Below are positions 1-64,000 of a stretch of DNA of 64,000 nucleotides, in pieces (the first letter of the stretch is position 1; each line of letters starts with the position of its first letter). The notes beneath the pieces were generated by a model. The model did no database searches. It had not been told where the DNA came from and saw only the letters and a list, made by a program, of their open reading frames with translations. The stretch comes from Psilocybe cubensis (lineage: Eukaryota): positions 2,790,001-2,854,000 of the forward strand of contig CM039001.1 of the NCBI GenBank assembly GCA_017499595.2. Reading direction: 5' to 3'. The translations under genes were made by a program, and so were the position numbers.

Positions 1-1020
1 ATCTACCACATCCGCGAATACTGCGTGCGCAAACTATCACTTGTGCGTCTACCCATCCATCCATCCATCCATCTACCCATGCAAGTGTATCAACGCGCGA
101 CAGCTCTCAGAAACCCGCATCTTTCTCTCGCACGACTGGCCGCAGTCGATCGAGCACCACGGCGACCTCGCCGGGCTGCTCCATCGGAAAACGTTCCTTA
201 GGGCTGATATAGAGAAGGGCGCGCTGGGCTCGCCGCCGCTCATGGGGCTCCTGCGCACGCTTAAGCCGGAGTGGTGGTTCGCGGCGCATTTGCATACGCG
301 GTATGAGGCGGTGGTGGTGCATGAGCCGGCGCTTGCGTCTGTGCCTGGGACGGCGCCTGTGGCGAATCCTGATGAGATTCGGATTGAGGATGAGGAGGGG
401 GTGGAGAGGGAGGGGGAGGGGGAGGGTGGGAGTGGAGGAGGAGGGCAGGCGGCGGCGGTGAGTAGGAACCCGGATGAGATTTTGTTGGAGGATGAAGAGG
501 AGACGGTGGAAACTCCTCCCTTACCCCCTCCCCGCGCACGCGAAACCAAATTTCTAGCTCTCGACAAATGTCTCCCCCGCCGTCAATTCCTCGAGGTGAT
601 CGATATCGACACACCCACACCCTCACCGGACGAGGGCCCAGTACTCACCTTCGACGAGGAGTGGCTCGCAATCACCCGCGCGTTCCACCCGTGGCTGTCG
701 ACGACGCGGCACCAGCCCCCCTTCCCGGACGAAGCGGACGCGCGCGGGATCGTCGCGAGAGAGCGCGCGTGGGTGCGCGAGAATGTGCGGTCGTTGGCTG
801 TGAGTGAGTGTCAGAGCTTTGCGAGGACGGCCCCTGGGCCTGGCCACGAGGGCGGAAACAAGTTTAAACAACGTGGGTTCAATGTTACTTTTTGTGTAAG
901 GTTCTAGGTTGGCTGAGTGTTTTGGATGCAGCGCCGTGGTATACGAATCCGCAGACAGAGGCGTTTTGTAGGATGTTGGATATACCTAATAAAATCAACC
1001 CGCCTCCGACGAACGTGTAG
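1..1020 (+). CDS. DBR1: RNA lariat debranching enzyme, 3' part (5' end outside window)
   Basis: Exons 1-42, 104-872 and 932-1020 are joined by GT..AG introns. Motifs IYHIRE, IFLSHDWP, LGSPP, WFAAHLH, TKFLALDKCLPRRQFLE, FDEEWLAI and NPQTEAFC are typical of Dbr1. Confidence 0.93.
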
Positions 1021-1236
1021 CAATATATTTTTTTTTTTTGGTAGCTTAATGGAATCTATGACGACGAGCGAGCGAAAAGTGCACATTTTTGGGGTGGGGT
1101 ATAGAAAAATTGCAATTGCATAAAAAACGACGCGTAATTAAACGACGAAACACAAAAAAAAAGTGAGTAGGTATGGTATGGTATTAGACGTAGACCCGTA
1201 TGAGAGGAAGAAAAAAACAGGCGTTGTTTTTTTTTG

Positions 1237-3442
1237 TTACGCGGTCGCTGTGGCAGAGGGTGTGTCTCCGGTGCTGGGTTTGTTGGCTCCTGCATCGCCA
1301 TTACCGGTCGTACCACCTTGTTGTCCCTGCTGATTTTGACCGCCACCGCGACCGCCGCCCCTGGTGAGTCCAGCGGCAGAGAGCCCGCGCGCAGCAAAGC
1401 CGCTTCCTCCAGGCCCGCCACGGCCTCTCCCACGCCCTCCAAATCCGCCGCGGGTGTTGGTGTTGTTGGTGTTGGTGTTGGCGTTTTGGGTGGTGGGTGA
1501 TTGGTTGGGTGCGGACGCGTTGTTGAACGCTTGTTGGTTTTGGTGCTCGGCGGTGCGCGATTCGCGGTCTGTCGCTTGTTTCACGTCGGGCGTAGTATCT
1601 TTAAGGGTCTATAAAGGGTATGAGAAAATGAGTAGGGAGAGAGAAGGGAAAAACGCACCTCGGCGTGCTTTTCAAGACCGAGTTTCATAGCTTCCTCATC
1701 GCCAAACTCGACGTACGCAAGACGCGCTTTGCCCGCGAACGGGTGCGGGAGGTTGACGCGTGTGATCTGTGGATTGGTTAGCGGAGCAGAGGTGAGAGTG
1801 AGGGAATACGCACGCCGGCCTTGGCTTCGTTGTAGAATTCGCGAATGTCGGCTTCGGTGACCTGGATGTGGGGCGCCATGCGCATAAAGATGGTCCAGGG
1901 GTGACGCGGGGGTTTACCTGTTTTGGGCGTGCGCGCGCCTGACACGGGTGCAGCGGCGGGGGCGGGGGTGGGTGCAGGTTCCGGCGCGGCGGGTGCGGCG
2001 TCTGGCTCGACGGGGTCCGGGGTGCTAGGGTTCGTCTTGTCCTTTTTGTCCTTTTTTGATTTAGGCGCGGGTTGGGGCTTTTTGGGGTCTGCTGGCGTTC
2101 CGTTGGGTTGCTGTTTTTGGACGGGACTGGATGGTGCTGGAGGGGTTTTGACCTGTGGAGCTGCCTGGGCGGGGAGGGATGGGGCGGCTGGGGCGGCTGG
2201 GGTGGCGGGGACGGTGGCGCTGCGGCGGTAGGCGAAATTGAAGCCCTGGCTCTTGAGCTCGGCCGAGACGCGACCGTCTTTGACGTCGAGGACGAGAGAG
2301 CCGTATGCGGCGTCGCAGAGGTTCCAGTTCCAGCAGTTTTTCCAGGCGGGCTCTTCGCCGGCTGCGGCTGCGCCTGGGCCGGAAGAGGGGAGTGCGGGTG
2401 GGATGCGCTCGACGACGGAGAGGGCCTTGTCGAGGAGAACGCGCTGGTTGTCGTCGATGACTGCGTCGACTTGGCCCTTGACGCTGTCCCAGACCTTGTC
2501 AAAGGCTTCTTTGGCGAGGGTGAGTTTGTGGCGGAAGCCGGCAAAATCTGGCTGGACGCTGAATTCGTTGTAGGAAGAGGCGTAGCGGAAGTGGAGGCCG
2601 GCAGACACGGTGAGATCTGCTTTGAGGACGAGGGCGAGTTGGGAGAGAAGACCCTCGCGACCTGGAGACGCGTGGGAGACGAGAAGACGGGTCTCTGAGG
2701 GGTCAAAGACGCGCTGGGCGGTGTCTACGAGCTCGCCGATCTGGAGGGCGGTTGTCCACATGGTGCCCTGGCCGCCTGCGATGGTAGCTGCGCCGTCGCC
2801 GTTGTCAAAGAGCTTGTGGTTGACGAGGGCGCCACCGAGACCGAAGAGACGGAGCTTGAGACCAGCGATATCGAGGAGACGGGTGGTTGCCTCGTCGAGG
2901 ACATGGAGGTTGGGGATAGAGTAGGCGCCCGAGCGGAACTTTTCTAGAACCTGGACATCCTCGCATGCACCCCAGACAGTGTAGACTGGGACGGAGAGAG
3001 TGAGCTGGCCAGAGAGGAGAAGGGGGAACTCTGAGAGGAGCTCTATGTTGACAGTTGAACGGATGAGGGCGGGTGGGTTTTCTGGAGCGAGAAGATGGGT
3101 TCTCTGGGGGGCGGGGATGAGAGGAGAGTACATTGTGAGATGGCGAAGAGTGCGGTCATTGATACGCTCGAGACTGTTTGCCTCTGAAAGGAGGTGAGCT
3201 GTGTTCTAGTGAGAGAAAAAAGACATACGAAAGAAACCAAAGTCGCCGGTGTGTATGATGGCAGCAGCATTGTGCTCGCGGGCGAGGTCGTTGAGGGCAC
3301 TGAGCTTTCCGCGGATGTCTGCGAGGCAGAGGATGCGGGCGTTGTGTGAGTTGAGGAGAGTTGTGTGCGAGTTGACCATGGGAGAGAAGGAGCAACCTGC
3401 GTCGGCATTCCCCGGCTGCTGTTGCTGTTGCCCTTGAGCCAT
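1237..3442 (-). CDS. Conserved fungal metallophosphoesterase-like (DUF2433-like) protein with C-terminal RRM and RGG tail
   Basis: Spliced from ORFs 3206-3442, 1778-3133 and 1237-1584. N-terminal RILCLADIRG...IIHTGDFGF and VWGACED motifs, then RNP-like WTIFMRM / RLAYVEF and RGGFGGRGRGRGG. The start could instead be the ATG at 3379. DUF name is from recall. Confidence 0.75.
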
Positions 3443-6400
3443 GCTCGCTGCAATCCTCGACGCCGATCTCAGAGACAGACTCGCCCTGCCTGTCTTTGCA
3501 GATGGCCTGCTTGTCCGCCATTCCGTCTTTTGTCAGCTTCATGTCTACCAGGGACTTGTCCATCCACTTCTGCTGCCGACTCCCTTTGCCCCGCTCAACC
3601 CACAGACACTCACCCCAGGAGCTCCCATAACTCTTTTGCCCCATGCAACCCCGGCCTACTTTCTTGCTGTCTACCAGGGGCCCACTGCTGCTCTTGCTGC
3701 CCAGTTTGCAGACGAGGGCGTCGTTCTTGCAGAGCACCGCTTCGTCATCGTCTGGATCGCCGTCCAAAACACCCACGGCGACCACAAGGGTCTTCTTGCG
3801 ACCTATCCACAGGAGCTCTGTCTTGTCTCGTCCATATATCGTCCTAGTCTTTCCCATCTTCCAGAGCTGCCCCCACAGCTCCATCAGCTCTCTCCTGTTC
3901 TCTCGCCTCCCATAGCCCGCCATCCGTTGCCTTCTGTCTACGCCTTTCGCGCCCTCACTGTCCACAGAAGCAAGCCTCTCCGCTCAGTCGCTGCAGAGGT
4001 CGGCGGGTATGTAGACGCCGTCGCACGTGAGCGAGAAAGAGAGCGTGAGCGTCTCAAGCGCGAGAGAGATTCTCCCAAGACTCCCAAGCAGCCCCCTGCC
4101 CCCGCACCCGTCCAGAGCTTTTACCCATCCCCACCCCAGCCCTTGCCAGTCAAGGCCTCGCCAGTCCCTTCCCCATCTCCCCCGCCCCCCGCACCGCTAG
4201 ATCCAGATCCCCCAGCAGATCCCTGGCCCACTTTCGACGACTATCTCTTTGACGACCTCGGCTACACCTTTGCACATCCAACATCCACCGCACCATCCAC
4301 CAACATCCCCAATCCCATCCCCAGCAACCCTTTTGAAGACGCTTTCACAGACGACGATTTCAGCTTTTTCGACCGTCCAGCTACTCCAGCTACTTCTCCC
4401 CCTAATCAACCTGCATGGACTCCTGCTCCCATAGACACTCCCATCTCCATCGACAACAGCCCCCCAGAGCTCGTCCGCGACACAACCGTCCTCTCCTCTG
4501 CCGCACCCTCACCCGACTTTCACACCCCCCTCACCCCAAACGTCTACCTCGAGCACTCTCATTCCCCCGGTTTCGACCCAATCCCCTTTTCAGACTACCA
4601 CCGCCGCGCAGACGACAAGCATGCCAACGGAAAATTCGCTCCTCGTCCACCCGACCAAGAAGGCTGGCGCAGGCGCTACGACGAAATAACCGACCCACGC
4701 ATCCGTCTCGTCCGCAAGCTCCAGGCACGCCAGCTCAAGTCCGAAGACCACCAGCAGCCCCTCTGGCAGTCTGACGACATGGACGTCGACTCGCCCTCCT
4801 CCTCCTCCTCCAGCGACGAATCAGACATCTTCCAGGACAGTCGCTACCGCGGCATCGAGGTCGACGACATCCCAGAGCGTTCCACCACGCCCCCGCCCGC
4901 CTATCTCCCCCCAGGCGCAGCCCTCTTGCGCACAAAGTTTGAGCACCGCGCCTTGCTCGCCCTCAGCGTGCCCCTCCGCGGCACCAGCAGTCCTGCGCCC
5001 CCCGCATCCACCTCCAACACAGGCCTCCAGCCGCCGCAATCCCTCGCGTCCGTCCCCACCCCCGTCTCCCCCGCCGCACACGCCGGCCAGGAAGCAGAGC
5101 GCCTGCGCGCGCTCGCCGCAGCCGCACAGCAGGTTGCCCGCGAAGCAGTCGAGAATCCGGTTTGGGCCCGTGTGTGGCGGGCGGCTTCGGGTGGACATGG
5201 TGTTTGTCATGCTGCTACGGCGCTTGCTAGTACGCGCTTGGGTGGCATTGGAGAGGCGAGGGTCAGCCCTCGCGATGTCAAGCTTGTCATGAAGGCTTTG
5301 GAAAATGTCCGCGAGCAGCTCATCCAAGAGGGACATGATCCCGCCCAACTCAAGGTCGGACTCGGCATGGAAGAACTATTTGGGTTGGGTGCGTCTTTTA
5401 TCTCATGTTTTTACAGAGTATTGATTTCTACAGATTCCACTCCTATATACCCTCTCGAAGAACCGATGCTCTCCATCGCAAAAGGCGACGTCGTCCTCGA
5501 TCTCAAACCTCCTTCCCTGCTCTTTTGGGAAAAACTCGGTCTGTGCCCGAAAGGCGGCCCTAAAAACTTTGATGCGTTGGTCATGTTTGAGGACGATGAT
5601 ACCCGCAGGGTATGGGTCGACACCTGGGTTGAAGGTCTCAAGGATGTTTACAAGGTATGTTTTTTACCTTGTTTTATACCAATCTTAACACTTCCCAGGC
5701 CAAGCGGTATGGGGCCATGAACATGGCCAAGGCTCCGATGAGCATCGACGGATCACCAGGGCTCATCGCTGTAAGATACGACGCGACACTGAGAAAACAC
5801 TTTGGTACGTTCCTCCTTGTATTTTTGATTCAATGCTAACGTTCCACAGCCAATCTCGTGGCAAGCATGTCCGTGTTCCAATCACCCAACCCACTCGTCG
5901 TGTTTCTCGTGCTCCCCTTTGCCATCATGTCCCTCGCCTCCCCCGTCCTCCGCCAGATCCTCGCACTCTGCAGAAAGCTCCTCGCGAGCAACGCCCGACA
6001 GATCATTCTCCAGCTCGTCCCAGAGGTCCATGTCGTGCACGGCATGGAACCCAGCGCGCCGTATGCGTACGGCACGCAGATGGAGTGGATGGCTGCGTCG
6101 GTATATAACAAGATTTTGGTCCCTGTTGATCGTGAACGTACCGCTCGCGCGGGATTGATCCACCCGGGTATGCCACATGCCCATCGCCCGCCAGAGGTCC
6201 GGAGGCTGTTTATGAACCCGTCGTTTACACTCGCCAGGCCGCCCCGCGCGAGTATCACGTATGTGCGCGCGGCGCATGCACCGCTGGATGTTGTGGATAG
6301 GTACACGCTCCTCCATGTCGGCTATGCGCTCAGTGCATGTGGCCGCTGGGTCGTCGCGTGCTGTACCGACCAGAGAGGCGAGGCGTGGGACTCGCGCGTC

Positions 6401-7411
6401 TGGCTCGTCGCGGGCGACGCTGACACCGCGGAAGAGCCAAAGGGCGACGGGTGGACGTGGGCAGATGTCATCCGCCGCGTGTGGGATTTCGCCATGGCCT
6501 TTGCGAAGCGCGCGAATGTGGAGTGGCGCGTGGTGTTTGCGAGGCTGGGTGCGATGGAGCAGTCCGAGGTGGACGCCTGGGCGGTGTTTTTGCGGGAGAG
6601 TGTGGTGGGCTCGAGGGAGCTGCCGCCGTTGCACCATTATGTGGTGTGTGTGGTCCCGGATGCGCCGTGGATGTTTACGCCGTGGGATGAGCGCAATCTG
6701 CCGCTTGTTGTGCCGACGACGACGACGCGCGTGCAGGCTACGTCTGCGTCTGTGCCTGGTGTGGGTGGTGTGGCGCGGCCTGTGAATGCGTCGAAGGTGC
6801 AGGAGGAGCCGCAGCACCAGCAAACGGTGTTTACGGATGTGTCCTCGGCGACGTATGCTGTTTTCCCAAAGAGGACGTTGCCGATTTTTGTCCCGCCTTC
6901 GTTGGATGATCTAGGATTGACGAGGAGTTTTGTGCCGGAGGACCCGGCGGGCGATGTGGACCCTGCGCCGCCGTCGTCGTCGTCGTCGGCTAGAGCGCCG
7001 GTTATACCCCAAGCCACGTCGATTCTTATTCGCGTGCCACGTGCGACATCCATCCCGACTTTATCTTCCTCGTCGGCGTCTCCTATGGCATCATTGTCAT
7101 TCTCATCAGCGACGATGATCCACACGCATCTCCTACACTCCGCGCACTCAGCGTCGTACACGCAACACGCACAAACGACAATGTCCGACGCAGGCCGTGT
7201 GCCAAGCGACGACAAGCTGCTGGAGGAAGTGACAAAGGGGTACTTTGATCTTGCTGTGCTTGCGCGTGTGAGGTGCGGGGTTGAGGTTGCGGGGGGAAGC
7301 ACGCGCGATCGCGAGGGGTTGCCGTTCCATTTGGCGGCTGTGGATTTGATGCGGATGGTTTTGGAGGGGTGTTGGGAGGCTTCTTTGTCTTCTTTTGCGG
7401 GGGAGGTTTGA
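3441..7411 (+). CDS. MED13: Mediator kinase-module subunit 13
   Basis: Long spliced ORF (3441-5720 and 5858-7411 with short GT..AG introns). Contains FWEKLGLCPKGGPK, LLHVGYALSACGRWVVACCTDQRGE, WRVVFARLGAM and the terminal LPFHLAAV typical of fungal Med13. Confidence 0.85.
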
Positions 7412-7729
7412 GTTTTTTTGGATTTGTGTTTTTTTTTGTTAGCTTTCTTGCATACCTTTGGTGTCTTTTTACTTTCGTTCTTTTTGATTCGTTGATAGTG
7501 TAGTGTATGTAGTAATTTCAGCTAATCATTTACTCTTTGTATAACAATGTACAGGTAGAGGTCGTTGCATCGCTGTTTTAATGCTGTTGTTCGCTTTGGC
7601 ATAACGATTGAATTGCACAAGAGAAAACTACATCATCAGATTATTGCACAGTAGCTTATACTATCAATGTCCGATTTCTCAAACGACACGCATATACTCG
7701 AAAATCCAATTTTCTAATGACCGAGTATC

Positions 7730-8758
7730 TCACTGGTTCTTGCGCTCTTGCGCGTTATACGACTTGGAAACGTCGACGCGGATAGGGTTCTGGATGCTCG
7801 CGAGCGCTTTCATGCCCATCATCACGACGGGGACGAGAACGAAAAAGGCGATGAGAAGCGCGGTGATTAGGCCTGGAGTGAGGAGTTGGTATCGCTTCAG
7901 CACGCCGCCTGTGGGGAGGGTGGTGTTGGTTGGTGCGAATGAGGAGAAGGAGTCGGATGAGAGGTCCAAAATGGGCCGGTCGGGGACTTGACGTTTGGAG
8001 TGCGAGCCAAGTGGCGAGCCGGTGAAGATTATGAGGTGGTTTGGGAATGATGAGGTGATTGAGGACAATTCGTCCCCTAGAAGAGATTCTGGATGAAAAA
8101 AAGGATCAGTTTGGTAAATTAGATTTTTGAGGGTTCTGCGAACCGTGCTGCGCCATGGTTGTTTTGCGAGAGTGGCCGGACTTGTCGAGGTGTGGCATGT
8201 TCATGCACAGGACGTGTTTAGAGTTGGGTTGGAGGGTGACTTTGTCTTTGCCTGGTGCGTATTGGAGGAGGCGAGAACCGCATTTCGAGGATACGCTTTC
8301 TGCGAGAGATAGTATTCCGTTTGCGTGCGAGTGGTGAGAGGGCAGGTAGGGGTACTGGCGGGATGAATGTGCAGAGGCGATGCTTCGGGCTATATGTGTG
8401 CTTGGTTCTAGTGTTCGCAGATCCGAGGCGTGCAGCTGGTAAAATAAAGACTTGAGCATGGCGTTACCAGTGAATGTGTACTACGCACACCGGGTTGGTT
8501 GACCAATACGACTGCATCGTGGTTGCAAATGTCCTCAGAGCTCAGAATGCTCTCGAGAAGAGATACTGTATGGTACGTGCTGTCCAATCGAGCAGGCAGC
8601 GAATCGAGTGCATAGGAACTGGTTGTGTTTGTTAGTTTGTGTTCTCAGGTATACGCGGATTCATACCTAGAAGAAGACCATGCGACGACAGGAGAAGTAT
8701 TAGAGAAAGCCAAGGCGGCGTTGGCTACGGCAGCGACGACGAGGAGGCGGGCGGCCAT
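7730..8758 (-). CDS. BIG1/VOA1 (V-ATPase accessory Ac45-like) type I membrane protein
   Basis: ATG 8758 opens a signal peptide MAARLLVVAAVANAALAFSNTSPVVAWSS. Several introns follow. The C-terminal GGVLKRYQLLTPGLITALLIAFFVLVPV...ALASIQ transmembrane segment is typical of the family. Confidence 0.7.
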
Positions 8759-8915
8759 TTGGTGTCAGTACGGAGGCTGCGGCAACAGTTGCATCGAATC
8801 GAATGCCCCCGCCGAGATGGCTATGATCACATGACCGGTGTAGTTCTAATATTAAAACACATGCTTTACCCCAACTTGATCCCCCGCCTTTTCCTCCTTG
8901 TCAAAAATTACCACC

Positions 8916-10652
8916 ATGCTCGCCGCTGCTACTCGTTCTGCCAGATCTCTGCGCCTTAGGCCGCTCTCTAATGTCTCCAGGTCCGTCGAAAATCATGTTT
9001 TAGCTGATTGGGAATGGTGGTTAATTCGATCTTTCGCGGAATCGCCCCTGTAGGACATTCACATCGTCCACTCGCAGACGCGAAGAGGCTTTGCGCCCTG
9101 CGTCATTGACGGTGTTCTCTGACGAGGAAGAGATGCTGCGCGATACCGGTGCGTTTCTTCTGTTCATGTTAGTAATTCTCCTGCTAAAAACTCTTCGCGT
9201 TTTGCTCAGTCAAGCGCTTCGCTGCCGACGTCGTCGCTCCCAAGGTCCGCGAAATGGACGAGAACGAAAACATGGATCCAGCCATCATCCAAGGCCTCTT
9301 TGACCAAGGTGTAAGTGATCCCAGCCTTCCGAGCTCATTAGCTCGCCTTAACGTGCGGGCACCCGCTTCCCGAACAGTTGATGGGTATTGAGACCAGTCC
9401 GGACCAAGGAGGAGCCGGATGCTCCTTTACATCGGCTATCATTGCCATTGAGGAGCTTGCAAAAGTGGATCCGTCCGTGTCTGTGCTGTGCGATGTACAC
9501 AACACCCTTGTCAACACCGTCATCCGCAAGTATGGATCGAAAGAGCAGCAGGAGAAATGGTTACCACAGCTATCGGAAAGCAAGGTGATTACGGGTTATA
9601 TGTGCTATGTTAGGATTGTCTTGATCATTTTTGACAGCTTGGTTCTTTCTGTCTCTCCGAGACTTCGTCTGGTTCCGACGCGTTTGCCCTCAAGACCCGT
9701 GCTGTTAAGGATGGCAACAGCTATACATTGAACGGTTCCAAGATGTGGATCACAAACTCTTATGAAGCTGAGATATTCCTTATCTTTGCTAATGTAAGTT
9801 ATTCAATCTACTTTGCTTTTTAACTAGTCTGACATGGTGTTACTTAGATCGACCCGAGCAAAGGATACAAGGGTATCACTTGCTTCCTCGCCACCAAGGA
9901 TATGGGTGTTAAGATTGCAAAGAAGGAGCAGAAGCTTGGTATCCGCGCGTCCTCGACGTGTACATTGGACTTTGACGACCTCAAGATCCCTGAGGAAAAT
10001 ATCATTGGCGGTGAAGGCAAGGGATACAAAGTATGTTACCACTGTTATGACATCATTCATCTAAAGCTCAGCTTTTACGCGTAGATTGCCATCGAAATCC
10101 TTAACGAGGGTGAGTTTTTGTATATCGTTGTTAATGATGGACCTTTTGACCCAATTATTCTACTAGGTCGTATTGGGATTGCTGCCCAGATGCTCGGCCT
10201 TGCTCAAGGTGCCTTTGATAAATCGGTGCCCTACACCTACCAGCGTCAACAATTCGGCCAACCCATTGGAACATTCCAGGGTATGGCTTTCCAGATAGCA
10301 CAGGCTGCCATCGACATCGAATCAGCCAGACTCCTGACTTATAACGCTGCACGTTTAAAGGAAGAGGGCAAGTCGTTTACAAAGGAAGCTGCCATGGCCA
10401 AGTACTGGAGCAGTGTTGTTGCTCAAAGAGTTTCCGGTAGTGCAATCGAGTGGGCAGGAGGTGTTGGATTCACCAGAGAAACAGGTATTGAGAAGTTCTG
10501 GAGAGATTCGAAGATCGTATGTCAAATTCATTCATTCTTCCTCTGATCTTTTTTGACTAACTTGTCCGGTCAATTAGGGCGCAATCTACGAAGGGACGTC
10601 AAACATCCAGTTGCAGACTATTGCAAAGTTCATCCAAAAGGAATACTCATAG
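8916..10652 (+). CDS. Mitochondrial short/branched-chain acyl-CoA dehydrogenase
   Basis: Arg-rich presequence [17 protein letters not shown], then [59 protein letters not shown] and [10 protein letters not shown]. Multiple GT..AG introns; stop TAG at 10650-10652. Confidence 0.93.
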
Positions 10653-10931
10653 CCGGAGGCTGTATTTAATGTTTATTACTTTTTGCTACACAAACATGTA
10701 CATAGATAGTGTTGAGAACGATGTATGAGTCCTGTGCATTCAAATGGCTAGTGCTTCAATACCGGTACAGTCAATAAAGATAGCATTTTAAACGCGGTAA
10801 TGTAGTGTACAACTATCTGAGTAGAGGGGATAATAAGTCAGTATCTAGAGGTCAGTGCGTGCGAGGTTATATCGTCTATTACATAGTGCAAAGCCAGCCA
10901 GGATAATGTGTTTTGAGGCGTCTAGAGAGTA

Positions 10932-12344
10932 TTATGTAGTCCGCATGAACATCAAGACGCCTTCGTATACTGCCCAGCCAATTGCTGAGCTCAAGACTTT
11001 TCGAGATAGCCGAAGCGAAGCGCCGTCGAAATATCCCGCTATGCCGCGTTGCTGACGGAAATGTTGGTTAAATAGTACAATGAGGCAACAGGAAGACTTA
11101 CTGTCCATATGGTACCAATCGTACGGAAGAACCCATGGTACCGATCCTCAGAGCGTACTTGGACTTTTGTCTAGATATTGGTATACCAGTGAGAATAAAA
11201 CGGGAGATTGACCTCCATGTGAAACATACCTTGATGACATCAAAGGGGTGGGTCGCAAGAGTCGCGATTGCGCCTGCGGACGCGGCGGACACGCTGTGGA
11301 TCAGCGCAGCGTGGCTGCTAGACGAGGCCGGCATGAGATATGCTAAGAAACGGAGTTTGATAGGTTGTCACGGTTGAGCAGGTTGAACTTGAAGACATAC
11401 AAGCTTCGCCTTTGATCCCTTCATAAAACACCATAAAAAGGCCGGCATATGGGGCATCGCGTAGTGAAGACGCGAGAAACCCGCGCAGGAGTTCGGAGGG
11501 ACCTTGCCGTGTAATGGACAGGAGCGCGCCGGAGAAGCTTTGGTATGCGTAAATGTTGCTCTACGGGCAGCACGGCTTGAAATCAAGGACAACGATGAGA
11601 AACAGGGAACGTACTTCAAAGCGCGCTTTGAGCACGGAGAACGGATTGAGCAAGAAACCAACTGCGACACGCGTCGTTGCGCCTGCCATAAGGTTTCCTT
11701 GGCTTGTAAGACTGGGAAGGACAGAACCGTTCTTGTTAACGGTTGCTCCGTCAGGGTATTTCTTGACCAGAGCAAAGTAAGGTGTGCGTGCAAGGAATGT
11801 ACGCAGTTGTGTGAGACTGGTCATATAAAGCGCAACACCAGGAACATTTCTATGACCCAGAAATATAAGTAACAATGAGCGATGCGAAGAGGATAGGATG
11901 GAAATGGCATAGGTAATGATCCGCAGCGTATGGAGACAAGTCGGTACACTCACCGAACGAGAGAGGGGAATGTACCTCGCCACAGGCCGCGCAGACCATT
12001 TTTCGCAATGATATCGCGTGTTGTGCTCAGAATGAGGGAGGAGTGAACCCTGTGAATGATTTGAGGTTAAGTATCAAGATGAGGGCGTCCATCGGGGCAT
12101 GCGCACTGTGGTAGCCTGGCTTTGCCATCACCCTGTTGTAGGCGGGTCTTGAGCAGGTCGACTGGGAGTTGAAACCATTAGTACAGTTCTTGTTGTCGCA
12201 TGGTAGACGGTGCTCACAGGGTTGGAGGCAAACCGTCGTCGCAAACCCGGACAGTGCGCCTGTTATGACATCAGTTTTTTGAAATAGTACAAAAAAAGGC
12301 GACAGGACCAGACCTGAGAGCATTTGTTGGCCAACATTGCTCAT
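10932..12344 (-). CDS. HEM25: Mitochondrial carrier family protein, SLC25A38/Hem25-like glycine transporter
   Basis: Three carrier repeats (LQPxDLLKTR, NPFSVLKARFE, HPFDVIK), plus RNVPGVALY, RDAPYAG and RLSRKVLSSAIGW, which are typical of SLC25A38. Multi-intron gene. Confidence 0.8.
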
Positions 12345-12523
12345 ATATAGGACGTGGCTCGTTCGAGAGAGGCTCGGCTCCTTCTCGAATGCAAAGCGGT
12401 AAAGGTGGATGGGTGGCCTGCGGTATTGAAAGTGGTACCGGTCCAAGAAGCGGCAAGACCAAATGCACATGCCGCATCAACGCGTCCCATTTCGGGAATT
12501 TCGTCACTCTCCTTCGCTCTCTC

Positions 12524-13771
12524 ATGAGTGGCTTTCTCTTTCGCCTCGGATTCAGGCCCCATGCGCATCTTACCGTCCTCACCACACAACGAGGTCTCCC
12601 TTTTCTGAAAAATAACAATAAACTCGGAACTTCTGTTCTCGATTCATTACAAACACGAGCATTTTCGGCATACCCTCGCATCCTTTCGCGTCCAATCCAT
12701 AATCAATGGCAAACGAGGAGTTTTACTCCATCTAAGAAAGACCTGTACGCTAGTCCTCTCCGACGCTGGCTCTCTGGAACACGTTGGTCAAATTCACCGC
12801 GATACCACTCCCCGCCACCTCCTCCCAAACGCGAATTTCTGGCTTTTCTTGATCGCATACCGCCGAACGCTGTGTTTGTGGGTATCATCAGTATCAACGT
12901 AGCAGTGTTTGCTATCTGGTTGGCAGCAAAGGAAAAATATGTGCGCATGGCTTGTCCAATTCGATCACACATCCCTGACTTCTATCACAGAGACAAGAAA
13001 GAGACCCGACGTTACTCCTCTGGATGAAGGACCATTTTTTTACCAGCTGGAAAAACTTTAGTGAGGGGAGAGTGTAAGTTCCGTTCTGTTGTTGCTTTTC
13101 CGTACCATATGATGCCATTACTTGATATTGCCTATATCCAGATATACTCTAATGACATCGGTCTTCTCACATATGGATTGGTCGCATATCCTTTTCAATG
13201 GCTTTACGTTCTTCTTCATGGCAAATCCGGTCCTTGAAATGCTAGGAAGCCGTAACTTCATTCTTCTCTACCTCGGTGGTATGTTTGCTCTCATATTTGT
13301 ATATGAATATATAGACCGACTGAACTTGAATTACAGGTGGCCTGGTTTCATCGGTATCAAGTCTTGCCTATGCTAAAATGGTAGGAAAAGTTGATTATAA
13401 TTCACATGGAGCCAGTGGTAAGTTTATTTTTCCATTAAGCTATTAAAATAAATACATAAAGGGTTTGCTTGTTATAGGTGCTATTTATACTATTGTGACC
13501 CTTCTGGCATGTGTGGCCCCTAAGCTAACCTTTCAATTATATGGAATTATACCTGTCCCAGCATGGCTTGCAGTTTCTGGGTTTTTCACATATGATATGT
13601 ATAGAACAATATCTGAAAAAGTAAGTAAATTGTTATATGGTGCAAAGATAATTTATTTACTTCCAATGTCATTACACTTTATAGAGTGGAACAACTGATA
13701 CAGTAGGTCATATTGCAGGTATTTTAGCTGGTATAGGCTATTATCTTGGCAAACGGTTTAGATTGTTTTAA
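12524..13771 (+). CDS. PCP1: Rhomboid intramembrane serine protease, mitochondrial PARL/Pcp1-like
   Basis: Arg/Ser-rich presequence, TSVFSHMDWSHILFN, catalytic SHGASGAIY and DTVGHIAG. Spliced; stop TAA at 13769-13771. Confidence 0.8.
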
Positions 13772-14569
13772 ACAATTAATATTAATTTTACAATAATTTT
13801 GCCTTATTAGAAAAGTAAGATTTTATTAGCCAAAAAAATATAGAAAGCAAGAATATTATTATTCCAAGACCAATTCCAAATAGTAGCCAGATTCACTACA
13901 GGCTCAGTTACATGTTTGATGTCAAACATTGACAATCAAACAGATATTATATAGGATGTAGATGTTTTATCATGAACAGCCTAAAAAGTGGGAAATGTGT
14001 AATTTGGTGGAATAGTGTCTGTGGGATTGTCTATAATGCATGCCATGGCCAAAAAATTTTTTCAAAAAGAAATTTTGGATATTTGAAAACAAAGAGAATA
14101 AAAGAAATTTTTCTTTGGATGTTCTAAGAATGGATGCAACAAGAAGTGGTGCTTTGTCTGAATGGTAAAAAAAAGTAGTATTGTTCTCACCTACTAATTC
14201 AGCACATAGTAGCCATTCTGCAATCATATTATTTTATTATACTTCATATTAAATGTAAACTATTTAGTATTATGCTTTTATAATAATATATAAACCATGA
14301 ATCAGTAATATTTAGATCAGATTTACTTGGATCAGGTTGGCAGTAGCAACATTTGTGTCTTCTTTAATACTCAAGGCTGCCAAATTATGCTCCAAAGAGG
14401 AACTCATAAAGCAAAAGACAATATACTTGATATTGTCAAGACTATTAATAGCAACATAGCCTTCTAGAATATTTGATAAGAAATTCTGGACATTTATATG
14501 GAAAACTTTGATAATAGCAAATGGGCAACTTATTAGATTTATAAGCTTATTTATATTTGTTGGACAAGC

Positions 14570-15757
14570 ATAAGCATCACTCTTCTTTTTAAGGAAGTAG
14601 AGCCAGATGTGAGGTGTGTGATTGTCCAAAAAGAACATGAAGTATTTACACTTCTGGTAGGAATAAACAGAAAATGTCTTGAGATTGCAATAGATATAAT
14701 CAAAAGGCTTTTTCACGTGTTTGGGGTTTTTGTCATATGACTTGTCAGTCATTTTACCCTTTGCACAGCCTTTATAGACATCTTTATTCTTGGATATGCT
14801 TATTTTGGGAAAGTTCTTTGTGGAATCCTTAAAATGTCTAAGAACATTATCAGAGGGATAACCAAGGTATTGATGCCAAAGGTCACTTGACTTTTGGAGA
14901 GTCAAAAATAATGTGCTAATGTCTCAATGTGCATGTGCACTCAATACATTGGATGTCAGATCGATTCATTTGAATTTGCCCTGGCTTGCAAGCCATATGA
15001 TTTCTCAGGCAGATTAAAGAACCAAAGGATTTTAGCTGTTCCTTCTATAGTCATGCCAGATAACAGGAGTTGTCCTATCAACAATAATTGAATATATAAT
15101 TGTTCCATGTATAGAACAGAATAGAGTTGGCAGACTTTATATCCCAGATCCTTAGAGTGTGAGGCCACTTCTATGAAAATTGTTCCAAAATCCGTGATAG
15201 GGACCATGGTGGTGGCAGTTTGCAAGATAGAACAATTATTTTTAGCAAAGTCTTGATAACTTGCGAAATCAGACTTATTGCCAGTAAAGTGCACACTAGC
15301 ACCACTATCCATTAATTATGCCGTAAAGGTGTCTTTCCTCTTTCTGGGTTTTTCAATTCCTTTTTCTTTGCAATCTGGACAACACTCAAAATGAGATAGA
15401 TATTTTTGATATACATCATGTACAAATAAGTAGTAAATATCTATAGAGAATTTCTCCTTCTCCAGCCAGTTGACTGTTGAGTTGTTATTGTTTCTAGATG
15501 GGGTAGTCCCTGTGGGAATCTCAGTATTATTTTTAGTCCAGTTGCTAGATCTAGAACTTACTTGCCTGTCAATGTGTTCATCATCAAAGAACTTGTCCAT
15601 GATGTTTTGACGGTGTTTATACTCATCTTTATCTCCGTAATCCATACATTCCTCAAAAAGAACATCAGAAGACCGTTTTCTTTGATTATCAAAGTTGGGA
15701 ATGTCACCATATTGAACTGGTTCCAGTCTGAATAGCTTATTGCTAAGTTCTTTGCTG
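14570..15757 (-). pseudogene. Decayed internal fragment of a Copia element (gag end, protease, GAG-pre-integrase, integrase start)
   Basis: Collinear with ~47240-48420 of the intact Copia (MDSGASVHFTG, LWHQYLGYPS, YFLKKKSDA), with many C>T/G>A changes and stops. Confidence 0.9.
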
Positions 15758-15836
15758 ATAAATCAAAGATAATAAAAGCATAATAGACAATAAAAACAAT
15801 ATAAATAAATACAAAAAATAAGCAAAACAAATCAAT

Positions 15837-16177
15837 TATTGAGCAGCAAGATATGCCCAGTACTACTCTACATAGACAATGTACGCTAGTGGCAGGGACT
15901 TGACTTAATATTTACTCTGTGGGTAGTGTTACTTGAGCTGTAGCTACTCAAGTGGGTTGTGAAAACTGCTTGTATTTTAAAGAGCAATAGTGTTGCCCTT
16001 ATATACACCTAAAATGTGTTACATGTGACTAGTGACGGTAACTACTGTATAGTTTTTAGTCATCTATTTAAATGTAAACTATTATTTGTAATCCACTCAT
16101 ATGACTTAGCACATGACCTAATAATCACATGGTCAAACATGAGTATAATTAACTATTTTAATAATAGTCATTCAATA
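15837..16177 (-). repeat. Copia LTR (341-bp subfamily), probably a solo LTR
   Basis: Homologous to LTRs 44144-44462 and 56315-56655. Flanked by TCAAT/CCAAT (near-TSD); no PPT or PBS adjacent. Confidence 0.85.
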
Positions 16178-19100
16178 CCAATGACTGCTTGGATTGAGAA
16201 TGTTATATATAGATCCAAATGTATATTTTAACCTATAATAGCTAGAGTAATGTATGAAGAATAGGCAGTTGCTTAACATACTTCATATGTCCTGAGCAGC
16301 ACTTTCCTAACTGTTCAAATTAATGTAGTTATATGACTATGAGAATAAATATGAAATAATAAAACAACACATATAGGGTTTGAATCAGCAGTGTTACTAC
16401 TGAAACACTTACATAAAAGTATTATCACTAACCATTAGATCAACAAGGCACATAATGGTTTGGGGTTTGAAATTAGAAAGTAGAGCTGGTTAGGGTTAGG
16501 GATTAGGATTGGTTAGGATTGGTTAGGGCTTATAGATTTAGAAGTGGGAGATACTATTAATAATTATTAGGATTTAGGGTTGGGGATAAGTGTCTAATAC
16601 TAATAAAGATACATAATTTTAAATAGTCTAATGGTATAGTTGGTGAAATGCTTGATATTGCTTAGTTTAAGCCTTGCTAATAGCATTTTATTATTTGTTA
16701 TAGCATTAGTCATATAACAATTTTGTAGAACATTAACCTAATAGCAAACTACTAGTCTGGATATACGAAATGTTTTGAATAACTGCCCAAGTATATATAT
16801 AAATATAGCATCCATAGCTAATATTTCATCTCCAATCAGGATGTATAATAATAGGCAAACTTATGTTGGGCAAAGAGAGGTAGTATAGAAAAAATAAGCA
16901 TAGCACTATATATCATGGTAGATAATAAGAATCATAATAGAGAAGATAGAATAAAAGAACATAAATCAAATTATCCATACACATTCTATCACATTCACTA
17001 CACACTCTAAATCAACATGGCTGAAGGAAATACTAATGCATCCAATGAAGACTCTAGTTGTACATATAGAATCATGTTTGGATCTGCAGGTATGCCTAGA
17101 TCTGGGTCTAGAAATGCACCCAAAACCTTTGATGGGAGATATGATAAAGTGGAATCATTCCTTAAAGTTATAGATCAATTATATGCAAAACACAGAATTA
17201 CATCTCCAGCTGATAAAGTTTCCTTGGTTTTGGATTACTATGCACCAGTAGTTAAAAACTACATTAAGATTACCAAGGAATTTACTGCTAATAATTTGGA
17301 AAAGCTCAAGGACAATCTACTCAGAGCTTATGATGCAGAGCGACAAAAACCCATTTATGACATAACAAAAATTCACCATGCAGCAGAACACCAATCTGAG
17401 AGACCTATCACCAACTTGAAGCAGTGAAGAAAGTATGTTGTCAAGTATACTACCCAAGCAGGACAGTTGTTAAAGAAAGGAAGGATGAGCGAGTATAATT
17501 ATAATGGTTATTTTTGGTCAAGCATACATAAGGATCTATGCAGACTTTTTCAACCCATGTTATTAATAGAGGCCAAGAATCATGACCGCACTCAACCTTA
17601 CAAGGTTCAGGATATAATCAAGGTTGCAGAATAGCATTTCAAGCGAGATCAGTTCAGTGACCTGATTCCCAAACATTCTACTGCATATGCAAGAAAATCA
17701 GATACTAACTCAAGTTCAGACTCTGATGACTCTGATACTAGTGATTCAGAATCTGAAAGACATTCTTAATGCAAGCAATGTTCAAACCGCAAGACTAGTC
17801 GCAAACGGAAGGATCATTACAAAAAGAAATATGAACATCTCCAAAAAAAAAGAGAAGGAAAGGAAAGAAGCTAAGCAAGAAACTTCTACCAAGCAAGCTA
17901 CAGATTTGCCTAAAAATGAAATGGATCACTTGGTTAAAAGTTTAAACAAGATGACTCTGGTTGTTAAAAGCAATCATGAGACTATTACTCAATTAATGCA
18001 GCAAACATATAATGTTCAGCCTAACATAGGACCTTATCCCAACAATACAGCTCCGGTATTATTCACTCACAATAATTTCAATTTAACCACCCCGGTAAAT
18101 TATTCTAATAATAGCACTAATCCAGCTACTTATCTAAATAACATTCCCATCAATAATGCAAATCCTAACTATGCAAACATGCCTAGGGTTGCACCACATT
18201 GTTATGGATGTTTAAGCCTAGACCATTACATAACATCATTCCAACTTCAATATTTATTCTCCAACTACGGCTCATATGGGGCTCTATTTTGCACCACATT
18301 ACTCAGTTCCCCTACATCTCCTAACAAATGGATATGTCACATCCCAAAGCTTATGGCATTCCAACAAATTTTATCCATTATTCTAAAATCTTTATCCGAC
18401 TTACCATACGGCTTTGGTTACAGGCCCGAGGGACTACAACAGTATATCAAATATTACCAATACGCTCGAATTTTGCTTCAATAATGAGGCATGCATCCTC
18501 TACTCGCACAGGCCAAAAGCAAGCTAATTCGCAGCACTGAGTACTTTCTATATGACTATAACTTTACCACCAAATTACTCACACTTCAATCCATACTTGC
18601 CTTTTGGTTTTGAAAATACAATGCTTTACGACTTTTTAATCAAGTGGTATTATCCCGATTGGTTCCTTTTGACACATGTTTGGCCTTATTTCCTACCCAT
18701 TAAGTTCTACAAAGGCAAGCACCATGCTTGATCCCAAACTGTTCAACTTAAAAATGATTTTATATTTCAGTTTACAAGATATGATGAAAGTGCAGAGCAC
18801 ACTCTGATCTCACTAATTCAACTTCAAATTGAAAATTTTTATTTATTTGTTTCAAATATTGTCCACTTCCCTATCCTTGACTCAACCTCGCATATACACG
18901 GGTACTATAGTTTACAATTGTTTGTTTGTACTTGGATCAATTCCCAATCATGTTTTCTTATGCCTATGACACTATTCAATTTTAAACCAAGTCCAAAGTA
19001 TAACCAAGGTATTACAAATCAACTTCAAATAAAGCCAGAAATTTCAGGTTTTTGAAAATCAAAGTTTTATACCAAGGACTTGAAAAATTTCACGTTTTTG

Positions 19101-20589
19101 CATCAAGTTAAAAATAGAACAAAGTTCAACTTAATCATGTTCTCCGCGCCTGACAATGCATGGACCAAGTTTGCACCTTCTATCAACAGCCAAAACCACA
19201 TTTGCTATATGTTTCATACCTTAAAACTACCTATAGAGATATACAATAACACATCCTGCGTATTACTGGAAGATGAAATACTCTGGGAGAAACCGTACAA
19301 ACCCAACAACAACAACAAATTTATTTTGTACCCCCATACTTAGCAACCAAGTAGCAATCACGCAAGGTACATGTTCACTGCGTATAAGCAAGTTGATAAG
19401 AAAATACACCCTGTATCTACCAGCTTCTCTAAAGATTGCCAAGTTATCCGACAAGTCACAGAGGATCCATTACTCACACTAGGGCCACTACCCACGCATC
19501 TGCTGACATTTATCCCAACTCGAAAAATTTCTACCAAACGCATGTCCAAATTGAAGATTAATTTGGGTCAATTCTTATGGCCTGAAGAAGTCAAGCTATT
19601 CCAGCATGTTATGGTACTTAACGAGGATGGAATTGCTTTTGAAGACATTGAATGTGGAACTTTAAAGGAATCATATTTTTCCTCATATATTATTCCAACT
19701 ATTGCACATTCTTTATGAGAAGAGCGAAACATTCTAATTCTGCTTGGCTTGCGTGACAAGGTTATAGAAATCATCAAGTTAAAAATGGATGCCGGAGTTT
19801 ACAAATAAAGTCAGTCATTTTATTACTCACGCTGGTTTGTAGTACTTAAAAAAAATGGCAAGCTTCAAATCATTCATGATTTGCAACCTTTTAATCAGGT
19901 AGCAATCTACAATGCAGGAACACTGCCTATAGTAGATGATTTTGTGGATAGCTTTGCTGGACGACAATGCTATATAGTGTTTGATTTGTTTTGGAGCTTT
20001 GATGCTCGCAAAATTCATCCACGAAGTTGAGATTTGACTGCTTTTATGACTTTGTTGGGACTTCTAAAAATCACATCTTTACCTACCGGATTTACAAACT
20101 CCCCAACCAAATTTCAGAAGTGCATGGTCATTGTATTACAACCGGAGATACCACATGTAGCCAATATTTTTATAGATGCCATCTATAAAAAGTGCGGGTA
20201 GATTACAAAGCATTGTAAACCCAATTAAATATTTTTTTATTCAAAATTCTCGCACTGCGTTACAACCCTCTTGAAATGTTGTGAGAAACCGGAAATATTG
20301 CAGTGTGAATAAATTAATTTGAGGTTTACAATATTTTTGGGTATTGCAATATGAAAGAATAAGCGGCTAGTTTATAATCTCAACAAATTACTGTATGAGA
20401 TGACAAGGAATCAAGAGCGTTATAAAACATTGCGAGAATTTATTGGGTTTCTCAATGATAAGGAGGATTGAATGGGATTTTGAGGCACCCAGCAGATTAT
20501 AATAGAACAAATTTATTTATTCAGTAATAAAAGTACAGGCATGGTATGTAAAGCAGGGCAGAGCAGAGCAATAATTACAGCAATGAGAG

Positions 20590-22685
20590 ACATCAGAATT
20601 TCTTAGCCTTACGTTTGATAGGTTGGCGCGTTCCCATGGTCTGGGCACCTTTCTTGGCCTTTTTAGCTGGTGGTTCTTCACCGTCGGCGGCAGTGGCGTC
20701 AGAATTGGGAGTAGGCAGGGCCTCATCCCCAGTCTCGAAGGGGTCTGAAGGTGGTGCCTGTAGCTAATATGAGCCCTAGATAGAGAATGTAATAAATACA
20801 CTCACGTCTTTACGCTTTGGACCAGGGCGGCGTGGCGCCGCTTTCCTCTTTGCAGGGAGCTAATCATAATATTAGTGTAATGAACCAATCTCGAATGAAA
20901 ACGCACCTTGATCTTGATCGGGGCTGGTGGGGAAGGGGAGCGTTTGTTTTCGGAAGAAAGAGAGGAAGAATCCTCAGAAGGGAGGTCAGGGGGGGATTCT
21001 GAAGGGATCCTAATCGCGTTTAATGCCATTCGGCGATGGGAGACTTGTTGAGGCACAGGTTCCGCCAGTGAAACAGCTGCAAATGCTTTAGCTAGCGCTG
21101 GTGCAGACCCATTATCTAGGGCGGGGTGGGAGGAGGGTGCGCGTGCTTGAGGAGATGCAGGTGCGGGTGTGGGTACACGAGCAGGTTCGGGTGTGGGTGC
21201 ACGAGGGGATGCGGGTGCAGGTGCACGAGCAGGTGCAGGTGCTTGAGCCGCAGCGGCCATTTGAGCTTTACGCCGTTCTACCGGGTCTCTGAGGCGTCCG
21301 TCGCGTGCACTACCTTCCAAAGAGGACGACTTCTTGTCATGATCCACGGGCTCAGATGGTAAGATAATGTTCCTAGAAATTCATTAGCATAAAATCAAGC
21401 GCGTAAGGCATGCTTACTCTTGCCACCAAGCCACAGTCTCCTTGGCCCACGTATTGTCATCAGAAAGACCCGACAGAAGCGTCAGAATAAATGCGTAGAG
21501 GCGGTCGGCCTTCAAAATGCTTTTCGCCTCAGGCCAAGTCTTACCGCTGATTGCAATGACAAGCTTTGAAGGAGGTTAGCACTGACAGACTACTGGCAAT
21601 GTCCACTTACCATCATGCAATAATAACATATGAGTCTTATCGTTAGTTCATATACTTTGTGAATCTGTCCTTTGCTGGCACGTCTTCCAAGCCTGTTGGC
21701 CTCGCCTACAAGCATACGTTGGACGAACTAGAGTGCCAATATGTATCAATGACATGTCAAAACATAAAAAAAAACTTACTTGGGGACCCAAGAGTGGTCA
21801 AAACAGACCTTGGACCTCGTTGTCTATGTCAAATGGGATGTCAGGGTCATACAAGCAAGCTGGCTAATCCAGCGCGTCTCCATTTTTGGTATCGGCTTCG
21901 AGTGATTCACATTGCACGCTATCCACAAATAAATCAACTCATATTCGCAGAAAATAACAAGCCGACTTACAGAATTTCACGCGCATTGAGGTCGGCGAGC
22001 TCGGCGAACTTGACACGTGGGATTAAAAGAGCGGCGTATGCAGGGTGTTTATAGCCCCGGTTCACCCTGGCACAGGCCAGTTTGTAGGCCTGTAGGTCAA
22101 GTGGGACCCTCAGATCAAATAGGATCAACTCCGGGATCAACTTATGTGCCTTGAAGAGATCGTCGGATCGCGAATGAGCTGCAGCACTCGATACCTTACA
22201 AGTATGGTTAGTCGATCTGTACATGCGACCTCACAAAATTCTTACCAAATCAATGACTTTGCCAATCAAGGCAGAATTGTCCTTGCACTTCTTGATGATA
22301 TCCATAAGGTCGGGCATTAAGTCCTGCATCTCATAAAAGGACCAGAGCTTGGGTTGTAAACTAATATATGCATAAATAAATGCCCCAGAAAAAAAAAGGC
22401 GCATATACTTACTCCAATATTTGTTGTCGGGTCATACCATCCGTTATATGGTTGGCCAGAAACTCAAGACCCTCTTGGATGACGCTCTTTACGTTCAAAA
22501 ATGGGTTGATGGACTGGTGAATCCATCTCGCGCCCTTCAGAGTGTCTGCTAGTTCGGGGCATCTACAAATAACGTTAGCGGTTAACGCGCACGGGGACGG
22601 GGGAGGGGGGGATTCAGGCTTACTCGAGTTCTTTGTTGGTGTTGATAGCCATGAGGGCTTTTTCAATCTGGGTCGGGGTGAGCAT
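20590..22685 (-). pseudogene. Transposon cargo gene 1, DUF6698-like basidiomycete protein with Pro/Ala-rich tail (disrupted)
   Basis: Multi-exon remnants ARWIHQSINPFLNVKSVIQEG, AAHSRSDD, RGYKHPAYAALLIP, ELTIRLICYYC and WAKETVAWWQ resemble the DUF6698 motif order (from recall). In-frame stops; 3' end approximate. Confidence 0.55.
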
Positions 22686-22989
22686 GGTGGTGGATGGTGG
22701 TGGTACGGGAAGAAAAGGGATGAAAAAAACTCCCTTCCGCATATACCGAGCGCAATGGTTATGTAATGGACACCTGAGGAGGTACAGATGTCCGCGCTAT
22801 TCCGCGCCATTGCCATAACTAGCGGGCGAAGGAGGCGCGATTGCCATCGACAGCGAGCTGTCAGAGGATAAAAATAGCCCACCGCGAATCACCATAGCCA
22901 GGAGGTAGCCACCCAAGACGCCCCAGGTATATCCGTGTGTTGAAGCTTGTGGCCAGGGCTTTCGACAACGAGAAGGGGTGTATACGCAC

Positions 22990-23318
22990 ACCAAACGAAC
23001 CCCTAGGTATTTCCGTGGGTTGAAGGGTGTGAGCACCGACTTGAGCAGCCTACAGACTACGGAATCACCGTAGTCAGCAGGCTGCCACCCAACGAATCCC
23101 CAGGTATCTCCGTGGGTTGAAGGATGTGGGCACCGACTTGAGCAGCCTACAGACTACGGAATCACCGTAGTCAGCAGGCTGCCACCCAACGAACCCCCAG
23201 GTATTTCCGTGGGTTGAAGGATGTGGGCACCGACTTGAGCAGCCTACAGACTACGGAATCACTGTAGTCAGCAGGCTGCCACCCAACGAACCCCCAGGTA
23301 TTTCTGTGGGTTGAAGGG
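22990..23318. repeat. 97-bp tandem repeat, ~3.4 copies, each full unit containing a long hairpin
   Basis: CAGCCTACAGACTACGGAATC recurs at 23046, 23143 and 23240. Each full unit contains GCAGCCT..GACTACGG-AATCA-CCGTAGTC..AGGCTGC (the third has CTGTAGTC). Confidence 0.95.
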
Positions 23319-23451
23319 TGGTAGTGGTGCGGAAGTCAACAGAGCCAACAAACGGAACCCCTACCCAAATTCAGATTCCGCCTGATGGCAATTTCAAACT
23401 CCGACACACGTGGTGATCTCAACACGTTCCTGCGTCATTGGTTCTTCTTCG

Positions 23452-23647
23452 CTACCCAGGCTCATTGCTCGGGCAGCCTCACTACCCAGGCTCATTGCTC
23501 GGGCAGTACGCGCAACCTACCCAGGCTCATTGCTAGGGTAGAACGCGAGACACTACCCAGGCTCATTGCTTAGGCAGAACTCATAAACTACCCAGGCTCA
23601 TTGCTAGGGCAGTACGCTTAAACTACCCAGGCTCATTGCCAGGGCAG
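23452..23647 (+). repeat. Array of six 25-nt hairpin units CTACCCAGGCTCATTGCYNRGGYAG with 5-11 nt variable spacers
   Basis: Units start at 23452, 23482, 23517, 23553, 23588 and 23623. Confidence 0.95.
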
Positions 23648-26600
23648 TACGCACCGATAAATTGGAATTCCTGCTCCCCTGACTATCCATAATGCCCCCC
23701 ATATATATCTTACAATATCGAGGTGTATTTGGTTGCTAATTCTACGTACAACAGACTACGCCCTCTTTTGACTGGTCCCAGGGCTCCGTCTTCCTACAAG
23801 ACGGTATAATTTACTACTCTCCCAATTGTAACTGACCAGTCCGTATCAAGACCCCAGAGCGGAATCACCCCCACCCATTCCCCGAACGTGCAGAGCCAGA
23901 TCCCACCTCTGTTAAGCATCCTGTCTGGTGGACAGACACCTTTGGGTGGATGTCCTTCATACCGCTCAACCCATCCTTTATCTCCGACCCCTTCGACACC
24001 TTTACCTGACAGCCTGAGCTGGATGTAACTCCTAGCTATAATACTCCACCCGGTCCCACTCTCTACCAGCTCGAAATTCATACTATAAAGCATTGGCGGT
24101 TTAAGGAACAATGTTTACTAGAAGCTGCGCACAAAATGAAGCTATGGTACCACGTACCAGCCAGTCAACCACCCCCGCCTTCCATCTTTAAATACGATGA
24201 GCCCTACACATCAAAAGAAGAAGCTTATCGCCAGATTAAATTGGCGCGAGATTGGTTTGCCGTATGGATGGGATTCTTTGCATATTTCGCTGCGTGTGCA
24301 AAGTATGACAAGTATTGTGCAGGAAAGATGGTGAGAGAGAAGGGCGAGTTACTACCCCGATGGTATACCAGGCTGCTCGAGGAGGTTCCGATGCTACAGC
24401 GATCCTGGTTGTACGGGCTTTTAACATCGCCAGCGTGTGTATTCTCACCCGACACTCAGCGTGCAGGGATAGTTATTCCCTGGTATGAATATGACAATCG
24501 GAGGCCCGAGATACAGTTCTTCCTGGACCAGCAGATTCCTGTTTTCTTTCCGTGGTGTGCCATCGCAGAACAGGCCATCATAAACAACCCCACCCTTTGC
24601 TATCTTGAGCCTCCTGCAAACCTTGTTTGGGATGCCCTTGAGAAGTTTCTGAACCGATTCCCCAGTGTTCCTCTCGCTGGCCTAATCCTTAGGTCTTACT
24701 TTCGATTTCATGATCGCCCGCTGCACTCCACCAAACATATATTGAGAATGGAACACAGTACGTCGTTGGTCACAAAATATATGTATGAAAAATTTGCCTC
24801 GCAAACCGACAAGGTCAAGGCGGCTATGGAGGAGAACCAGATGGAGGCCACGGTTGCAGAATTGAGGGAGATAGTAAGCCGAGCCATGGACATGGACCTC
24901 GCAGAGGCCAAGCGAGCCATAGCAAATCTCCCCACTCACGATTGGATGGACAAAGGTGACTACCACCGGAGAGGAGAGTTGTACGACCACGTCTCAATAT
25001 TCTTGGAGAAACACGAGAGAAACCAGCGCTTTATCATTGCGACTGAGACCGAGGACGCAAAGATCAAAAGGCTTCAAAGAGAGGAGGCCCTCCCGGGGTA
25101 CAACACATTGGTCTATAGGTGGAAAAGTGTCACGACGCCGGGGGGGAAGAAATTATACATGCGAGTTTGCCTCCTTCAATCAAAGCACGAGAGACTGTTC
25201 GCAAAGGTGCCTCCCTCTCAACGAACATACAATGCAGTCTCAAACGAGTGGGACATTTTTGATGAAGTGGATTTGCCACGAAAATATCTGCAATTTGTGG
25301 ACCCCCCTCCTAGGAAGGACGGTTATATCTACGACTATCCTATCCAAGCCGCCCGCATCAATCCCCAGTCCATCATCCCCGACAACGATGTACCCCGTGT
25401 GGAATCCGTTCCCGTCATCCCAGAACCCTGTGTAGACTCTTCCTCGGGTGGTGTGACTTCCTCTCATGAAACTCAGTACGAAACATTCCCCATGGACACG
25501 GAGGAATTTCAGGAGGGGCCTTCCCAGCCTCTGGTACATCGTCCAGAGCCGGGCCCCTCCACCATGGATACCGACACTGATGAAGCTTCGAAAATCCACG
25601 ATTACGATTGGGACACTGCCGACCTCATCTCCAACTTGCGATACAGCTATGGATTCGTAGCCTCTGTAGTCCCAAAGAAGGAGGATAAGACACCGGAAGG
25701 CTGGAAACACGCCTGTCAACACTTTGGGTTTTGTCAGGGTTTCTCCAGTTTCCCCTCTTTATCTTCACAGAATTATCTTACCCTTTCATTATCTTATCAA
25801 TTATCTGATTAGATAGTTTATTTCTTTCATCACAGCCTTTTTGCTCCACTTCTTTCTAGTAAATTCTATATGATTCCTAGTCTTACTCATCCTTTTTCTA
25901 TATGATGTCACTTTTATTCTTTAACCTTCCTTTATGATGTAATGTAGGGAATATTCTAGAATAGCTGTAGAGTATAAATACTGGACTTGTAGGTAGCTGT
26001 AGCTTCAGCTTCAATCTCTTAGGATATCCACTATCATTGGTGTGATCTCTTAGAACCATTGAATCTCTCTCACTCTCTTATTCTCTCTTTGCTCTCTTAC
26101 TCTCCCTCTGCTCTCTCTCTCTCTTGCTTAATCTTTGTTGGTGGCCTTGTCACACTGATTATAGTGTTGCCCTGACAGAAGATTGAAGCTCTCTCAAGAC
26201 AACTCCACCATCTCTCTTTCAACACCAAACTCTTCACCTCTTCAACCTCTTCAACACCATTACCTCAACCTTCTTCCTCCACTTCCAACCCACCAACCTC
26301 TTCATCAACCTCTTCACCAATCTTCTTACCACTCTCTACATCTCCACCAATCTTCAACATCCTCCTCAAGACCTTTCCTCAAGACCTTTGGCTCATCATC
26401 TTTCCTACTCTCTGTTGTGTGCTGTGTGTGAACTTAGTAGATAGGGATACCAACTGTTGGGGCAGACACAGTCCTACTAGTGTTCTGTTTTTGGTGGTCT
26501 AGGAAATATCCAGTAACCCTGTGATCCTAGGTTTAGAGCCCTGAGTGGTGTGACAACTGGGTATCCAGTAGATAGATATTTTTTTTTTTTAGAATACTTA

Positions 26601-26673
26601 GTATAGTTTCAAGGGCACTTTCAGTAGATAGCTTCTCCCACACACACATCAGAGAGCCTACCTACCCCTACCC

Positions 26674-27783
26674 ATGGACATGGACCCCTCCCAATTGCCT
26701 CCCACCACTCCTTCTGTGGAAGAGCTCATGCATCAGGTCCAGCTCCTTACCCAAGAGTTGAATTTTCTTAGACAGCAGCAGCAGTCATTATCCACTCCAC
26801 CACACCCTCAGCAACCAGTCAGTCAGTCACCATCACCACCACCACCACCACCACCTGCTGCTCTAGATATTCACTCTTTCCCTACCCCTCATGTTGCCCC
26901 TTCCTGTTCACACTCTGCCATTAAAGTCTCACCTCCAGATCCATTTGATGGTTCTATGGAGAAGGCAGAAAACTTCCTCAGTCAGCTTAAATTATATTTC
27001 TATGGGAAAGGGATTACAGATGACTTTCAGAAAGTTATTTGTGCTCTATCTCATATGAAAGGAGGTACTGCTGGGAAGTGGGCATATGAGAAGACTAAAG
27101 TAATAGACAATGCTCAGTCCCAAGAAGGTCTTTGGGCTGACTTTGTTTATGAATTTAGGGAAGTGTTTGCAGATCCAGACCCCTCCAACACAGCTAAGCA
27201 TAAAATGCACATGCTCAAGCAAGGCAGACAGACTGCTGATGAGTATGTTGCTAGCTTCAGGGCTCTGATCTCAGATACTGGGTATAATGATGCTGCTTTG
27301 GTAGACCAATTCAAGGCTGGGCTTAATGAAAATCTCAGGAATGCAGTCTACTATGTTCCTGATATGCCCAAAACCTTGGATGGATGGATTAAATGGAGTA
27401 CTAGGCTAGATAGGCAGTGGAGACAGAGTGAGGCCTTTACCAAGTCTCTTTCCTCCTCCTCTTCTTCTCCCTTCCTTAAAGCCCCAACTCCCAAGGCTGT
27501 TCCTAAGCCTACTCCAAATCCTCCAGTCTTTTCCAACAGCAGCTCAAGGACCTTTGGTGCTCAGGCAAAGCAACCAGATGTAGTTCCCATGGAGGTTGAC
27601 TCTGGATGGAAGTCAGTTAGGCCAATTGTTTGCTTCAAGTGCAGAAAGCCTGGTCATAAGGCTGTAAACTGCAGGTCATCAGTTAACATCAATGCTATGA
27701 CCCATGAAGAACTGGCTGACTACTTTGGGAAATTAATCTTGGAAGGCAAGGAGCAGAAAGATGAGGAAAAGAAAAATTTTTAG
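26674..27783 (+). CDS. gag: Retrotransposon Gag with CCHC zinc knuckle
   Basis: PDPFDG, LKQGRQTADEYVASFR, VPMEVD and CFKCRKPGHKAVNC. Confidence 0.95.
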   Translation: MDMDPSQLPPTTPSVEELMHQVQLLTQELNFLRQQQQSLSTPPHPQQPVSQSPSPPPPPPPAALDIHSFPTPHVAPSCSHSAIKVSPPDPFDGSMEKAENFLSQLKLYFYGKGITDDFQKVICALSHMKGGTAGKWAYEKTKVIDNAQSQEGLWADFVYEFREVFADPDPSNTAKHKMHMLKQGRQTADEYVASFRALISDTGYNDAALVDQFKAGLNENLRNAVYYVPDMPKTLDGWIKWSTRLDRQWRQSEAFTKSLSSSSSSPFLKAPTPKAVPKPTPNPPVFSNSSSRTFGAQAKQPDVVPMEVDSGWKSVRPIVCFKCRKPGHKAVNCRSSVNINAMTHEELADYFGKLILEGKEQKDEEKKNF

Positions 27784-30700
27784 AAGCACCATTGGTGAAA
27801 GACATGTCCCAATGGAATAGATTTAATGTACTAGAAAATGAAATTGACAGACTTGATCCTCAGTCTTCAGATTCTGGTGCAGAAATCATGTCTTCTTCTT
27901 CCTCTCTTTCTACCTTCCCTGAAAAGATCTACATCCTCAACCATAATCCTAAAACCTCTACCCATTTGTCTGTCATCTTAAAGACAATGGACACAGAGAA
28001 AAGGTTATCTGTTGATGCTTTGCTTGATTCTGGAGCTACTGGCCTCTTTCTGCATTCTGGTTTTGTGAAGTATCATAATCTCAACACAAGGAAACTTCCT
28101 AGAGCCATTCCAGTCTATAATGTTGATGGTACTCTCAACAAGAGTGGCTCTATCCATGAGGAAGTAGACTTAATTATGGTACACAAAAACCATACAGAAA
28201 GGGCCACCTTTGCTGTTTGTGACTTGGGAGACAAATCTGCTATCATTGGACATACTTGGCTTTGGCACCATAATCCAGATGTTGATTGGAAGACAGGGGA
28301 TGTCCAGTTTATTAGATGTCCCTCTGACTGCCAAATGGAAGCCAAAAGAGCCAGAAGAAAGAGGCAGAGAATAGCTGCAGTCAAAAGGAGGAAACTCCCT
28401 CAATTTGATGAAGAAGAAGATGATTCTATTGAAGATTCTTCTGATTCTGAGATTGAGCCTGAGGATAGAATTTTTATCTCATACCTTCATCCTCAGAAGC
28501 AGTCTATTAATGCTACTTCTACTATGTCTCAAAGATTAGCAGAAGAGTCTCATCAGCAAGCTGATTCCCCTAAGAAAACCTTTGAAGAAACTGTTCCTAA
28601 GCACTATCATCAGTTTAAAGGTGTTTTTTCAAAGGAATCTTTTGATAGGCTACCAGACAGAAAGCCTTGGGATCATGCTATTGAGCTAAAACCTGGTTCT
28701 GAACCTTACAGATCCAAGATTTATCCTCTTTCTCCCAATGAACAAAAGGAACTTGATGCCTTTTTAGAGGAAAATCTGAAGTCTGGCAGGATTAGACCCT
28801 CCAAGTCACCTATGGCCTCCCCTGTATTCTTTGTCAAGAAGAAGGATGGATCTCTTAGGCTTGTCCAGGACTATAGGAAACTGAATGAAATGACCATCAA
28901 GAACTCCTACCCCCTTCCATTGATTTCTGACATCATCACCAAACTCAGCAAAGCCAAATACTTCACCAAACTTGATGTTAGGTGGGGATTTAACAATGTC
29001 AGAATCAAAAAGGGAGATGAATGGAAAGCAGCCTTTAGAACCAATAGAGGGCTGTTTGAACCATTGGTCATGTTCTTTGGTTTAACCAATAGTCCTGCTA
29101 CCTTCCAAACTATGATGAATGATATCTTTATTGAGCTCATTGATGGAAATGTTGTCATTGTCTACATGGATGACATTTTAATTTTCACTGAGACTCTTGA
29201 TCATCATAGAGAGGTAGTCAAGCAAGTTCTGCAAATCCTAGAACAGAACAAACTCTACCTTAAAGCAGAGAAATGTGAATTTGAAAAGGAAAAGATTGAA
29301 TATCTTGGACTAATCATTTCACAAGGCAGGATTGAGATGGATCCTGTCAAGGTAGAGGGAGTTTCTAAATGGCCTGAACCTGAAAATGTCAAGGATGTCC
29401 AATCATTCTTGGGATTTGTTAATTTTTATAGAAGGTTCATAAAGGATTTTGCAGACATTGCTAAGCCCCTTCATGAATTGACAAAGAAAGGAACAGTCTG
29501 GAGATGGAGTCTTAGACAGCAGGAAGCCTTTGACCAGTTAAAGAAGAAAGTCACTTCTTCACCTGTCTTGATTTTCCCTGATGATAACAAGCCATATAAA
29601 GTTGAAGCAGACAGTTCAGATTATGCTACTGGGGCTGTTTTATCTCAGGAAGGATCAGATGGGAAATGGCATCCTGTAGCCTTTATGTCTAAGAGTCTAT
29701 CTGAAGTAGAAAGGAATTATGAGATCCATGACAAAGAGATGCTGGCTATTATCAGAGCACTAGATGAATGGAGACATTATCTTGAAGGAACCCAACATTC
29801 CTTTGAGATTTGGACAGACCACAAAAACTTAGAGTACTTTATGGTTGCCCAAAAGCTCAGCAGAAGGCAAGCCAGATGGTCACTCTTCCTGTCCAGATTT
29901 GATTTTACTCTTCATCATAGGCCTGGTAAAAGATCTCTTAAGCCAGATGCTTTGTCTAGGAGACCAGATCATAAAAAGGGAGAGAATGATAACCAAAATG
30001 TAGTTCTCCTCAAACCTTCCTACTTTAAAATCCAGGCTCTCAAGCAGGGTCATGCTACCATTACTGGTGCAGAAAATGATCTTCTTAAGAAGATTAGAGA
30101 AGCTAAGGAGATGGATGAAAAGGTGGTCAAGGCAGTTCAGGAGCTCAAGAAATCTTCTACCAAGAAGATTGAAGGACAGGAATGGTCAGAAGAACAAGGC
30201 CTTATTCTCTACAGGGGGAAGGTGTATGTTCCCAAGGACAAAGATCTTAGAAGAAAGATTGTGGAACTGCACCATGATGCCTTCATTGCTGGACATCCAG
30301 GGAAATGGAAGACAATTGAGCTAGTCTCTAGGAATTATTGGTGGCCAGGAATGTCACATTTTATTGCAGCCTATATCAGAGGTTGTGATAGATGCAACAG
30401 AACCAAAACCTTTCCAGCCAAACCTCTTGGCCTTTTAATTCCTACTGAGATTCCCTCTGATGTCTGGCAATGCATCTCTGTGGACTTTATTATGGGGTTA
30501 CCAGAATGTCAAGGGTATAATGCCATTATGGTGGTTGTGGATAGACTTAGTAAAATGATCCACATTATCCCTACCACAGATGAAGTCACTTCTGAAGGGA
30601 CAGCCAGACTATACAGAGATTATGTCTGGAAACACCATGGCTTACCCATTAAAATTCTGTGTGATAGAGGTCCACAGTTTGTCTCAAGGTTTATGAAAGA

Positions 30701-31661
30701 ACTCAACTCAATACTTGGTATCCAGACAGCTTCATCTACAGCCTACCATCCCCAAACTGATGGTCAGACTGAAAGAGTTAACCAAGAAATTGAGCAGTAT
30801 CTTAGACTCTTTATAAACCATAGACAAGATGATTGGGTTGAATGGTTAGCTCTAGCTGAATTCTCTTATAACAATAGAGTTCAGGCTTCAACCAGGCAGA
30901 CACCATTCATGCTCAATAATGGCAGACATCCCAGAATGGGCACTGAACCCCTTAGAGATAGTAAAATGGACACTGTGGATACCTTTGTGAAAAATATGGA
31001 AGAAGCCAGGAAAGAAGCAGAGTCTGCACTTAGAAAAGCTGCTGATGATATGGCTAAATTCTATAATAGACACAGAGGTACTCCAACTCAGTACAAAGTT
31101 GGGGATTTGGTATGGTTGGATGGCAAGGACCTCAAAACTGATAGGCCCTCCAAGAAATTGGATGATAAAAGATATGGGCCTTACAAAATTACCAAAGTTA
31201 TTAGCCCTAATGCCTATGAGCTTAAGCTGCCATCTACCATGAAAATCCATCCAGTGTTCAATGTGGTTAAACTTCTACCTTATCACCCAGATATTGTAGG
31301 AAGAAAGCCTCCTTCTAGACCACCTCCTATCATTCAAGGAGAAAATCCTGAGTGGGAAGTTGAATTTATCAAGGACAGCAGACTTTTTAGAAACAAACTT
31401 CAATATTTGGTCAAGTGGAAGAACTACCCTAATGAAGAATGCACTTGGGAGCCTGCAGAGCATTTGAAAAATGCTTCTAAGGCTATCAAGGACTTCCATG
31501 CCAAACATCCTTCAGCACCTAGAAGGATTTCTGCTGTGACCTTTGATAGACTTTCTTTCACTCCTATTATTAACTTTACTGAACCTCCTCCTCTTCTTAA
31601 ACCCTCTAAACTAACCCATCCATGTGCACATTGTGGAAAATGTGCCTTAGAGAGGGGGTGA
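27780..31661 (+). CDS. pol: Pol (protease-RT-RNase H-integrase-chromodomain), in the -1 frame relative to gag
   Basis: LLDSGAT, YMDDIL, EADSSDYATG, HHDAFIAGHPG/CDRC, DRGPQF, QTDGQTERVN and chromodomain WEVEFI..YLVKWKNY..TWEP. Slippery A-AAT-TTT lies at the gag end. Confidence 0.95.
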   Translation, partial: LEAPLVKDMSQWNRFNVLENEIDRLDPQSSDSGAEIMSSSSSLSTFPEKIYILNHNPKTSTHLSVILKTMDTEKRLSVDALLDSGATGLFLHSGFVKYHNLNTRKLPRAIPVYNVDGTLNKSGSIHEEVDLIMVHKNHTERATFAVCDLGDKSAIIGHTWLWHHNPDVDWKTGDVQFIRCPSDCQMEAKRARRKRQRIAAVKRRKLPQFDEEEDDSIEDSSDSEIEPEDRIFISYLHPQKQSINATSTMSQRLAEESHQQADSPKKTFEETVPKHYHQFKGVFSKESFDRLPDRKPWDHAIELKPGSEPYRSKIYPLSPNEQKELDAFLEENLKSGRIRPSKSPMASPVFFVKKKDGSLRLVQDYRKLNEMTIKNSYPLPLISDIITKLSKAKYFTKLDVRWGFNNVRIKKGDEWKAAFRTNRGLFEPLVMFFGLTNSPATFQTMMNDIFIELIDGNVVIVYMDDILIFTETLDHHREVVKQVLQILEQNKLYLKAEKCEFEKEKIEYLGLIISQGRIEMDPVKVEGVSKWPEPENVKDVQSFLGFVNFYRRFIKDFADIAKPLHELTKKGTVWRWSLRQQEAFDQLKKKVTSSPVLIFPDDNKPYKVEADSSDYATGAVLSQEGSDGKWHPVAFMSKSLSEVERNYEIHDKEMLAIIRALDEWRHYLEGTQHSFEIWTDHKNLEYFMVAQKLSRRQARWSLFLSRFDFTLHHRPGKRSLKPDALSRRPDHKKGENDNQNVVLLKPSYFKIQALKQGHATITGAENDLLKKIREAKEMDEKVVKAVQELKKSSTKKIEGQEWSEEQGLILYRGKVYVPKDKDLRRKIVELHHDAFIAGHPGKWKTIELVSRNYWWPGMSHFIAAYIRGCDRCNRTKTFPAKPLGLLIPTEIPSDVWQCISVDFIMGLPECQGYNAIMVVVDRLSKMIHIIPTTDEVTSEGTARLYRDYVWKHHGLPIKILCDRGPQFVSRFMKELNSILGIQTASSTAYHPQTDGQTERVNQEIEQYLRLFINHRQDDWVEWLALAEFSYNNRVQASTRQTPFMLNNGRHPRMGTEPLRDSKMDTVDTFVKNMEEARKEAESALRKAADDMAKFYNRHRGTPTQYKVGDLVWLDGKDLKTDRPSKKLDDKRYGPYKITKVISPNAYELKLPSTMKIHPVFNVVKLLPYHPDIVGRKPPSRPPPIIQGENPEWEVEFIKDSRLFRNKLQYLVKWKNYPNEECTWEPAEHLKNASKAIKDFHAKHPSAPRRISAVTFDRLSFTPIINFTEPPPLLKPSKLTHPCAHCGKCALERG

Positions 31662-33513
31662 TGTCAGGGTTTCTCCAGTTTCCCCTCTTTATCTTCACAG
31701 AATTATCTTACCCTTTCATTATCTTATCAATTATCTGATTAGATAGTTTATTTCTTTCATCACAGCCTTTTTGCTCCACTTCTTTCTAGTAAATTCTATA
31801 TGATTCCTAGTCTTACTCATCCTTTTTCTATATGATGTCACTTTTATTCTTTAACCTTCCTTTATGATGTAATGTAGGGAATATTCTAGAATAGCTGTAG
31901 AGTATAAATACTGGACTTGTAGGTAGCTGTAGCTTCAGCTTCAATCTCTTAGGATATCCACTATCATTGGTGTGATCTCTTAGAACCATTGAATCTCTCT
32001 CACTCTCTTATTCTCTCTTTGCTCTCTTACTCTCCCTCTGCTCTCTCTCTCTCTTGCTTAATCTTTGTTGGTGGCCTTGTCACACTGATTATAGTGTTGC
32101 CCTGACAGGTTTAGAAAGGATGGGGCAGAACAGTTTGTCTCAAACACGGATCGTCAACTCATCTGTCAGTTTCATGACGGTTTGATGGGGTCAACTGACC
32201 GTCCGCTCCCTCAAGACATTCACGATCTCCACCCGCAAAATTACCTATCCCTTCAAGTTTTAGGGAATCTCAGCCTTATCCATCGGCCCATCCCAAATCT
32301 ATTTGTTTTCGCTCATCACGACATACGTGCACCTCAGGAAAAGTCCGACAGAATGTCTGCTGATTGGAGTATTGGAGTCGAAACCCCAGAGGCTGCTTTA
32401 TATGTCTTACGAGTCTTCCAGTCCCATCCTGGGCATACAGTTGTCAGTGTGGCACACAGACTTTTGTCCAAAGGAGTGCAGTTTCGAACTCTTGTCGGGC
32501 GTAAAAATGTGGTTCAGGTGCATCAACCCTACAAGGAAGTTATCTTTTACCGCAAAGTCAGCTACAAGTTTACCAACGACGACTATGAGTCCTCAATGCT
32601 GGCCTGTCGGCAGATACTGGACCAACAACGCGGTCGTGCAGCGCTACTCATGGGTGGAATAGTAGGACGAATCGCCAAAGAGTATCTGAGCACAGAGTCT
32701 GTTCTCCAGGGCCCATCAGTAGAATTGCTGAGAAATGGACGCGGATATGTCGCTAATCCAGAGGCCGAGTTGCTGGCTTACTGCAATGACGGGCTTACAG
32801 AACACGATATTGCGATTATTATCGGGTCGTATTCTCTCATGACGGGTAAGTGTTCACTACATTTAACTGATTGCTCTATTTAATGTCGTTTTTAGATTTT
32901 AAAAATCAGGTCGGAGTCAAGTCTTGGTTTCCTCCCCCGGCGGTATGGAATGAAATCGACAAGAATGGGATAGGATGGCTGGAATGGACTGAACGCAACG
33001 AGTACTGGTACCAGACTAGGCTGGAATTAATTTGAAATGGCAAAGCGCAACCTTTAACGCTTCAAGACTGGAAGAGCCTTCTCAAAAATAAGCCAGTCCG
33101 TATTCTAAGGGAATCGGTGCGAGCTCAATCAGCGGCATTTGTCCATGAACATATCCCCATAACCAGGAATCCTCGTAGATAGGTAGCACATTTTTCTTGT
33201 TTCTTCATTCACGGATCTACACCACTACTCACAGTGTATTTTTGCCTTTGTACATACTACAAAACAAATTTTATGTATACTATCTATATTTCTTCGTACA
33301 GACTATTGGTCAGATATCATGTATACCACGGAAAAAATTGTTTGGACCTGCATCGAAACATGTGTGAATCAATTCTGAGCCCAAAAAACATAAAAAAAAC
33401 ATGAGATTGCTTACAGTAAGCTGGTTAGGCCAATCAAAACTCCGCTAAGTTTTGAACTCCGACACCGCGCCCTATCACACGTGAGGTTGATGTCTGCACT
33501 CTCCTTATTTGCT

Positions 33514-33810
33514 CTACCCAGGCTCATTGCTTGGGTCAGAACGAATTGGTGGCTCGCTATCCAGGCTCATTGCCGGGATAAGAGCTTCCTATCCACTGTC
33601 CAGGCTTATTGCTAGGACAAGGATTTTCTACCCCCTATCCAGGCTCATTGCTGGGATAAGGGTGTCGTTCGCCTGCCCAGGCTCATTGCTTGGGCAAGGA
33701 TATCCCCCCTATCCAGGCTCATTGCTGGGATAAGGGTATCGTTACTCTGCCCAGGCTCATTGCTTGGGCAAGGATTTTCTACTCCCTATCCAGGCTCATT
33801 GCATGGATAG
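33514..33810 (+). repeat. Array of eight hairpin units around AGGCTCATTGC with covarying stems
   Basis: Stems ACCC/GGGT, TATCC/GGATA, TGTCC/GGACA, TATCC/GGATA, TGCCC/GGGCA, TATCC/GGATA, TGCCC/GGGCA and CTATCC/GGATAG. One head reads AGGCTTATTGC. Confidence 0.95.
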
Positions 33811-33833
33811 TTGTACTTCAGCAGGCCGTAATT

Positions 33834-36800
33834 ATGTCCAACGAAAAAAGACCCTGCTTAGGGTGCCATAAACTCTTTGTACCAGGTCGCTCCTTGAAGC
33901 AGCATACCAACAAATGTAAAAAATATCCTGCTGCAATGAGCAAGGTCCTGAAGGGGTTCCAGGAAAACTTCAGCAGGCAGAATCAGAACAGTAATGTTGC
34001 CAGTGGTTCTTCGCACCAGGCAACCCTGAATAATGAGCCCGGGCCTATGGACGTTGATGTCCATCATGAGTATCTCGATGTGGATATGGTACCACCTCCA
34101 ATGCCCCCTGCGCCTCCACCTAAATCACCAACACCACCACCACATCCCCCGACACCACCACCTCCCATTGAATGGCCCAGAGGACTTCCTCCACGCGTTA
34201 TTAGATTGCCACAGCGCTTCCGAGACGAGGTCCCACCCAAACCTCCTCTAATTATACCACCAGTCGTGGAGGAGGAACCACCTCAGCCTCAGGAACCTCC
34301 ATCTGTGGAGAGTCTGTATCGAACACCAATGAATGGCTATGGGATATTTTGAGAGTATACCTATAGTCCCCCTTCTATTACTCCTGATGAACATTTCACA
34401 CTGTCATCAGTGTCCGATTCTCCAAATATTGCCAAAGACCCAGCCGACTCTTTGAGAAAGGCGTCAGAGGGAACACCAATGGCCCTACCTTCGGATTGGT
34501 TCTTGGATTCTGAGCCAAAAGACAACAAGAGCTTGCTATTCAAAAATCGTTCTACTCAACTTATCATGTCTTGGTTTTACAACGGCCACGGTACTAAATC
34601 CTACGCTGATACCGACAAATTGATTCACCAAGTCGTACTGGACCCGGATTTTGACCCCAAGGACTTTGATTCCTCCTTTTCTACTGCTCAAGAGGCAGCA
34701 CGTCTGGACGAAATCTCCACCCAAAAAAATTCTACAGATTCTACTTTGTCAGAAGTGTGTTGACCGGAAGCTGGGTGGATCAAGGGCAGCTTTTCAATAC
34801 CAGTGCCATGCGACGGTTTCATATTCGATTCGGAAGAGGAGGCTCCTCAATTTGTTGTTGAAAACGTCATGTATCAAAAACCTCTAGAAGTTATCAAACA
34901 GGCCTTTGCAGAATGCACCTCTGAGACGTATACGACCATACCGTACAGAGAATTTTGGCGTCCCTCACCTGACGAACCACCCAAACGCTTATTCTCAGAG
35001 TCCTACGTGGCGGACATTTTCAATGAAGAGTATGAAAAGATCAAGTCAGAGCCACGCATAGGTCCCCACAGACACCTGGAGCCCTTTGTCGTTGGTATCG
35101 GGATTTTTTCAGATTCTACCCACCTGACCAGTTTTGGCGATGCTTCTATATGGCCGATCCTTATGTATATCCTCAACCAGTCAAAATACACCAGAGGGAA
35201 ACCTAAAGAATTTGCTGCGCACCATATTGCGTATATCCCTAAAGTAAGTTTGTATTGACTGGCATGTACTATTCATATTAACGTTTGGGTCATAGCTCAC
35301 AGACACTTTTCAAGATTGGCATCAGCGACAGTTTGGCAAAGCTGCGACATCTGAAATGCTCACCCATATGAGATGCGAGGTCAATACAGGCGTCTGGGGG
35401 CTATTACTTGATGAGGATGTCAAACGAGCGTATGCTGAAGGAGAGGCCGTAGAACTGGCCGACAGAGTATGTCGAGCTATGTATCTCTGTTTTATTTTTA
35501 GTTCAAATGACTACCCCGAAAAGTAAGTCAACATCTACTCGTTATTTCGTTTGATAACTAATGTACAAGCAGAATGCTGCAGTCCTGCTGCAAGTGTCGC
35601 GGCACTTGCTTGTGTCCACGTTGTTTAATTCAAACTATGAATGTCCCAAAGGTTGGATCAAAGATGGATATGCGAAACCGGCTCAAGCTAGCTCGCGTTG
35701 ACAGCAAAATTCGTCAATTTGACATCGAAACTGCCCATAAAGCATTGTTCTTGGGGAAAAAGATTAACAGCAAGGCGGTTAATGGCTTGCTGCAACAGAC
35801 CTCTGCTTTTCCAATTCGGGTATATTTTTATTTCCTCATATCTACGTATTTTGTCTAAGAATATTACATAGAACGCTTTTTCCAAGGCTTTATTTGAATA
35901 TGGCTTCAACTTTTATCGGATGTTTACTGCTAACCGTGTCGAGATACGCAAGCTGCTGTGTGAGGACAGGGAGTTACTGGAGCCCACTCCTCCTGATTTA
36001 CATTATCACATCTCATCAGACGTGCGTTGAAAGTTAGATATACTACCCTGGATGTCACAAAACCAAAACGATCCGGCGACAAGGGTAAGCCAGATTTTTC
36101 GCTTGTTTTTATATACTCAATGTTGTATTTAGGACTTTATGCTTCGTCTCAAAACTCACCTTTATGCCCGCTTATCAGGGGTAAACGAATTCAGTGATAG
36201 CATTGGTACCCATGAGCGACTCCAAATCACAATATTCGGTGACCGAATTTACGAACATCAGGTTCTACGCATCAACTATACTTCGTATGATATGTGTCGA
36301 ATACAAGATACCTTGAAGCCAAACTCTTCCCGATGTGACATCATGGTACTTGCTAGCAACAAAGGTGCAGATCAGCAGGTTCATCTTTATTGGTATGCCC
36401 GTATCATTGGAATCTACCACGCCAATGTGGTAATATCTACCCCTGATGATTACTACCGTGCCTCCAAGCACAAAGTGGATTTTCTTCATGTCCGATGGCT
36501 GGGTGTTTGTGAAGATTGCCATTACGGTTGGAAATATAGAAGGCTTCCACAGTTGGTGTTTGGTGATATCAATGACTCTGCGTCGTTTGGTTTTGTGGAC
36601 CCATCCCTCGTAATTCGTGCAACCCATTTGATTCCTCGCTTCATTCTTGGAAAAATACCGACTCTCGGCCTATCTGTAGCTTATAGAAGCAAAGAAAATA
36701 ATGAAGGGGAAGAATGGGAGAGATATTATGTCAATTTGTGAGTACATTTAGTCACTTCTTACCCTTTACTAATTTTTTACAGTTTTGTGGATCGCGACAT

Positions 36801-37143
36801 GGTCATGCTGTACAGAGGGGGTGGAGTTGGCCACGCTAGCACGCGAGCCGCTACCAATTCTCTTAGGCAAGACCGACGTGCAGATGACATTGCCTCTCGC
36901 AAAAAACGCCGCGAGGCACATGAAGCACCCGATCCTGATCTGGAACCAGATGGGGCCTCAGACCAGGAGCAAGACGCTCAGGACCAGGCTAAAGTGGCAC
37001 CTGAAAACAGCGCCGATTCTGATGACAATGAAGATGACAGCGACCAGCATACCGATTCTGAAGAGGAGGAGGAGGAGGAGGAGGAAAGCGACGAGGATGA
37101 GGACCGGGGTGACCTCGATGAACTTGGGTTCGCTGAATACTAA
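33834..37143 (+). pseudogene. Plavaka-family transposase (disrupted, probable internal deletion near 35930)
   Basis: N-terminal CxxC..H..C finger, then GWIKGSFSIPVP, YQKPLEVIK, FSDSTHLTSFGDASIWP, NQSKYTR, AHHIAYIP, DYPEK, CPRC, RINYTSYD, YWYARIIGIYH, FGFVDP and an acidic tail. Contains introns and CGA>TGA-type stops. Confidence 0.85.
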
Positions 37144-37363
37144 CTGTAGCTTTATGTGAGTCTGTCGTTGATTCTCTTGTACCTCTACTAACACCTTTTT
37201 AGATGTATCCTTGTCTTGGCGAGTAATACACAATACTTTTCTTGATTTTAGCGTGATTCGGTAAGAAAATGTATTGATATTTAACTGAAATTTTATTGTA
37301 ACATCCCTATACATCGCTGTACGCCCTTTGGGCTCTACTCTCTCATTGTGCAACTACGTATGT

Positions 37364-37475
37364 GTGCCTTACCCCCCTCACATCAACCCTCATACACCAC
37401 CTTAGCTGCAGCCCGACACGTGCCTTACCCCCCTCACATCAACCCTCATACACCACCTTAGCTGCAGCCCGACAC
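37364..37475. repeat. Perfect 56-bp direct tandem duplication
   Basis: GTGCCTTACCCCCCTCACATCAACCCTCATACACCACCTTAGCTGCAGCCCGACAC occurs twice in tandem. Confidence 0.95.
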
Positions 37476-37802
37476 GATACCGCCCTTATATTTCAGCGAT
37501 AAGGACAGCACCAAGCATCGCCCCCAACCCAGTTCTGCAGTCTATTTCGACCTGGACGTGCCTGGCGCGCGCCACGCGTGTGCTGCGTATGCGCGCGCCA
37601 CGCGTTTGATGCGTATTGCGCGCGCCACGCATGTGATGCGTATGCGCGCGCCACGCGTGTGCGTGTTCGTCCAGATACAAAGAGGCGTTGATACGGGGAG
37701 GGAGGGGTATACAAATCTCACATGGATGTGTTTTGAAAAATAAAACTTGATTTCATTGTACACGCGTCACGGTAAACTCATAGTGCCTGTCGAACGGGCC
37801 CT

Positions 37803-38189
37803 TTATTCCATCATCTCAACGTCCTGATCATCCCCCTCCCCATCGCGCATCTCAACGTCGCTGTCTTCGACGGTCCCCGAGTCCTTGATACGATTTTCGA
37901 CTGCGACAACCTGTTCCTCCCGCTCTCGAATTTCGCCGTGGGTCGAAACGACGGGTTCGGTGTCGACTCGCCCGGTCATGGGCTCTTCTACGCTGACAAC
38001 GATCTCGACCTTGTTGTCGGTATCAACGTTGACGCCGATTTTTGCGTGCCCGTTGCGGCCATCAACGGCAACGTTGAGCCTGAGGCCGTCGCGATCGATC
38101 GCGAGGCCGAATTGTACTCCTTGGAGTGCAAAAAAAAATTAACAGTGAGTACTTACTTTGAATATTGAAGACTCACCTTGCTCATCCAT
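37803..38189 (-). CDS. Transposon cargo gene 4: small spliced 109-aa acidic protein of unknown function
   Basis: Exon 38189-38177 (MDEQG), intron GTGAGT..AAG 38176-38120, exon 38119-37803 (VQFGLAIDRDGLRLNVAVDG...DDQDVEMME*). No stops. The AAG acceptor is a less common type. Confidence 0.55.
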
Positions 38190-41100
38190 TTGTCGTCTTC
38201 CGTTAACTCTTGTTATGCCATTAGAATGCAGTGGTGACTCGCTGGCGCACTGTGGCAGGTTTGGTGGTGGTGGTGGTGGTGGTGGTAGTTGAAAAAAAGA
38301 AGCGCGCCGCCATCGTTGATGACTGCGGCGCGCTTTTCCACGCCCGTTTTGGTCATCGTCGTCGACGATGAGCTCGATATCGACGATTTTTTAACGGATT
38401 AGCGTGTTTATTTTATGTATACGTATAGAAATACAACGCTTACCGTGTGTGAAACTTCAAATAAGCGATCGTATGTTATATTTAATACACACGCCGGGGC
38501 AAGACATTTGGCCCCTATGTCGACCGGTTATGTAATGGCCGGTCAACCGGACTTGTCGTAAACATACAAAAATTCTTACTTGATTTTGCAGGGTAAAACA
38601 AATAATTGTTTGGATATTGTAAAGCTAATAAAAATATTACTTAACATTGTAAACCGGGCCCCAAAATTTGGGTGCATTTGTAAGACAAAAAATTTATTGT
38701 ATTGGTTTACATAGCATTGTAATCTACTGCCTATTTAGTTGATGTGATTTACCAATCAAGTGTCCAAAATCTCAGTACTTGAATGCAGATGGAGAACCGG
38801 AAACTATACCCAAGAATTCTGGAATTTAAAAATTTATTTGGGAACATGCACAAGATGTACACCAAGTAATGCATTGGATTAAAGAATCTGGCGCTACATT
38901 TGCAGCAAACAAATCACAAATATGTCTTCCAGAAGTACTCATTGTGGGACAGACATGTAACGCGCAAGGGAGATCTCCAGACAAAGCAAAAATTAATAAA
39001 ATTATGGAATAGCCTCCACTTACCACCGAACAGGAAGTACAAAGGTTTTTGGGACTAGCAGGCACAATGCATATATGGATACCCAATTATTCTACTTTGG
39101 TAAAACCCTTATCAGAATTATATCACAAAGACAAAGAATTTATCTGGGATGAAAGGCGTCAAAATGCATTTGACACCATTAAGAATAAAATCACAAATGC
39201 TCTGATACTTATGCTAATTGACTACTGCTCAGAACGACCTGTCATTCTAGCAGTAGATTCTGGCAAATATGCAGTAGGAATGATTTTATATTAGATTGAT
39301 GAAGATGGTAGAAAACGACCAGCTCAATTTGGGTCCATACCAATGAGTGAACCATACCAATGAGTGAAAGGGAATCAAGATACTCACAACCAAAGCTAGA
39401 ATTATTTGGACTATATTGGGCCCTGCAACACTGGAGAATTTACTTAATAGATGTCAAAAACTTGAAGGTAGAGGTAGGTACAAAATACATCAAGAGAATA
39501 TTAAATAATCCAGATTTACAACCCAATGCAGCTATAAATAGATGGATCCAGGGAATATTGTTCTTTGCTTTTGAATTGGTACATGTATCTGCGCAGAATC
39601 ACAAAGGGCCAGATGCATTATCCCGAAGACCCTTAGCAGAAGAAGAAATAGCAGAATCAGATGATGATAGTTGGCTAGATGCAATCACACTCAATACAGA
39701 CCAATGGAATAACAGACATCAAACAGGTTTTGGCTTCTAGAACCGCACAAAATACTCTTTTAGAAAATATTAAACATTTTCTACAAACATTAGAAACACC
39801 CATATTCATGGATAGTCAGAAGAAAAGAAAATTTTTAAGCAAAGCAACTCAATTTTTTATTTAGAATAAACGGATGTACAAGTGCAATGATACTTGATCT
39901 CCATTATTAGTAATTCAGCGACTTGAATCCAAAATTGCTATACTCCGTCGAACACATGAGGAACTAGGACATAAAGGGGTCACCTCTGTATATGAACTAC
40001 TTTGACATTATTTCTACTGGCCACACATGCAAGCAGATGTACACCATCATGTATGTACCTGTCATGAATGCCAAGTACGGAGTTTGAAAAGAACAGAAAT
40101 TCCACTTACCATATCTACTCCAACAAAATTATTCTCAAAAATATATCTTGATATAATGCACATGCCAACCTCACATGACAAGAAAGTCTGTATTATTGCA
40201 GCCCAAGATGACCTATCAGGAGTATGCAAAGCTTGAGCACTAGAAAACAAGACAGCAGAAGAATTAAAACTCTTCTTTTGGGAACAGATATATTGTCAAT
40301 ATGGAGCACCTGAACATGTAATCACGGATAATGGAGGAGAAATAAAAGGTGCATTTGCAATATTACTCAAACGTCTAAAGATTCTACAAATATGCATTAC
40401 TCCTTACAACCATCATGCTAATGGAGTAGTAGAACGTGGTCACTTTGTGTTACAAGAAGCTATCATAAAGTCATGCTAAACTACTAGAACACCTATCACT
40501 CACTGGCCTGAGAAGTTGTCAGAAGCCTTATTCACTGATAGGGTTACAATTAGTTGTATAATAGGATTTTCCCCATATCAACTTCTGCATAGAACCGACC
40601 CCTTACTTTCCTTAGATTTGGCCAAAGCCACTTTTATGGTTGAAGGATTCTGTCCCCGCATGTCAATCAGTCGTTTACTAGCCATGCAAATGCAGCAACT
40701 CAGCAAACACCCAAAAGACATAGAACAGGCCTCAAACATCTTCAAAAAAGCTTGCTTTGCTTCTAAAGAGCAATTTGAAAAGCGGTTTATACACCAACTA
40801 TCCAGAAATAAATATAAAATTGGAGAATTAGTATTGGTTTGGAATATAGCCATTGAAATGAGTCATAATTGCAAACATAAAGTACAATACTTAGGGCCAT
40901 TTATTATCAAACGGCATCATGAAAACGGGTACTATATTGTTAGCAAATTAGATGGAGTGGAGTATAAGGCCAAGGTGGCACCTGCACGGCTCTTACCCTA
41001 TATCACCAGGGATCATCAATTCATGAAAGAGAATCCTACATATCGTAATAATTGCGAATCTGATACATCAGGCACCACTACTTCTGAATCTAAAAGTGAC

Positions 41101-44100
41101 AAATCTAGCGATTTCTAATGTTAAGTGACCCTAACTAAAATAGGAACACACAAAATCTAATGGTTCAATACTACTCAAATACTGCTTTACCCCATCGTTC
41201 ACCAATGTTCAGAGCAAAGACCCTCATATCCCCCACTATAGGACATCTCCTCTTTATTGCAGCAGACGGCCAACCTACCTATGTGAAATATGATGGGCAG
41301 CACACCATTCATTCTAAAGACTACCCTCCACCCAGTGCTGCTATGGCTAGCAAGTCTAGCATCACAATTATTACCGCCACCAACTCTGATAGTGAAGATT
41401 TGACGCATATATCTTGCACCCCTACTCCCTGCATAGAAGTATGGAAAAGATTATGCAAGGGTACTATGGATCACTACTAGAATCAACACCCCTGTTTTCC
41501 TGCATCTTACCTGCTTGTTCATTTTGAGCATCATGCCAATGTGGAAGGTGTCTACTGCAAATTTGACCCAGGATACTTTACTACAAAGAAGTTTCGCAAA
41601 CTATGGCACAGACCACCTGCCCTAATTTTATGTTTGCACATATTTTTGAGACCAATTCCCGTCCCCAAGACACAATTCAAGGGTGCAAAATGGCGATATA
41701 ACCTTCATTCGAGTCTTACACTTGCCAAACCTATTCAGCGTGGCAATATTGTTGTGGTAAAACACAAGGAGGAATCTGAGGAAGTTTACTACATTGCCAC
41801 CCTTTGTGTCGCAATTACGCACAAATTTTCCTTCATTTAGCTCAATGCCTATACCATCAATCAACAAGTGAATGCAAACAGTCCAACAAGCCGTCCGGAA
41901 CACGTGAGGTTGCCGGTTCTGCCGAGAGGTAGTTGAACATGTTTGTCCACGGGTATCTTTTGGGTATCGCCAAGACAAAATACCCAGCCGTTGACCTTAG
42001 ACAATGAATAACATAGAAAGTTTTCTACCTATAATCATACTGTATACATAGATAATCGTTCTAACCCTTGTTGCATTGTATTGAGATGGCTGTTTCATGC
42101 ATGCTGGCTCAGTACACGTCCTTCTTGTCAACTTCCCAAAGATACACTCAGGTCTATATGGCAACCAAACTGCAACTAAATCCTCCCGCTACGCGTCAAA
42201 CTTCTCTCAAATATATTTAACACGTCTTTTGAAGCTCAGATGTCTGTTGAGTATTGCAAATGCAATTCATGCAAAAGTACAAAGGTTCTTGAAGGTGCTC
42301 ATTTCAGGGCTTGCCGTGATGGAGAATTCTCCAAAACATCGCGAAAACCGCCATAAGTTTGCCAGATAATACATTGCTAATAAAGGTAACAAATGGCACT
42401 AAGGACACAAAGATTATAAATGGCCTTACTTGTAAGCACTTACAAGTAAGGACACGTTATAATTAGCAACATTGCAAATCCTTAGTAACTTTCAGTCATT
42501 CTTAGTTGACCTTTGAAGGCAGGGCAAATCTTTAATTGCCCTTGCAAAGCTGGGTAAGTTTGCAAAGATGTGCGCTCATTAATGAATCTTATTTCACTCT
42601 TTCTGGCTTGGCCGCCGGTATCCAGAAATGTACAAATTGCTTATTAACCAACTAAATACAAATACACGTGTAGTAAAAAAAGCTACTGTAGAAGTCAAAA
42701 CAGTAGAGCAAAAAAACTACACTAAAAGCGAGAATGAGACCGAGTGCGAGAATCAGATAGTTGGTCACTTTTGTGTTGAAAATGAGTACATTGTGGAATA
42801 GATGGTACAGAATATGATGTGCACTTACTATCTGACCAGCCAAACCCAGTCCCACATGTGTGCTAGTACTGTTAGAACTGTATATGCTAAAGGTTATAAG
42901 GCAGAAATCTCACAAGTTAGGAAGAAATTCTTACCATTTAATTTCTTGAAGATGGGGGAAGTGAAAAGCCTTGACAGAGTTGTTTTGAGTTGTGCAACGG
43001 TCTTTTAGAGTCCCCGTCCCCAATTTCCGTGGCCCCAATGTCTGACTCTATGTCATGTGATCTCTCACGGAACTTTGTCTCTGAGCTTGCTCTGAGCAGT
43101 GAGGAGCGCCCCGTGGTTATAAATATTGAACAATCAATATAATAACTAAAAATCAATGAATAACCTACACTACTAATCTAGATATTGGTCTACCTTTCAA
43201 TTTTTAGGGAAGATTTCATTAACAAGGAAATATTTTTCTAAAGCTTTACAATACAATATAAGGCAAAGCATATAATTATATTGGAAAATAAGGTAGAATT
43301 TATAATTCTCTGATTATACATACATCTGAAATCTTTTGCTATGACTTACAATAAGAACAAATATTAAAATCCCAAGCAAAGATCAGTTAATAATTCACTA
43401 ACCTTTCAAAGGCAATCCAAGGTCAACAAATGTTTTGATTGGCTTGGTAAGGTCGGCTAATTCCTGACTTACCTTAAAAGGGTACAAAGGCAATGCATGT
43501 TTTTGGCGGTTTTCGCAATGAACTTGCAATGCATGCCTCGTCAAGAGAAAGAATAATCTGTTCAACAAAAGGAATAAAGAAAACCTATCGCAATGTGCGC
43601 ATCAATCTGCCAATGAATCAAGCTCCGAGGATGATGATGTGGATGCCAAGTTGCTAAAAGATATGACACCAGTCAAACTCAATGAGTTTCTTCACGCGCT
43701 ATCCGAGGGGGAAAAAGAAGTCCAAACGATTACTGCCAAGGTTGATGTCTCGACTGTCAGCTCTGCCAATTTACGCGAAATGGCAGACCGTGTGGCAAAG
43801 GCAATATAGGAACGTTTACATTATTGCTTTGTGTGAGTGATCTATGACATAACTATCAATGCTATTAATATTTATAAAGAACAGCTATCATAGTGTCTAC
43901 AAACACAAATTATCCCTAACATCTCAATTTTGATACCACTGCGCCCAAATGGCACGCTACTGTGATCAAAAAAAAGCGGCTTGTGAAGGCGTCAAATTGC
44001 GTGACAAAGAATCTATGCAAACTTTTAAATGCAATGGATGGTTATTTATTAGCGCTTCTGAAGAAGGTTCCGTGGTTAAAGTTAGTATGCGGCATAACAA

Positions 44101-44143
44101 AGAGCATATACCATATTGATGTATCAATGTTCCGCCTAATATC

Positions 44144-47100
44144 TGTTGAGCAGCATAATGTGCCCAAAACTACTCTACACAGTCTATGTACGCAGTGGCT
44201 AAGGACTTGACTTAATACTTACCCTTTGGGTCGTGTTACTTGAGTTGTAGCTACTCGAGTGGGTTGTGAAAACCGCTTGTTATTAGAGGGCACTAGTGTC
44301 GCCCTTATATACACCTAGAGTGCGTTACATGTGACTAGTGACAGTAACTACTGTATAGTACTTAGTCATCTATCTACTTAGTAATCTATTCACATGACTT
44401 ATCATATGACTCTGAGAGTCACACGGTCGATCGTGAACTTTATTAATAATAGTCGTTCAACACTCCCCCTCAAGTGGTGCGCGTGCCATAAGGCGGGACT
44501 CTACTTGTTTTCATGAACGGACTAATCTAGCGGGTAAAACTCAAGGCCAAGAGCGGATCTATGTTTCAAGAATAGATCAGGACCTAGATTCTTGGTAAAC
44601 ATATCGGCAACGTTATCAGCAGTCGGAACTGCATATAATTTGAGTGTGCCTTGCTCTATTTGTTCCCGTATGTAATGATAGCGAATCTCCACGTGCTTAA
44701 TTCCTTTTTGTGTCACGGGATTCTGCGCGTTGAATATTGCACCATGTGAGTCCGCATAGACTGGGACGTGGGAAATTGGTTTGGCCAGTTCCGCAAATAG
44801 ATTTTTAATCCATGCGCAATCTTTGGCGCAGTCGGAGAGTGCCATGTATTCACTCATAGTAGACGATGTCGAGACTAACTTCTGTGTCTGTGATTTCCAC
44901 ATGACCGCAGCATTTGCCAAGCTAAAGAAGTAACCTTGTGCAGACCGACGCTTAAGGTCGAGCTCTGATTGGTCATCTCCATAAGAGGCGTCACAATAGG
45001 CATATAGGCCTGCGCGAGACTTCCCATCATAAACTAAGGCATATTTGCGTGTGCCAACAAGGTACCGCATAATATATTTAGCCTTGTTCATGTGGTCTTC
45101 AGACGGATTGGAAGCAAACTTCGCCATCTGAGTCACTGCATAGGCAATATCAGGTCTAGTTCCAAGCATTAGATAAAGCAAGGAACCAATCACTGATTGG
45201 TACTGCGAGCGAAGTTGTGCCGAACTAGTACCATCAAACGGCATTGGGCGATAGCCCGTGGGTAAGGGAGTTCTAGCAGCTTTAGCATCGCTCATGCCAA
45301 ACCGAGTTAGAACCTTCTCCAAATAGTTGGCTTGACTCAAGAGGATTTTGCCGTCTTTATAATCAATAGCCATGCGGAGAAACTCCCGTGATTCTCCGAG
45401 ATCCCGGCAATCCCACTTCTTCATAAAGAGATCTTTCTTCTGTCGTGAGAGTTCGGAGTTAGGTCCGGTGATCTGGATGTCGTCGACATAGGCAAACATT
45501 ATTGCTAACGTGTCGTCGGTATGACGTGAGATGAAGATGCCGGCATCCGAGTATAGTCTGGTAAATCCAAGCTCTTTTAGACTTCTGTCTAGCTCGAACC
45601 ACCATGCTCGTGCGGCTTGTTTGAGCCCATAAATTGCCTTTTTAAGCCGGAGTACTTTCTTCTCCTGTCCCTTTAGAACAAAGCCCTCAGGCTGTTCCAT
45701 ATATATCTCCTCGTCTAACGGCCCATAAAGGAAGGCCGATATGACGTCAAGGGACCAGACTTTCCACCCTTCGAGTGCGGCAAGGGCAAATATTGTGCGA
45801 ACACTTGGTAGCATGACCACAGGTGAGAATAACTCATTGTAGTCTAGGCCTTCTATCTGTAAGAAGCCTTTGGCTACCAGACGAGCCTTTTTCCGACCAT
45901 CAGTTTTGATGTCGTAGACCCATCTGCATTTGATGGCTTTTCGGCCATTAGGGAGATCGACAAGCTCATAGACCTCTCTTTTGACGAGGACCTCTAACTC
46001 GTCTTTCATGGCTTGTCTCCATTCCTTCTGTTGGTCAGCTGGTAATTTCAGCAAATCACGCAGGGTCCAGTCACGGACATCCTTTGTGAGACCATAATCA
46101 GCAGCGCAGATAATTTCGCAGACCCGTTTGGAAAGTAATGTCACGAAAAGACTGTTTGCTACTCCCCCTTCCGTCCCTGAATTAGGGATACCAGATTCAA
46201 CATTGTGATTGCTACTAGATTGAGTAAGTGGCACGTAATCAGGGACGGATGCCACTCTGTGTGAAACAGTCTGCAGCTTCTTACGTTGATCTTTATTGGT
46301 TGTTGTTCCGGGTCGGTAAACATTGCCTTCCCGCTCTGGTACTTTCCAAGTTCTATCCGACCTTCTGGGCAGAGGCTTGACAGGTGTATCAGGCATTTTT
46401 GGTCTTTGACCTGACATGGGAGGTGTTACGTATCCCTGATCGTCATCCTGATCATTGTCATCGTCACAAGGAAGACATGAACTACGCCCTGGCATAGAAC
46501 TTTGAGGACTGGTGGACCGTGGGCTCAGTTGATTGCCTGTCTCTTTTGGCAGAGGTGGCATTGGAAAGTCATCGTTATCGGAATCGGTCGACTCACTTCC
46601 ATAGCCGATTTCAAAGGAGGGTCCCTTTGGTTTTGGAGGATTAAAGCGTGTGTTGGGTGGAATCTTCCTCTTAGATTCACACTTTGGGAATAAGGTTTCA
46701 TCGAATAGGGCCTTGTTCACACGAAATACCACATTATTCAGAGATCTCATAAAGATCATCACCGAATTAGATTCGTAGCCAAAGAATGTCATCAACTCGG
46801 AACGCAGTGATAACTTATTTTTACGCTGCTCCTTGTGTAGTTACACATAAGCTGCGCATCCCAAAGTTTTAATTTTAGACACATCAGGTAACTCCCCTTT
46901 AAGGGCCTGGTGGGGTGTCTTCCACTCGATGCGTTTTACCGGAGTCCTATTGTATAGGAAGACAGCGTGAGCACAGCAAAATTGCCACCAGCTATCCGGT
47001 AGACAGGCGTAATGCCTCATCGCTTCAGACTTTTCCATAATTGTCCTGTTTAGTCTTTCAGCTCGACCATTGCTCTGATGAGCATAGGGAGCTGTAAAGC

Positions 47101-50100
47101 AGGCACGTGTACCGGCATTTTGTAGCCGTTCCAAGAACTCGGTACTAACGAATTCTCCGCCATTATCAAAGAAGTATTCTTTGACGGAGGTACCGTACTG
47201 TTTTTCCACCATTTTCTCGAAAGAATTCACAGCCGCAGCGGCATCACTCTTCTTTTTAAGAAAGTAGAGCCATACGTGTGGGGTGTGGTCGTCCAAAAAG
47301 GACATGAAGTATTTACACTTCTGGTAGGAATAAACAGAAAATGTCTTGAGATCACAATGAATACGATCAAAAGGCTTCTTCGCGCGTTTGGGGTTTTCGT
47401 CATATGACTTATTAGTCATTTTACCCTTCGCGCAGCCTTCACAGACATTTTTGTCCTTGGGTACACTTATTTTAGGAAAGTTCTTAGTGGAGTCCCTAAA
47501 ATGTCTTAGAACATCGTCAGAGGGATGACCAAGGCGTCGATGCCAAAGGTCACTTGACTCTTGAAGAGTTGAAGATAACGTGCTAATGTCTTCTCCAGAG
47601 ACAATGCGCGTATGCACCCAATACATTGGATGTCTGTTCGATTCAATTGAATCTGCCCTGGCTTGCAGGCCATATGATTTTTTAGGCAAATCAAAGAACC
47701 GAAGGACTTTAGCTGTTCCTTCTATGGTCATGCCGGACGACAGGAGTTGTCCCATCGACATTAATCGAACATGTAATTGTTCCATGTATAGAACAGGATG
47801 GAGTCGGCGGACTTCATGTCCCAGATCCTCGGAATGGGAAACCACTTCTACGAAGACTGTTCCAAAACCGGTGATAGGCACCGTGGTAGTGGCAGTTTGC
47901 GAAATAGGTCGATTATTCTCAGCAAAGTCTTGATAACTCGCGAAATCAGACTTATCGCCAGTAAAGTGCACACTAGCACCACTGTCCATTAACCAAGCCG
48001 TTATGGCTTCTTTCCCCTTTTTGGGTTTTTCAGTTCCTTTTCTTTTGCAATCTGGACAACACGCGAAATGAGATAGATATTTTTGGTATACATCATGTAC
48101 AAATGAGTAGTAAATATCTACAGGGAACTCCTCCTCCTCCGGCCGGTCGACTGTTGAGTCGTTGTCGTCTCTAGATGGGGTAGTCCCTGTGGGAATCTCA
48201 GTGTTATTTATAGTCCAATTGCTAGAACTAGAACTTACTTGCCTGTCAACGAAATGGTTATCGTAGTAACCATCATAGAGATCCTCATCGTCTTCTCCGT
48301 AATCCACACGTTCCTCAATAGGAACATCAGGAGACCGTTTTCTCTGATCATCAAAGTTTGGGATATCACCCCATTGCTTTGGTTCCGGTCCGAATAGCTC
48401 ATTATTAAGCTTTTCAATCTCCGGAGATGTGATCTCACCATCAACGACCATGTGATCGTCAATAGTTTCAGAGTTGACGGGCGGAGTCTTCAACCTTTCT
48501 GCAAGGGAGACATCTGAAGGAATTTGTAAGCTGCTCGTGGCAACGCTTTCCATGATCTGGAGTGCCTGCGAAGTAGGCTTTACACCAATTCTGGAAGCTA
48601 GGCTGCGTGCGGCAGCAGGAGCCGGGTATGGCGCCATGCGTGTGTCCGGATTTCTCCAAGGCCCAGCCGGAGCAGAGGTACGGGAGGAGATACTTCCTCT
48701 ACCGTTGATCTCGATGATCCTTGACGTGGTGGGAGCTGGAATTGCCGGTTCGAGAACCGTCAATGTTGATGCCATAAAGACATCATCCGCTAAGACTGTA
48801 TTGCCTTGTGCACGCTGCTTGCCTTTGCCTCGTGGGGCACGCTTACGAATCCTCTTCTCCTGATTATCACCCTGAGACTGTCCCTGATTAGGGGTCTTTG
48901 AAGGATGATAGTGAGGGTGTTCCCCTTTTGGTCGGATCGCAGTATTGCGTTCAGCCGACTGTTGCGGTGCCCGGGAAGGGCCGGTCTTTGGTGCAGGCTT
49001 AGGGTCATATGTCGTACCCTTTTTAGGCTTTTGCCTGTCATCCAGATTACCAAACCATGCTCCCCAACGATTGCGGATATCAGCGGAGATAGCCTCCAGC
49101 TTCATGTCGTCAATCTTGGTCTTGTCTCCATAATCATTAATAAGGTCTTGATATATGGAGGGCGGTTGATTGGGCAATACCGCAAGGGGTAAACGTGAGA
49201 ATAAGATGAGACATGCCATGGTCTCGGATACTAGATCCACATTTTCGACCTTTTTGACATGCTCGTAAATGGCTCTGAAACGGGCCAGCTGAGGGGTAGG
49301 ATCCGAAAGATCAAATTTGAAGGTGGTCAGACGTTTAAAGTCCTCCATCACTTCAACAAATTGAACTTTATCGTATTTTGCTTTCAGATCATTCCATGCC
49401 CCTTTCGCAGTCTTTCCCTTGACTGTTTCCCAAATAGATGGGATCAAGGAATTCGCGATGACACCTAGTGCCTTGGAATTCTGCTCCTTAAAGTCTTTCA
49501 TCGCTTTTTCAAACGACGAAGATCTTTGCGACCAGCGTTGAAATTGGATTTTCCACAGCTCAATTTGAGCTGCGTTAACAGTTGTTGCCGGAGCAACAGG
49601 GGATGGGAATGCAGGCTCTCCTTCAATTGGAGAAGGGGCCACGACATCTCCAGAAATAACCCCATCAACGCCAGTCAGGAGGAATATGGGAAGCATTTTG
49701 TCAGCCCATTTACGATAGTTAGAACCATCGAATTTGGGGAATTTGGAAACAGATACGGTTGCTTTGGAAGACATTCTTAGTGCGCTTAAAGCTTGAGCCT
49801 GTGACAAGAATAAGTCAGCAAGGCTTTTCTCACATCCTGAACTTTAAAATAGAAGGAAACAGTTGGGCTGGTCAGGCCCGATCAATCTCAAGATCAGATC
49901 TAAGATCCAATCGAGATTAAGATCTTTTGCACACTCATCTAGATCGCCAAAATAGGCATTATCTTTCAGAGCAGCATGGGGCAAGTATTGTCCCTAGGCC
50001 AGTGCCGTCGACAGCAAGGCTAACAAGCCTGTGTCGTTATGGCTACGGGGCCCATAACCTGTTGAGCAGCATAATGTGCCCAAAACTACTCTACACAGTC

Positions 50101-50378
50101 TATGTACGCAGTGGCTAAGGACTTGACTTAATACTTACCCTTTGGGTCGTGTTACTTGAGTTGTAGCTACTCGAGTGGGTTGTGAAAACCGCTTGTTATT
50201 AGAGGGCACTAGTGTCGCCCTTATATACACCTAGAGTGCGTTACATGTGACTAGTGACAGTAACTACTGTATAGTACTTAGTCATCTATCTACTTAGTAA
50301 TCTATTCACATGACTTATCATATGACTCTGAGAGTCACACGGTCGATCGTGAACTTTATTAATAATAGTCGTTCAACA
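44144..50378 (-). mobile_element. Full-length Ty1/Copia retrotransposon, young insertion
   Basis: 319-bp LTRs at 44144-44462 and 50060-50378, identical by eye. TSD ATATC; PBS GGTTATGGGCCC (50048-50059); PPT GAGGGGGAG. Confidence 0.97.
44522..49774 (-). CDS. Copia Gag-Pol polyprotein with a single in-frame TAA at 46841-46843
   Basis: WLMDSGAS (protease), LWHRRLGH/CEGC, DNGGEF, NGRAER (integrase), KARLVAKG, YVDD (RT) and YCDA, ADMFTK (RNase H). The two tracked ORFs are in the same frame. Confidence 0.92.
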
Positions 50379-53300
50379 ATATCCAGGATTTTGTCAAGTC
50401 TAATTCTAACATGACCACAAGTCAGGTGCGCACTGTCTTGAGACTACGGTCAAGCAAGTAACTGACATATACTGTATGATTAGCTTTGGGATGAAATTCT
50501 TAAGATTGACCCAACTCCGGCGTATAGCAGAAGGTTTATATACAGCCTGTGGGCAGGCAAAGCATCAAAGAAATGGAAGTGAAATCCCGATGAAGTAAAA
50601 TCAGCACAGATTTTAATTGACAAAGCTTCCAAAATGTCAAACACGCTGTATTGTGTTAATCCCATTCCACTTCATGAAGAAGAAGGATTTACCGCCATTG
50701 CCTTTTTTCTTCCTGAAGTTCTACTTCAATGGGGTGGTCGTATAAGGGAGATTAGTCTAGACTCTGCATGTGAGTGCTGGACCTTTAACCTGGTATATTT
50801 TGCCTTGTTAAGAATCTCGGACCTTCAAAGGGAACACAAATGCCTCTAAATTTGAGGTTTATGCATTGCTCGGTGAAATTTATGGCTCCGGATGTCCCCT
50901 TGGATATCTTCTTTTAAAATCTGAAAACGGAGAACCATACGGAAAAGAGAGATATATCACAAGTCTTCTTCATCATTTCAACACGCAATGGAAGCTGTGC
51001 CCGATTATTACGCTCACGGACAAGGATACATCCAAGATCAATACCTGTCTTTCAGTGTTTCCCAATGCTAAACATCAACTCTGTTTTTGGCATTGCTTAC
51101 AAGCAATCAAGACACGTCTTTCAATATTAAGACGTTGCCCAACGTATTATGATGTCCAACAAGCTCGTAAAGAGTTCTTTTGGATAGATGAAGACTTTGT
51201 ACCGGTGGCACAAATGACCCAGGAGGCTCTAGCACATCAGGTATTGGATTCACGGTTGTATCTCTATAACCATTCTCTAACTTATAACTTCAAGCCCAAA
51301 CTTTATGTCGCAGAAAAAGTGATTCCTCACATAACTGTGCGATTAAATGGGGTTCTGTAAACTAAGGCACCCGAACAATTGCAGCCGGAACCACGCCTAA
51401 TTGTGCACTTAAATGGCACCCTTCAGAGCATTGTCCCATTGCCGGCCAAAACTGGTGATGCATTCACCTCAGCAGAAGATATATTTAACGATGATATAGA
51501 AGTCAATAATTGTGAAAATGAACCAAAACTCGAAGAAGAAGACGGAGATCTCATTTGTCAAGTCAACAAATTTTGCGATACTCTGGATAACAATGCACAG
51601 GATGCTGAGGATGGGCCAGACTGGATGTTTGATAAAGGCAAAGTTATCTCAAAGGACTCATCATATATCTTCTGCCCTGCACCGCACCAAAAGCAGATAC
51701 TCCATTTGTTCACCAAGCACTTTTGTCAACATCCTGCATTCTTAGAGAAGGATGGACAGGCCAATGCAGCAAAAATTCACAACCAAGCAGTACACAAAAT
51801 GTATACTTTCTGTCGCACCCGGGGCCTTTGAGAAGTGTGGGGTTACTTGTGGGCATGCTGGTACTCACCCAAAATGTGGAAACTTTGGGCGCAATCAACA
51901 TCCCACTTTATATCACGTTTGAGGACTACAATAAACGTGGAAAATTTCTGGCAACAACTCAAACATGACCATCTCCATCACACAGTTCATCCTTGACTCG
52001 ATCACTTAGTCTGGATTCTTATCCACAAAGTCACCCCTGGATATCTTGCTCGTACTAAAATTCTCAATGATGAATATCGCGCAGGGCGTAGTAAATCATT
52101 GACAAGTTACCAGAGGTATTTCAAGAAGGCATGGAAAAGGCTTTTCAAGACCAAATCCAGTGGCAAACCCTATACAACCTCCGTTGAGCTATGGTCATGC
52201 AACTGCGGGAGACAGAAATATGATCGACATCACCTATGCAAACATCTTGTCAAGGCAGTGGCATGCCACCCAAATCTTTCTGGAGTGAAGTACACCGTCG
52301 TTGTGTTGTTCCCATTTATAAACACCCAGCACTGATTGAAAAAGGCAGCACAAAGCAACCCAAATATGTTGAACCAGATGGGAATATCACCGACGGTGAT
52401 GATCACATGTTATACGGTAATTGTATGGCATTGACTGGACAGGGGGGTTGGAAAACTCAACTTTCGGCTTGCAACCTGGATGCTACTTTAGGAAAGCGAA
52501 GAAGAAAAGACAAAATGTCACCTTCTGAGGAGCAAAACCTTACCAAAAAGGCGAAGCTTAACTCTGATATTAACACAGGAAGTCAAGGATTCTTTAAATT
52601 CTATAGAGCATGAGATCATTGACTTAACAGCATTGTCACCACTTCAGACTCCAGATTCCCCGCCGGTGCATTATAACAATCAAGTATCCAATTGCAGCTC
52701 ATCCCCGATCGAATATGGGACTGACAACAAAGAGGAGGTAAGTGTTTGAATCAAGGTAGTTCAACTTTAAGACTGACATACCATGAACAACACAATCCTA
52801 GATGGACAAAATGGTTGAACATCTTTGTACTCATGCTAATGATCTTCAAAAACTGGTCAATATCTTTTGCGAGCAGACGCTAAACCCTGACTACCGTGAC
52901 CGAGGCACTCGCATATGGATAAAATCTATGGTTGATCAAAACATTGGATTAGATGGGGCACATGTGGTTCATGATATAGAATGGACTGAGTCTACCTCAT
53001 GAACAAGACCAAAGACCTGGGCAGATCCAAAGAGCAAAGTGGAAGTGCGACGGATGAAGAATACCATGGGGTATAAGAGTCGCAGTCATGATTGTCTGAC
53101 TGAGTAAATTTTCAATTTTCTCACTGATCCGATAGAATAATGTAGACTAATAGTTATTTATTTTTTCACACCCAATGAGCTCAGTTGAATGCTTACTTGC
53201 AATCTCTACATGTGGTGCAAATGGATAATTGAGAGCTTTAGCTACAAGGTATCTACATTCAGATGCAAAGTGCAACGATGGTGCCAAGTCATGCCAAGGG

Positions 53301-54331
53301 CAGGCAAAGTGGTTATGACGCAGCACAAGGTGGCAGGTTCACGATGGTGCGGCAGAACCGGCAACCCCACGTGTTCCGGACGGCTTGTTGGACTGTTTGC
53401 GTTCACTTCAATCAACACCGCTTCCAGGCTTTCCATCCCATTTTCCCTTCCCTAATTGTGCACATCCCTAGCAGGCTTTGCGAAGTGCCCATTCCAAAGG
53501 AGTTGGTAGAACATTATTGCCCTTTGATTTATAAAACAGTACCCATTTATAATGCACCACCTACCCTCACTCTATGGGGATCTATCGTCTCAAGCGTTCA
53601 GACATATTTTTCCTGTGCAGTAGTAAATGTTTCAGAAGAACAGGAGACGGTAGAGATAGTAGTAATCCCCATCATTGAACGAGAATATGAAGGACTGGAG
53701 GAGGGCCTTATTATACAATATTAGAAGAGTAATATGTGGATGAATAAAAAATTGTTAGTCGCTACAAGGAATTTGCAACCAAGGTTGATTGCATTCATGT
53801 TTTCCGCGGATGTAAGGCATGCAAAATGTTTTGAATAAAAACATAATATTTCTTGCACCAACCAACAATAACAAAACAGGCAAACTCATAGAACACCTAA
53901 GTTAATATCATTGGAAGAGATATGTTATCTGCAAAGATAAGATTGTGTATGGTCACATGACAATTGCACTCAAATCAGATAAGATTGATGGTTCACAAGC
54001 ATAATTAGTATCCAGCACAGCTATAGGAGCAGCAATCAGACAGCGCACAGCCTCATATCTAAAAATAGATAATCAGCACAGCCTATTTGATGTGTTGTTA
54101 AGGCAACATTCTTGAACATTCCATTGACTAATAACAATGACACAATATTAGTAATCTCCTGCTTGGCGCTTAGTGAACACAATAGAAACACTTATAAACC
54201 ACCATCCGGCACTTACTCGCTCTGCCAAAAGTAGCTAGAACAATAGAAATGGATTGGTAATGAGGTTTATAGTTTAGTCAGCCTATCCCTATATAGAAAT
54301 TGCTATTGTGATTATGTAAGCATAAGCACTA

Positions 54332-54995
54332 GTAGCTTCAATTTTATATCATTATATCTAGACAACTGTCTACAGGCAAACTGAACTGTTACCCAGTAAT
54401 TCATATCATTGTTTATCTAGGGATTTCATTACTATTGAGCATTTCATTCCTAGACAAAAATATGATATCAAACCAATTGATTTCATTACTTGTTGGCTTG
54501 ATTTTATTTCAATTGAAGGCTGTTTCATTCCACTATTATCAATGATTTTATTGCGATTTCATTTCTATCTTGAAGTATTTCATTAATATTTAGAATTGAT
54601 TTTATTAGCTGTAGAGGTGATTTCATTATGATTTCATATCTAATCTTATGATTATCTAGGCTTGATAATCCTGTACCAGATTGATTAGTGCATACTATTT
54701 TTGGACTAGGAACTTGGACTAAATATATTAGAATTAGGGCTGACAGCCATCACATTAGGGCCCTATCCCTGCCCCTTCCCTTGGCTCCTGGCTCTATAAA
54801 TAACACTTATCCTATACTACTTTTGTGCATTGCTGGCAATGGATTGGGCGCTTTTGGGGGCATTTCTGGACCGTTTTCCTTGGTGTTTTTTGGTAGACAT
54901 ATAGTTTTAAAGTGTCCCAATCCATAAATTACTGGGTAACAGTTCAGTTCGCCTGTAGACAGTTGTCTAGATATAATGATATAAATTGAAGCTAC
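54332..54995. mobile_element. Foldback/MITE-like non-coding element with ~70-bp inverted arms
   Basis: 54332-54401 is the near-perfect reverse complement of 54927-54995. Part of the interior (54689-54922) recurs inverted and diverged at ~61666-61906. Confidence 0.6.
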
Positions 54996-55559
54996 CAGTT
55001 GCATAAGAAAAGGTATATAAAGGCTCAGAAATTTTTGGGCAGTAGCAAAGTTCCCCTTTTCAATAGCACTTTTAAACTTGCTCAAACCCTGTAATTGCTA
55101 GTTATTTCTTGCAATATACTTATACTACCAAAACTCTGCTTGTCTGTTATAAAGAGTATTAAATCACTTTAAATTCAGTATTCCTTTTTAAAGCAATCAG
55201 CTTGTTTAAATCTTTAGTCAGTTTAGTCTAACCACCCGTCTGTTCATCCAATCTGTCCGTCAGTTCCGTCCGTTAGTTCCATTCAACAGTCTAACCGTCC
55301 ATCAAATTGCACTCTAAATACTAAGCTTTAGGTACGTAACTCAAACACATAAATTACTAACAAATATTTTTTTTAGATTAACTTCTTTAAAACACATTTC
55401 CAATATTTCCACATATATTTGCCTCTATTTGCACTTGAGAAACTTGTGGAAAATACACCAAATTGATTAAAACCTTGAATCTATTAAACAACTGGAATAA
55501 CCCAATATTTGACTATCCGGTAAAACCCAGGTGAACTTAAAATTCATGTTAACACCGTA

Positions 55560-56655
55560 CCAAGGTACTAGTTTGGCATCACTTTGCTCTCAGTACCAAT
55601 CAGTGATTGGTTCCTTGCTTTATCTTATGCTTGGGACTAGACCTGACATTGCCTATATAGTGACTCAGATGGCAAAGTTTGCTTCTAATCCATCTGAAAA
55701 CCACATAAACAAGATCAAATATATTATGCGGTACCTTGTTGGCACACACAAATATGCCTTAGTTTATGATGGGACATCTTGCGCTGGCCTATATACCTAT
55801 TGTGACGCCTCTTATAGAGATGATCAATCAGAGCTCAATCTTAAGTGTCAATCTGCACAGGGCTACTTTTTTAGCTTGGCAAATGCCGCAATCATGTGGA
55901 AATTACAGATACAGAAGTTAGTCTCCACATCCTCTACTATGAGTAAATATATAGCACTCTCTGACTGTGCCAAAGATTGTGCATGGAGCACTTGGCAAAT
56001 CAATTTTCCATGTCCCACTCTATGCAGACTCACATGGTGCAATATTTAATAATCAGAATCCCGTGACACAAAAAAGGGTCAAGCACGTGGATATTTGTTA
56101 TCATTACATACAGAAACAAGTAGAGCTTGGCATAATCAAGTTATATGCAGTTCTTACTACTGATAATATTGCCAATATGTTTACCAAAAATCTAGGCCCT
56201 GACCTATTCTTAAAACATAGATCCGCTCTAGGCCTTGAGTTTTACCCACTAGATTAGTCCGTTTATAAACAAGTAGAGTTCCGCCTTACAGTGCGTGCAC
56301 CACTTGAGGGGGAGTATTGAATGACTATTATTAAAGTAGTTAATTATACTCATGTTTGACCATGTGACTATCAAGTCATGTGCTAAGTCATATAAGTGGA
56401 TTACAAATAATAGTTTATATTTAGATAGATGACTAAAAACTATACAATAGTTACCATCACTAGTCATATGTAACGCACCTTAGGTGTATATAAGAGCAAC
56501 ACTATTGCCCTCTAAAATACAAGCGGTTTTTATAATTCACTCAAGTAGCTACAGCTCAAGTAACACAACCCACAGGGTAAGTATTAAGTCAAGTCCCTGC
56601 CACTAGCGTACATTGTCTGTATAGAGTAGTACCGGGCATATCTTGCTACTCAACA
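55560..56655 (+). mobile_element. Decayed 3' end of a Copia (RT end, RNase H, PPT, 3' LTR 56315-56655)
   Basis: YQSVIGSLLYLMLGTRPDIAY...ALGLEFYPLD matches the intact Copia; GAGGGGGAG precedes a 341-bp LTR. Confidence 0.92.
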
Positions 56656-59033
56656 ATTGATTTGTTTTGCTTATCTTTTGTATTTATTTACATTGTTTTT
56701 ATTGTCTATTATGTTTTTATTATTTTTAATTTACTAAATATCTATGTTTTTTTACTTATCCTTGCTTCTTTTATCTAATTTGTATTATTATTCACTTTTG
56801 TTATATATTTTTTTTTTACTTATTCTATTCATTTCTTATCTATTGTTGTGTTGATATTGACAAATCTTATTGTTTTTGCTTATTGTTACATATATATAGC
56901 CTTATACTTGACACTTTGTATAGTATATGACTTGGTTTTTAGTAGTTTAGATTGGTATTTTGTTCACATAGCTTTAATATAAAAGCTGTAGTAAAATTAC
57001 ACAAAATGGCAGGAAAGTTACACCCCAGTTCTTACTTTCTTTAAAACAAGTCAATTTATATTTGATTTAAGTTGTATTCAAGTCAATCTACTTTGATTTA
57101 AGCCAATTCAATTCAATTTAATCTAATCCCAAGCCTAAGTTAAAATTTATTCATTAGTTCTATTCTTTGACAAAATCATTTTTTACACTCATCTATCCAC
57201 AGCCAATTTATTTTTCATTAATAGTGCATTTTATAAAAGACAATCTTTTCTACTCTAATACTTCTTCTTCCCAATATTGAAAATTATAATCCCACTTCTA
57301 TCCAGACATTCAGAACTTCATTATATCCTCTCCTCCATCCAACTTATTAATACACTTTTCTTTTAACATCTTCCAACCATTGCTATTAGGAGTTAATACA
57401 AAATGTTCTTACCTTAGTCAAACCTTTTTAGAGCAAGCCTATTTAAGACAGACTTAGACTTTCCATTTCAATTTTGTTGATACTCCCACAACAAAAAGAG
57501 TCATTTCAAGCATCAGAAGGTTGACAATTTGAGAATTCTTTTATCTTCATCATCTATTATCCAATATTCAGTCATTTAACAATATACCAATTTCCAGTCA
57601 TCTTTTTATATCTTTTTAAAATATTTCTCATTTTTTCTAGACTATACCTTTAAAATTTACTTATATTGACTTCTCCTACGTCTTTTACGCACCTTTTTTT
57701 TTGTTTTTCTTATACACCTGCTATACAATTTCATAGTTTCATTTTTTTCTTTGACAGTTTCTTTACTATTGTACTCAGAAAACCCAATTACCCAGTACTC
57801 ACTATTTTGCTTTCACTTTTTTTCACTATCCACACTATCCTTATATACCTAAATCCTAGATATTGTCCACTTTTAAGACATATAGACAAGAAATTTATTC
57901 TATCTAAACTGGACCAGTTCTTCCCTAGAATATTAGTTTGTTGGGTTGTTTATAGTTTATAACAAATCACATATAACAATCTTTACTGCATGCACAAGTC
58001 TATATATTGTGGAATTTGCATAGCATCCATTGCTTGCTTTTGTAATACTACTATACTCCACTCTGCCTACCACAATACAAACAGCACTCTATATTGTATC
58101 TTCTACTTTTCCTCTGCTATTATTCTTTTTGGCATCTATAACTATATGGTATGTATCACGCCCACAATTTTATTTCCACCTACAATGACATGCAAGGCCA
58201 TTGCATATCATTGTATCTGCCACTACTATGGCATCTACTCCACTATTATATTTCTACACTCTATAATGCACACTTTGCTGCATGTTGTACTCTTTACTCT
58301 GCTGCCGACTACAACATGCATAATCATGTATATTATATCATTTACTCTGCTATTACTGCTTTTGCATTTTATAATGATGCACATAACAGCTTTTTATTCT
58401 ACTGGCTCTCACACTATCTGCATAGATCGTGGTATAATATTATTAACTTAATAAGCAATATTCTATTATTATTTGTGCTACTATCTCTGTCATCCATTGC
58501 AATCTATCCAATTGTTACTACCACACATTTTTCTATTGTATGCTCTACTTATTGTTTAATAAGCTGCAATAATACAGTTGTTTATTATATATTCTCTTTT
58601 ACCCAATATTAATTGATACCATAAGTAACATGTTTTAATGCTGCTCATGTGCTACTTTTTTTTAGACTTCAATAACCAGCAGTTTTATGCTACTAATACT
58701 TATTACTATTGTTTCTTTGTTTCTATATAATTTGTGTCATTTCTATTCTCCATTGTAGCCTTTTTTCTCAAATTTAACAAATCAGCAGCTTGCACTACTA
58801 ATTTATATTGCTGCAGCTTTTTCATTTCTAGATGATTTATGTTATTACTATCTTTTACTGTATTGTTGCCGCTTGTATTTGCCGCAGCCTCTATCTTTCA
58901 TTTAATTCATTCTCACTTATTAAACATCTGCTATTATTTGTATTGTTTTGCTCTTGACACACTACAGAATTAGCAACAATGGCTTTTTTTTGTCTCTACA
59001 CAGTCCATAAGAGCATGTGGTAATGTTTATATA

Positions 59034-60331
59034 CAGTGGGCAAAAAAACCGTTTGAGTGTTGGTCATGTATGAAAAGATTAATTTATAACTTTGAAATTA
59101 AAAATGTTAAAAATATGAGATTATTCACAGGTATACTAGAGGGTATTAGCTAAAGGATGGCACACTGATCATGTGATTTTTCCAAGAATTGACCAAACAG
59201 GAGCATATACAGTTTGCTAAGTCATTCGAATAGTTTTTTGGCTAAACACTTGAATATCAATAAATCATATCTACTAGTACTTTGTATGTCCACCCTTGGC
59301 CTTAATCACTGCTGCACACCTTCTAGGCATGCTAGCAATCAAATTCTGCACCACTTTCTTGGGTATTCTATTCCATTTCTTCTCAATCCTCTTCCAAAGT
59401 TCATGGATACCCTTTGGTAGGACTTCATATTTATTAAGTCTTCTTTTGAGGTATTCCCATAGATGTTCAATGGGGTTGAGATCTGGAGATTGTGCAGGCC
59501 ATATGAGGACCCTAAAATTCTGCTCTTCAAACTATTTCTTGGCCAATTTTGAGGTGTACTTGGGGTCATTGTCTTGCTGAAAGTGGATATCTTCTACCTG
59601 TTGACCATACCACTCCAAGGATTTTAGGAGCTCATCACCTAGGATCTCAGTGTATAACTGAGCATCCATCTTTCCATCAATTCTAGTGGCAAATCCAATT
59701 CCTTCCCATCCCATACAACCCCACATCATCAAGTTTCCTCCTCCAAACTTTACAGTTTGCTTGATCCTCCTGGGGTCCTGTCTGTTTTCCTTGTCTATCC
59801 ACACCTGATCTCTGCCATCTGAACCCAATCTGTTGATTTTGATCTCATCTGACCACCAAACCCTTGCCCAGTTGTGATAGAACCAGCACTAGCTCCAGTC
59901 TGGGCCTTGATAGAGGCATAGGAGTGACCAGAAGTAAGAAGAGAGACAATAGTAGCAATGATTGCTTTAGAGAGGGGTTTCATGCTTGATTGGGGGGATA
60001 AAGAGGTTGGTTGTAGCTATTATATACCTATTCAACATGTAGTCACATGATTTTATTGATAGTTGTTTGGTATATCAACAAAGTCATGTGATAATACATA
60101 GTTTATAGCATTTAAATTACTAGCAAAAAAACTGTTCAAATGACTTAGTAAATTGTGTATGCTGCTGTTTGGTCAATTCTTGGACAAATCACATGATCAG
60201 TGTGTCATCCTTTAGCTAACGCCATATAGTATATCTGTGAATAATCTCATATTTTTAACATTTTTAATTTTAAAGTTATAAATTAATCTTTTCATACGTG
60301 ACCAATACTCAAACGGTTTTTTTGCCCACTG
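59034..60331 (-). mobile_element. Internally deleted Tc1/mariner element
   Basis: TA|CAGTGGGCAAAA...TTTTGCCCACTG|TA with ~210-bp TIRs. Transposase remnant 59274-59983 with WSDE, FQQDNDPKY, WPAQSPDLNPIEHLW and KGGHTKY; the HTH region is deleted and there is one stop. Confidence 0.93.
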
Positions 60332-60333
60332 TA

Positions 60334-63300
60334 AGTATGTATATTTGCTTTAAACAATTGTATAAATGCAATACATATCTTTAAAATAATCTACATAGAG
60401 AAGAACACCTTGATTATGAGGCTAATAAAAAGGGATTGGATGTGCAACACAATATAACTATATCACTACTTATACTTCACCAAAATGCACATATTTTACA
60501 TTTACAGATAGCTATTAAGGTTTTCTACATATTATATTCATGGTGCCAAATGGCCAAAATGCTTCACAAGATGGTATAAGAAGAATAAGCAATATTATCC
60601 AAAAATACCAAAAAAGCAAGATATAATGGGTAAGACAACATTCAAAACATACAAAAATAATACATCTATGTAGGCCTAAATTATACCTATATTTGGTATA
60701 TAAAATCATCGAATTCCAATGAGTATGAGTGGAGATATGTCAAAATGTATCTTGGAAAAAGGCCAAAGAGGTCACCACAAACAAAGCATAAATAAAGGCC
60801 AATATTCATCCAGGTCTCTGATGGGTTCCTCAACATCTTTCTTTCCATATCTCAACAACCACTAGTCCAATACACAAAATTCTTAATGTTTTAAAAAGCT
60901 ACACTTTGGGGCTATACTATTATGCTTTTATATTTTCTGATCATGATTATTTATATATAGTAAAGACAAAAATACTATGCATTTTGATAAAGAATAGTGT
61001 TATCTTTGCAGTATCTCATCTACTATATAGATCATTTTGCATTTTGGAAATAATATTTAAAGGGCATTTATAGGTATCTATAGACGTTAAAAATATGATT
61101 TATAGCAAAGTATTTGTAAAGATATGGCCTGATTAATAATTTACCATACCTCTCCTTATATTCACCTTTAATCAGTATGTTGCCTTACTACAGAGGATTT
61201 TAAAGGGAAAGTATTGAGCTCTATATACTCTAAGTGGTAGATATACATGTTTATTAGTAGTTTGAAGACCTATTCTATGCTATAATAAAATACACAAAAT
61301 CTGGTGAGGATAGAAAGTAATATCATTTAATCTTAAAATTTGATTAAGATTGAGGGCTCTAAAAATTGATATAATGGATGTCCAACCAACCCTAGCTGGG
61401 CCTAAATTTATCTGATCAGGAAGGCATTCATACAAGGAGTAGAAAGAGCAGTAGAATGCATATTCTAATTTAATAGATTCTACTGCTCCAATTAAGCTAA
61501 AACTTAATATGTACTCCTCTAACATAAATAAAAAAAAATGGCATAGTCAAAATGGTGCATACTAGCCTCTGAAGGGTGCTATTTAAGGTGTGTTTTTTGA
61601 CCAGAACATTGTATGCTTAATTGTGCAATACTGAATACAGATATTAAAATTTTGATTTTAGATTTGGATTGGTTAGATTGGAGCATATTAAAACTATAGG
61701 ACTACTAAAAAATACCAAGGGAAATGGTCTAGAAATGCCCCCAAAAGCGCCTAATTCATTGTCAGAAATATATAAAAGTAGCATAGGATGAGCTTTATTT
61801 ATAGAGCTCAGGACCAAGAGAAGGGATAGGAACAGAGCCCTGATCTAATGGCTGTTAGTCTTAATTCTAATATATTTAGTCCAAGTTTCTGAACCATAAA
61901 TAGTGCTAGATTCTTGCCTAATCATAGATAAAATTAATTATACTAGTTAAATGAAATAAATTTATAATAAAAGTACACCACAATGAAATCAATTCATGCT
62001 AATAAAATTGCACCATAATGAAATCAATTTTTAATGAAAGTGCACAGAAATAAATTGAATTAACACTAATGAAAGCATACCACAATGAAATGAATAACTT
62101 CTAATAAAAGTATGAGTTAGTAATTTAATAAAATGAAATAAGCTTTACTAGCAATAAAACAAATAAGATTAAAAAAACTGCCAGGTGTGTATAATGAAAT
62201 GAAACAGTACTACTGCAAGTATTCTATTGAAACAGTAAGGTAACTTAATAAAATGGTTTCAAAAATGTAAGGTAAGATAACAAATTCCTATATAACTAAT
62301 TATCTTAGATTTATAATATGGCTGGAAGCTACAAGTTAGGTATACATCCTTAAGCACCAAAAGGAGGATTTTGGCAGGTTATTCTTTCAGCCAGTTTAGA
62401 ACAAGCCTGCAACCATTAAATTGAAGTTTGGTAAAGCAAGAAGAAAAGGCAAAGGTACAGGCAAGAAAAGTAAGTGAAATAACATCATGCCTGATTTTCT
62501 GGACTGATAGATGAATAAAAAACAATAAAAATAATAAGGTACTAATTCTTATGAAGTTAGTTCAAAAGTATTTTGCCCAGTTTAAAAAGGCATATTCTGG
62601 AGGAAAACATATTAAGATACTCAAAACCTGGTGTTAGGCAAACTTACTGGATTCAAAGTCAAAAATTACTATTGCAAACCATATAACCTTATTTCATAAA
62701 TTTGTTGCAAAGTTGGAGGAACAAATAGGTTTTAAAGCTTTTTTATTAGTATTGGATGTTAATCCAAACTTTTTTCTCTTCTAATCTTTTTACTTCACTA
62801 TTATTGCAGATCCATTAAGCCTCTCTCTTATATAATATTGAGACGGCTTTTATTACAGCCAGCGGTATAATCCTAGAGGACAATATCATGCATCTAGGAT
62901 TTTCTGCAAATGCTAAGGATGTAATAATATTATCTTGTTCATTTTATCTATGGCTAATAAATTGCCTAGTTTTTTACCAACTGATTAAAAGTTTTGATAA
63001 ACAACCTTCTTGCCTATTTCAAAGCCCATATTAAATATGCTTATCTATATTTCACTTTATTAGTCAGTTTGAGCTAACAATTATCTGCACTAGCAACAAC
63101 TTATTGTTAGAACAAATTCCAAACTGTGATCCAGAAGAAGAGTCCAACTCAACAGATTTACTATTAAAAATAGCATTGCCTTCTAAGCCCAGATCCATAG
63201 ACAAAAAGACAACTAGCTAATAAATGGCTTGTTCTACTCATGTGTATGCAATAGTAAAAACTGGGCTTGCGTTGGATGAACCGTCTTTGCAGTTGGGCAT

Positions 63301-64000
63301 TGATTATTCTACACTTGACACTCTGAGAAATGAGTTTGCCATCTTGGCGTATAAGCATAGACTGTAGCTTTGATTGAAATCCAAAACCAAAAGTGGAAAA
63401 GAGTTTCTACAATTTGCATAAGGAGCAATATTAAGGCAGCTTCAATAGAAAAGCATCAATATCTATGGCTGGTCTGAAAATGTTTCATTCCCTACTAGCC
63501 ATGGGAAAGGAATTTCAAACCTCAAAGGTAAAGAACAAATTTTTCTTTTAAAGGCTATCCATTAAAGATTGAAGTTTGTGATTTGTTATAAGCTATAAAT
63601 ACACCTAACTTTCTTAAGAAAGGATGTTGTCTAGGATTTAAATAGATAAGAATTGTGTAGATAGTGAAGAGCAATGAAAACGAGATGGTAAGTAGTGAAT
63701 AGCCAGGTCTTTTGGGTACAATGGTGAATAATCCTTCAGAAAATGAAATGAAGCTGTGAAATTGGATGGCGGATATATAGGGAAAGCATAATGAAGATGT
63801 GTAGAATGCGTAGGAAAAATCAATTAAGATAAACCTTAGAGGGGTGGTCTGGAGAGGATTGGGGACATTTTAAGGGGAAATAAGAAGGTAACTGGAAGTA
63901 AGAATGTTGTTGAATGGCTGAATTTTGATAAATAAATAGTGAAGATGATAGATTCCTTAAATTGATAATTTTTCTAAAGCTTAGAATGAATTGGTACATT
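60334..64000. other. AT-rich, CpG-poor degenerate repeat debris without recognisable ORFs
   Basis: Low GC, only short spurious ORFs, and a diverged copy of the 54.7-54.9 kb sequence. Confidence 0.5.

Follow-up and report, generated by a model that had tools for sequence, protein, structure and literature searches.

A decayed PlavakaB-type DNA transposon with two conserved extra genes, nested between an old and a young Gypsy element in Psilocybe cubensis

Introduction

In the En/Spm (CACTA) elements of plants a single spliced unit yields both the transposase TnpD and TnpA, a protein that binds the subterminal repeats. Plavaka elements have been delimited only recently. PlavakaB lies within the CMCT clade of EnSpm/CACTA, Mirage, Chapaev and Transib, and has 5'-CATCA..TGATG-3' termini and a TSD of 2-3 bp (Kojima 2025, PMC12730594; text and Fig. 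S2). The PlavakaB insertions in Fig. S2 of that paper measure 6.2-9.3 kb, and its text describes passive gene capture by these transposons as frequent. In the account of Marasmius oreades by Hiltunen et al. (2021, PMC8290104), the MarorPlavaka families are PF18759-defined Plavaka elements with characterised TIRs, abundant in this Agaricales genome.

Here we analyze a Plavaka insertion in a window of 64,000 nucleotides of Psilocybe cubensis (the whole stretch of DNA studied). The reading that we hold with high confidence is that a PlavakaB-type transposon lies in an old Gypsy element, A, that a young Gypsy element, B, lies in the Plavaka transposon, and that the Plavaka copy is dead. The locus is in itself unremarkable: a decayed nest of repeats, built around a known kind of mushroom transposon with two conserved extra genes.

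Results

The insertion point and the ends of the transposon

The outer element and the ends of the transposon were located as follows.

18732..20177, + strand: element A, the old outer Ty3/Gypsy; left portion of its pol, as far as the F-I-D in the active site of RT; degenerate, with in-frame stops
20177..20179, no strand: left TSD copy, TG (20177-20178) then C, or a mutated 3-bp TGC
20180..38744, + strand: PlavakaB-type DNA transposon copy; CATCT..TTGATG termini, Pfam match to Plavaka, read divergence at the left end
20180..20242, + strand: left imperfect TIR; TTACAA at 20203, 20260 and 20326 and TTGTAA at 20213
37144..38744, no strand: 3' subterminal region; 56-bp duplication (37364-37476), GC-rich 26-bp repeat (37565-37661), TTGTAA at 38617, 38647, 38678 and 38717, right TIR at about 38682-38744, candidate small ORFs
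38745..38747, no strand: right TSD copy, TG or TGA, overlapping the first D codon of DLP
38746..40476, + strand: outer Gypsy A, pol continued (D-L-P of RT, RNase H, integrase); degenerate

A Plavaka-type DNA transposon separates the two catalytic Asp codons in the RT of an old Ty3/Gypsy element, with its insertion point precisely between them. The left part of element A consists of three consecutive ORFs in one frame with stops between them, and matches the RT of the nested Gypsy B (blastp, E 8e-16); the right part matches the pol of Gypsy B (E 1e-19, blastp) and gives Pfam matches to RT_RNaseH_2, RT_RNaseH, Integrase_H2C2 and rve, with the integrase zinc-binding and rve domains after RNase H. 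No LTR pair was found for element A, even with 7-base words. The left flank reads ...ATA GAT G C, with its D codon at 20175-20177, and then CATCT...; on the right, ...TTGATG is followed by T GAT TTA CCA, in which the DLP codons begin at 38746. When both flanks are joined in frame, FIDD aligns with YMDD of the Gypsy B pol, and removal of 20179/20180-38744 restores the RT frame exactly. An earlier note on this DNA, made from its letters, had read both ends of a Plavaka element from this split motif (FID/DLP), and the in-frame joint and the TIRs bear it out. Its 2-bp TSD (TG) fits, and so does a 3-bp TSD: ATA GAT GAT TTA CCA is restored by an overlap of either TG or TGA, which leaves a TSD of 2 or 3 bp from this single insertion. 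Under a 2-bp TSD the C at 20179 is left over, and under a 3-bp TGA the left copy now reads TGC.

The short imperfect TIRs that the note had proposed extend over about 60 bp and reach a local score of 30; the best of 2000 shuffles scored 19, and the best of 2000 random window pairs 24. Its TTACAA/TTGTAA subterminal repeats were likewise found, with four at each end, all inside the terminal 170 bp and mirrored in orientation, compared with a window-wide rate of 0.33 per 500 bp (Poisson p ~4e-4 for each end); GTAGATTACAA has exact occurrences at both ends only. In this window the termini are CATCT at 20180 and ..TTGATG at 38744. In reads from other copies CATC stands directly before 20185 (ATAAAA..), giving CATCA, and these CATC..TGATG ends and the TSD of 2 or 3 bp agree with the PlavakaB description in the text and Fig. 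S2 of PMC12730594. The copy measures 18,565 bp. Leaving out Gypsy B together with one copy of its TSD reduces it to 12,184 bp, and restoring a deletion of 853 bp then brings it to about 13.0 kb.

A young Gypsy element inside the transposon

Within the Plavaka copy we found a second LTR retrotransposon.

25727..25731, no strand: left GGTTT, 5-bp TSD of Gypsy B; read joint from 25726 to 32108 with 5 ambiguous letters
25732..32107, + strand: Ty3/Gypsy element B, young, with a length of 6,376 bp; LTRs at 25732-26177 and at 31662-32107, gag at 26632-27783, pol at 27765-31661
32108..32112, no strand: right GGTTT, 5-bp TSD of Gypsy B, from the sequence

Gypsy B is an independent, young and intact element that takes up one third of the span and splits the large gene. 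Its LTRs, with TG..CA ends, are 99.6% identical over a 453-bp alignment, gag is open, and pol is open over 1298 aa, with aspartyl-protease (a weak match), RT, RNase H, integrase and chromo domains. Direct TG..CA LTRs, a TSD in the 4-6 bp range, and a gag accompanied by a pol ordered PR-RT-RH-INT place it in Ty3/Gypsy. It resembles the fungal Ty3/Gypsy chromoviruses in its TG..CA LTRs, 5-bp TSD, gag zinc knuckle and pol order of protease, RT, RNase H, integrase and chromodomain, and differs from them in nothing unusual; it is high-copy in this species, at about four times the depth of Plavaka. The span had been described in the earlier note as a single four-gene element, which cannot stand since 25732-32107 is a separate Gypsy with its own 5-bp TSD; with this independent nested insertion, the possibility that the note had set against itself, several independent insertions, is half true.

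Three broken genes

The genes of the Plavaka copy, and the repeats between them, are the following.

20596..22685, - strand: DUF6698 (PF20414) family gene, multi-exon pseudogene; Pfam matches on 3 collinear ORFs, tblastn of the intact 555-aa paralogue P0216
22989..23317, no strand: tandem repeat of a 97-bp unit (3.4 copies) between the divergently oriented genes
23452..23652, + strand: CCAGGCTCATTGC motif repeated 6 times, with short inverted flanks; the array lies about 100 bp before the large gene begins
23746..25731, + strand: large gene, 5' part, sharing 98% identity with P0001, a protein of 976 aa; broken by nonsense codons at residue 30 and 24007-24009
32113..33179, + strand: large gene, 3' part; exons 32113-32883 and then about 32895-33179, nonsense codon 33033-33035
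33518..33802, + strand: second array of the CCAGGCTCATTGC motif, 8 copies, with about 30 bp between its end and the ATG of the transposase
33834..37143, + strand: Plavaka transposase pseudogene with N-terminal zinc finger; exon borders at about 35243, 35296, 35505, 35561, 35818 and 35872, TGA at 34350, 34761 and 36028, 853-bp deletion between 35929 and 35930

All three Plavaka genes here are pseudogenes, with a total of 8 nonsense codons. The DUF6698 gene carries two of them, at 21864-21866, where W became a stop, and at 21798-21800, where R did, and about 90% of reads have the intact letter at 21865 and 21800. Singly, its exons score 20.1, 16.0 and 18.3 bits against a Pfam cut-off of 23.7, and they are collinear, at profile positions 2-59, 126-155 and 161-203; paralogues retrieved with one exon (75-100% identical to it) are labelled PF20414 in a precomputed table. 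The C-terminal tail of the protein is Lys/Arg-rich, and a sequence search of the PDB with P0216 gave nothing relevant.

The large gene, whose family label PF28437 also comes from a precomputed table, resumes its frame past Gypsy B (HFGF/RKDG) exactly as in P0001, a paralogue that is uninterrupted across the insertion site. At 50% identity its family comprises 1176 representative clusters (E<=1e-3). The large-protein models are confident (pLDDT 80.5 and 85.6) and no solved fold matched them. Foldseek against the PDB, run with the 976-aa model, gave nothing at E<=0.001; the wide VIA-align search gave a best Z of 4.7 for the whole model, to generic helical bundles, and of 5.0 for the 256-aa C-terminal piece, over 61 residues of RuvA, neither value being meaningful and both being silent on fold novelty. 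The ESM Atlas returned scores of 0.75 only, which is chance level, a PDB sequence search with the family profile gave nothing relevant, and comparison of the large family with the transposase family gave a probability of 0.1 (hhalign).

In the transposase, ORF 34764-35258 matches PF18759 (Plavaka) with an E of 3.8e-11 and 43.2 bits (cut-off 26.3) over profile positions 45-162 of 325, and the intact paralogue P0018 matches positions 45-318 (E 5.5e-20); a PDB sequence search with P0018 found nothing relevant. Both the window (exon 35561-35818) and P0018 have a C-x2-C. In alignment A4 the nearly invariant D615, H618, H805, E829 and H832 fall in the deleted stretch, the last three of them downstream of the C-x2-C. 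The transposase probably uses DDE chemistry, and the lost 853 bp probably include the last catalytic acidic residue. The nonsense codons and the loss of 853 bp of transposase therefore leave the window copy unable to move itself. The three genes named in the earlier note are thus present, all broken; its fourth, small gene was not recovered, no ORF in 37144-38744 having a Pfam match. The note had recognised no TET/JBP gene, and none was found here: Pfam gave no Tet_JBP match among 120 ORFs, a rough scan for 12 short motifs taken from the two PE-type sequences of Table S1 yielded no cluster of matches, and among solved chains none matched the large-protein models at Z above 5, though a highly divergent or intron-rich gene could escape these searches.

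Other copies in public reads

Reads of a raw run with the same species label (X13) and contigs from X1, X3 and X7 were compared with the window, and they reveal a multi-copy family. A joint from 25726 to 32108 that skips 6381 bp was found in 170 reads of X13 and in one contig each of X1, X3 and X7. An X3 contig has 853 extra letters between 35929 and 35930, and 286 reads continue past 35929 with a consensus that translates as VDFMHEVELG, just as P0018 reads there. At the left terminus 400 reads depart from the window just before 20185, CATC being the last shared letters; there were no loose read ends near 38744 among the rows listed, in contrast to the left end. Depth was 285-407 in every Plavaka bin of 20351-37927, about 150 in the mixed flank bins and 1316-1734 in Gypsy B, and the only internal breakpoints with strong support, among those listed, were the Gypsy LTR ends and the deletion. 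These results suggest that most other copies lack both the Gypsy B insert and the 853-bp deletion and part from the window at the left terminus, and that there are roughly 10 copies, if the genome is about 45 Mb and the copy content of X13 is that of the window strain. Termini and gene set had been expected to be shared between copies; this holds for the left terminus and for the three genes, over which depth is even, and the right end is without read confirmation. The bin 37928-38578 is shallower (depth 223), and the copies may therefore not be alike in this part.

Of the places that differ between window and contigs, 178 of 239 (X1) and 177 of 246 (X3) show A or T in the window against G or C in the contigs, and half of such transitions among those listed (18/36) lie in a CpG context. 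Other genomic copies look intact at the broken sites, and in principle they could supply transposase.

Distant loci with the same genes

Metagenome loci were searched with a 12-sequence alignment of the large family. One distant contig (L001) has DUF6698 (-), large gene (+) and transposase (+) in the order of the window, with a large gene 34% identical to ours. This was the only Plavaka downstream of the large gene among the five loci having about 2 kb or more of downstream flank, and the only DUF6698 upstream among the four with at least 3.6 kb of upstream flank. Three other large-family loci share another conserved neighbourhood, with weak WD40 matches (L008, L009/L005 and L015/L014). Among 17 proteins from long gene models scanned for fusions with neighbours, one WD40 fusion was found (P0118), and none with Plavaka or DUF6698.

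The repeated three-gene order in L001 supports the two families as cargo of a PlavakaB sub-lineage, and the retention of order and orientation at 34% identity of the large genes argues for long joint retention. The earlier note had suggested that these two hypothetical families may be core transposon genes. The shared order in L001 speaks for this, and "core" is too strong a word given linkage in 1/5 and 1/4 loci, the other conserved neighbourhood and the PlavakaB insertions of 6.2-9.3 kb in the published figure, most of which are too short for three such genes.

Discussion

Termini, TSD and the PF18759 domain fit an assignment to PlavakaB, the named families having been compared by description. 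The window family resembles the PlavakaB of Agaricomycotina described in PMC12730594 (PlavakaB-1_GyCo, Plavaka-11_AB, PlavakaB-1_LaDe and PlavakaB-1/2_SLL) in its PF18759 transposase, CATC(A)..TGATG ends and 2- or 3-bp TSD, and MarorPlavaka (PMC8290104) in being a PF18759-defined Plavaka with TIRs in Agaricales, again by description. It differs in its DUF6698 gene and PF28437-family large gene, neither of which is mentioned in the PlavakaB passages of PMC12730594, and the window copy differs from the insertions published there in being decayed, in its nested Gypsy and in having no TET/JBP gene that we could find.

The probable course of events starts with a cut-and-paste transposon of the PlavakaB lineage, which would have entered the old Gypsy A between the RT Asp codons and duplicated 2 or 3 bp. 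Full-length members of its family are about 13 kb long and carry, in fixed order, DUF6698 (-), the large gene (~1000 aa) and a transposase of 1234 aa whose N terminus holds a zinc finger. Later, Gypsy B would have landed in the large gene with its 5-bp TSD. The Plavaka copy also gathered many G:C-to-A:T transitions, half of a small sample of them at CpG, which created the 8 nonsense codons, and it lost the 853 bp of transposase that hold D615, H618, H805, E829 and H832.

What the two extra genes do can be read in several ways. They may be lineage-specific passengers, captured as TET/JBP was in other Plavaka and having no role in transposition or one directed at the host, such as countering silencing; we give this reading a little less than an even chance. 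The large family also occurs in the WD40 neighbourhoods and the P0118 fusion, Plavaka lies downstream in one of five testable loci, passive capture is frequent in these transposons according to the text of Kojima (PMC12730594), and the PlavakaB insertions of 6.2-7.5 kb shown there have no room for the ~8.7 kb of three genes. Against it stand the gene order and orientation conserved between the window and L001, and the presence of both genes at the read depth of the transposase in the window family.

An accessory role of both genes in transposition, by analogy with TnpA of En/Spm and with TTACAA/TTGTAA as candidate sites, is one that we put forward tentatively. Like En/Spm, the window family has short TIRs, numerous repeated words in the subterminal regions, two or more genes and a TSD of 2-3 bp; it differs in its termini, CATCA and not CACTA, and in extra proteins with no detectable similarity to anything known. 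The more specific proposal, that a PlavakaB sub-lineage has conserved DUF6698 and PF28437 as accessory genes across distant Agaricomycetes, and that one of the two proteins might bind the subterminal TTACAA/TTGTAA or the CCAGGCTCATTGC arrays before both plus-strand genes in the manner of TnpA, is rather unlikely on present evidence. As part of this proposal, a second, unnamed type of giant element might share the large family as cargo, in the context seen in L008, L009 and L015.

It is highly improbable that the DUF6698 and large genes lie outside Plavaka, in a patchwork of independent insertions between unrelated TIR-like ends. The region is indeed a transposon nest and reads leave its right end unconfirmed, but depth stays even over 20351-37927 and is lower in the mixed flank bins, the strongly supported breakpoints listed belong to Gypsy B and the deletion, the TIR score is far over its controls, removal restores the RT frame exactly, and L001 repeats the three genes and their order. 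That the span is one intact 18.6-kb Plavaka element, all four genes being its own, we practically dismiss: the split RT motif does delimit both ends and the three named genes are there, but 6.4 kb are a separate LTR retrotransposon with its own TSD, absent from most other copies, stops break all three genes, the transposase has its 853-bp deletion, and no Pfam match confirms a fourth gene.

Hundreds of mushroom "hypothetical protein" models, those of the DUF6698 and large families among them, may be transposon cargo or pseudogenes, and should be masked before analyses of gene families or expansions. If the accessory role were true, two large "hypothetical" mushroom families would be transposon machinery and not host genes. 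A sub-lineage in which three genes keep a fixed layout and TET/JBP is absent offers a system in which to ask whether CMCT elements outside plants use a second protein.

Words like TTGTAA/TTACAA are also seen by eye, uncounted, in the first 400 bases of PlavakaB-1_LaDe and PlavakaB-1_SLL as given in PMC12730594. P0218 (JR316_0005132, DUF6698) and P0019 (JR316_0005135, a truncated transposase) lie on one 4.15-Mb contig, which is probably the window's own locus.

The PlavakaB copy and its insertion site

The span from 20180 to 38744 is a decayed PlavakaB copy, delimited correctly, that lies inside one Ty3/Gypsy element and is split by a second. Its ends were proposed in the earlier note to be readable from a split reverse transcriptase (RT) motif, which is borne out by the sequence and by flanks that join in frame. 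The left flank reads ..TTT ATA GAT G C ahead of CATCTATAAAAAG.. (D codon at 20175-20177; CATC from 20180), and the right flank reads ..CCTATTTAGTTGATG followed by T GAT TTA CCA.. (last base of TGATG at 38744; DLP codons from 38746). The left-flank translation is an RT fragment matching the RT of the pol of Gypsy B, the nested element described below (blastp E 8e-16), and that of the right flank matches the same pol just behind YMDD (blastp E 1e-19) and continues with RNase H, integrase zinc-binding and rve domains. Joined by coordinates, the flanks give ..ANIFIDDLPI, compared with ..VIVYMDDILI, each side supplying one Asp. Given this RT continuity and the domains on the right, Plavaka is inserted within the RT active site of Gypsy A, an old Ty3/Gypsy element full of stop codons, and separates the two catalytic Asp codons there.

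The imperfect terminal inverted repeats (TIRs) noted earlier cover ~60 bp with a local score of 30; 2000 shuffles reached no more than 19, and 2000 random window pairs no more than 24. Exact matches to the 11-mer GTAGATTACAA are confined to the span's two ends. TTACAA/TTGTAA subterminal repeats are likewise present, four per end inside 170 bp and in mirrored orientation, against a window-wide background of 0.33 per 500 bp (Poisson p ~4e-4 for each end). The suggested 2-bp target site duplication (TSD), TG (20177-20178 and 38745-38746), fits but leaves the C at 20179 unexplained; a 3-bp TGA, whose left copy is now TGC, fits equally well, and both give back ATA GAT GAT TTA CCA. The right end is placed by the TIR and the restored RT frame only, as no right-terminus breakpoint appeared among the listed joints of X13 reads (a raw-read WGS run carrying the same species label) and contigs.

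Plavaka termini and TSDs are already in print: Kojima 2025 (PMC12730594) defines PlavakaB by termini 5'-CATCA..TGATG-3' and a TSD of 2 or 3 bp, and PMC8290104 likewise gives Plavaka TIRs. The right end of the window element, ..TGATG, agrees with this definition, whereas its left end is CATCT, not CATCA; in other copies, reads show CATC directly ahead of 20185 (ATAAAA..), giving the canonical CATCA. The ORF at 34764-35258 matches Pfam Plavaka (E 3.8e-11), and the closest protein matches carry the source label Psilocybe cubensis.

Gene content and decay

The reading of the span as a single four-gene element is refuted, since it also contains a separate young element, Gypsy B, with its own LTRs and TSD. 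Three of the four genes were verified; the fourth, a small gene, was not, and ORFs in 37144-38744 gave no Pfam match at E<=0.05.

Features of the span
22685 to 20596, minus strand: DUF6698-like gene
23746-25731 and 32113-33179: large unknown gene, in two parts around Gypsy B
25732-26177 and 31662-32107: Gypsy B LTRs (TG..CA), GGTTT adjoining both outer sides
26632-27783: Gypsy B gag (Pfam, 18 largest ORFs)
27765-31661: Gypsy B pol, open, 1298 aa (Pfam RT, RNase H, integrase, chromodomain; aspartyl-protease match weak)
33834-37143: transposase, with N-terminal zinc finger

The Gypsy B LTRs were found by self-BLAST as 453-bp direct repeats of 99.6% identity. The element (6,376 bp) is inserted within the large gene, whose frame ..CQHFGF resumes after it as RKDGAEQF.., and the public paralogue P0001 (976 aa, 98% identical) runs through the site unbroken: CQHFGFRKDGAEQF.

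All three genes are broken. The DUF6698-like gene, recognised by three collinear sub-threshold Pfam matches, is matched exon by exon by the intact 555-aa paralogue P0216, and encodes a Lys/Arg-rich C-terminal tail; the window copy has W to stop (21864-21866) and R to stop (21798-21800), and ~90% of X13 reads at 21865 and 21800 have the letter restoring W and R. Stops in the large gene lie at residue 30, 24007-24009 and 33033-33035. The P0001 model splices out ~25 residues (SVAHRLLSKGVQFRTL.., in the region 32113-32883) that the window encodes in frame and that homologues conserve (alignment consensus VTVAHRLLER.IPFRTLL); this public model is probably mis-spliced there. The transposase gene is present as claimed but is a pseudogene, with TGA stops at 34350, 34761 and 36028 and a deletion of residues ~615-864 of its 1234-aa paralogue P0018. 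Among the residues lost are D615, H618, H805, E829 (the putative last catalytic residue) and H832, which are nearly invariant across 40 aligned Plavaka transposases, while D393 and D508 are still present. In a contig of run X3, 35929 and 35930 are separated by 853 letters that are missing from the window, and 286 X13 reads continue past 35929 into a consensus translating to VDFMHEVELG, the P0018 residues there.

Over the compared stretch, the window has A/T against contig G/C at 178 of 239 differing places (run X1) and 177 of 246 (X3); 18 of the 36 window A/T transitions among those listed (40 of 546 places) are in CpG context, and all eight nonsense codons are TGA or TAG where paralogues have R or W. 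Together this fits methylated-cytosine deamination or a RIP-like process acting on the window copy.

No TET/JBP gene had been seen in the element, and we found none: Tet_JBP Pfam matched none of 120 ORFs, a rough search with PE-type motifs found no clustered matches, and no solved chain scored above Z 5 against the large-protein models. All TET-carrying Plavaka families found in PMC12730594 are PlavakaB, from two species.

Other copies in the species

We compared 19700-39200 with X13 reads (1631.7 million letters) and Logan contigs of three runs at a 92% likeness threshold.

X13 depth, both directions summed
20351-25558 and 32069-37927, Plavaka bins: 285-407
37928-38578: 223
two mixed flank bins: ~150
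Gypsy B: 1316-1734

This corresponds to roughly 8-11 copies of the Plavaka family if the genome is ~45 Mb, a size assumed from contig sets totalling 41-47 million letters. Copies without Gypsy B exist, as a joint 25726>32108 with five ambiguous letters occurs in 170 X13 reads and in one contig each of X1, X3 and X7. In X13, 400 reads part from the window just before 20185, and their flanks agree poorly (0.45). Twelve X13 reads join Gypsy B position 30540 to CATC plus 20185, indicating a further Plavaka copy within a Gypsy B relative. This insertion falls in the integrase, at the GAT codon of its VVVDR motif. The two Plavaka insertions seen here thus both hit a codon for a catalytic Asp in a Gypsy pol, which may reflect coincidence or a weak preference for certain targets (TG/GAT). 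Gypsy B LTR ends are also joined to Plavaka positions 20625 and 22228-22230 (14-18 X13 reads each), so the Gypsy B family struck other Plavaka copies at different sites.

Cargo of a Plavaka sub-lineage

The earlier note suggested that the DUF6698 and large families may be core transposon genes. The large family comprises 1176 representative clusters at E<=1e-3; PF28437, the precomputed label on 16 of 17 large-family matches, has no model in the local Pfam copy, in which 0 of 5 large-family proteins matched anything. A metagenome scan with a 12-sequence large-family alignment gave 15 loci, including the near-duplicate pairs L005/L009 and L014/L015. With 51 Plavaka transposases, tblastn found a match in L001 only, one of the five loci with at least ~2 kb of downstream flank (L001, L002, L007, L008, L013). 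Pfam was run on 140 ORFs of at least 90 aa from seven loci (43 ORFs of duplicates L005 and L014 left out) and on 112 ORFs of 48-89 aa in the 3.7 kb upstream in L001, L008, L009 and L015; among these loci DUF6698 was found in L001 only, as four collinear minus-strand exons (E 1.3e-15 to 2.8e-5).

Genes of metagenome contig L001
2026-1260, minus strand: DUF6698
3674-6578, plus strand: large gene
from 7357, plus strand: Plavaka transposase

This layout is that of the window, with large genes just 34% identical. The contig ends inside the transposase, before the right end; a candidate left terminus is L001:121, ~1.1 kb further out than the DUF6698 domain exons, where CATCGGAAGG.. is followed by ~120-bp tandem units.

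L008, L009/L005 and L015/L014 have a different shared upstream neighbourhood with weak WD40 matches, and L013 has an OPT transporter downstream of its large-family gene. PlavakaB insertions in Fig. S2 of PMC12730594 measure 6.2-9.3 kb, and most are too short, because the three genes total ~8.7 kb. DUF6698 and the large family are therefore not universal to Plavaka: they count as cargo of a sub-lineage and not as core genes of every Plavaka element. The conserved three-gene layout is a new, modest lead; a literature search within a limited set of papers found nothing on DUF6698, PF20414 or PF28437.

The WD40-type loci are three distinct ones, with tblastx identities of 45-76% in several collinear segments that reach as far as 10 kb upstream from the large-family gene; L009:680-1555 (minus) has a sub-threshold Transposase_21 match (E 3.5e-5), and the neighbourhood may represent either a cluster of host genes or a further giant element. 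Weak, sub-threshold OTT_1508-like deaminase matches adjoin the large-family genes at L002:3930-4295 (minus, E 2.7e-4) and L007:3518-3862 (plus, E 9.8e-5), the latter preceded by a 645-aa ORF that Pfam does not match.

Possible role of the extra proteins

En/Spm TnpA provides a model for an accessory role at subterminal repeats. By analogy, the extra proteins might act in this way, a possibility that we hold tentatively; that they are passive or host-directed cargo is about as likely. Confident models were obtained for the 976-aa large protein (pLDDT 80.5, pTM 0.78) and its 256-aa C-terminal piece (85.6). Foldseek and VIA-align on the large-protein models returned nothing above chance level, PDB sequence searches with the large-family profile, P0216 and the transposase P0018 gave no relevant match, and hhalign of the large family gave none to the transposase family.

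Two arrays of CCAGGCTCATTGC (15 window matches against 1.8 expected), at 23456-23639 (six copies) and 33518-33802 (eight copies), lie just upstream of where the large gene and the transposase, respectively, begin. Their units are bordered by co-varying 5-bp inverted repeats (TATCC/GGATA, TGCCC/GGGCA, TGTCC/GGACA), and the arrays may form small hairpins, or serve in regulation or as sites for protein binding.

Neighbouring repeats

Direct repeats of 320 bp and 100% identity (44143-44462 and 50059-50378) enclose ~6.2 kb, and 44143-50378 probably represents a further LTR element of very recent age; diverged relatives of the repeat lie at 15759-16178 and 56314-56733. Window positions 1-8000 have a GC content of 57-60%, against 30-48% elsewhere in the window, and seem to mark the boundary of the nested repeats.

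What the first reader, a model, noticed from the sequence alone, without database searches (positions are those of the whole stretch)
22990..33834. Candidate transposon-internal RNA-hairpin regulon: three genes of one Plavaka element each led by arrays of UNAUU-pentaloop hairpins
Seen: six hairpins before cargo gene 2 (23452-23647) and eight before the transposase (33514-33810) share the head AGGC-TCATT-GC. The divergent gene 1 is preceded by 97-bp repeats whose hairpin reads GACTACGG-TGATT-CCGTAGTC in its own sense. All three arrays therefore present a U(C/U/G)AUU pentaloop on the coding strand, upstream of the ATG. Inference: multivalent binding sites for an element-encoded or host RNA-binding factor that coordinates translation, export, anti-silencing or processing. 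I know of no such system described for Plavaka/CACTA elements. The link to the 97-bp repeat is the weakest part.
Basis: partly seen in the sequence, partly recalled or inferred. Interest (0 to 1): 0.88.

Follow-up and report, generated by a model that had tools for sequence, protein, structure and literature searches.

The report
Hairpin repeat arrays inside Plavaka transposon
Two of the three genes of a mushroom DNA transposon are each preceded by a tandem array of the same small hairpin-capable repeat, which looks like a shared control cassette, but whether it is read as DNA or as RNA could not be tested here.

Summary
The two arrays are real: 6 units at 23452-23647 and 8 at 33514-33810. All lie on the + strand, and the motif occurs nowhere else in the 64 kb. 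Each unit is a 25-nt quasi-palindrome with an invariant 13-mer, CCAGGCTCATTGC. Two lower-stem pairs show compensatory changes, while the spacers have diverged.

Both arrays sit 45-49 nt downstream of the same exact 11-mer and just upstream of a gene. One gene is an unknown 911-aa protein and the other is the Plavaka transposase.

- The element is a PlavakaB transposon at 20180-38744, at roughly 10 copies per genome.
- This copy is dead: three nonsense codons, an 853-bp deletion and a nested Ty3/gypsy retrotransposon at 25733-32107.
- The 97-bp repeat before gene 1 (DUF6698) carries a different 41-nt palindrome and does not fit the hairpin model, so the three-gene regulon shrinks to two genes.

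No RNA data were available. Sense-strand folding is strong for array B and weak for array A.

My odds: multimerised promoter-proximal DNA sites 0.45, 5'-leader RNA hairpins 0.35, no function about 0.12.

It is a new variant of a known kind (regulatory repeats inside transposons), of moderate interest.

The parts
20180..20236 (+). Left terminal inverted repeat of the PlavakaB element. It starts CATC(T)A and contains GTAGATTACAA.
   Evidence: Reads of other copies diverge before 20185 (543 loose ends, run X13). Aligns with the right end. Terminus type as described in PMC12730594.
20596..22685 (-). Gene 1: DUF6698-family protein, several exons.
   Evidence: tblastn of P0157 and P0158, whose clusters carry precomputed PF20414. 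Weak Pfam DUF6698 hit, E 0.0019, below the cut-off.
22989..23317 (.). 97-bp tandem repeat, 3.4 units. Each unit holds a 41-nt near-perfect palindrome (23045-23085, 23142-23182, 23239-23279). A different family from the arrays.
   Evidence: Not matched by hairpin model R1.
23397..23407 (+). Exact 11-mer AACTCCGACAC, 45 nt before array A, followed by CACGTG and a CT-rich tract.
   Evidence: Only two exact copies in the window, at matching offsets from the arrays.
23452..23647 (+). Array A: six hairpin-capable 25-nt units, period about 35.
23755..25732 (+). Gene X, 5' part (unknown 911-aa protein family). In-frame TGA at 23833. Cut by the LTR retrotransposon.
   Evidence: tblastn of the intact paralogue P0007. 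A joint skipping 25726-32108 is seen in other copies.
25733..32107 (+). Nested Ty3/gypsy chromovirus retrotransposon. Not part of the Plavaka gene set. Target-site duplication GGTTT.
   Evidence: LTRs 453 bp, 99.6% identical. gag, RT, RNase H, integrase and chromodomain hits. Ends and duplication read.
32108..33182 (+). Gene X, 3' part, with an intron at about 32845-32894 and a stop at 33180.
   Evidence: tblastn of P0007.
33455..33465 (+). Second exact copy of AACTCCGACAC, 49 nt before array B, followed by CACGTG and a CT-rich tract.
33514..33810 (+). Array B: eight hairpin-capable 25-nt units, period about 38. Two unit types alternate.
33834..37143 (+). Plavaka transposase gene, defective. 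In-frame TGA at 34350 and 34761, and an 853-bp deletion at 35929/35930. The first 34 codons look like a C2HC zinc finger.
   Evidence: Pfam PF18759. Compared with the intact 1234-aa paralogue P0005. Deletion seen. Finger.
38688..38744 (-). Right terminal inverted repeat, ending ...TGATG.

Best explanation
The two arrays are copies of one cis-regulatory cassette that puts the two + strand genes of a PlavakaB transposon (gene X and the transposase) under common control.

Each cassette has four parts: an exact 11-mer (AACTCCGACAC), a CACGTG box, a CT-rich tract, and then 6-8 tandem units.

Each unit carries an invariant 13-bp core, CCAGGCTCATTGC, set in a quasi-palindrome.

I take the units to be multimerised binding sites for one sequence-specific factor, either a host transcription factor or an element protein such as the transposase's N-terminal zinc finger. 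On this reading the factor binds duplex DNA at the promoter.

Shown: the arrays, the conserved core against diverged spacers, the shared upstream motif, the position before both genes, and confinement to the element.

Inferred: that a protein binds, that it acts on DNA, and that the effect is transcriptional. On this reading the arm-to-arm compensatory changes come from template switching within quasi-palindromes during replication, not from selection on RNA pairing.
For: - The core (alignment columns 7-19) is 99% identical over all 14 units. Spacers are 34% identical between the arrays and 53-56% within an array. So the core is constrained, or homogenised, independently of its surroundings.
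- The invariant block is asymmetric on the hairpin: six bases of the 5' arm, the loop, and two bases of the 3' arm. Columns 20-22 of the 3' arm vary on one side only. Pair 9-21 is unpaired in 8 of 13 distinct units, and pair 10-20 is G.U in 10 of 13. This pattern fits a linear recognition sequence.
- Neither strand is favoured. Array A has z -1.6 on the sense strand and -3.9 on the antisense. Array B has -6.1 and -5.6. Per-unit energies are mixed.
- The exact 11-mer occurs only twice in the window, at matching offsets of 45 and 49 nt before the arrays.
- All 10 full-length annotated transposase models start 126 nt after array B, which leaves room for a start site downstream of the array.
- Array depth in whole-genome reads (356-399) equals that of neighbouring element bins (366-403), against 32 in the flank. 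The motif therefore travels with the element, at about 10 copies.
- From general knowledge, not checked here: promoter repeats inside transposons are common.
Against: - Binding to duplex DNA does not predict the compensatory changes. Pair 6-24 is C-G in 9 and U-A in 4 of 13 distinct units, and never unpaired. Pair 5-25 is A-U in 5, G-C in 3 and A.C in 5. All four combinations occur, and 0 of 500 shuffles reach the observed covariation score.
- The invariant central TCATT is asymmetric, which is odd for a symmetric dimer site.
- Array B ends only 24 nt before an in-frame ATG. The 34 codons after that ATG carry a C-x2-C-x11-H-x3-C pattern and fold as strand-strand-helix in a single-sequence model (pLDDT 66). 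If that ATG is the true start, most of the array is probably transcribed.
- No binding protein is identified. Gene X has no recognisable fold.
Confidence: 0.45

Rival explanations
1. RNA reading, which is the first reader's idea reduced to two genes. Transcription starts near the CT-rich tract, so the arrays form the 5' leaders of the gene X and transposase mRNAs.

Each unit folds into a 6-bp lower stem, a 1x1 internal loop with a conserved A, a 3-bp upper stem (G.U, G-C, C-G) and a UCAUU pentaloop.

The 6-8 hairpins next to the AUG either slow ribosome scanning or bind a common RNA-binding factor that couples expression of the two genes.
For: - There are compensatory changes in two lower-stem pairs, needing at least three double events given the unit subfamilies defined by their spacers.
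- The loop and closing pairs are conserved.
- All eight units of array B fold as predicted on the sense strand, with z -6.1.
- Both arrays are in sense orientation and abut the start codons.
- A promoter-like module (11-mer, CACGTG, CT tract) lies upstream of the arrays, not downstream.
- The first ATG, 24 nt after array B, opens a probable zinc finger.
- The + strand of the arrays has 1 ATG in 498 nt, against 15 on the - strand.
Against: - There is no transcript evidence of any kind.
- Array A is weak on the sense strand: z -1.6, units at -6.6 to -13.4 kcal/mol, and A.C mismatches in 5 of 6 units that would be U.G on the other strand.
- The upper-stem partners vary without compensation.
- The units are related by tandem duplication, so independent events are few.
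- No Rfam family matches.
- Annotated gene models start downstream of the first ATG.
Confidence: 0.35
2. No dedicated function. A quasi-palindromic minisatellite arose once in the element, was duplicated together with its upstream sequence to a second site, and is kept uniform by unequal exchange or gene conversion. Arm symmetry is maintained by template-switch repair.
For: - Unit number varies between copies. Reads join 23569 to 23643 in 10 reads of X13.
- Other variable tandem repeats sit in the same element, at 37364-37476 and 37565-37661.
- The copy studied is dead.
Against: - Homogenisation would not spare the spacers. Yet the core is 99% identical while spacers between the arrays are 34% identical.
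- The same cassette sits before two genes, at matching distances from the 11-mer.
- The persistent mismatch at pair 9-21 and the G.T at pair 10-20 argue against a simple drive toward perfect palindromes.
Confidence: 0.12
3. Internal transposition enhancer or operator. The arrays bind the transposase, or an accessory protein, to help assemble the transposition complex and at the same time repress the element's own genes, as the internal activation sequence of phage Mu does.
For: - The transposase has a probable N-terminal zinc finger.
- The arrays lie inside the element and next to its promoters.
Against: - The arrays share no clear sequence with the terminal repeats, whose repeated motif is GTTTACAA-like.
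- They lie 3.3 and 4.9 kb from the ends.
Confidence: 0.05

Closest known systems
PlavakaB DNA transposons of Agaricomycetes (Kojima 2025, PMC12730594; passages and section 3.2.3 read, supplements not seen)
   Same: Plavaka transposase domain, termini of the CATCA..TGATG type, multi-copy in an agaric, and extra genes carried beside the transposase.
   Different: The passages I read describe no internal repeat arrays. 'hairpin', 'subterminal' and 'tandem repeat' each have 0 occurrences in the main text. This element carries a DUF6698 gene and an unknown 911-aa gene, not a TET/JBP gene.
En/Spm (CACTA) subterminal TnpA-binding repeats that overlap the element's promoter (recalled, not checked in a paper here)
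   Same: Multimerised short sites in a related transposon superfamily that link an element-encoded protein to control of the element's own promoter.
   Different: Those repeats lie within a few hundred bp of the ends, in both orientations, and are not hairpin units. Here the arrays lie 3.3 and 4.9 kb from the ends, all in one orientation, and each unit is a quasi-palindrome.
Mouse LINE-1 5'UTR monomer arrays (recalled)
   Same: Tandem units directly upstream of the first ORF that could be both promoter and 5' leader.
   Different: L1 monomers are about 200 bp, are not hairpins, and belong to a retrotransposon.
Protein-binding leader hairpins such as the iron-responsive element or the MS2/PP7 operators (recalled)
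   Same: A lower stem free to covary, a conserved unpaired base, a short upper stem and a conserved loop.
   Different: The natural examples are single or few, not arrays of 6-8. Neither transcription nor binding is shown here. No Rfam match.

Membership tests
PlavakaB transposon | Plavaka transposase domain (PF18759) | tested here: met
   E 3.8e-11, 43.2 bits against a cut-off of 26.3, on 34764-35255. 99-100% identity to Psilocybe cubensis proteins that carry PF18759.
PlavakaB transposon | Termini 5'-CATCA..TGATG-3' with terminal inverted repeats | tested here: met
   The right end reads ...TGATG at 38744. The left end reads CATCTA at 20180. Reads of other copies show CATC directly followed by the sequence from 20185. 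The definition comes from PMC12730594.
PlavakaB transposon | Target-site duplication of 2 or 3 bp | tested here: not met
   The flanks are ..TGC on the left and TGA.. on the right, so 2 of 3 bases agree. This is an old, mutated copy, so the result is weak evidence against membership.
PlavakaB transposon | Multiple copies with sharp boundaries | tested here: met
   Depth is 32 in the flank and about 300-440 across the element. There are 543 loose ends at 20185. 11 annotated paralogues.
Protein-binding RNA hairpin in a 5' leader | Lies within the transcribed 5'UTR | not testable with these tools
Protein-binding RNA hairpin in a 5' leader | Stem kept by compensatory changes, loop conserved | tested here: met
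   Two of 10 pairs show double changes in 7 cells. 83% of cells are paired, against 23-46% when the partners are slid by 1-3 columns. 0 of 500 shuffles reach the observed covariation score. Caveat: the units are related by duplication.
Protein-binding RNA hairpin in a 5' leader | Folding favoured on the sense strand | tested here: inconclusive
   Array B has z -6.1 on the sense strand and -5.6 on the antisense. Array A has -1.6 and -3.9.
CACTA-type subterminal repeats | Short motifs clustered within a few hundred bp of both ends, in both orientations | tested here: not met
   The arrays lie 3272 and 4934 nt from the ends, and all 14 units are on one strand. The feature itself is recalled, not read in a paper here.
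Same hairpin family for the 97-bp repeat (third arm of the proposed regulon) | Matches the sequence and structure model of the 14 units | tested here: not met
   Model R1 scores the 14 units at 40.5-45.3 bits. No match at E up to 10 falls within 22989-23317. The repeat holds a 41-nt palindrome with different stems.
Ty3/gypsy chromovirus (nested element 25733-32107) | LTRs, 5-bp target duplication, gag and pol with RT, RNase H, integrase and chromodomain | tested here: met
   Other copies of the Plavaka element lack it: the joint is seen in 170 reads of X13 and in contigs of X1 and X10.

The most novel reading that the evidence does not exclude
The arrays are transcribed 5' leaders. Their 6-8 identical UCAUU hairpins form a multivalent platform for one RNA-binding protein, element-encoded or from the host, that couples translation or stability of the transposase mRNA and the accessory-gene mRNA. 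That would be an RNA-level regulon inside a eukaryotic cut-and-paste transposon, for which I know of no precedent.
Probability: 0.25. Interest if true: 0.8.

Novelty: new variant of a known kind. Interest (0 to 1): 0.45.

Why it matters
Plavaka elements are abundant in mushroom genomes, but only their transposase and termini have been described. How their several genes are controlled is unknown.

A shared cassette with a strictly conserved core before two of the three genes offers a concrete handle on coordinated expression or self-restraint of a multi-gene DNA transposon.

If the hairpins act as RNA, this would be an unusual natural example of a multivalent leader-hairpin array. If they act as DNA, it adds a promoter-repeat design to the CACTA-related clade.

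Either way, the report corrects the gene map of the locus: a nested retrotransposon, a dead copy, and gene models that probably lack a zinc finger.

Tried and rejected
- **Whole genome:** none is held for this window. Genome-wide counts of the motif were therefore replaced by read depth.
- **RNA evidence:** no RNA holder was listed. Two runs guessed to be RNA, with the same species label, held next to none of the sampled words.
- **Metagenome scan** for two adjacent cores: 4 loci. All are unrelated tandem repeats without the hairpin arms. No fungal genome collection was available, so homologous elements in other species could not be examined.
- **Earlier findings of this scan:** nothing for this genome or sequence, and nothing relevant by words.
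- **Rfam at E up to 1 over 20000-39000:** only a chance IRES_n-myc row inside the retrotransposon.
- **Gene X as a DNA- or RNA-binding protein:**
  - The protein atlas gave weak leads to tyrosine-recombinase-like families (NDC10_II, Phage_integrase, DUF3435) at 0.89-0.91.
  - An AlphaFold model (pLDDT 75.7) had no Foldseek match at E up to 0.001. The best VIA-align Z was 5.3, to generic helical bundles. The lead is not confirmed. Single domains were not folded separately.
  - Pfam gave no hit for gene X or for its Galerina and Cyclocybe relatives in the local copy.
- **Start codon of gene X:** the first three residues of P0007 do not map next to the ORF in the window, and the open frame from 23740 has no ATG. 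The distance from array A to the true start therefore remains uncertain.
- **Target-site duplication of the Plavaka element:** not found.
- **Bacterial promoter/terminator scan**: not meaningful for a fungus.
- **Papers:**
  - 'Plavaka' gave 20 papers. I read passages only of PMC12730594.
  - 'DUF6698' gave 0 papers.
  - 'Psilocybe cubensis' together with two transposon terms gave 0 papers.
  - A five-term search on hairpin arrays and transposons listed nothing relevant among 15 titles.
  - I therefore found no description of such arrays, within these searches only.
  - The supplements of PMC12730594 (Figure S2, Data S1, with Plavaka consensus sequences) were closed. They could show whether other families carry the arrays.
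Full report
**The observation.** The core AGGCTCATTGC (up to one mismatch) occurs 14 times in the 64-kb window. Six copies lie at 23458-23639 and eight at 33520-33802. All are on the + strand and none lies elsewhere. 1.6 matches were expected, and 0 of 100 shuffles reached 14.

Tandem Repeats Finder reports the two arrays and the 97-bp repeat at 22989-23317.

Every unit can pair 8-10 of 10 positions around a T(C/T)ATT loop. Unit energies are -6.6 to -18.5 kcal/mol on the + strand and -9.8 to -16.6 on the - strand. So the arrays and their hairpin potential are real.

**What the locus is.** The interval is not a simple string of transposon genes.

- Positions 25733-32107 are a Ty3/gypsy chromovirus. 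Its 453-bp LTRs are 99.6% identical, it has a GGTTT target duplication, and it encodes gag, RT, RNase H, integrase and a chromodomain.
Other copies lack it: a joint from 25726 to 32108 is seen in 170 reads of run X13 and in contigs of X1 and X10.
- The host element runs from 20180 to 38744. Reads from other copies diverge before 20185 (543 loose ends). The ends read CATC(T)A...TGATG with about 57-nt inverted repeats. That matches the PlavakaB termini described in PMC12730594 (passages read).
- A 2-3-bp target duplication was not found: the flanks are TGC and TGA.
- Depth in whole-genome reads is 32 in the left flank and about 300-440 over the element, so roughly ten copies.

**The three element genes.**

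- **Gene 1** is a DUF6698 protein on the - strand, 22685 down to 20596.
- **Gene X** is an unknown protein of 911 aa in the intact paralogue P0007. It maps to 23755-25732 plus 32108-33182. Its family has 237 cluster representatives at E up to 0.001.
- **The Plavaka transposase** starts at 33834 or 33936 and ends at 37143. The intact paralogue P0005 has 1234 aa.

The closest named proteins are from Psilocybe cubensis.

This copy is dead. Arginine codons in the paralogues read TGA at 23833, 34350 and 34761. In addition, 853 bp present in other copies are missing at 35929/35930.

**Anatomy of the arrays.**

- The 25-nt units are aligned. Columns 7-19 (CCAGGCTCATTGC) are 99% identical over all pairs. 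Columns 20-27 are 62% identical. Spacers are 53-56% identical within an array and 34% between arrays.
- On the ten-pair stem, 83% of cells pair, against 23-46% when the 3' partners are slid by 1-3 columns.
- Pair 6-24 is C-G in 9 and U-A in 4 of the 13 distinct units, and is never unpaired. Pair 5-25 is A-U in 5, G-C in 3 and A.C in 5. 0 of 500 shuffles reach the observed covariation score.
- All four combinations of these two pairs exist. If subfamilies are defined by their spacers, at least three double changes are needed. That last step is my inference.
- In contrast, pair 9-21 is unpaired in 8 of 13 units, and pair 10-20 is G.U in 10 of 13. The changes are on the 3' side only.
- Whole-array folds: array B has z -6.1 on the sense strand and -5.6 on the antisense. 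Array A has z -1.6 on the sense strand and -3.9 on the antisense.

**Setting of the arrays.**

- The exact 11-mer AACTCCGACAC occurs only twice in the window, 45 nt before array A and 49 nt before array B. In both places it is followed by CACGTG and a CT-rich tract. The cassette is therefore larger than the array.
- Array B ends 24 nt before an in-frame ATG at 33834. The next 34 codons carry a C-x2-C-x11-H-x3-C pattern. They give a sub-threshold zf_C2HC_14 hit (E 0.014). A single-sequence model folds them as strand-strand-helix, with mean pLDDT 66.
- Against this, all 10 full-length annotated paralogue models begin at the second ATG (33936 in the window), and an eleventh model is a C-terminal fragment.
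- For gene X, the open frame from 23740 has no ATG. The only ATG after array A is at 23692, and the first residues of P0007 do not map there. Its start is unresolved.
- Array depth (356-399) equals that of adjacent element bins (366-403). Model R1 finds only the 14 units in the window. So the motif is not scattered independently of the element, as far as these data reach.

**The third arm of the proposed regulon.**

- The 97-bp repeat carries a 41-nt near-perfect palindrome, -25.8 kcal/mol on the + strand and -32.5 on the - strand. It occurs at 23045, 23142 and 23239.
- Its stems are unrelated to the array units, and only the loop resembles them (TGATT on the - strand against TCATT).
- Model R1 does not match it at E up to 10.
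- It lies 304 nt from the annotated gene 1 start.
- I therefore treat it as a separate repeat of the divergent intergenic region.

**Interpretation.** The data show a conserved, duplicated cassette before two element genes. They do not show at which level it acts.

- *For a folded single strand:* the compensatory changes, the conserved apical part with a conserved unpaired A, the sense orientation, the position next to the start codons, and the probable zinc-finger start just after array B.
- *For a linear DNA site:* the asymmetric 13-mer, the uncompensated variation of the upper 3' arm, the lack of strand preference (array A favours the antisense strand), the downstream annotated starts, and the general rule (recalled) that repeats before transposon genes are promoter elements.
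- Compensatory changes in a DNA quasi-palindrome can also arise by template switching without selection. That is established knowledge of quasi-palindrome mutagenesis, recalled and not tested here.

My odds are 0.45 for multimerised promoter-proximal DNA sites, 0.35 for 5'-leader RNA hairpins, 0.12 for no function and 0.05 for a transposition enhancer or operator.

**Comparison and novelty.**

- The element passes three of four PlavakaB tests. The target duplication was not found.
- The arrays are not CACTA-type subterminal repeats. They lie 3.3 and 4.9 kb from the ends and all in one orientation.
- In function they most resemble promoter or leader repeats of other transposons, or, on the RNA reading, protein-binding leader hairpins. 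No Rfam family matches.
- I found no description of such arrays in Plavaka within the searches.

I rate the finding a new variant of a known kind, with interest 0.45.

Noticed in passing
window 25733-32107: The nested Ty3/gypsy chromovirus has no CpG at all: 0 observed against 268 expected from its base composition in 6383 bp. Yet its LTRs are 99.6% identical, and its read depth is about 45-55 times that of the flank. The surrounding Plavaka sequence has CpG observed/expected of 0.6-1.0. This looks like a young, abundant family that is entirely CpG-free.
   Followed up: partly
window 23833, 34350, 34761 and 35929/35930: This Plavaka copy is dead. Three codons that are arginine in the paralogues read TGA, and 853 bp present in other copies are missing. 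Most differences from other copies are transitions. In run X1, A>G was seen at 124 places and T>C at 135.
   Followed up: partly
window 33834-33935: All 10 full-length public gene models of this transposase family start at the second ATG. They omit 34 in-frame codons that look like a C2HC zinc finger. The models may be truncated at the N-terminus.
   Followed up: partly
window 37364-37476 and 37565-37661: An exact 56-bp duplication and a GC-rich 26-bp repeat (3.7 units) lie downstream of the transposase stop. Copy number varies among copies in whole-genome reads, as shown by joints that skip 56 or go back 52-97.
   Followed up: no
window 23045-23279: Each 97-bp unit holds a 41-nt near-perfect palindrome whose centre reads CGG-N5-CCG. 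From memory, that is the layout of binding sites for fungal zinc-cluster transcription factors. Not tested.
   Followed up: no
window 23397-23407 and 33455-33465: The shared 11-mer contains CCGACAC. From memory, this is the start of the 12-bp TnpA-binding motif of maize En/Spm. A 7-letter match could be chance. Not tested.
   Followed up: no
window 44143-50378, and 14574-16178 / 47241-48403 / 55564-56733: Direct repeats of 320 bp, 100% identical and 5916 bp apart, suggest a second LTR-type element. Further direct and inverted repeat relatives at 83-91% identity lie around it. Not annotated.
   Followed up: no
window 14001-18000 and 54001-64000: AT-rich blocks (GC 0.30-0.36) with CpG observed/expected of 0.11-0.32 flank the transposon-rich centre. 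They may be old, mutated repeats.
   Followed up: no

Follow-up and report, generated by a model that had tools for sequence, protein, structure and literature searches.

The stretch of DNA analysed here (the window) comprised 64,000 nt of Psilocybe cubensis contig CM039001.1 (assembly GCA_017499595.2, positions 2,790,001 to 2,854,000, forward strand) and contained a DNA transposon at positions 20179..38744. PlavakaB elements are defined, in the main-text sections of PMC12730594 covered here, by a Plavaka transposase, CATCA..TGATG ends and a target duplication of 2 or 3 nt. The transposase, the ends and the target duplications of the host element all agreed with this definition, and the element is a PlavakaB of Kojima. 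Its ends were CATCA...TGATG, although two copies, that of the window among them, had an altered left end, and its length was 13.6 kb when counted without the retrotransposon insertion and without the deletion. Six other copies were compared with the window copy and were mostly 93-99% identical; five of these six had 2-nt target duplications (TA, CA, GA, TT, and CA). The transposase gene, which contains introns, was located at 33834..37143 on the + strand and matched PF18759 (E 3.5e-11; 43.4 bits against a cut-off of 26.3). Relative to other copies, the window copy of this gene carried two premature stops and a deletion of ~850 nt near 35930.

Two further genes were found in the element. An accessory gene, here called gene A (23692..33182, + strand), encodes a protein of ~950 aa that is labelled PF28437 in the protein database, where a Psilocybe cubensis protein is 97% identical to the gene A product. 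In the window copy, gene A was split by a Ty3/Gypsy insertion of the chromovirus type (25732..32107, + strand; 5-nt target duplication GGTTT), which lies outside the hairpin system described below, whereas in four other copies the main exon was an open frame of 920 codons. The Ty3/Gypsy element itself was full-length, and its gag and pol frames were open. A divergent multi-exon gene (20590..22742, - strand, limits approximate) was DUF6698-like, with three exons matching PF20414 at E 0.0005-0.01, each under the curated cut-off.

Two hairpin arrays were present on the + strand. Array B (33514..33810), the one proximal to the transposase, contained eight hairpins with an invariant head (CCAGGCTCATTGC) and covarying arms. 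The heads, CCAGGCT(C/T)ATTGC, were located at 33518, 33561, 33600, 33639, 33677, 33713, 33751, and 33790, and the units were spaced by 36-43 nt. The preliminary description of this DNA had placed eight hairpins 23 nt before the transposase start; the last arm indeed ended at 33810 and the ATG was at 33834. Array A (23452..23646) contained six units with the same head and lay ~45 nt before the ATG of gene A (23692). Thirteen of the 14 heads in both arrays were identical, in line with the near-invariance first reported, and all 14 had the same orientation. A search of the window with the head pattern, allowing at most two mismatches, gave 17 matches against a chance mean of 2.9, and the 14 exact ones were all within the two arrays.

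Both arrays started ~55 nt downstream of the motif AACTCCG, with CACGTG in between. The putative core of the transposase promoter (33438..33483, + strand) contained AACTCCG twice (33438 and 33455) and CACGTG (33478), and one pair of these motifs lay upstream of array A (23397..23412, + strand), at the point where the head orientation flips. Of 44 metagenome leaders, four had (A/T)ACTCCG upstream of their gene-facing arrays, as had three other families of the window genome; the promoter role of these motifs is putative. Upstream of the AACTCCG of array A, 97-nt repeats (22989..23317, - strand) carried hairpins of the form GACTACGG-TGATT-CCGTAGTC that faced the divergent gene; the loop TGATT is similar to the loop of the array head.

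The arms of array B had been described as changing in compensated pairs, and this was borne out. In an ungapped alignment of the eight units with a given structure, two-sided change occurred at 5 of 12 pairs, 88.5% of the cells were paired, and the covariation score was reached by none of 500 shuffles. Slid control structures were 24-45% paired; the tested structure was derived from these same units and thus had an advantage over its slid versions. RNAalifold returned the same structure with 11 pairs, four of which showed two-sided change. When both strands were folded, all eight hairpins were part of the minimum free energy structure of the + strand (z -6.7), and the - strand gave a z of -5.5. 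The arm extensions GCTC/GAGC, ATCC/GGAT, and ACCC/GGGT were located in units 2-4, in which the lower stem had three different sequences. The best match of array B in Rfam had an E of 6.6, so that no family was matched. The inner G of the head was paired with U in six units and with C in one, as had been proposed, but the pair was broken in unit 8, where this position was G.A in the window copy and G.G in other copies. The associated argument from G-U pairing held for the inner pair only, since G.T and A.C were equally frequent (11:11) over the 13 distinct units of the window family. The structure of array B would likely act on + strand RNA.

Array B was present in nine copies, and the eight copies compared around it had 35 variable columns, too sparse for a selection test. 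Units 4-7 of the array were a duplicated dimer (71 nt, 94% identical), and the arm types therefore number four rather than eight: TACCC/GGGT, TATCC/GGATA, TGTCC/GGACA, and TGCCC/GGGCA. These represent all four combinations of two compensated pairs. Together with the three lower-stem sequences, they cannot be explained by the duplication of two or three ancestral units, and the paired but unrelated arms found in relatives from other genomes (see below) also contradict that explanation. A neutral minisatellite that is palindromic by accident would agree with the recent duplication of the dimer and with the presence of other tandem repeats in the element. This reading, however, was refuted by the recurrence of the same design in about ten gene A clades, and by a head that is invariant while the arms change. 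Furthermore, the head had 125 matches in the whole genome and none in the control, and all 100 listed of these 125 were in arrays of the window family. A neutral origin thus has hardly any probability left, and the view that array B is no simple minisatellite was upheld.

The same hairpin design, with a different sequence, was found in about ten gene A clades, and the gene A relatives that have it share 23-38% identity. Four related gene A families in the window genome had their own arrays with other heads, namely GAA-CGT-TT (L106/L119), CAGGAGATCT (L112), and AGAAG-NT-CTTCT (L120 and L133; L149), whereas three more distant families of this genome (L150/L151, L152, and L153) had no clear array, although inspection by eye suggested two or three weak units of the GGAT type at L152. 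At L150, an array-less homologue, CAGGCTCATTG (~1210-1222) equals 11 nt of the window family's head; it lies ~35 nt before the likely ATG, forms no hairpin, and may be due to chance. The AGAAG-NT-CTTCT family of L120-L128 and L137 has a gene A frame of 1006 codons and is located near the ends of C15, C10, C8, C7, and C2. Its three copies on C15 (46136, 75606, and 105076) are spaced by exactly 29,470 nt, one copy adjoins telomere-like CCCTAAA repeats, and no transposase was found within 1.5 kb downstream.

A metagenome scan yielded 79 gene A loci, 44 of which included the complete start of the gene and sufficient DNA upstream of it. At least two hairpins with the same head were found in 20 of these 44 leaders (some of them near duplicates) and 24 failed this test; none of 20 transposase leaders from other Plavaka families of the window genome passed. 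Ten further leaders all passed, but they had been chosen after their arrays were seen. A blind, strand-symmetric hairpin scan, in which G.T counted the same as A.C, detected 170 hairpins in 51.9 kb from 54 leaders (3.3 per kb) against 50 in 119 kb of coding DNA (0.42 per kb). At L170 and L203, the head of gene A was found again before the transposase. Gene A was the query by which every related locus was retrieved, so that its presence in all of them is circular in part. The head pattern had no match in viral contigs, and seven related loci gave no Rfam match at the gathering score.

Pairing of the arms was maintained across head families. When units were picked by head alone, cognate arms paired better than swapped arms in six of eight testable families (p 0.0002-0.033) and not significantly so in two small ones (p 0.19 and 0.25). 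Selection on pairing, which the preliminary description had postulated, is therefore supported. The arrays are not specific to the transposase, a point missed in that description: they accompany gene A and stand before several genes. Unit spacing in the relatives ranged from ~30 to >200 nt and was interrupted by predicted introns, and the spacer at the hairpin tip varied from 4 to 6 nt inside one head family.

The heads also had a fixed direction and position. They pointed away from the promoter, and their direction flipped once at the promoter in 12 of the 15 loci that had both orientations; two of the three exceptions arose because a self-complementary loop was scored once for each strand, and the third was a stray match. 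Orientation as a mere avoidance of ATG was rejected, because heads without ATG on either strand flip too. In 34 gene-facing array spans with the heads masked, nine ATGs were observed against 58.7 expected, whereas 36 control windows 3' of gene A had 145 against 164 expected and the far-side spans showed little loss (21 against 26.8 expected). This purging resembles that of 5' leaders, and the loss of ATG would imply scanning through the array rather than internal entry. Heads were within motif-predicted introns, which make up 5.4% of the length, in 2 of 123 cases (p 0.036, a weak result), and at L162, L164, and L189 they were downstream of a predicted intron.

Head types followed the tree of gene A, which was a quick one of 35 rows with labels assigned by eye and four short rows excluded. 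Kin share labels on such a tree, so that the match is consistent with co-evolution and does not prove it. One genome contains at least four types of head, and this speaks against one common reader supplied by the host. The divergent DUF6698 gene was also considered as the reader of the hairpins and is less likely, since this partner is less constant than gene A: among 19 loci scanned, the far side had DUF6698 in two and WD40-like frames in two (105 frames; short exons could be missed). The WD40-like partners, at L164 and L174, had weak Pfam matches and indicate that this cargo varies. The idea that the head is a U1A site or a tRNA anticodon loop was discarded, since the tips of other families differ.

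In En/Spm, TnpA binds 12-bp subterminal sites, which are located in the last few hundred bases of the element and are retained by mobile derivatives. The arrays could likewise be subterminal-type cis sites for transposition, and Plavaka and EnSpm both belong to the CMCT clade in the sections of PMC12730594 covered. The arrays, however, are at least 3 kb from the element ends, and all three complete short derivatives of the element (1.4, 2.2, and 3.5 kb) had both ends and matching 2-nt target duplications (TA, AG, and AA) but no head. The arrays are therefore dispensable for movement, and a role as transposition sites is largely refuted and very improbable. Non-autonomous derivatives with the ends of the window family were found at L238 (G000:C11:396900-401100), L240, L241, and L242; a stretch captured in them resembles, by eye, an Hsp60/GroEL chaperonin gene, as in Pack-type capture by Plavaka.

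The gene A family had 2549 representatives at E up to 0.001. The copy of Pfam that was searched with gene A had no matching family, barring WD40 in one long match; PDB sequences gave no match, the Atlas no usable one, and no HTH match was found. An AlphaFold2 model of the protein was confident (pLDDT 80.8, pTM 0.78), as was that of the C-terminal half (pLDDT 79.7, pTM 0.77). Foldseek with the model found nothing in PDB and BFVD at E up to 0.001, and the best VIA results were helical bundles for the whole model (Z 4.7) and RuvA for residues ~403-908 (Z 3.9, rmsd 6.2, 83 aligned). The predicted fold thus appears to lack a match, both for the whole model and for the C-terminal part; such negative results are no proof of a new fold. 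In the model, a conserved Arg-rich helix at 439-445 (K439, R442, and R445) precedes a small beta-sheet that bears R473 and R493, and acidic residues close to the C-terminus (D794, D862, D863, and position 869) are nearly invariant. These features are compatible with nucleic acid binding but do not demonstrate anything beyond that compatibility; no feature of the predicted fold indicates RNA binding. In other loci, gene A neighbours an EnSpm-type transposase, DUF6589 or a fungal kinase gene, which indicates that the cassette is not bound to Plavaka.

From the observed pairing, family-specific tips, orientation, link to gene A and ATG loss, we infer that the arrays may be leader RNA hairpins that are read by the element's own gene A protein, a reading based on sequence to which we assign a probability of roughly 0.45. 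The 5' leader of the transposon mRNA would then carry each array as a series of address tags. The tip of each tag (the loop and the top pairs) would be read by its sequence, whereas the lower arms would only need to pair. The most likely reader would be the gene A protein (PF28437), each clade having its own tip. Tags would stand before gene A, before the transposase and, reversed, before the divergent gene, and one protein could thus control the whole element while ignoring other families. By binding the nascent or mature leader, the gene A protein would help the transcript to escape host silencing or decay.

The invariance of the tip separates this reading from that of an RNA structure acting only in cis, with no protein reader, by slowing scanning ribosomes or stabilising the leader, which is closest to the idea of the preliminary description. 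Stable folding beside the ATG, the depletion of ATG and paired arms of free sequence would all suit such a structure. It leaves unexplained why 13 of 14 heads are identical and family-specific, why the tips match the gene A tree, and why the design is absent from the 20 other Plavaka transposase leaders, and it is regarded as improbable. Less probable still is the processing of the array, perhaps by gene A, into small RNAs or guides of unit length, as in CRISPR or TIGR arrays. The arrays do look like repeats and linkers with a period of 36-43 nt, and the acidic residues of gene A (D794, D862, D863, and position 869) could be catalytic, but the linkers are mutually pairing arm extensions that are duplicated between units rather than the unique, unpaired spacers that CRISPR and TIGR arrays have between constant repeats. 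The variable and intron-broken spacing in the relatives also opposes a guide array, and cutting would decap the mRNA.

The evidence for RNA as the target of the reader, rather than DNA, was divided. ATG loss and orientation favoured a place of the sense strand in a transcript, whereas the folding of array A and the unit-level G.U counts opposed it. Distinct stem events, read on the gene-facing strand in 11 head families (137 of 158 distinct units with a scorable stem), gave G.T against A.C as 51:28 (p 0.013). On the other hand, the unit-wise ratio was 106:86 (p 0.17) and was reversed in two families (5:12 and 37:47), so that the G.U bias is weak. Units that folded better in sense than in antisense numbered 67 against 61; the corresponding numbers for random leader windows were 310 and 719. 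Array A folded with a z of -0.9 in sense and -3.6 in antisense, which counts against RNA. The arms of array A (CTACCC/GGGCAG) are mismatched (A.C) at a position that is A-T or G-C in array B, which is the opposite of the usual RNA path.

The units could instead act as DNA, that is, as imperfect inverted repeats of fixed orientation, located shortly after the promoter, that gene A binds as a dimer or as extruded hairpins, recruiting an anti-silencing activity as VANC or TnpA does, with the covariation produced by template switching. Stems that are nearly symmetric between strands, the better antisense folding of array A, and heads that are in some cases almost perfect palindromes with a centre of 1-2 nt are in keeping with this. 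Template switching can create compensated stems without intermediates or RNA selection, according to the sections of 10.1101/2021.04.15.439925 covered, and the four outer pairs of array B indeed showed no one-sided intermediates. VANC motifs are themselves family-specific DNA sites in one orientation that have been tandemly expanded (PMC5735166, sections covered). Neither plain DNA model, however, accounts for all the design rules: paired arms would be superfluous in a monomer site, and a dimer site does not require an invariant oriented spacer and would tolerate the 4-6 nt change in spacer length badly, whereas a loop would do so more easily. Template switching would reportedly invert spacers too (PMC8604942), but all 14 heads keep one orientation. 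The scarcity of heads in predicted introns is a further, weak objection, as VANC motifs also occur in introns (PMC5735166, sections covered). A DNA target is the main alternative, if on balance rather unlikely. The reading preferred here, a leader hairpin recognised at its tip, would require pairing, a particular tip sequence, a direction, and inclusion in the transcript.

The logic of the system would resemble that of VANC if the target is DNA and that of Tat-TAR or N-boxB if it is RNA, the parts being unrelated. HIV Tat-TAR and lambdoid N-boxB rely on promoter-proximal hairpins of the transcribed strand that have family-specific loops and an element-encoded reader, and lambdoid nut sites face outward on both sides of divergent promoters. 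In those systems the hairpins number one or two and the Arg-rich proteins are small and disordered, whereas 2-8 hairpins, a candidate reader of 950 aa that is predicted to be folded, and a eukaryotic cut-and-paste transposon are involved here. In the MS2 coat operator and in the IRE bound by IRP, a leader hairpin has a loop of fixed sequence, a stem whose sequence is free, and a conserved base, unpaired or mismatched, that lies a few pairs beneath the loop. A fixed tip on a stem kept by covariation was likewise found here, but the known sites are single and repress translation, whereas those of the window family form arrays and have no Rfam match.

VANDAL elements of Arabidopsis (MuDR) are similar in that a DNA transposon encodes an accessory protein, VANC, with sequence-specific anti-silencing activity, which acts through short, family-specific non-coding motifs that have one orientation, are tandemly multiplied and differ between related families (PMC5735166, sections covered). 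A dense, family-specific motif in one orientation was also found here in non-coding parts of the element. VANC, which demethylates its element, on the other hand binds unstructured double-stranded DNA motifs of 8-9 nt, also in introns, and the word palindrome is absent from that paper (PMC5735166), whereas every motif described here tops a covarying stem, is placed after the promoter and before the ATG, and reverses along with the direction of transcription. TnpA of En/Spm is likewise an accessory protein that activates cognate copies, in an element of the same transposase clade (CMCT), but TnpA-like proteins have tandem HTH domains, a subterminal effect and an apparent restriction to flowering plants (10.64898/2026.08.24.746577, sections covered). 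The arrays, in contrast, are internal and missing from mobile derivatives (none of three carries a head).

By analogy, a positive effect on the genes of the element is slightly favoured over a repressive one. Activation or protection from silencing would be in line with VANC and TnpA, and the growth of site numbers by tandem duplication would be expected if a selfish element is activated through these sites more than if it is repressed. Alternatively, the protein could exert a feedback repression of scanning, like the MS2 coat or IRP. A wider proposal, an orthogonal RNA address system in which a widespread family of ~950-aa proteins with an undescribed fold uses clade-specific leader-hairpin tips to license transcripts against host silencing, and in which the cassette (divergent promoter, hairpin arrays and reader gene) moves between element types, is doubtful. 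If true, it would represent Tat/TAR-like transactivation in cut-and-paste transposons and natural RNA tag/reader pairs that do not cross-react.

Elements of this kind are known; the literature searched gave no account of the arrays or gene A, none of PF28437, and none of Plavaka with a hairpin. The main-text sections of the PlavakaB paper covered (Kojima 2025, PMC12730594) do not describe them, and its main text as a whole contains no use of hairpin, stem-loop or accessory. Escape of fungal transposons from silencing is known mainly for carriers of TET enzymes, according to the same sections (PMC12730594). For elements that lack TET, gene A and its arrays would be a candidate, with a named protein, candidate sites and about ten tip variants that predict protein-hairpin pairs. 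If RNA is the target, the arrays would form a control layer not described for DNA transposons in the literature searched, and could supply orthogonal pairs of RNA tag and reader. With DNA as the target, they would be a fungal parallel to VANC, with a fold that is still without a match.

Several other repeats were located in the window. A GC-rich, CpG-dense tandem repeat of 26 nt, capable of forming a hairpin, was present near the right end of the element (37565-37661); it is far longer in other copies, such as that of C5 (~450 nt). A hairpin (GTCCGG-TCAA-CCGGAC) and the motif GTTATGTAAT were located on the minus strand (~38490-38560), ~200 nt inward from the right end, where a fourth gene on that strand may start; they correspond to element positions 13317-13328 in the C12 copy, and the motif recurs near the start of the divergent gene (~22760). 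Outside the element, an AT-rich tandem repeat of 35 nt with ~5 copies was located at 61950-62112.
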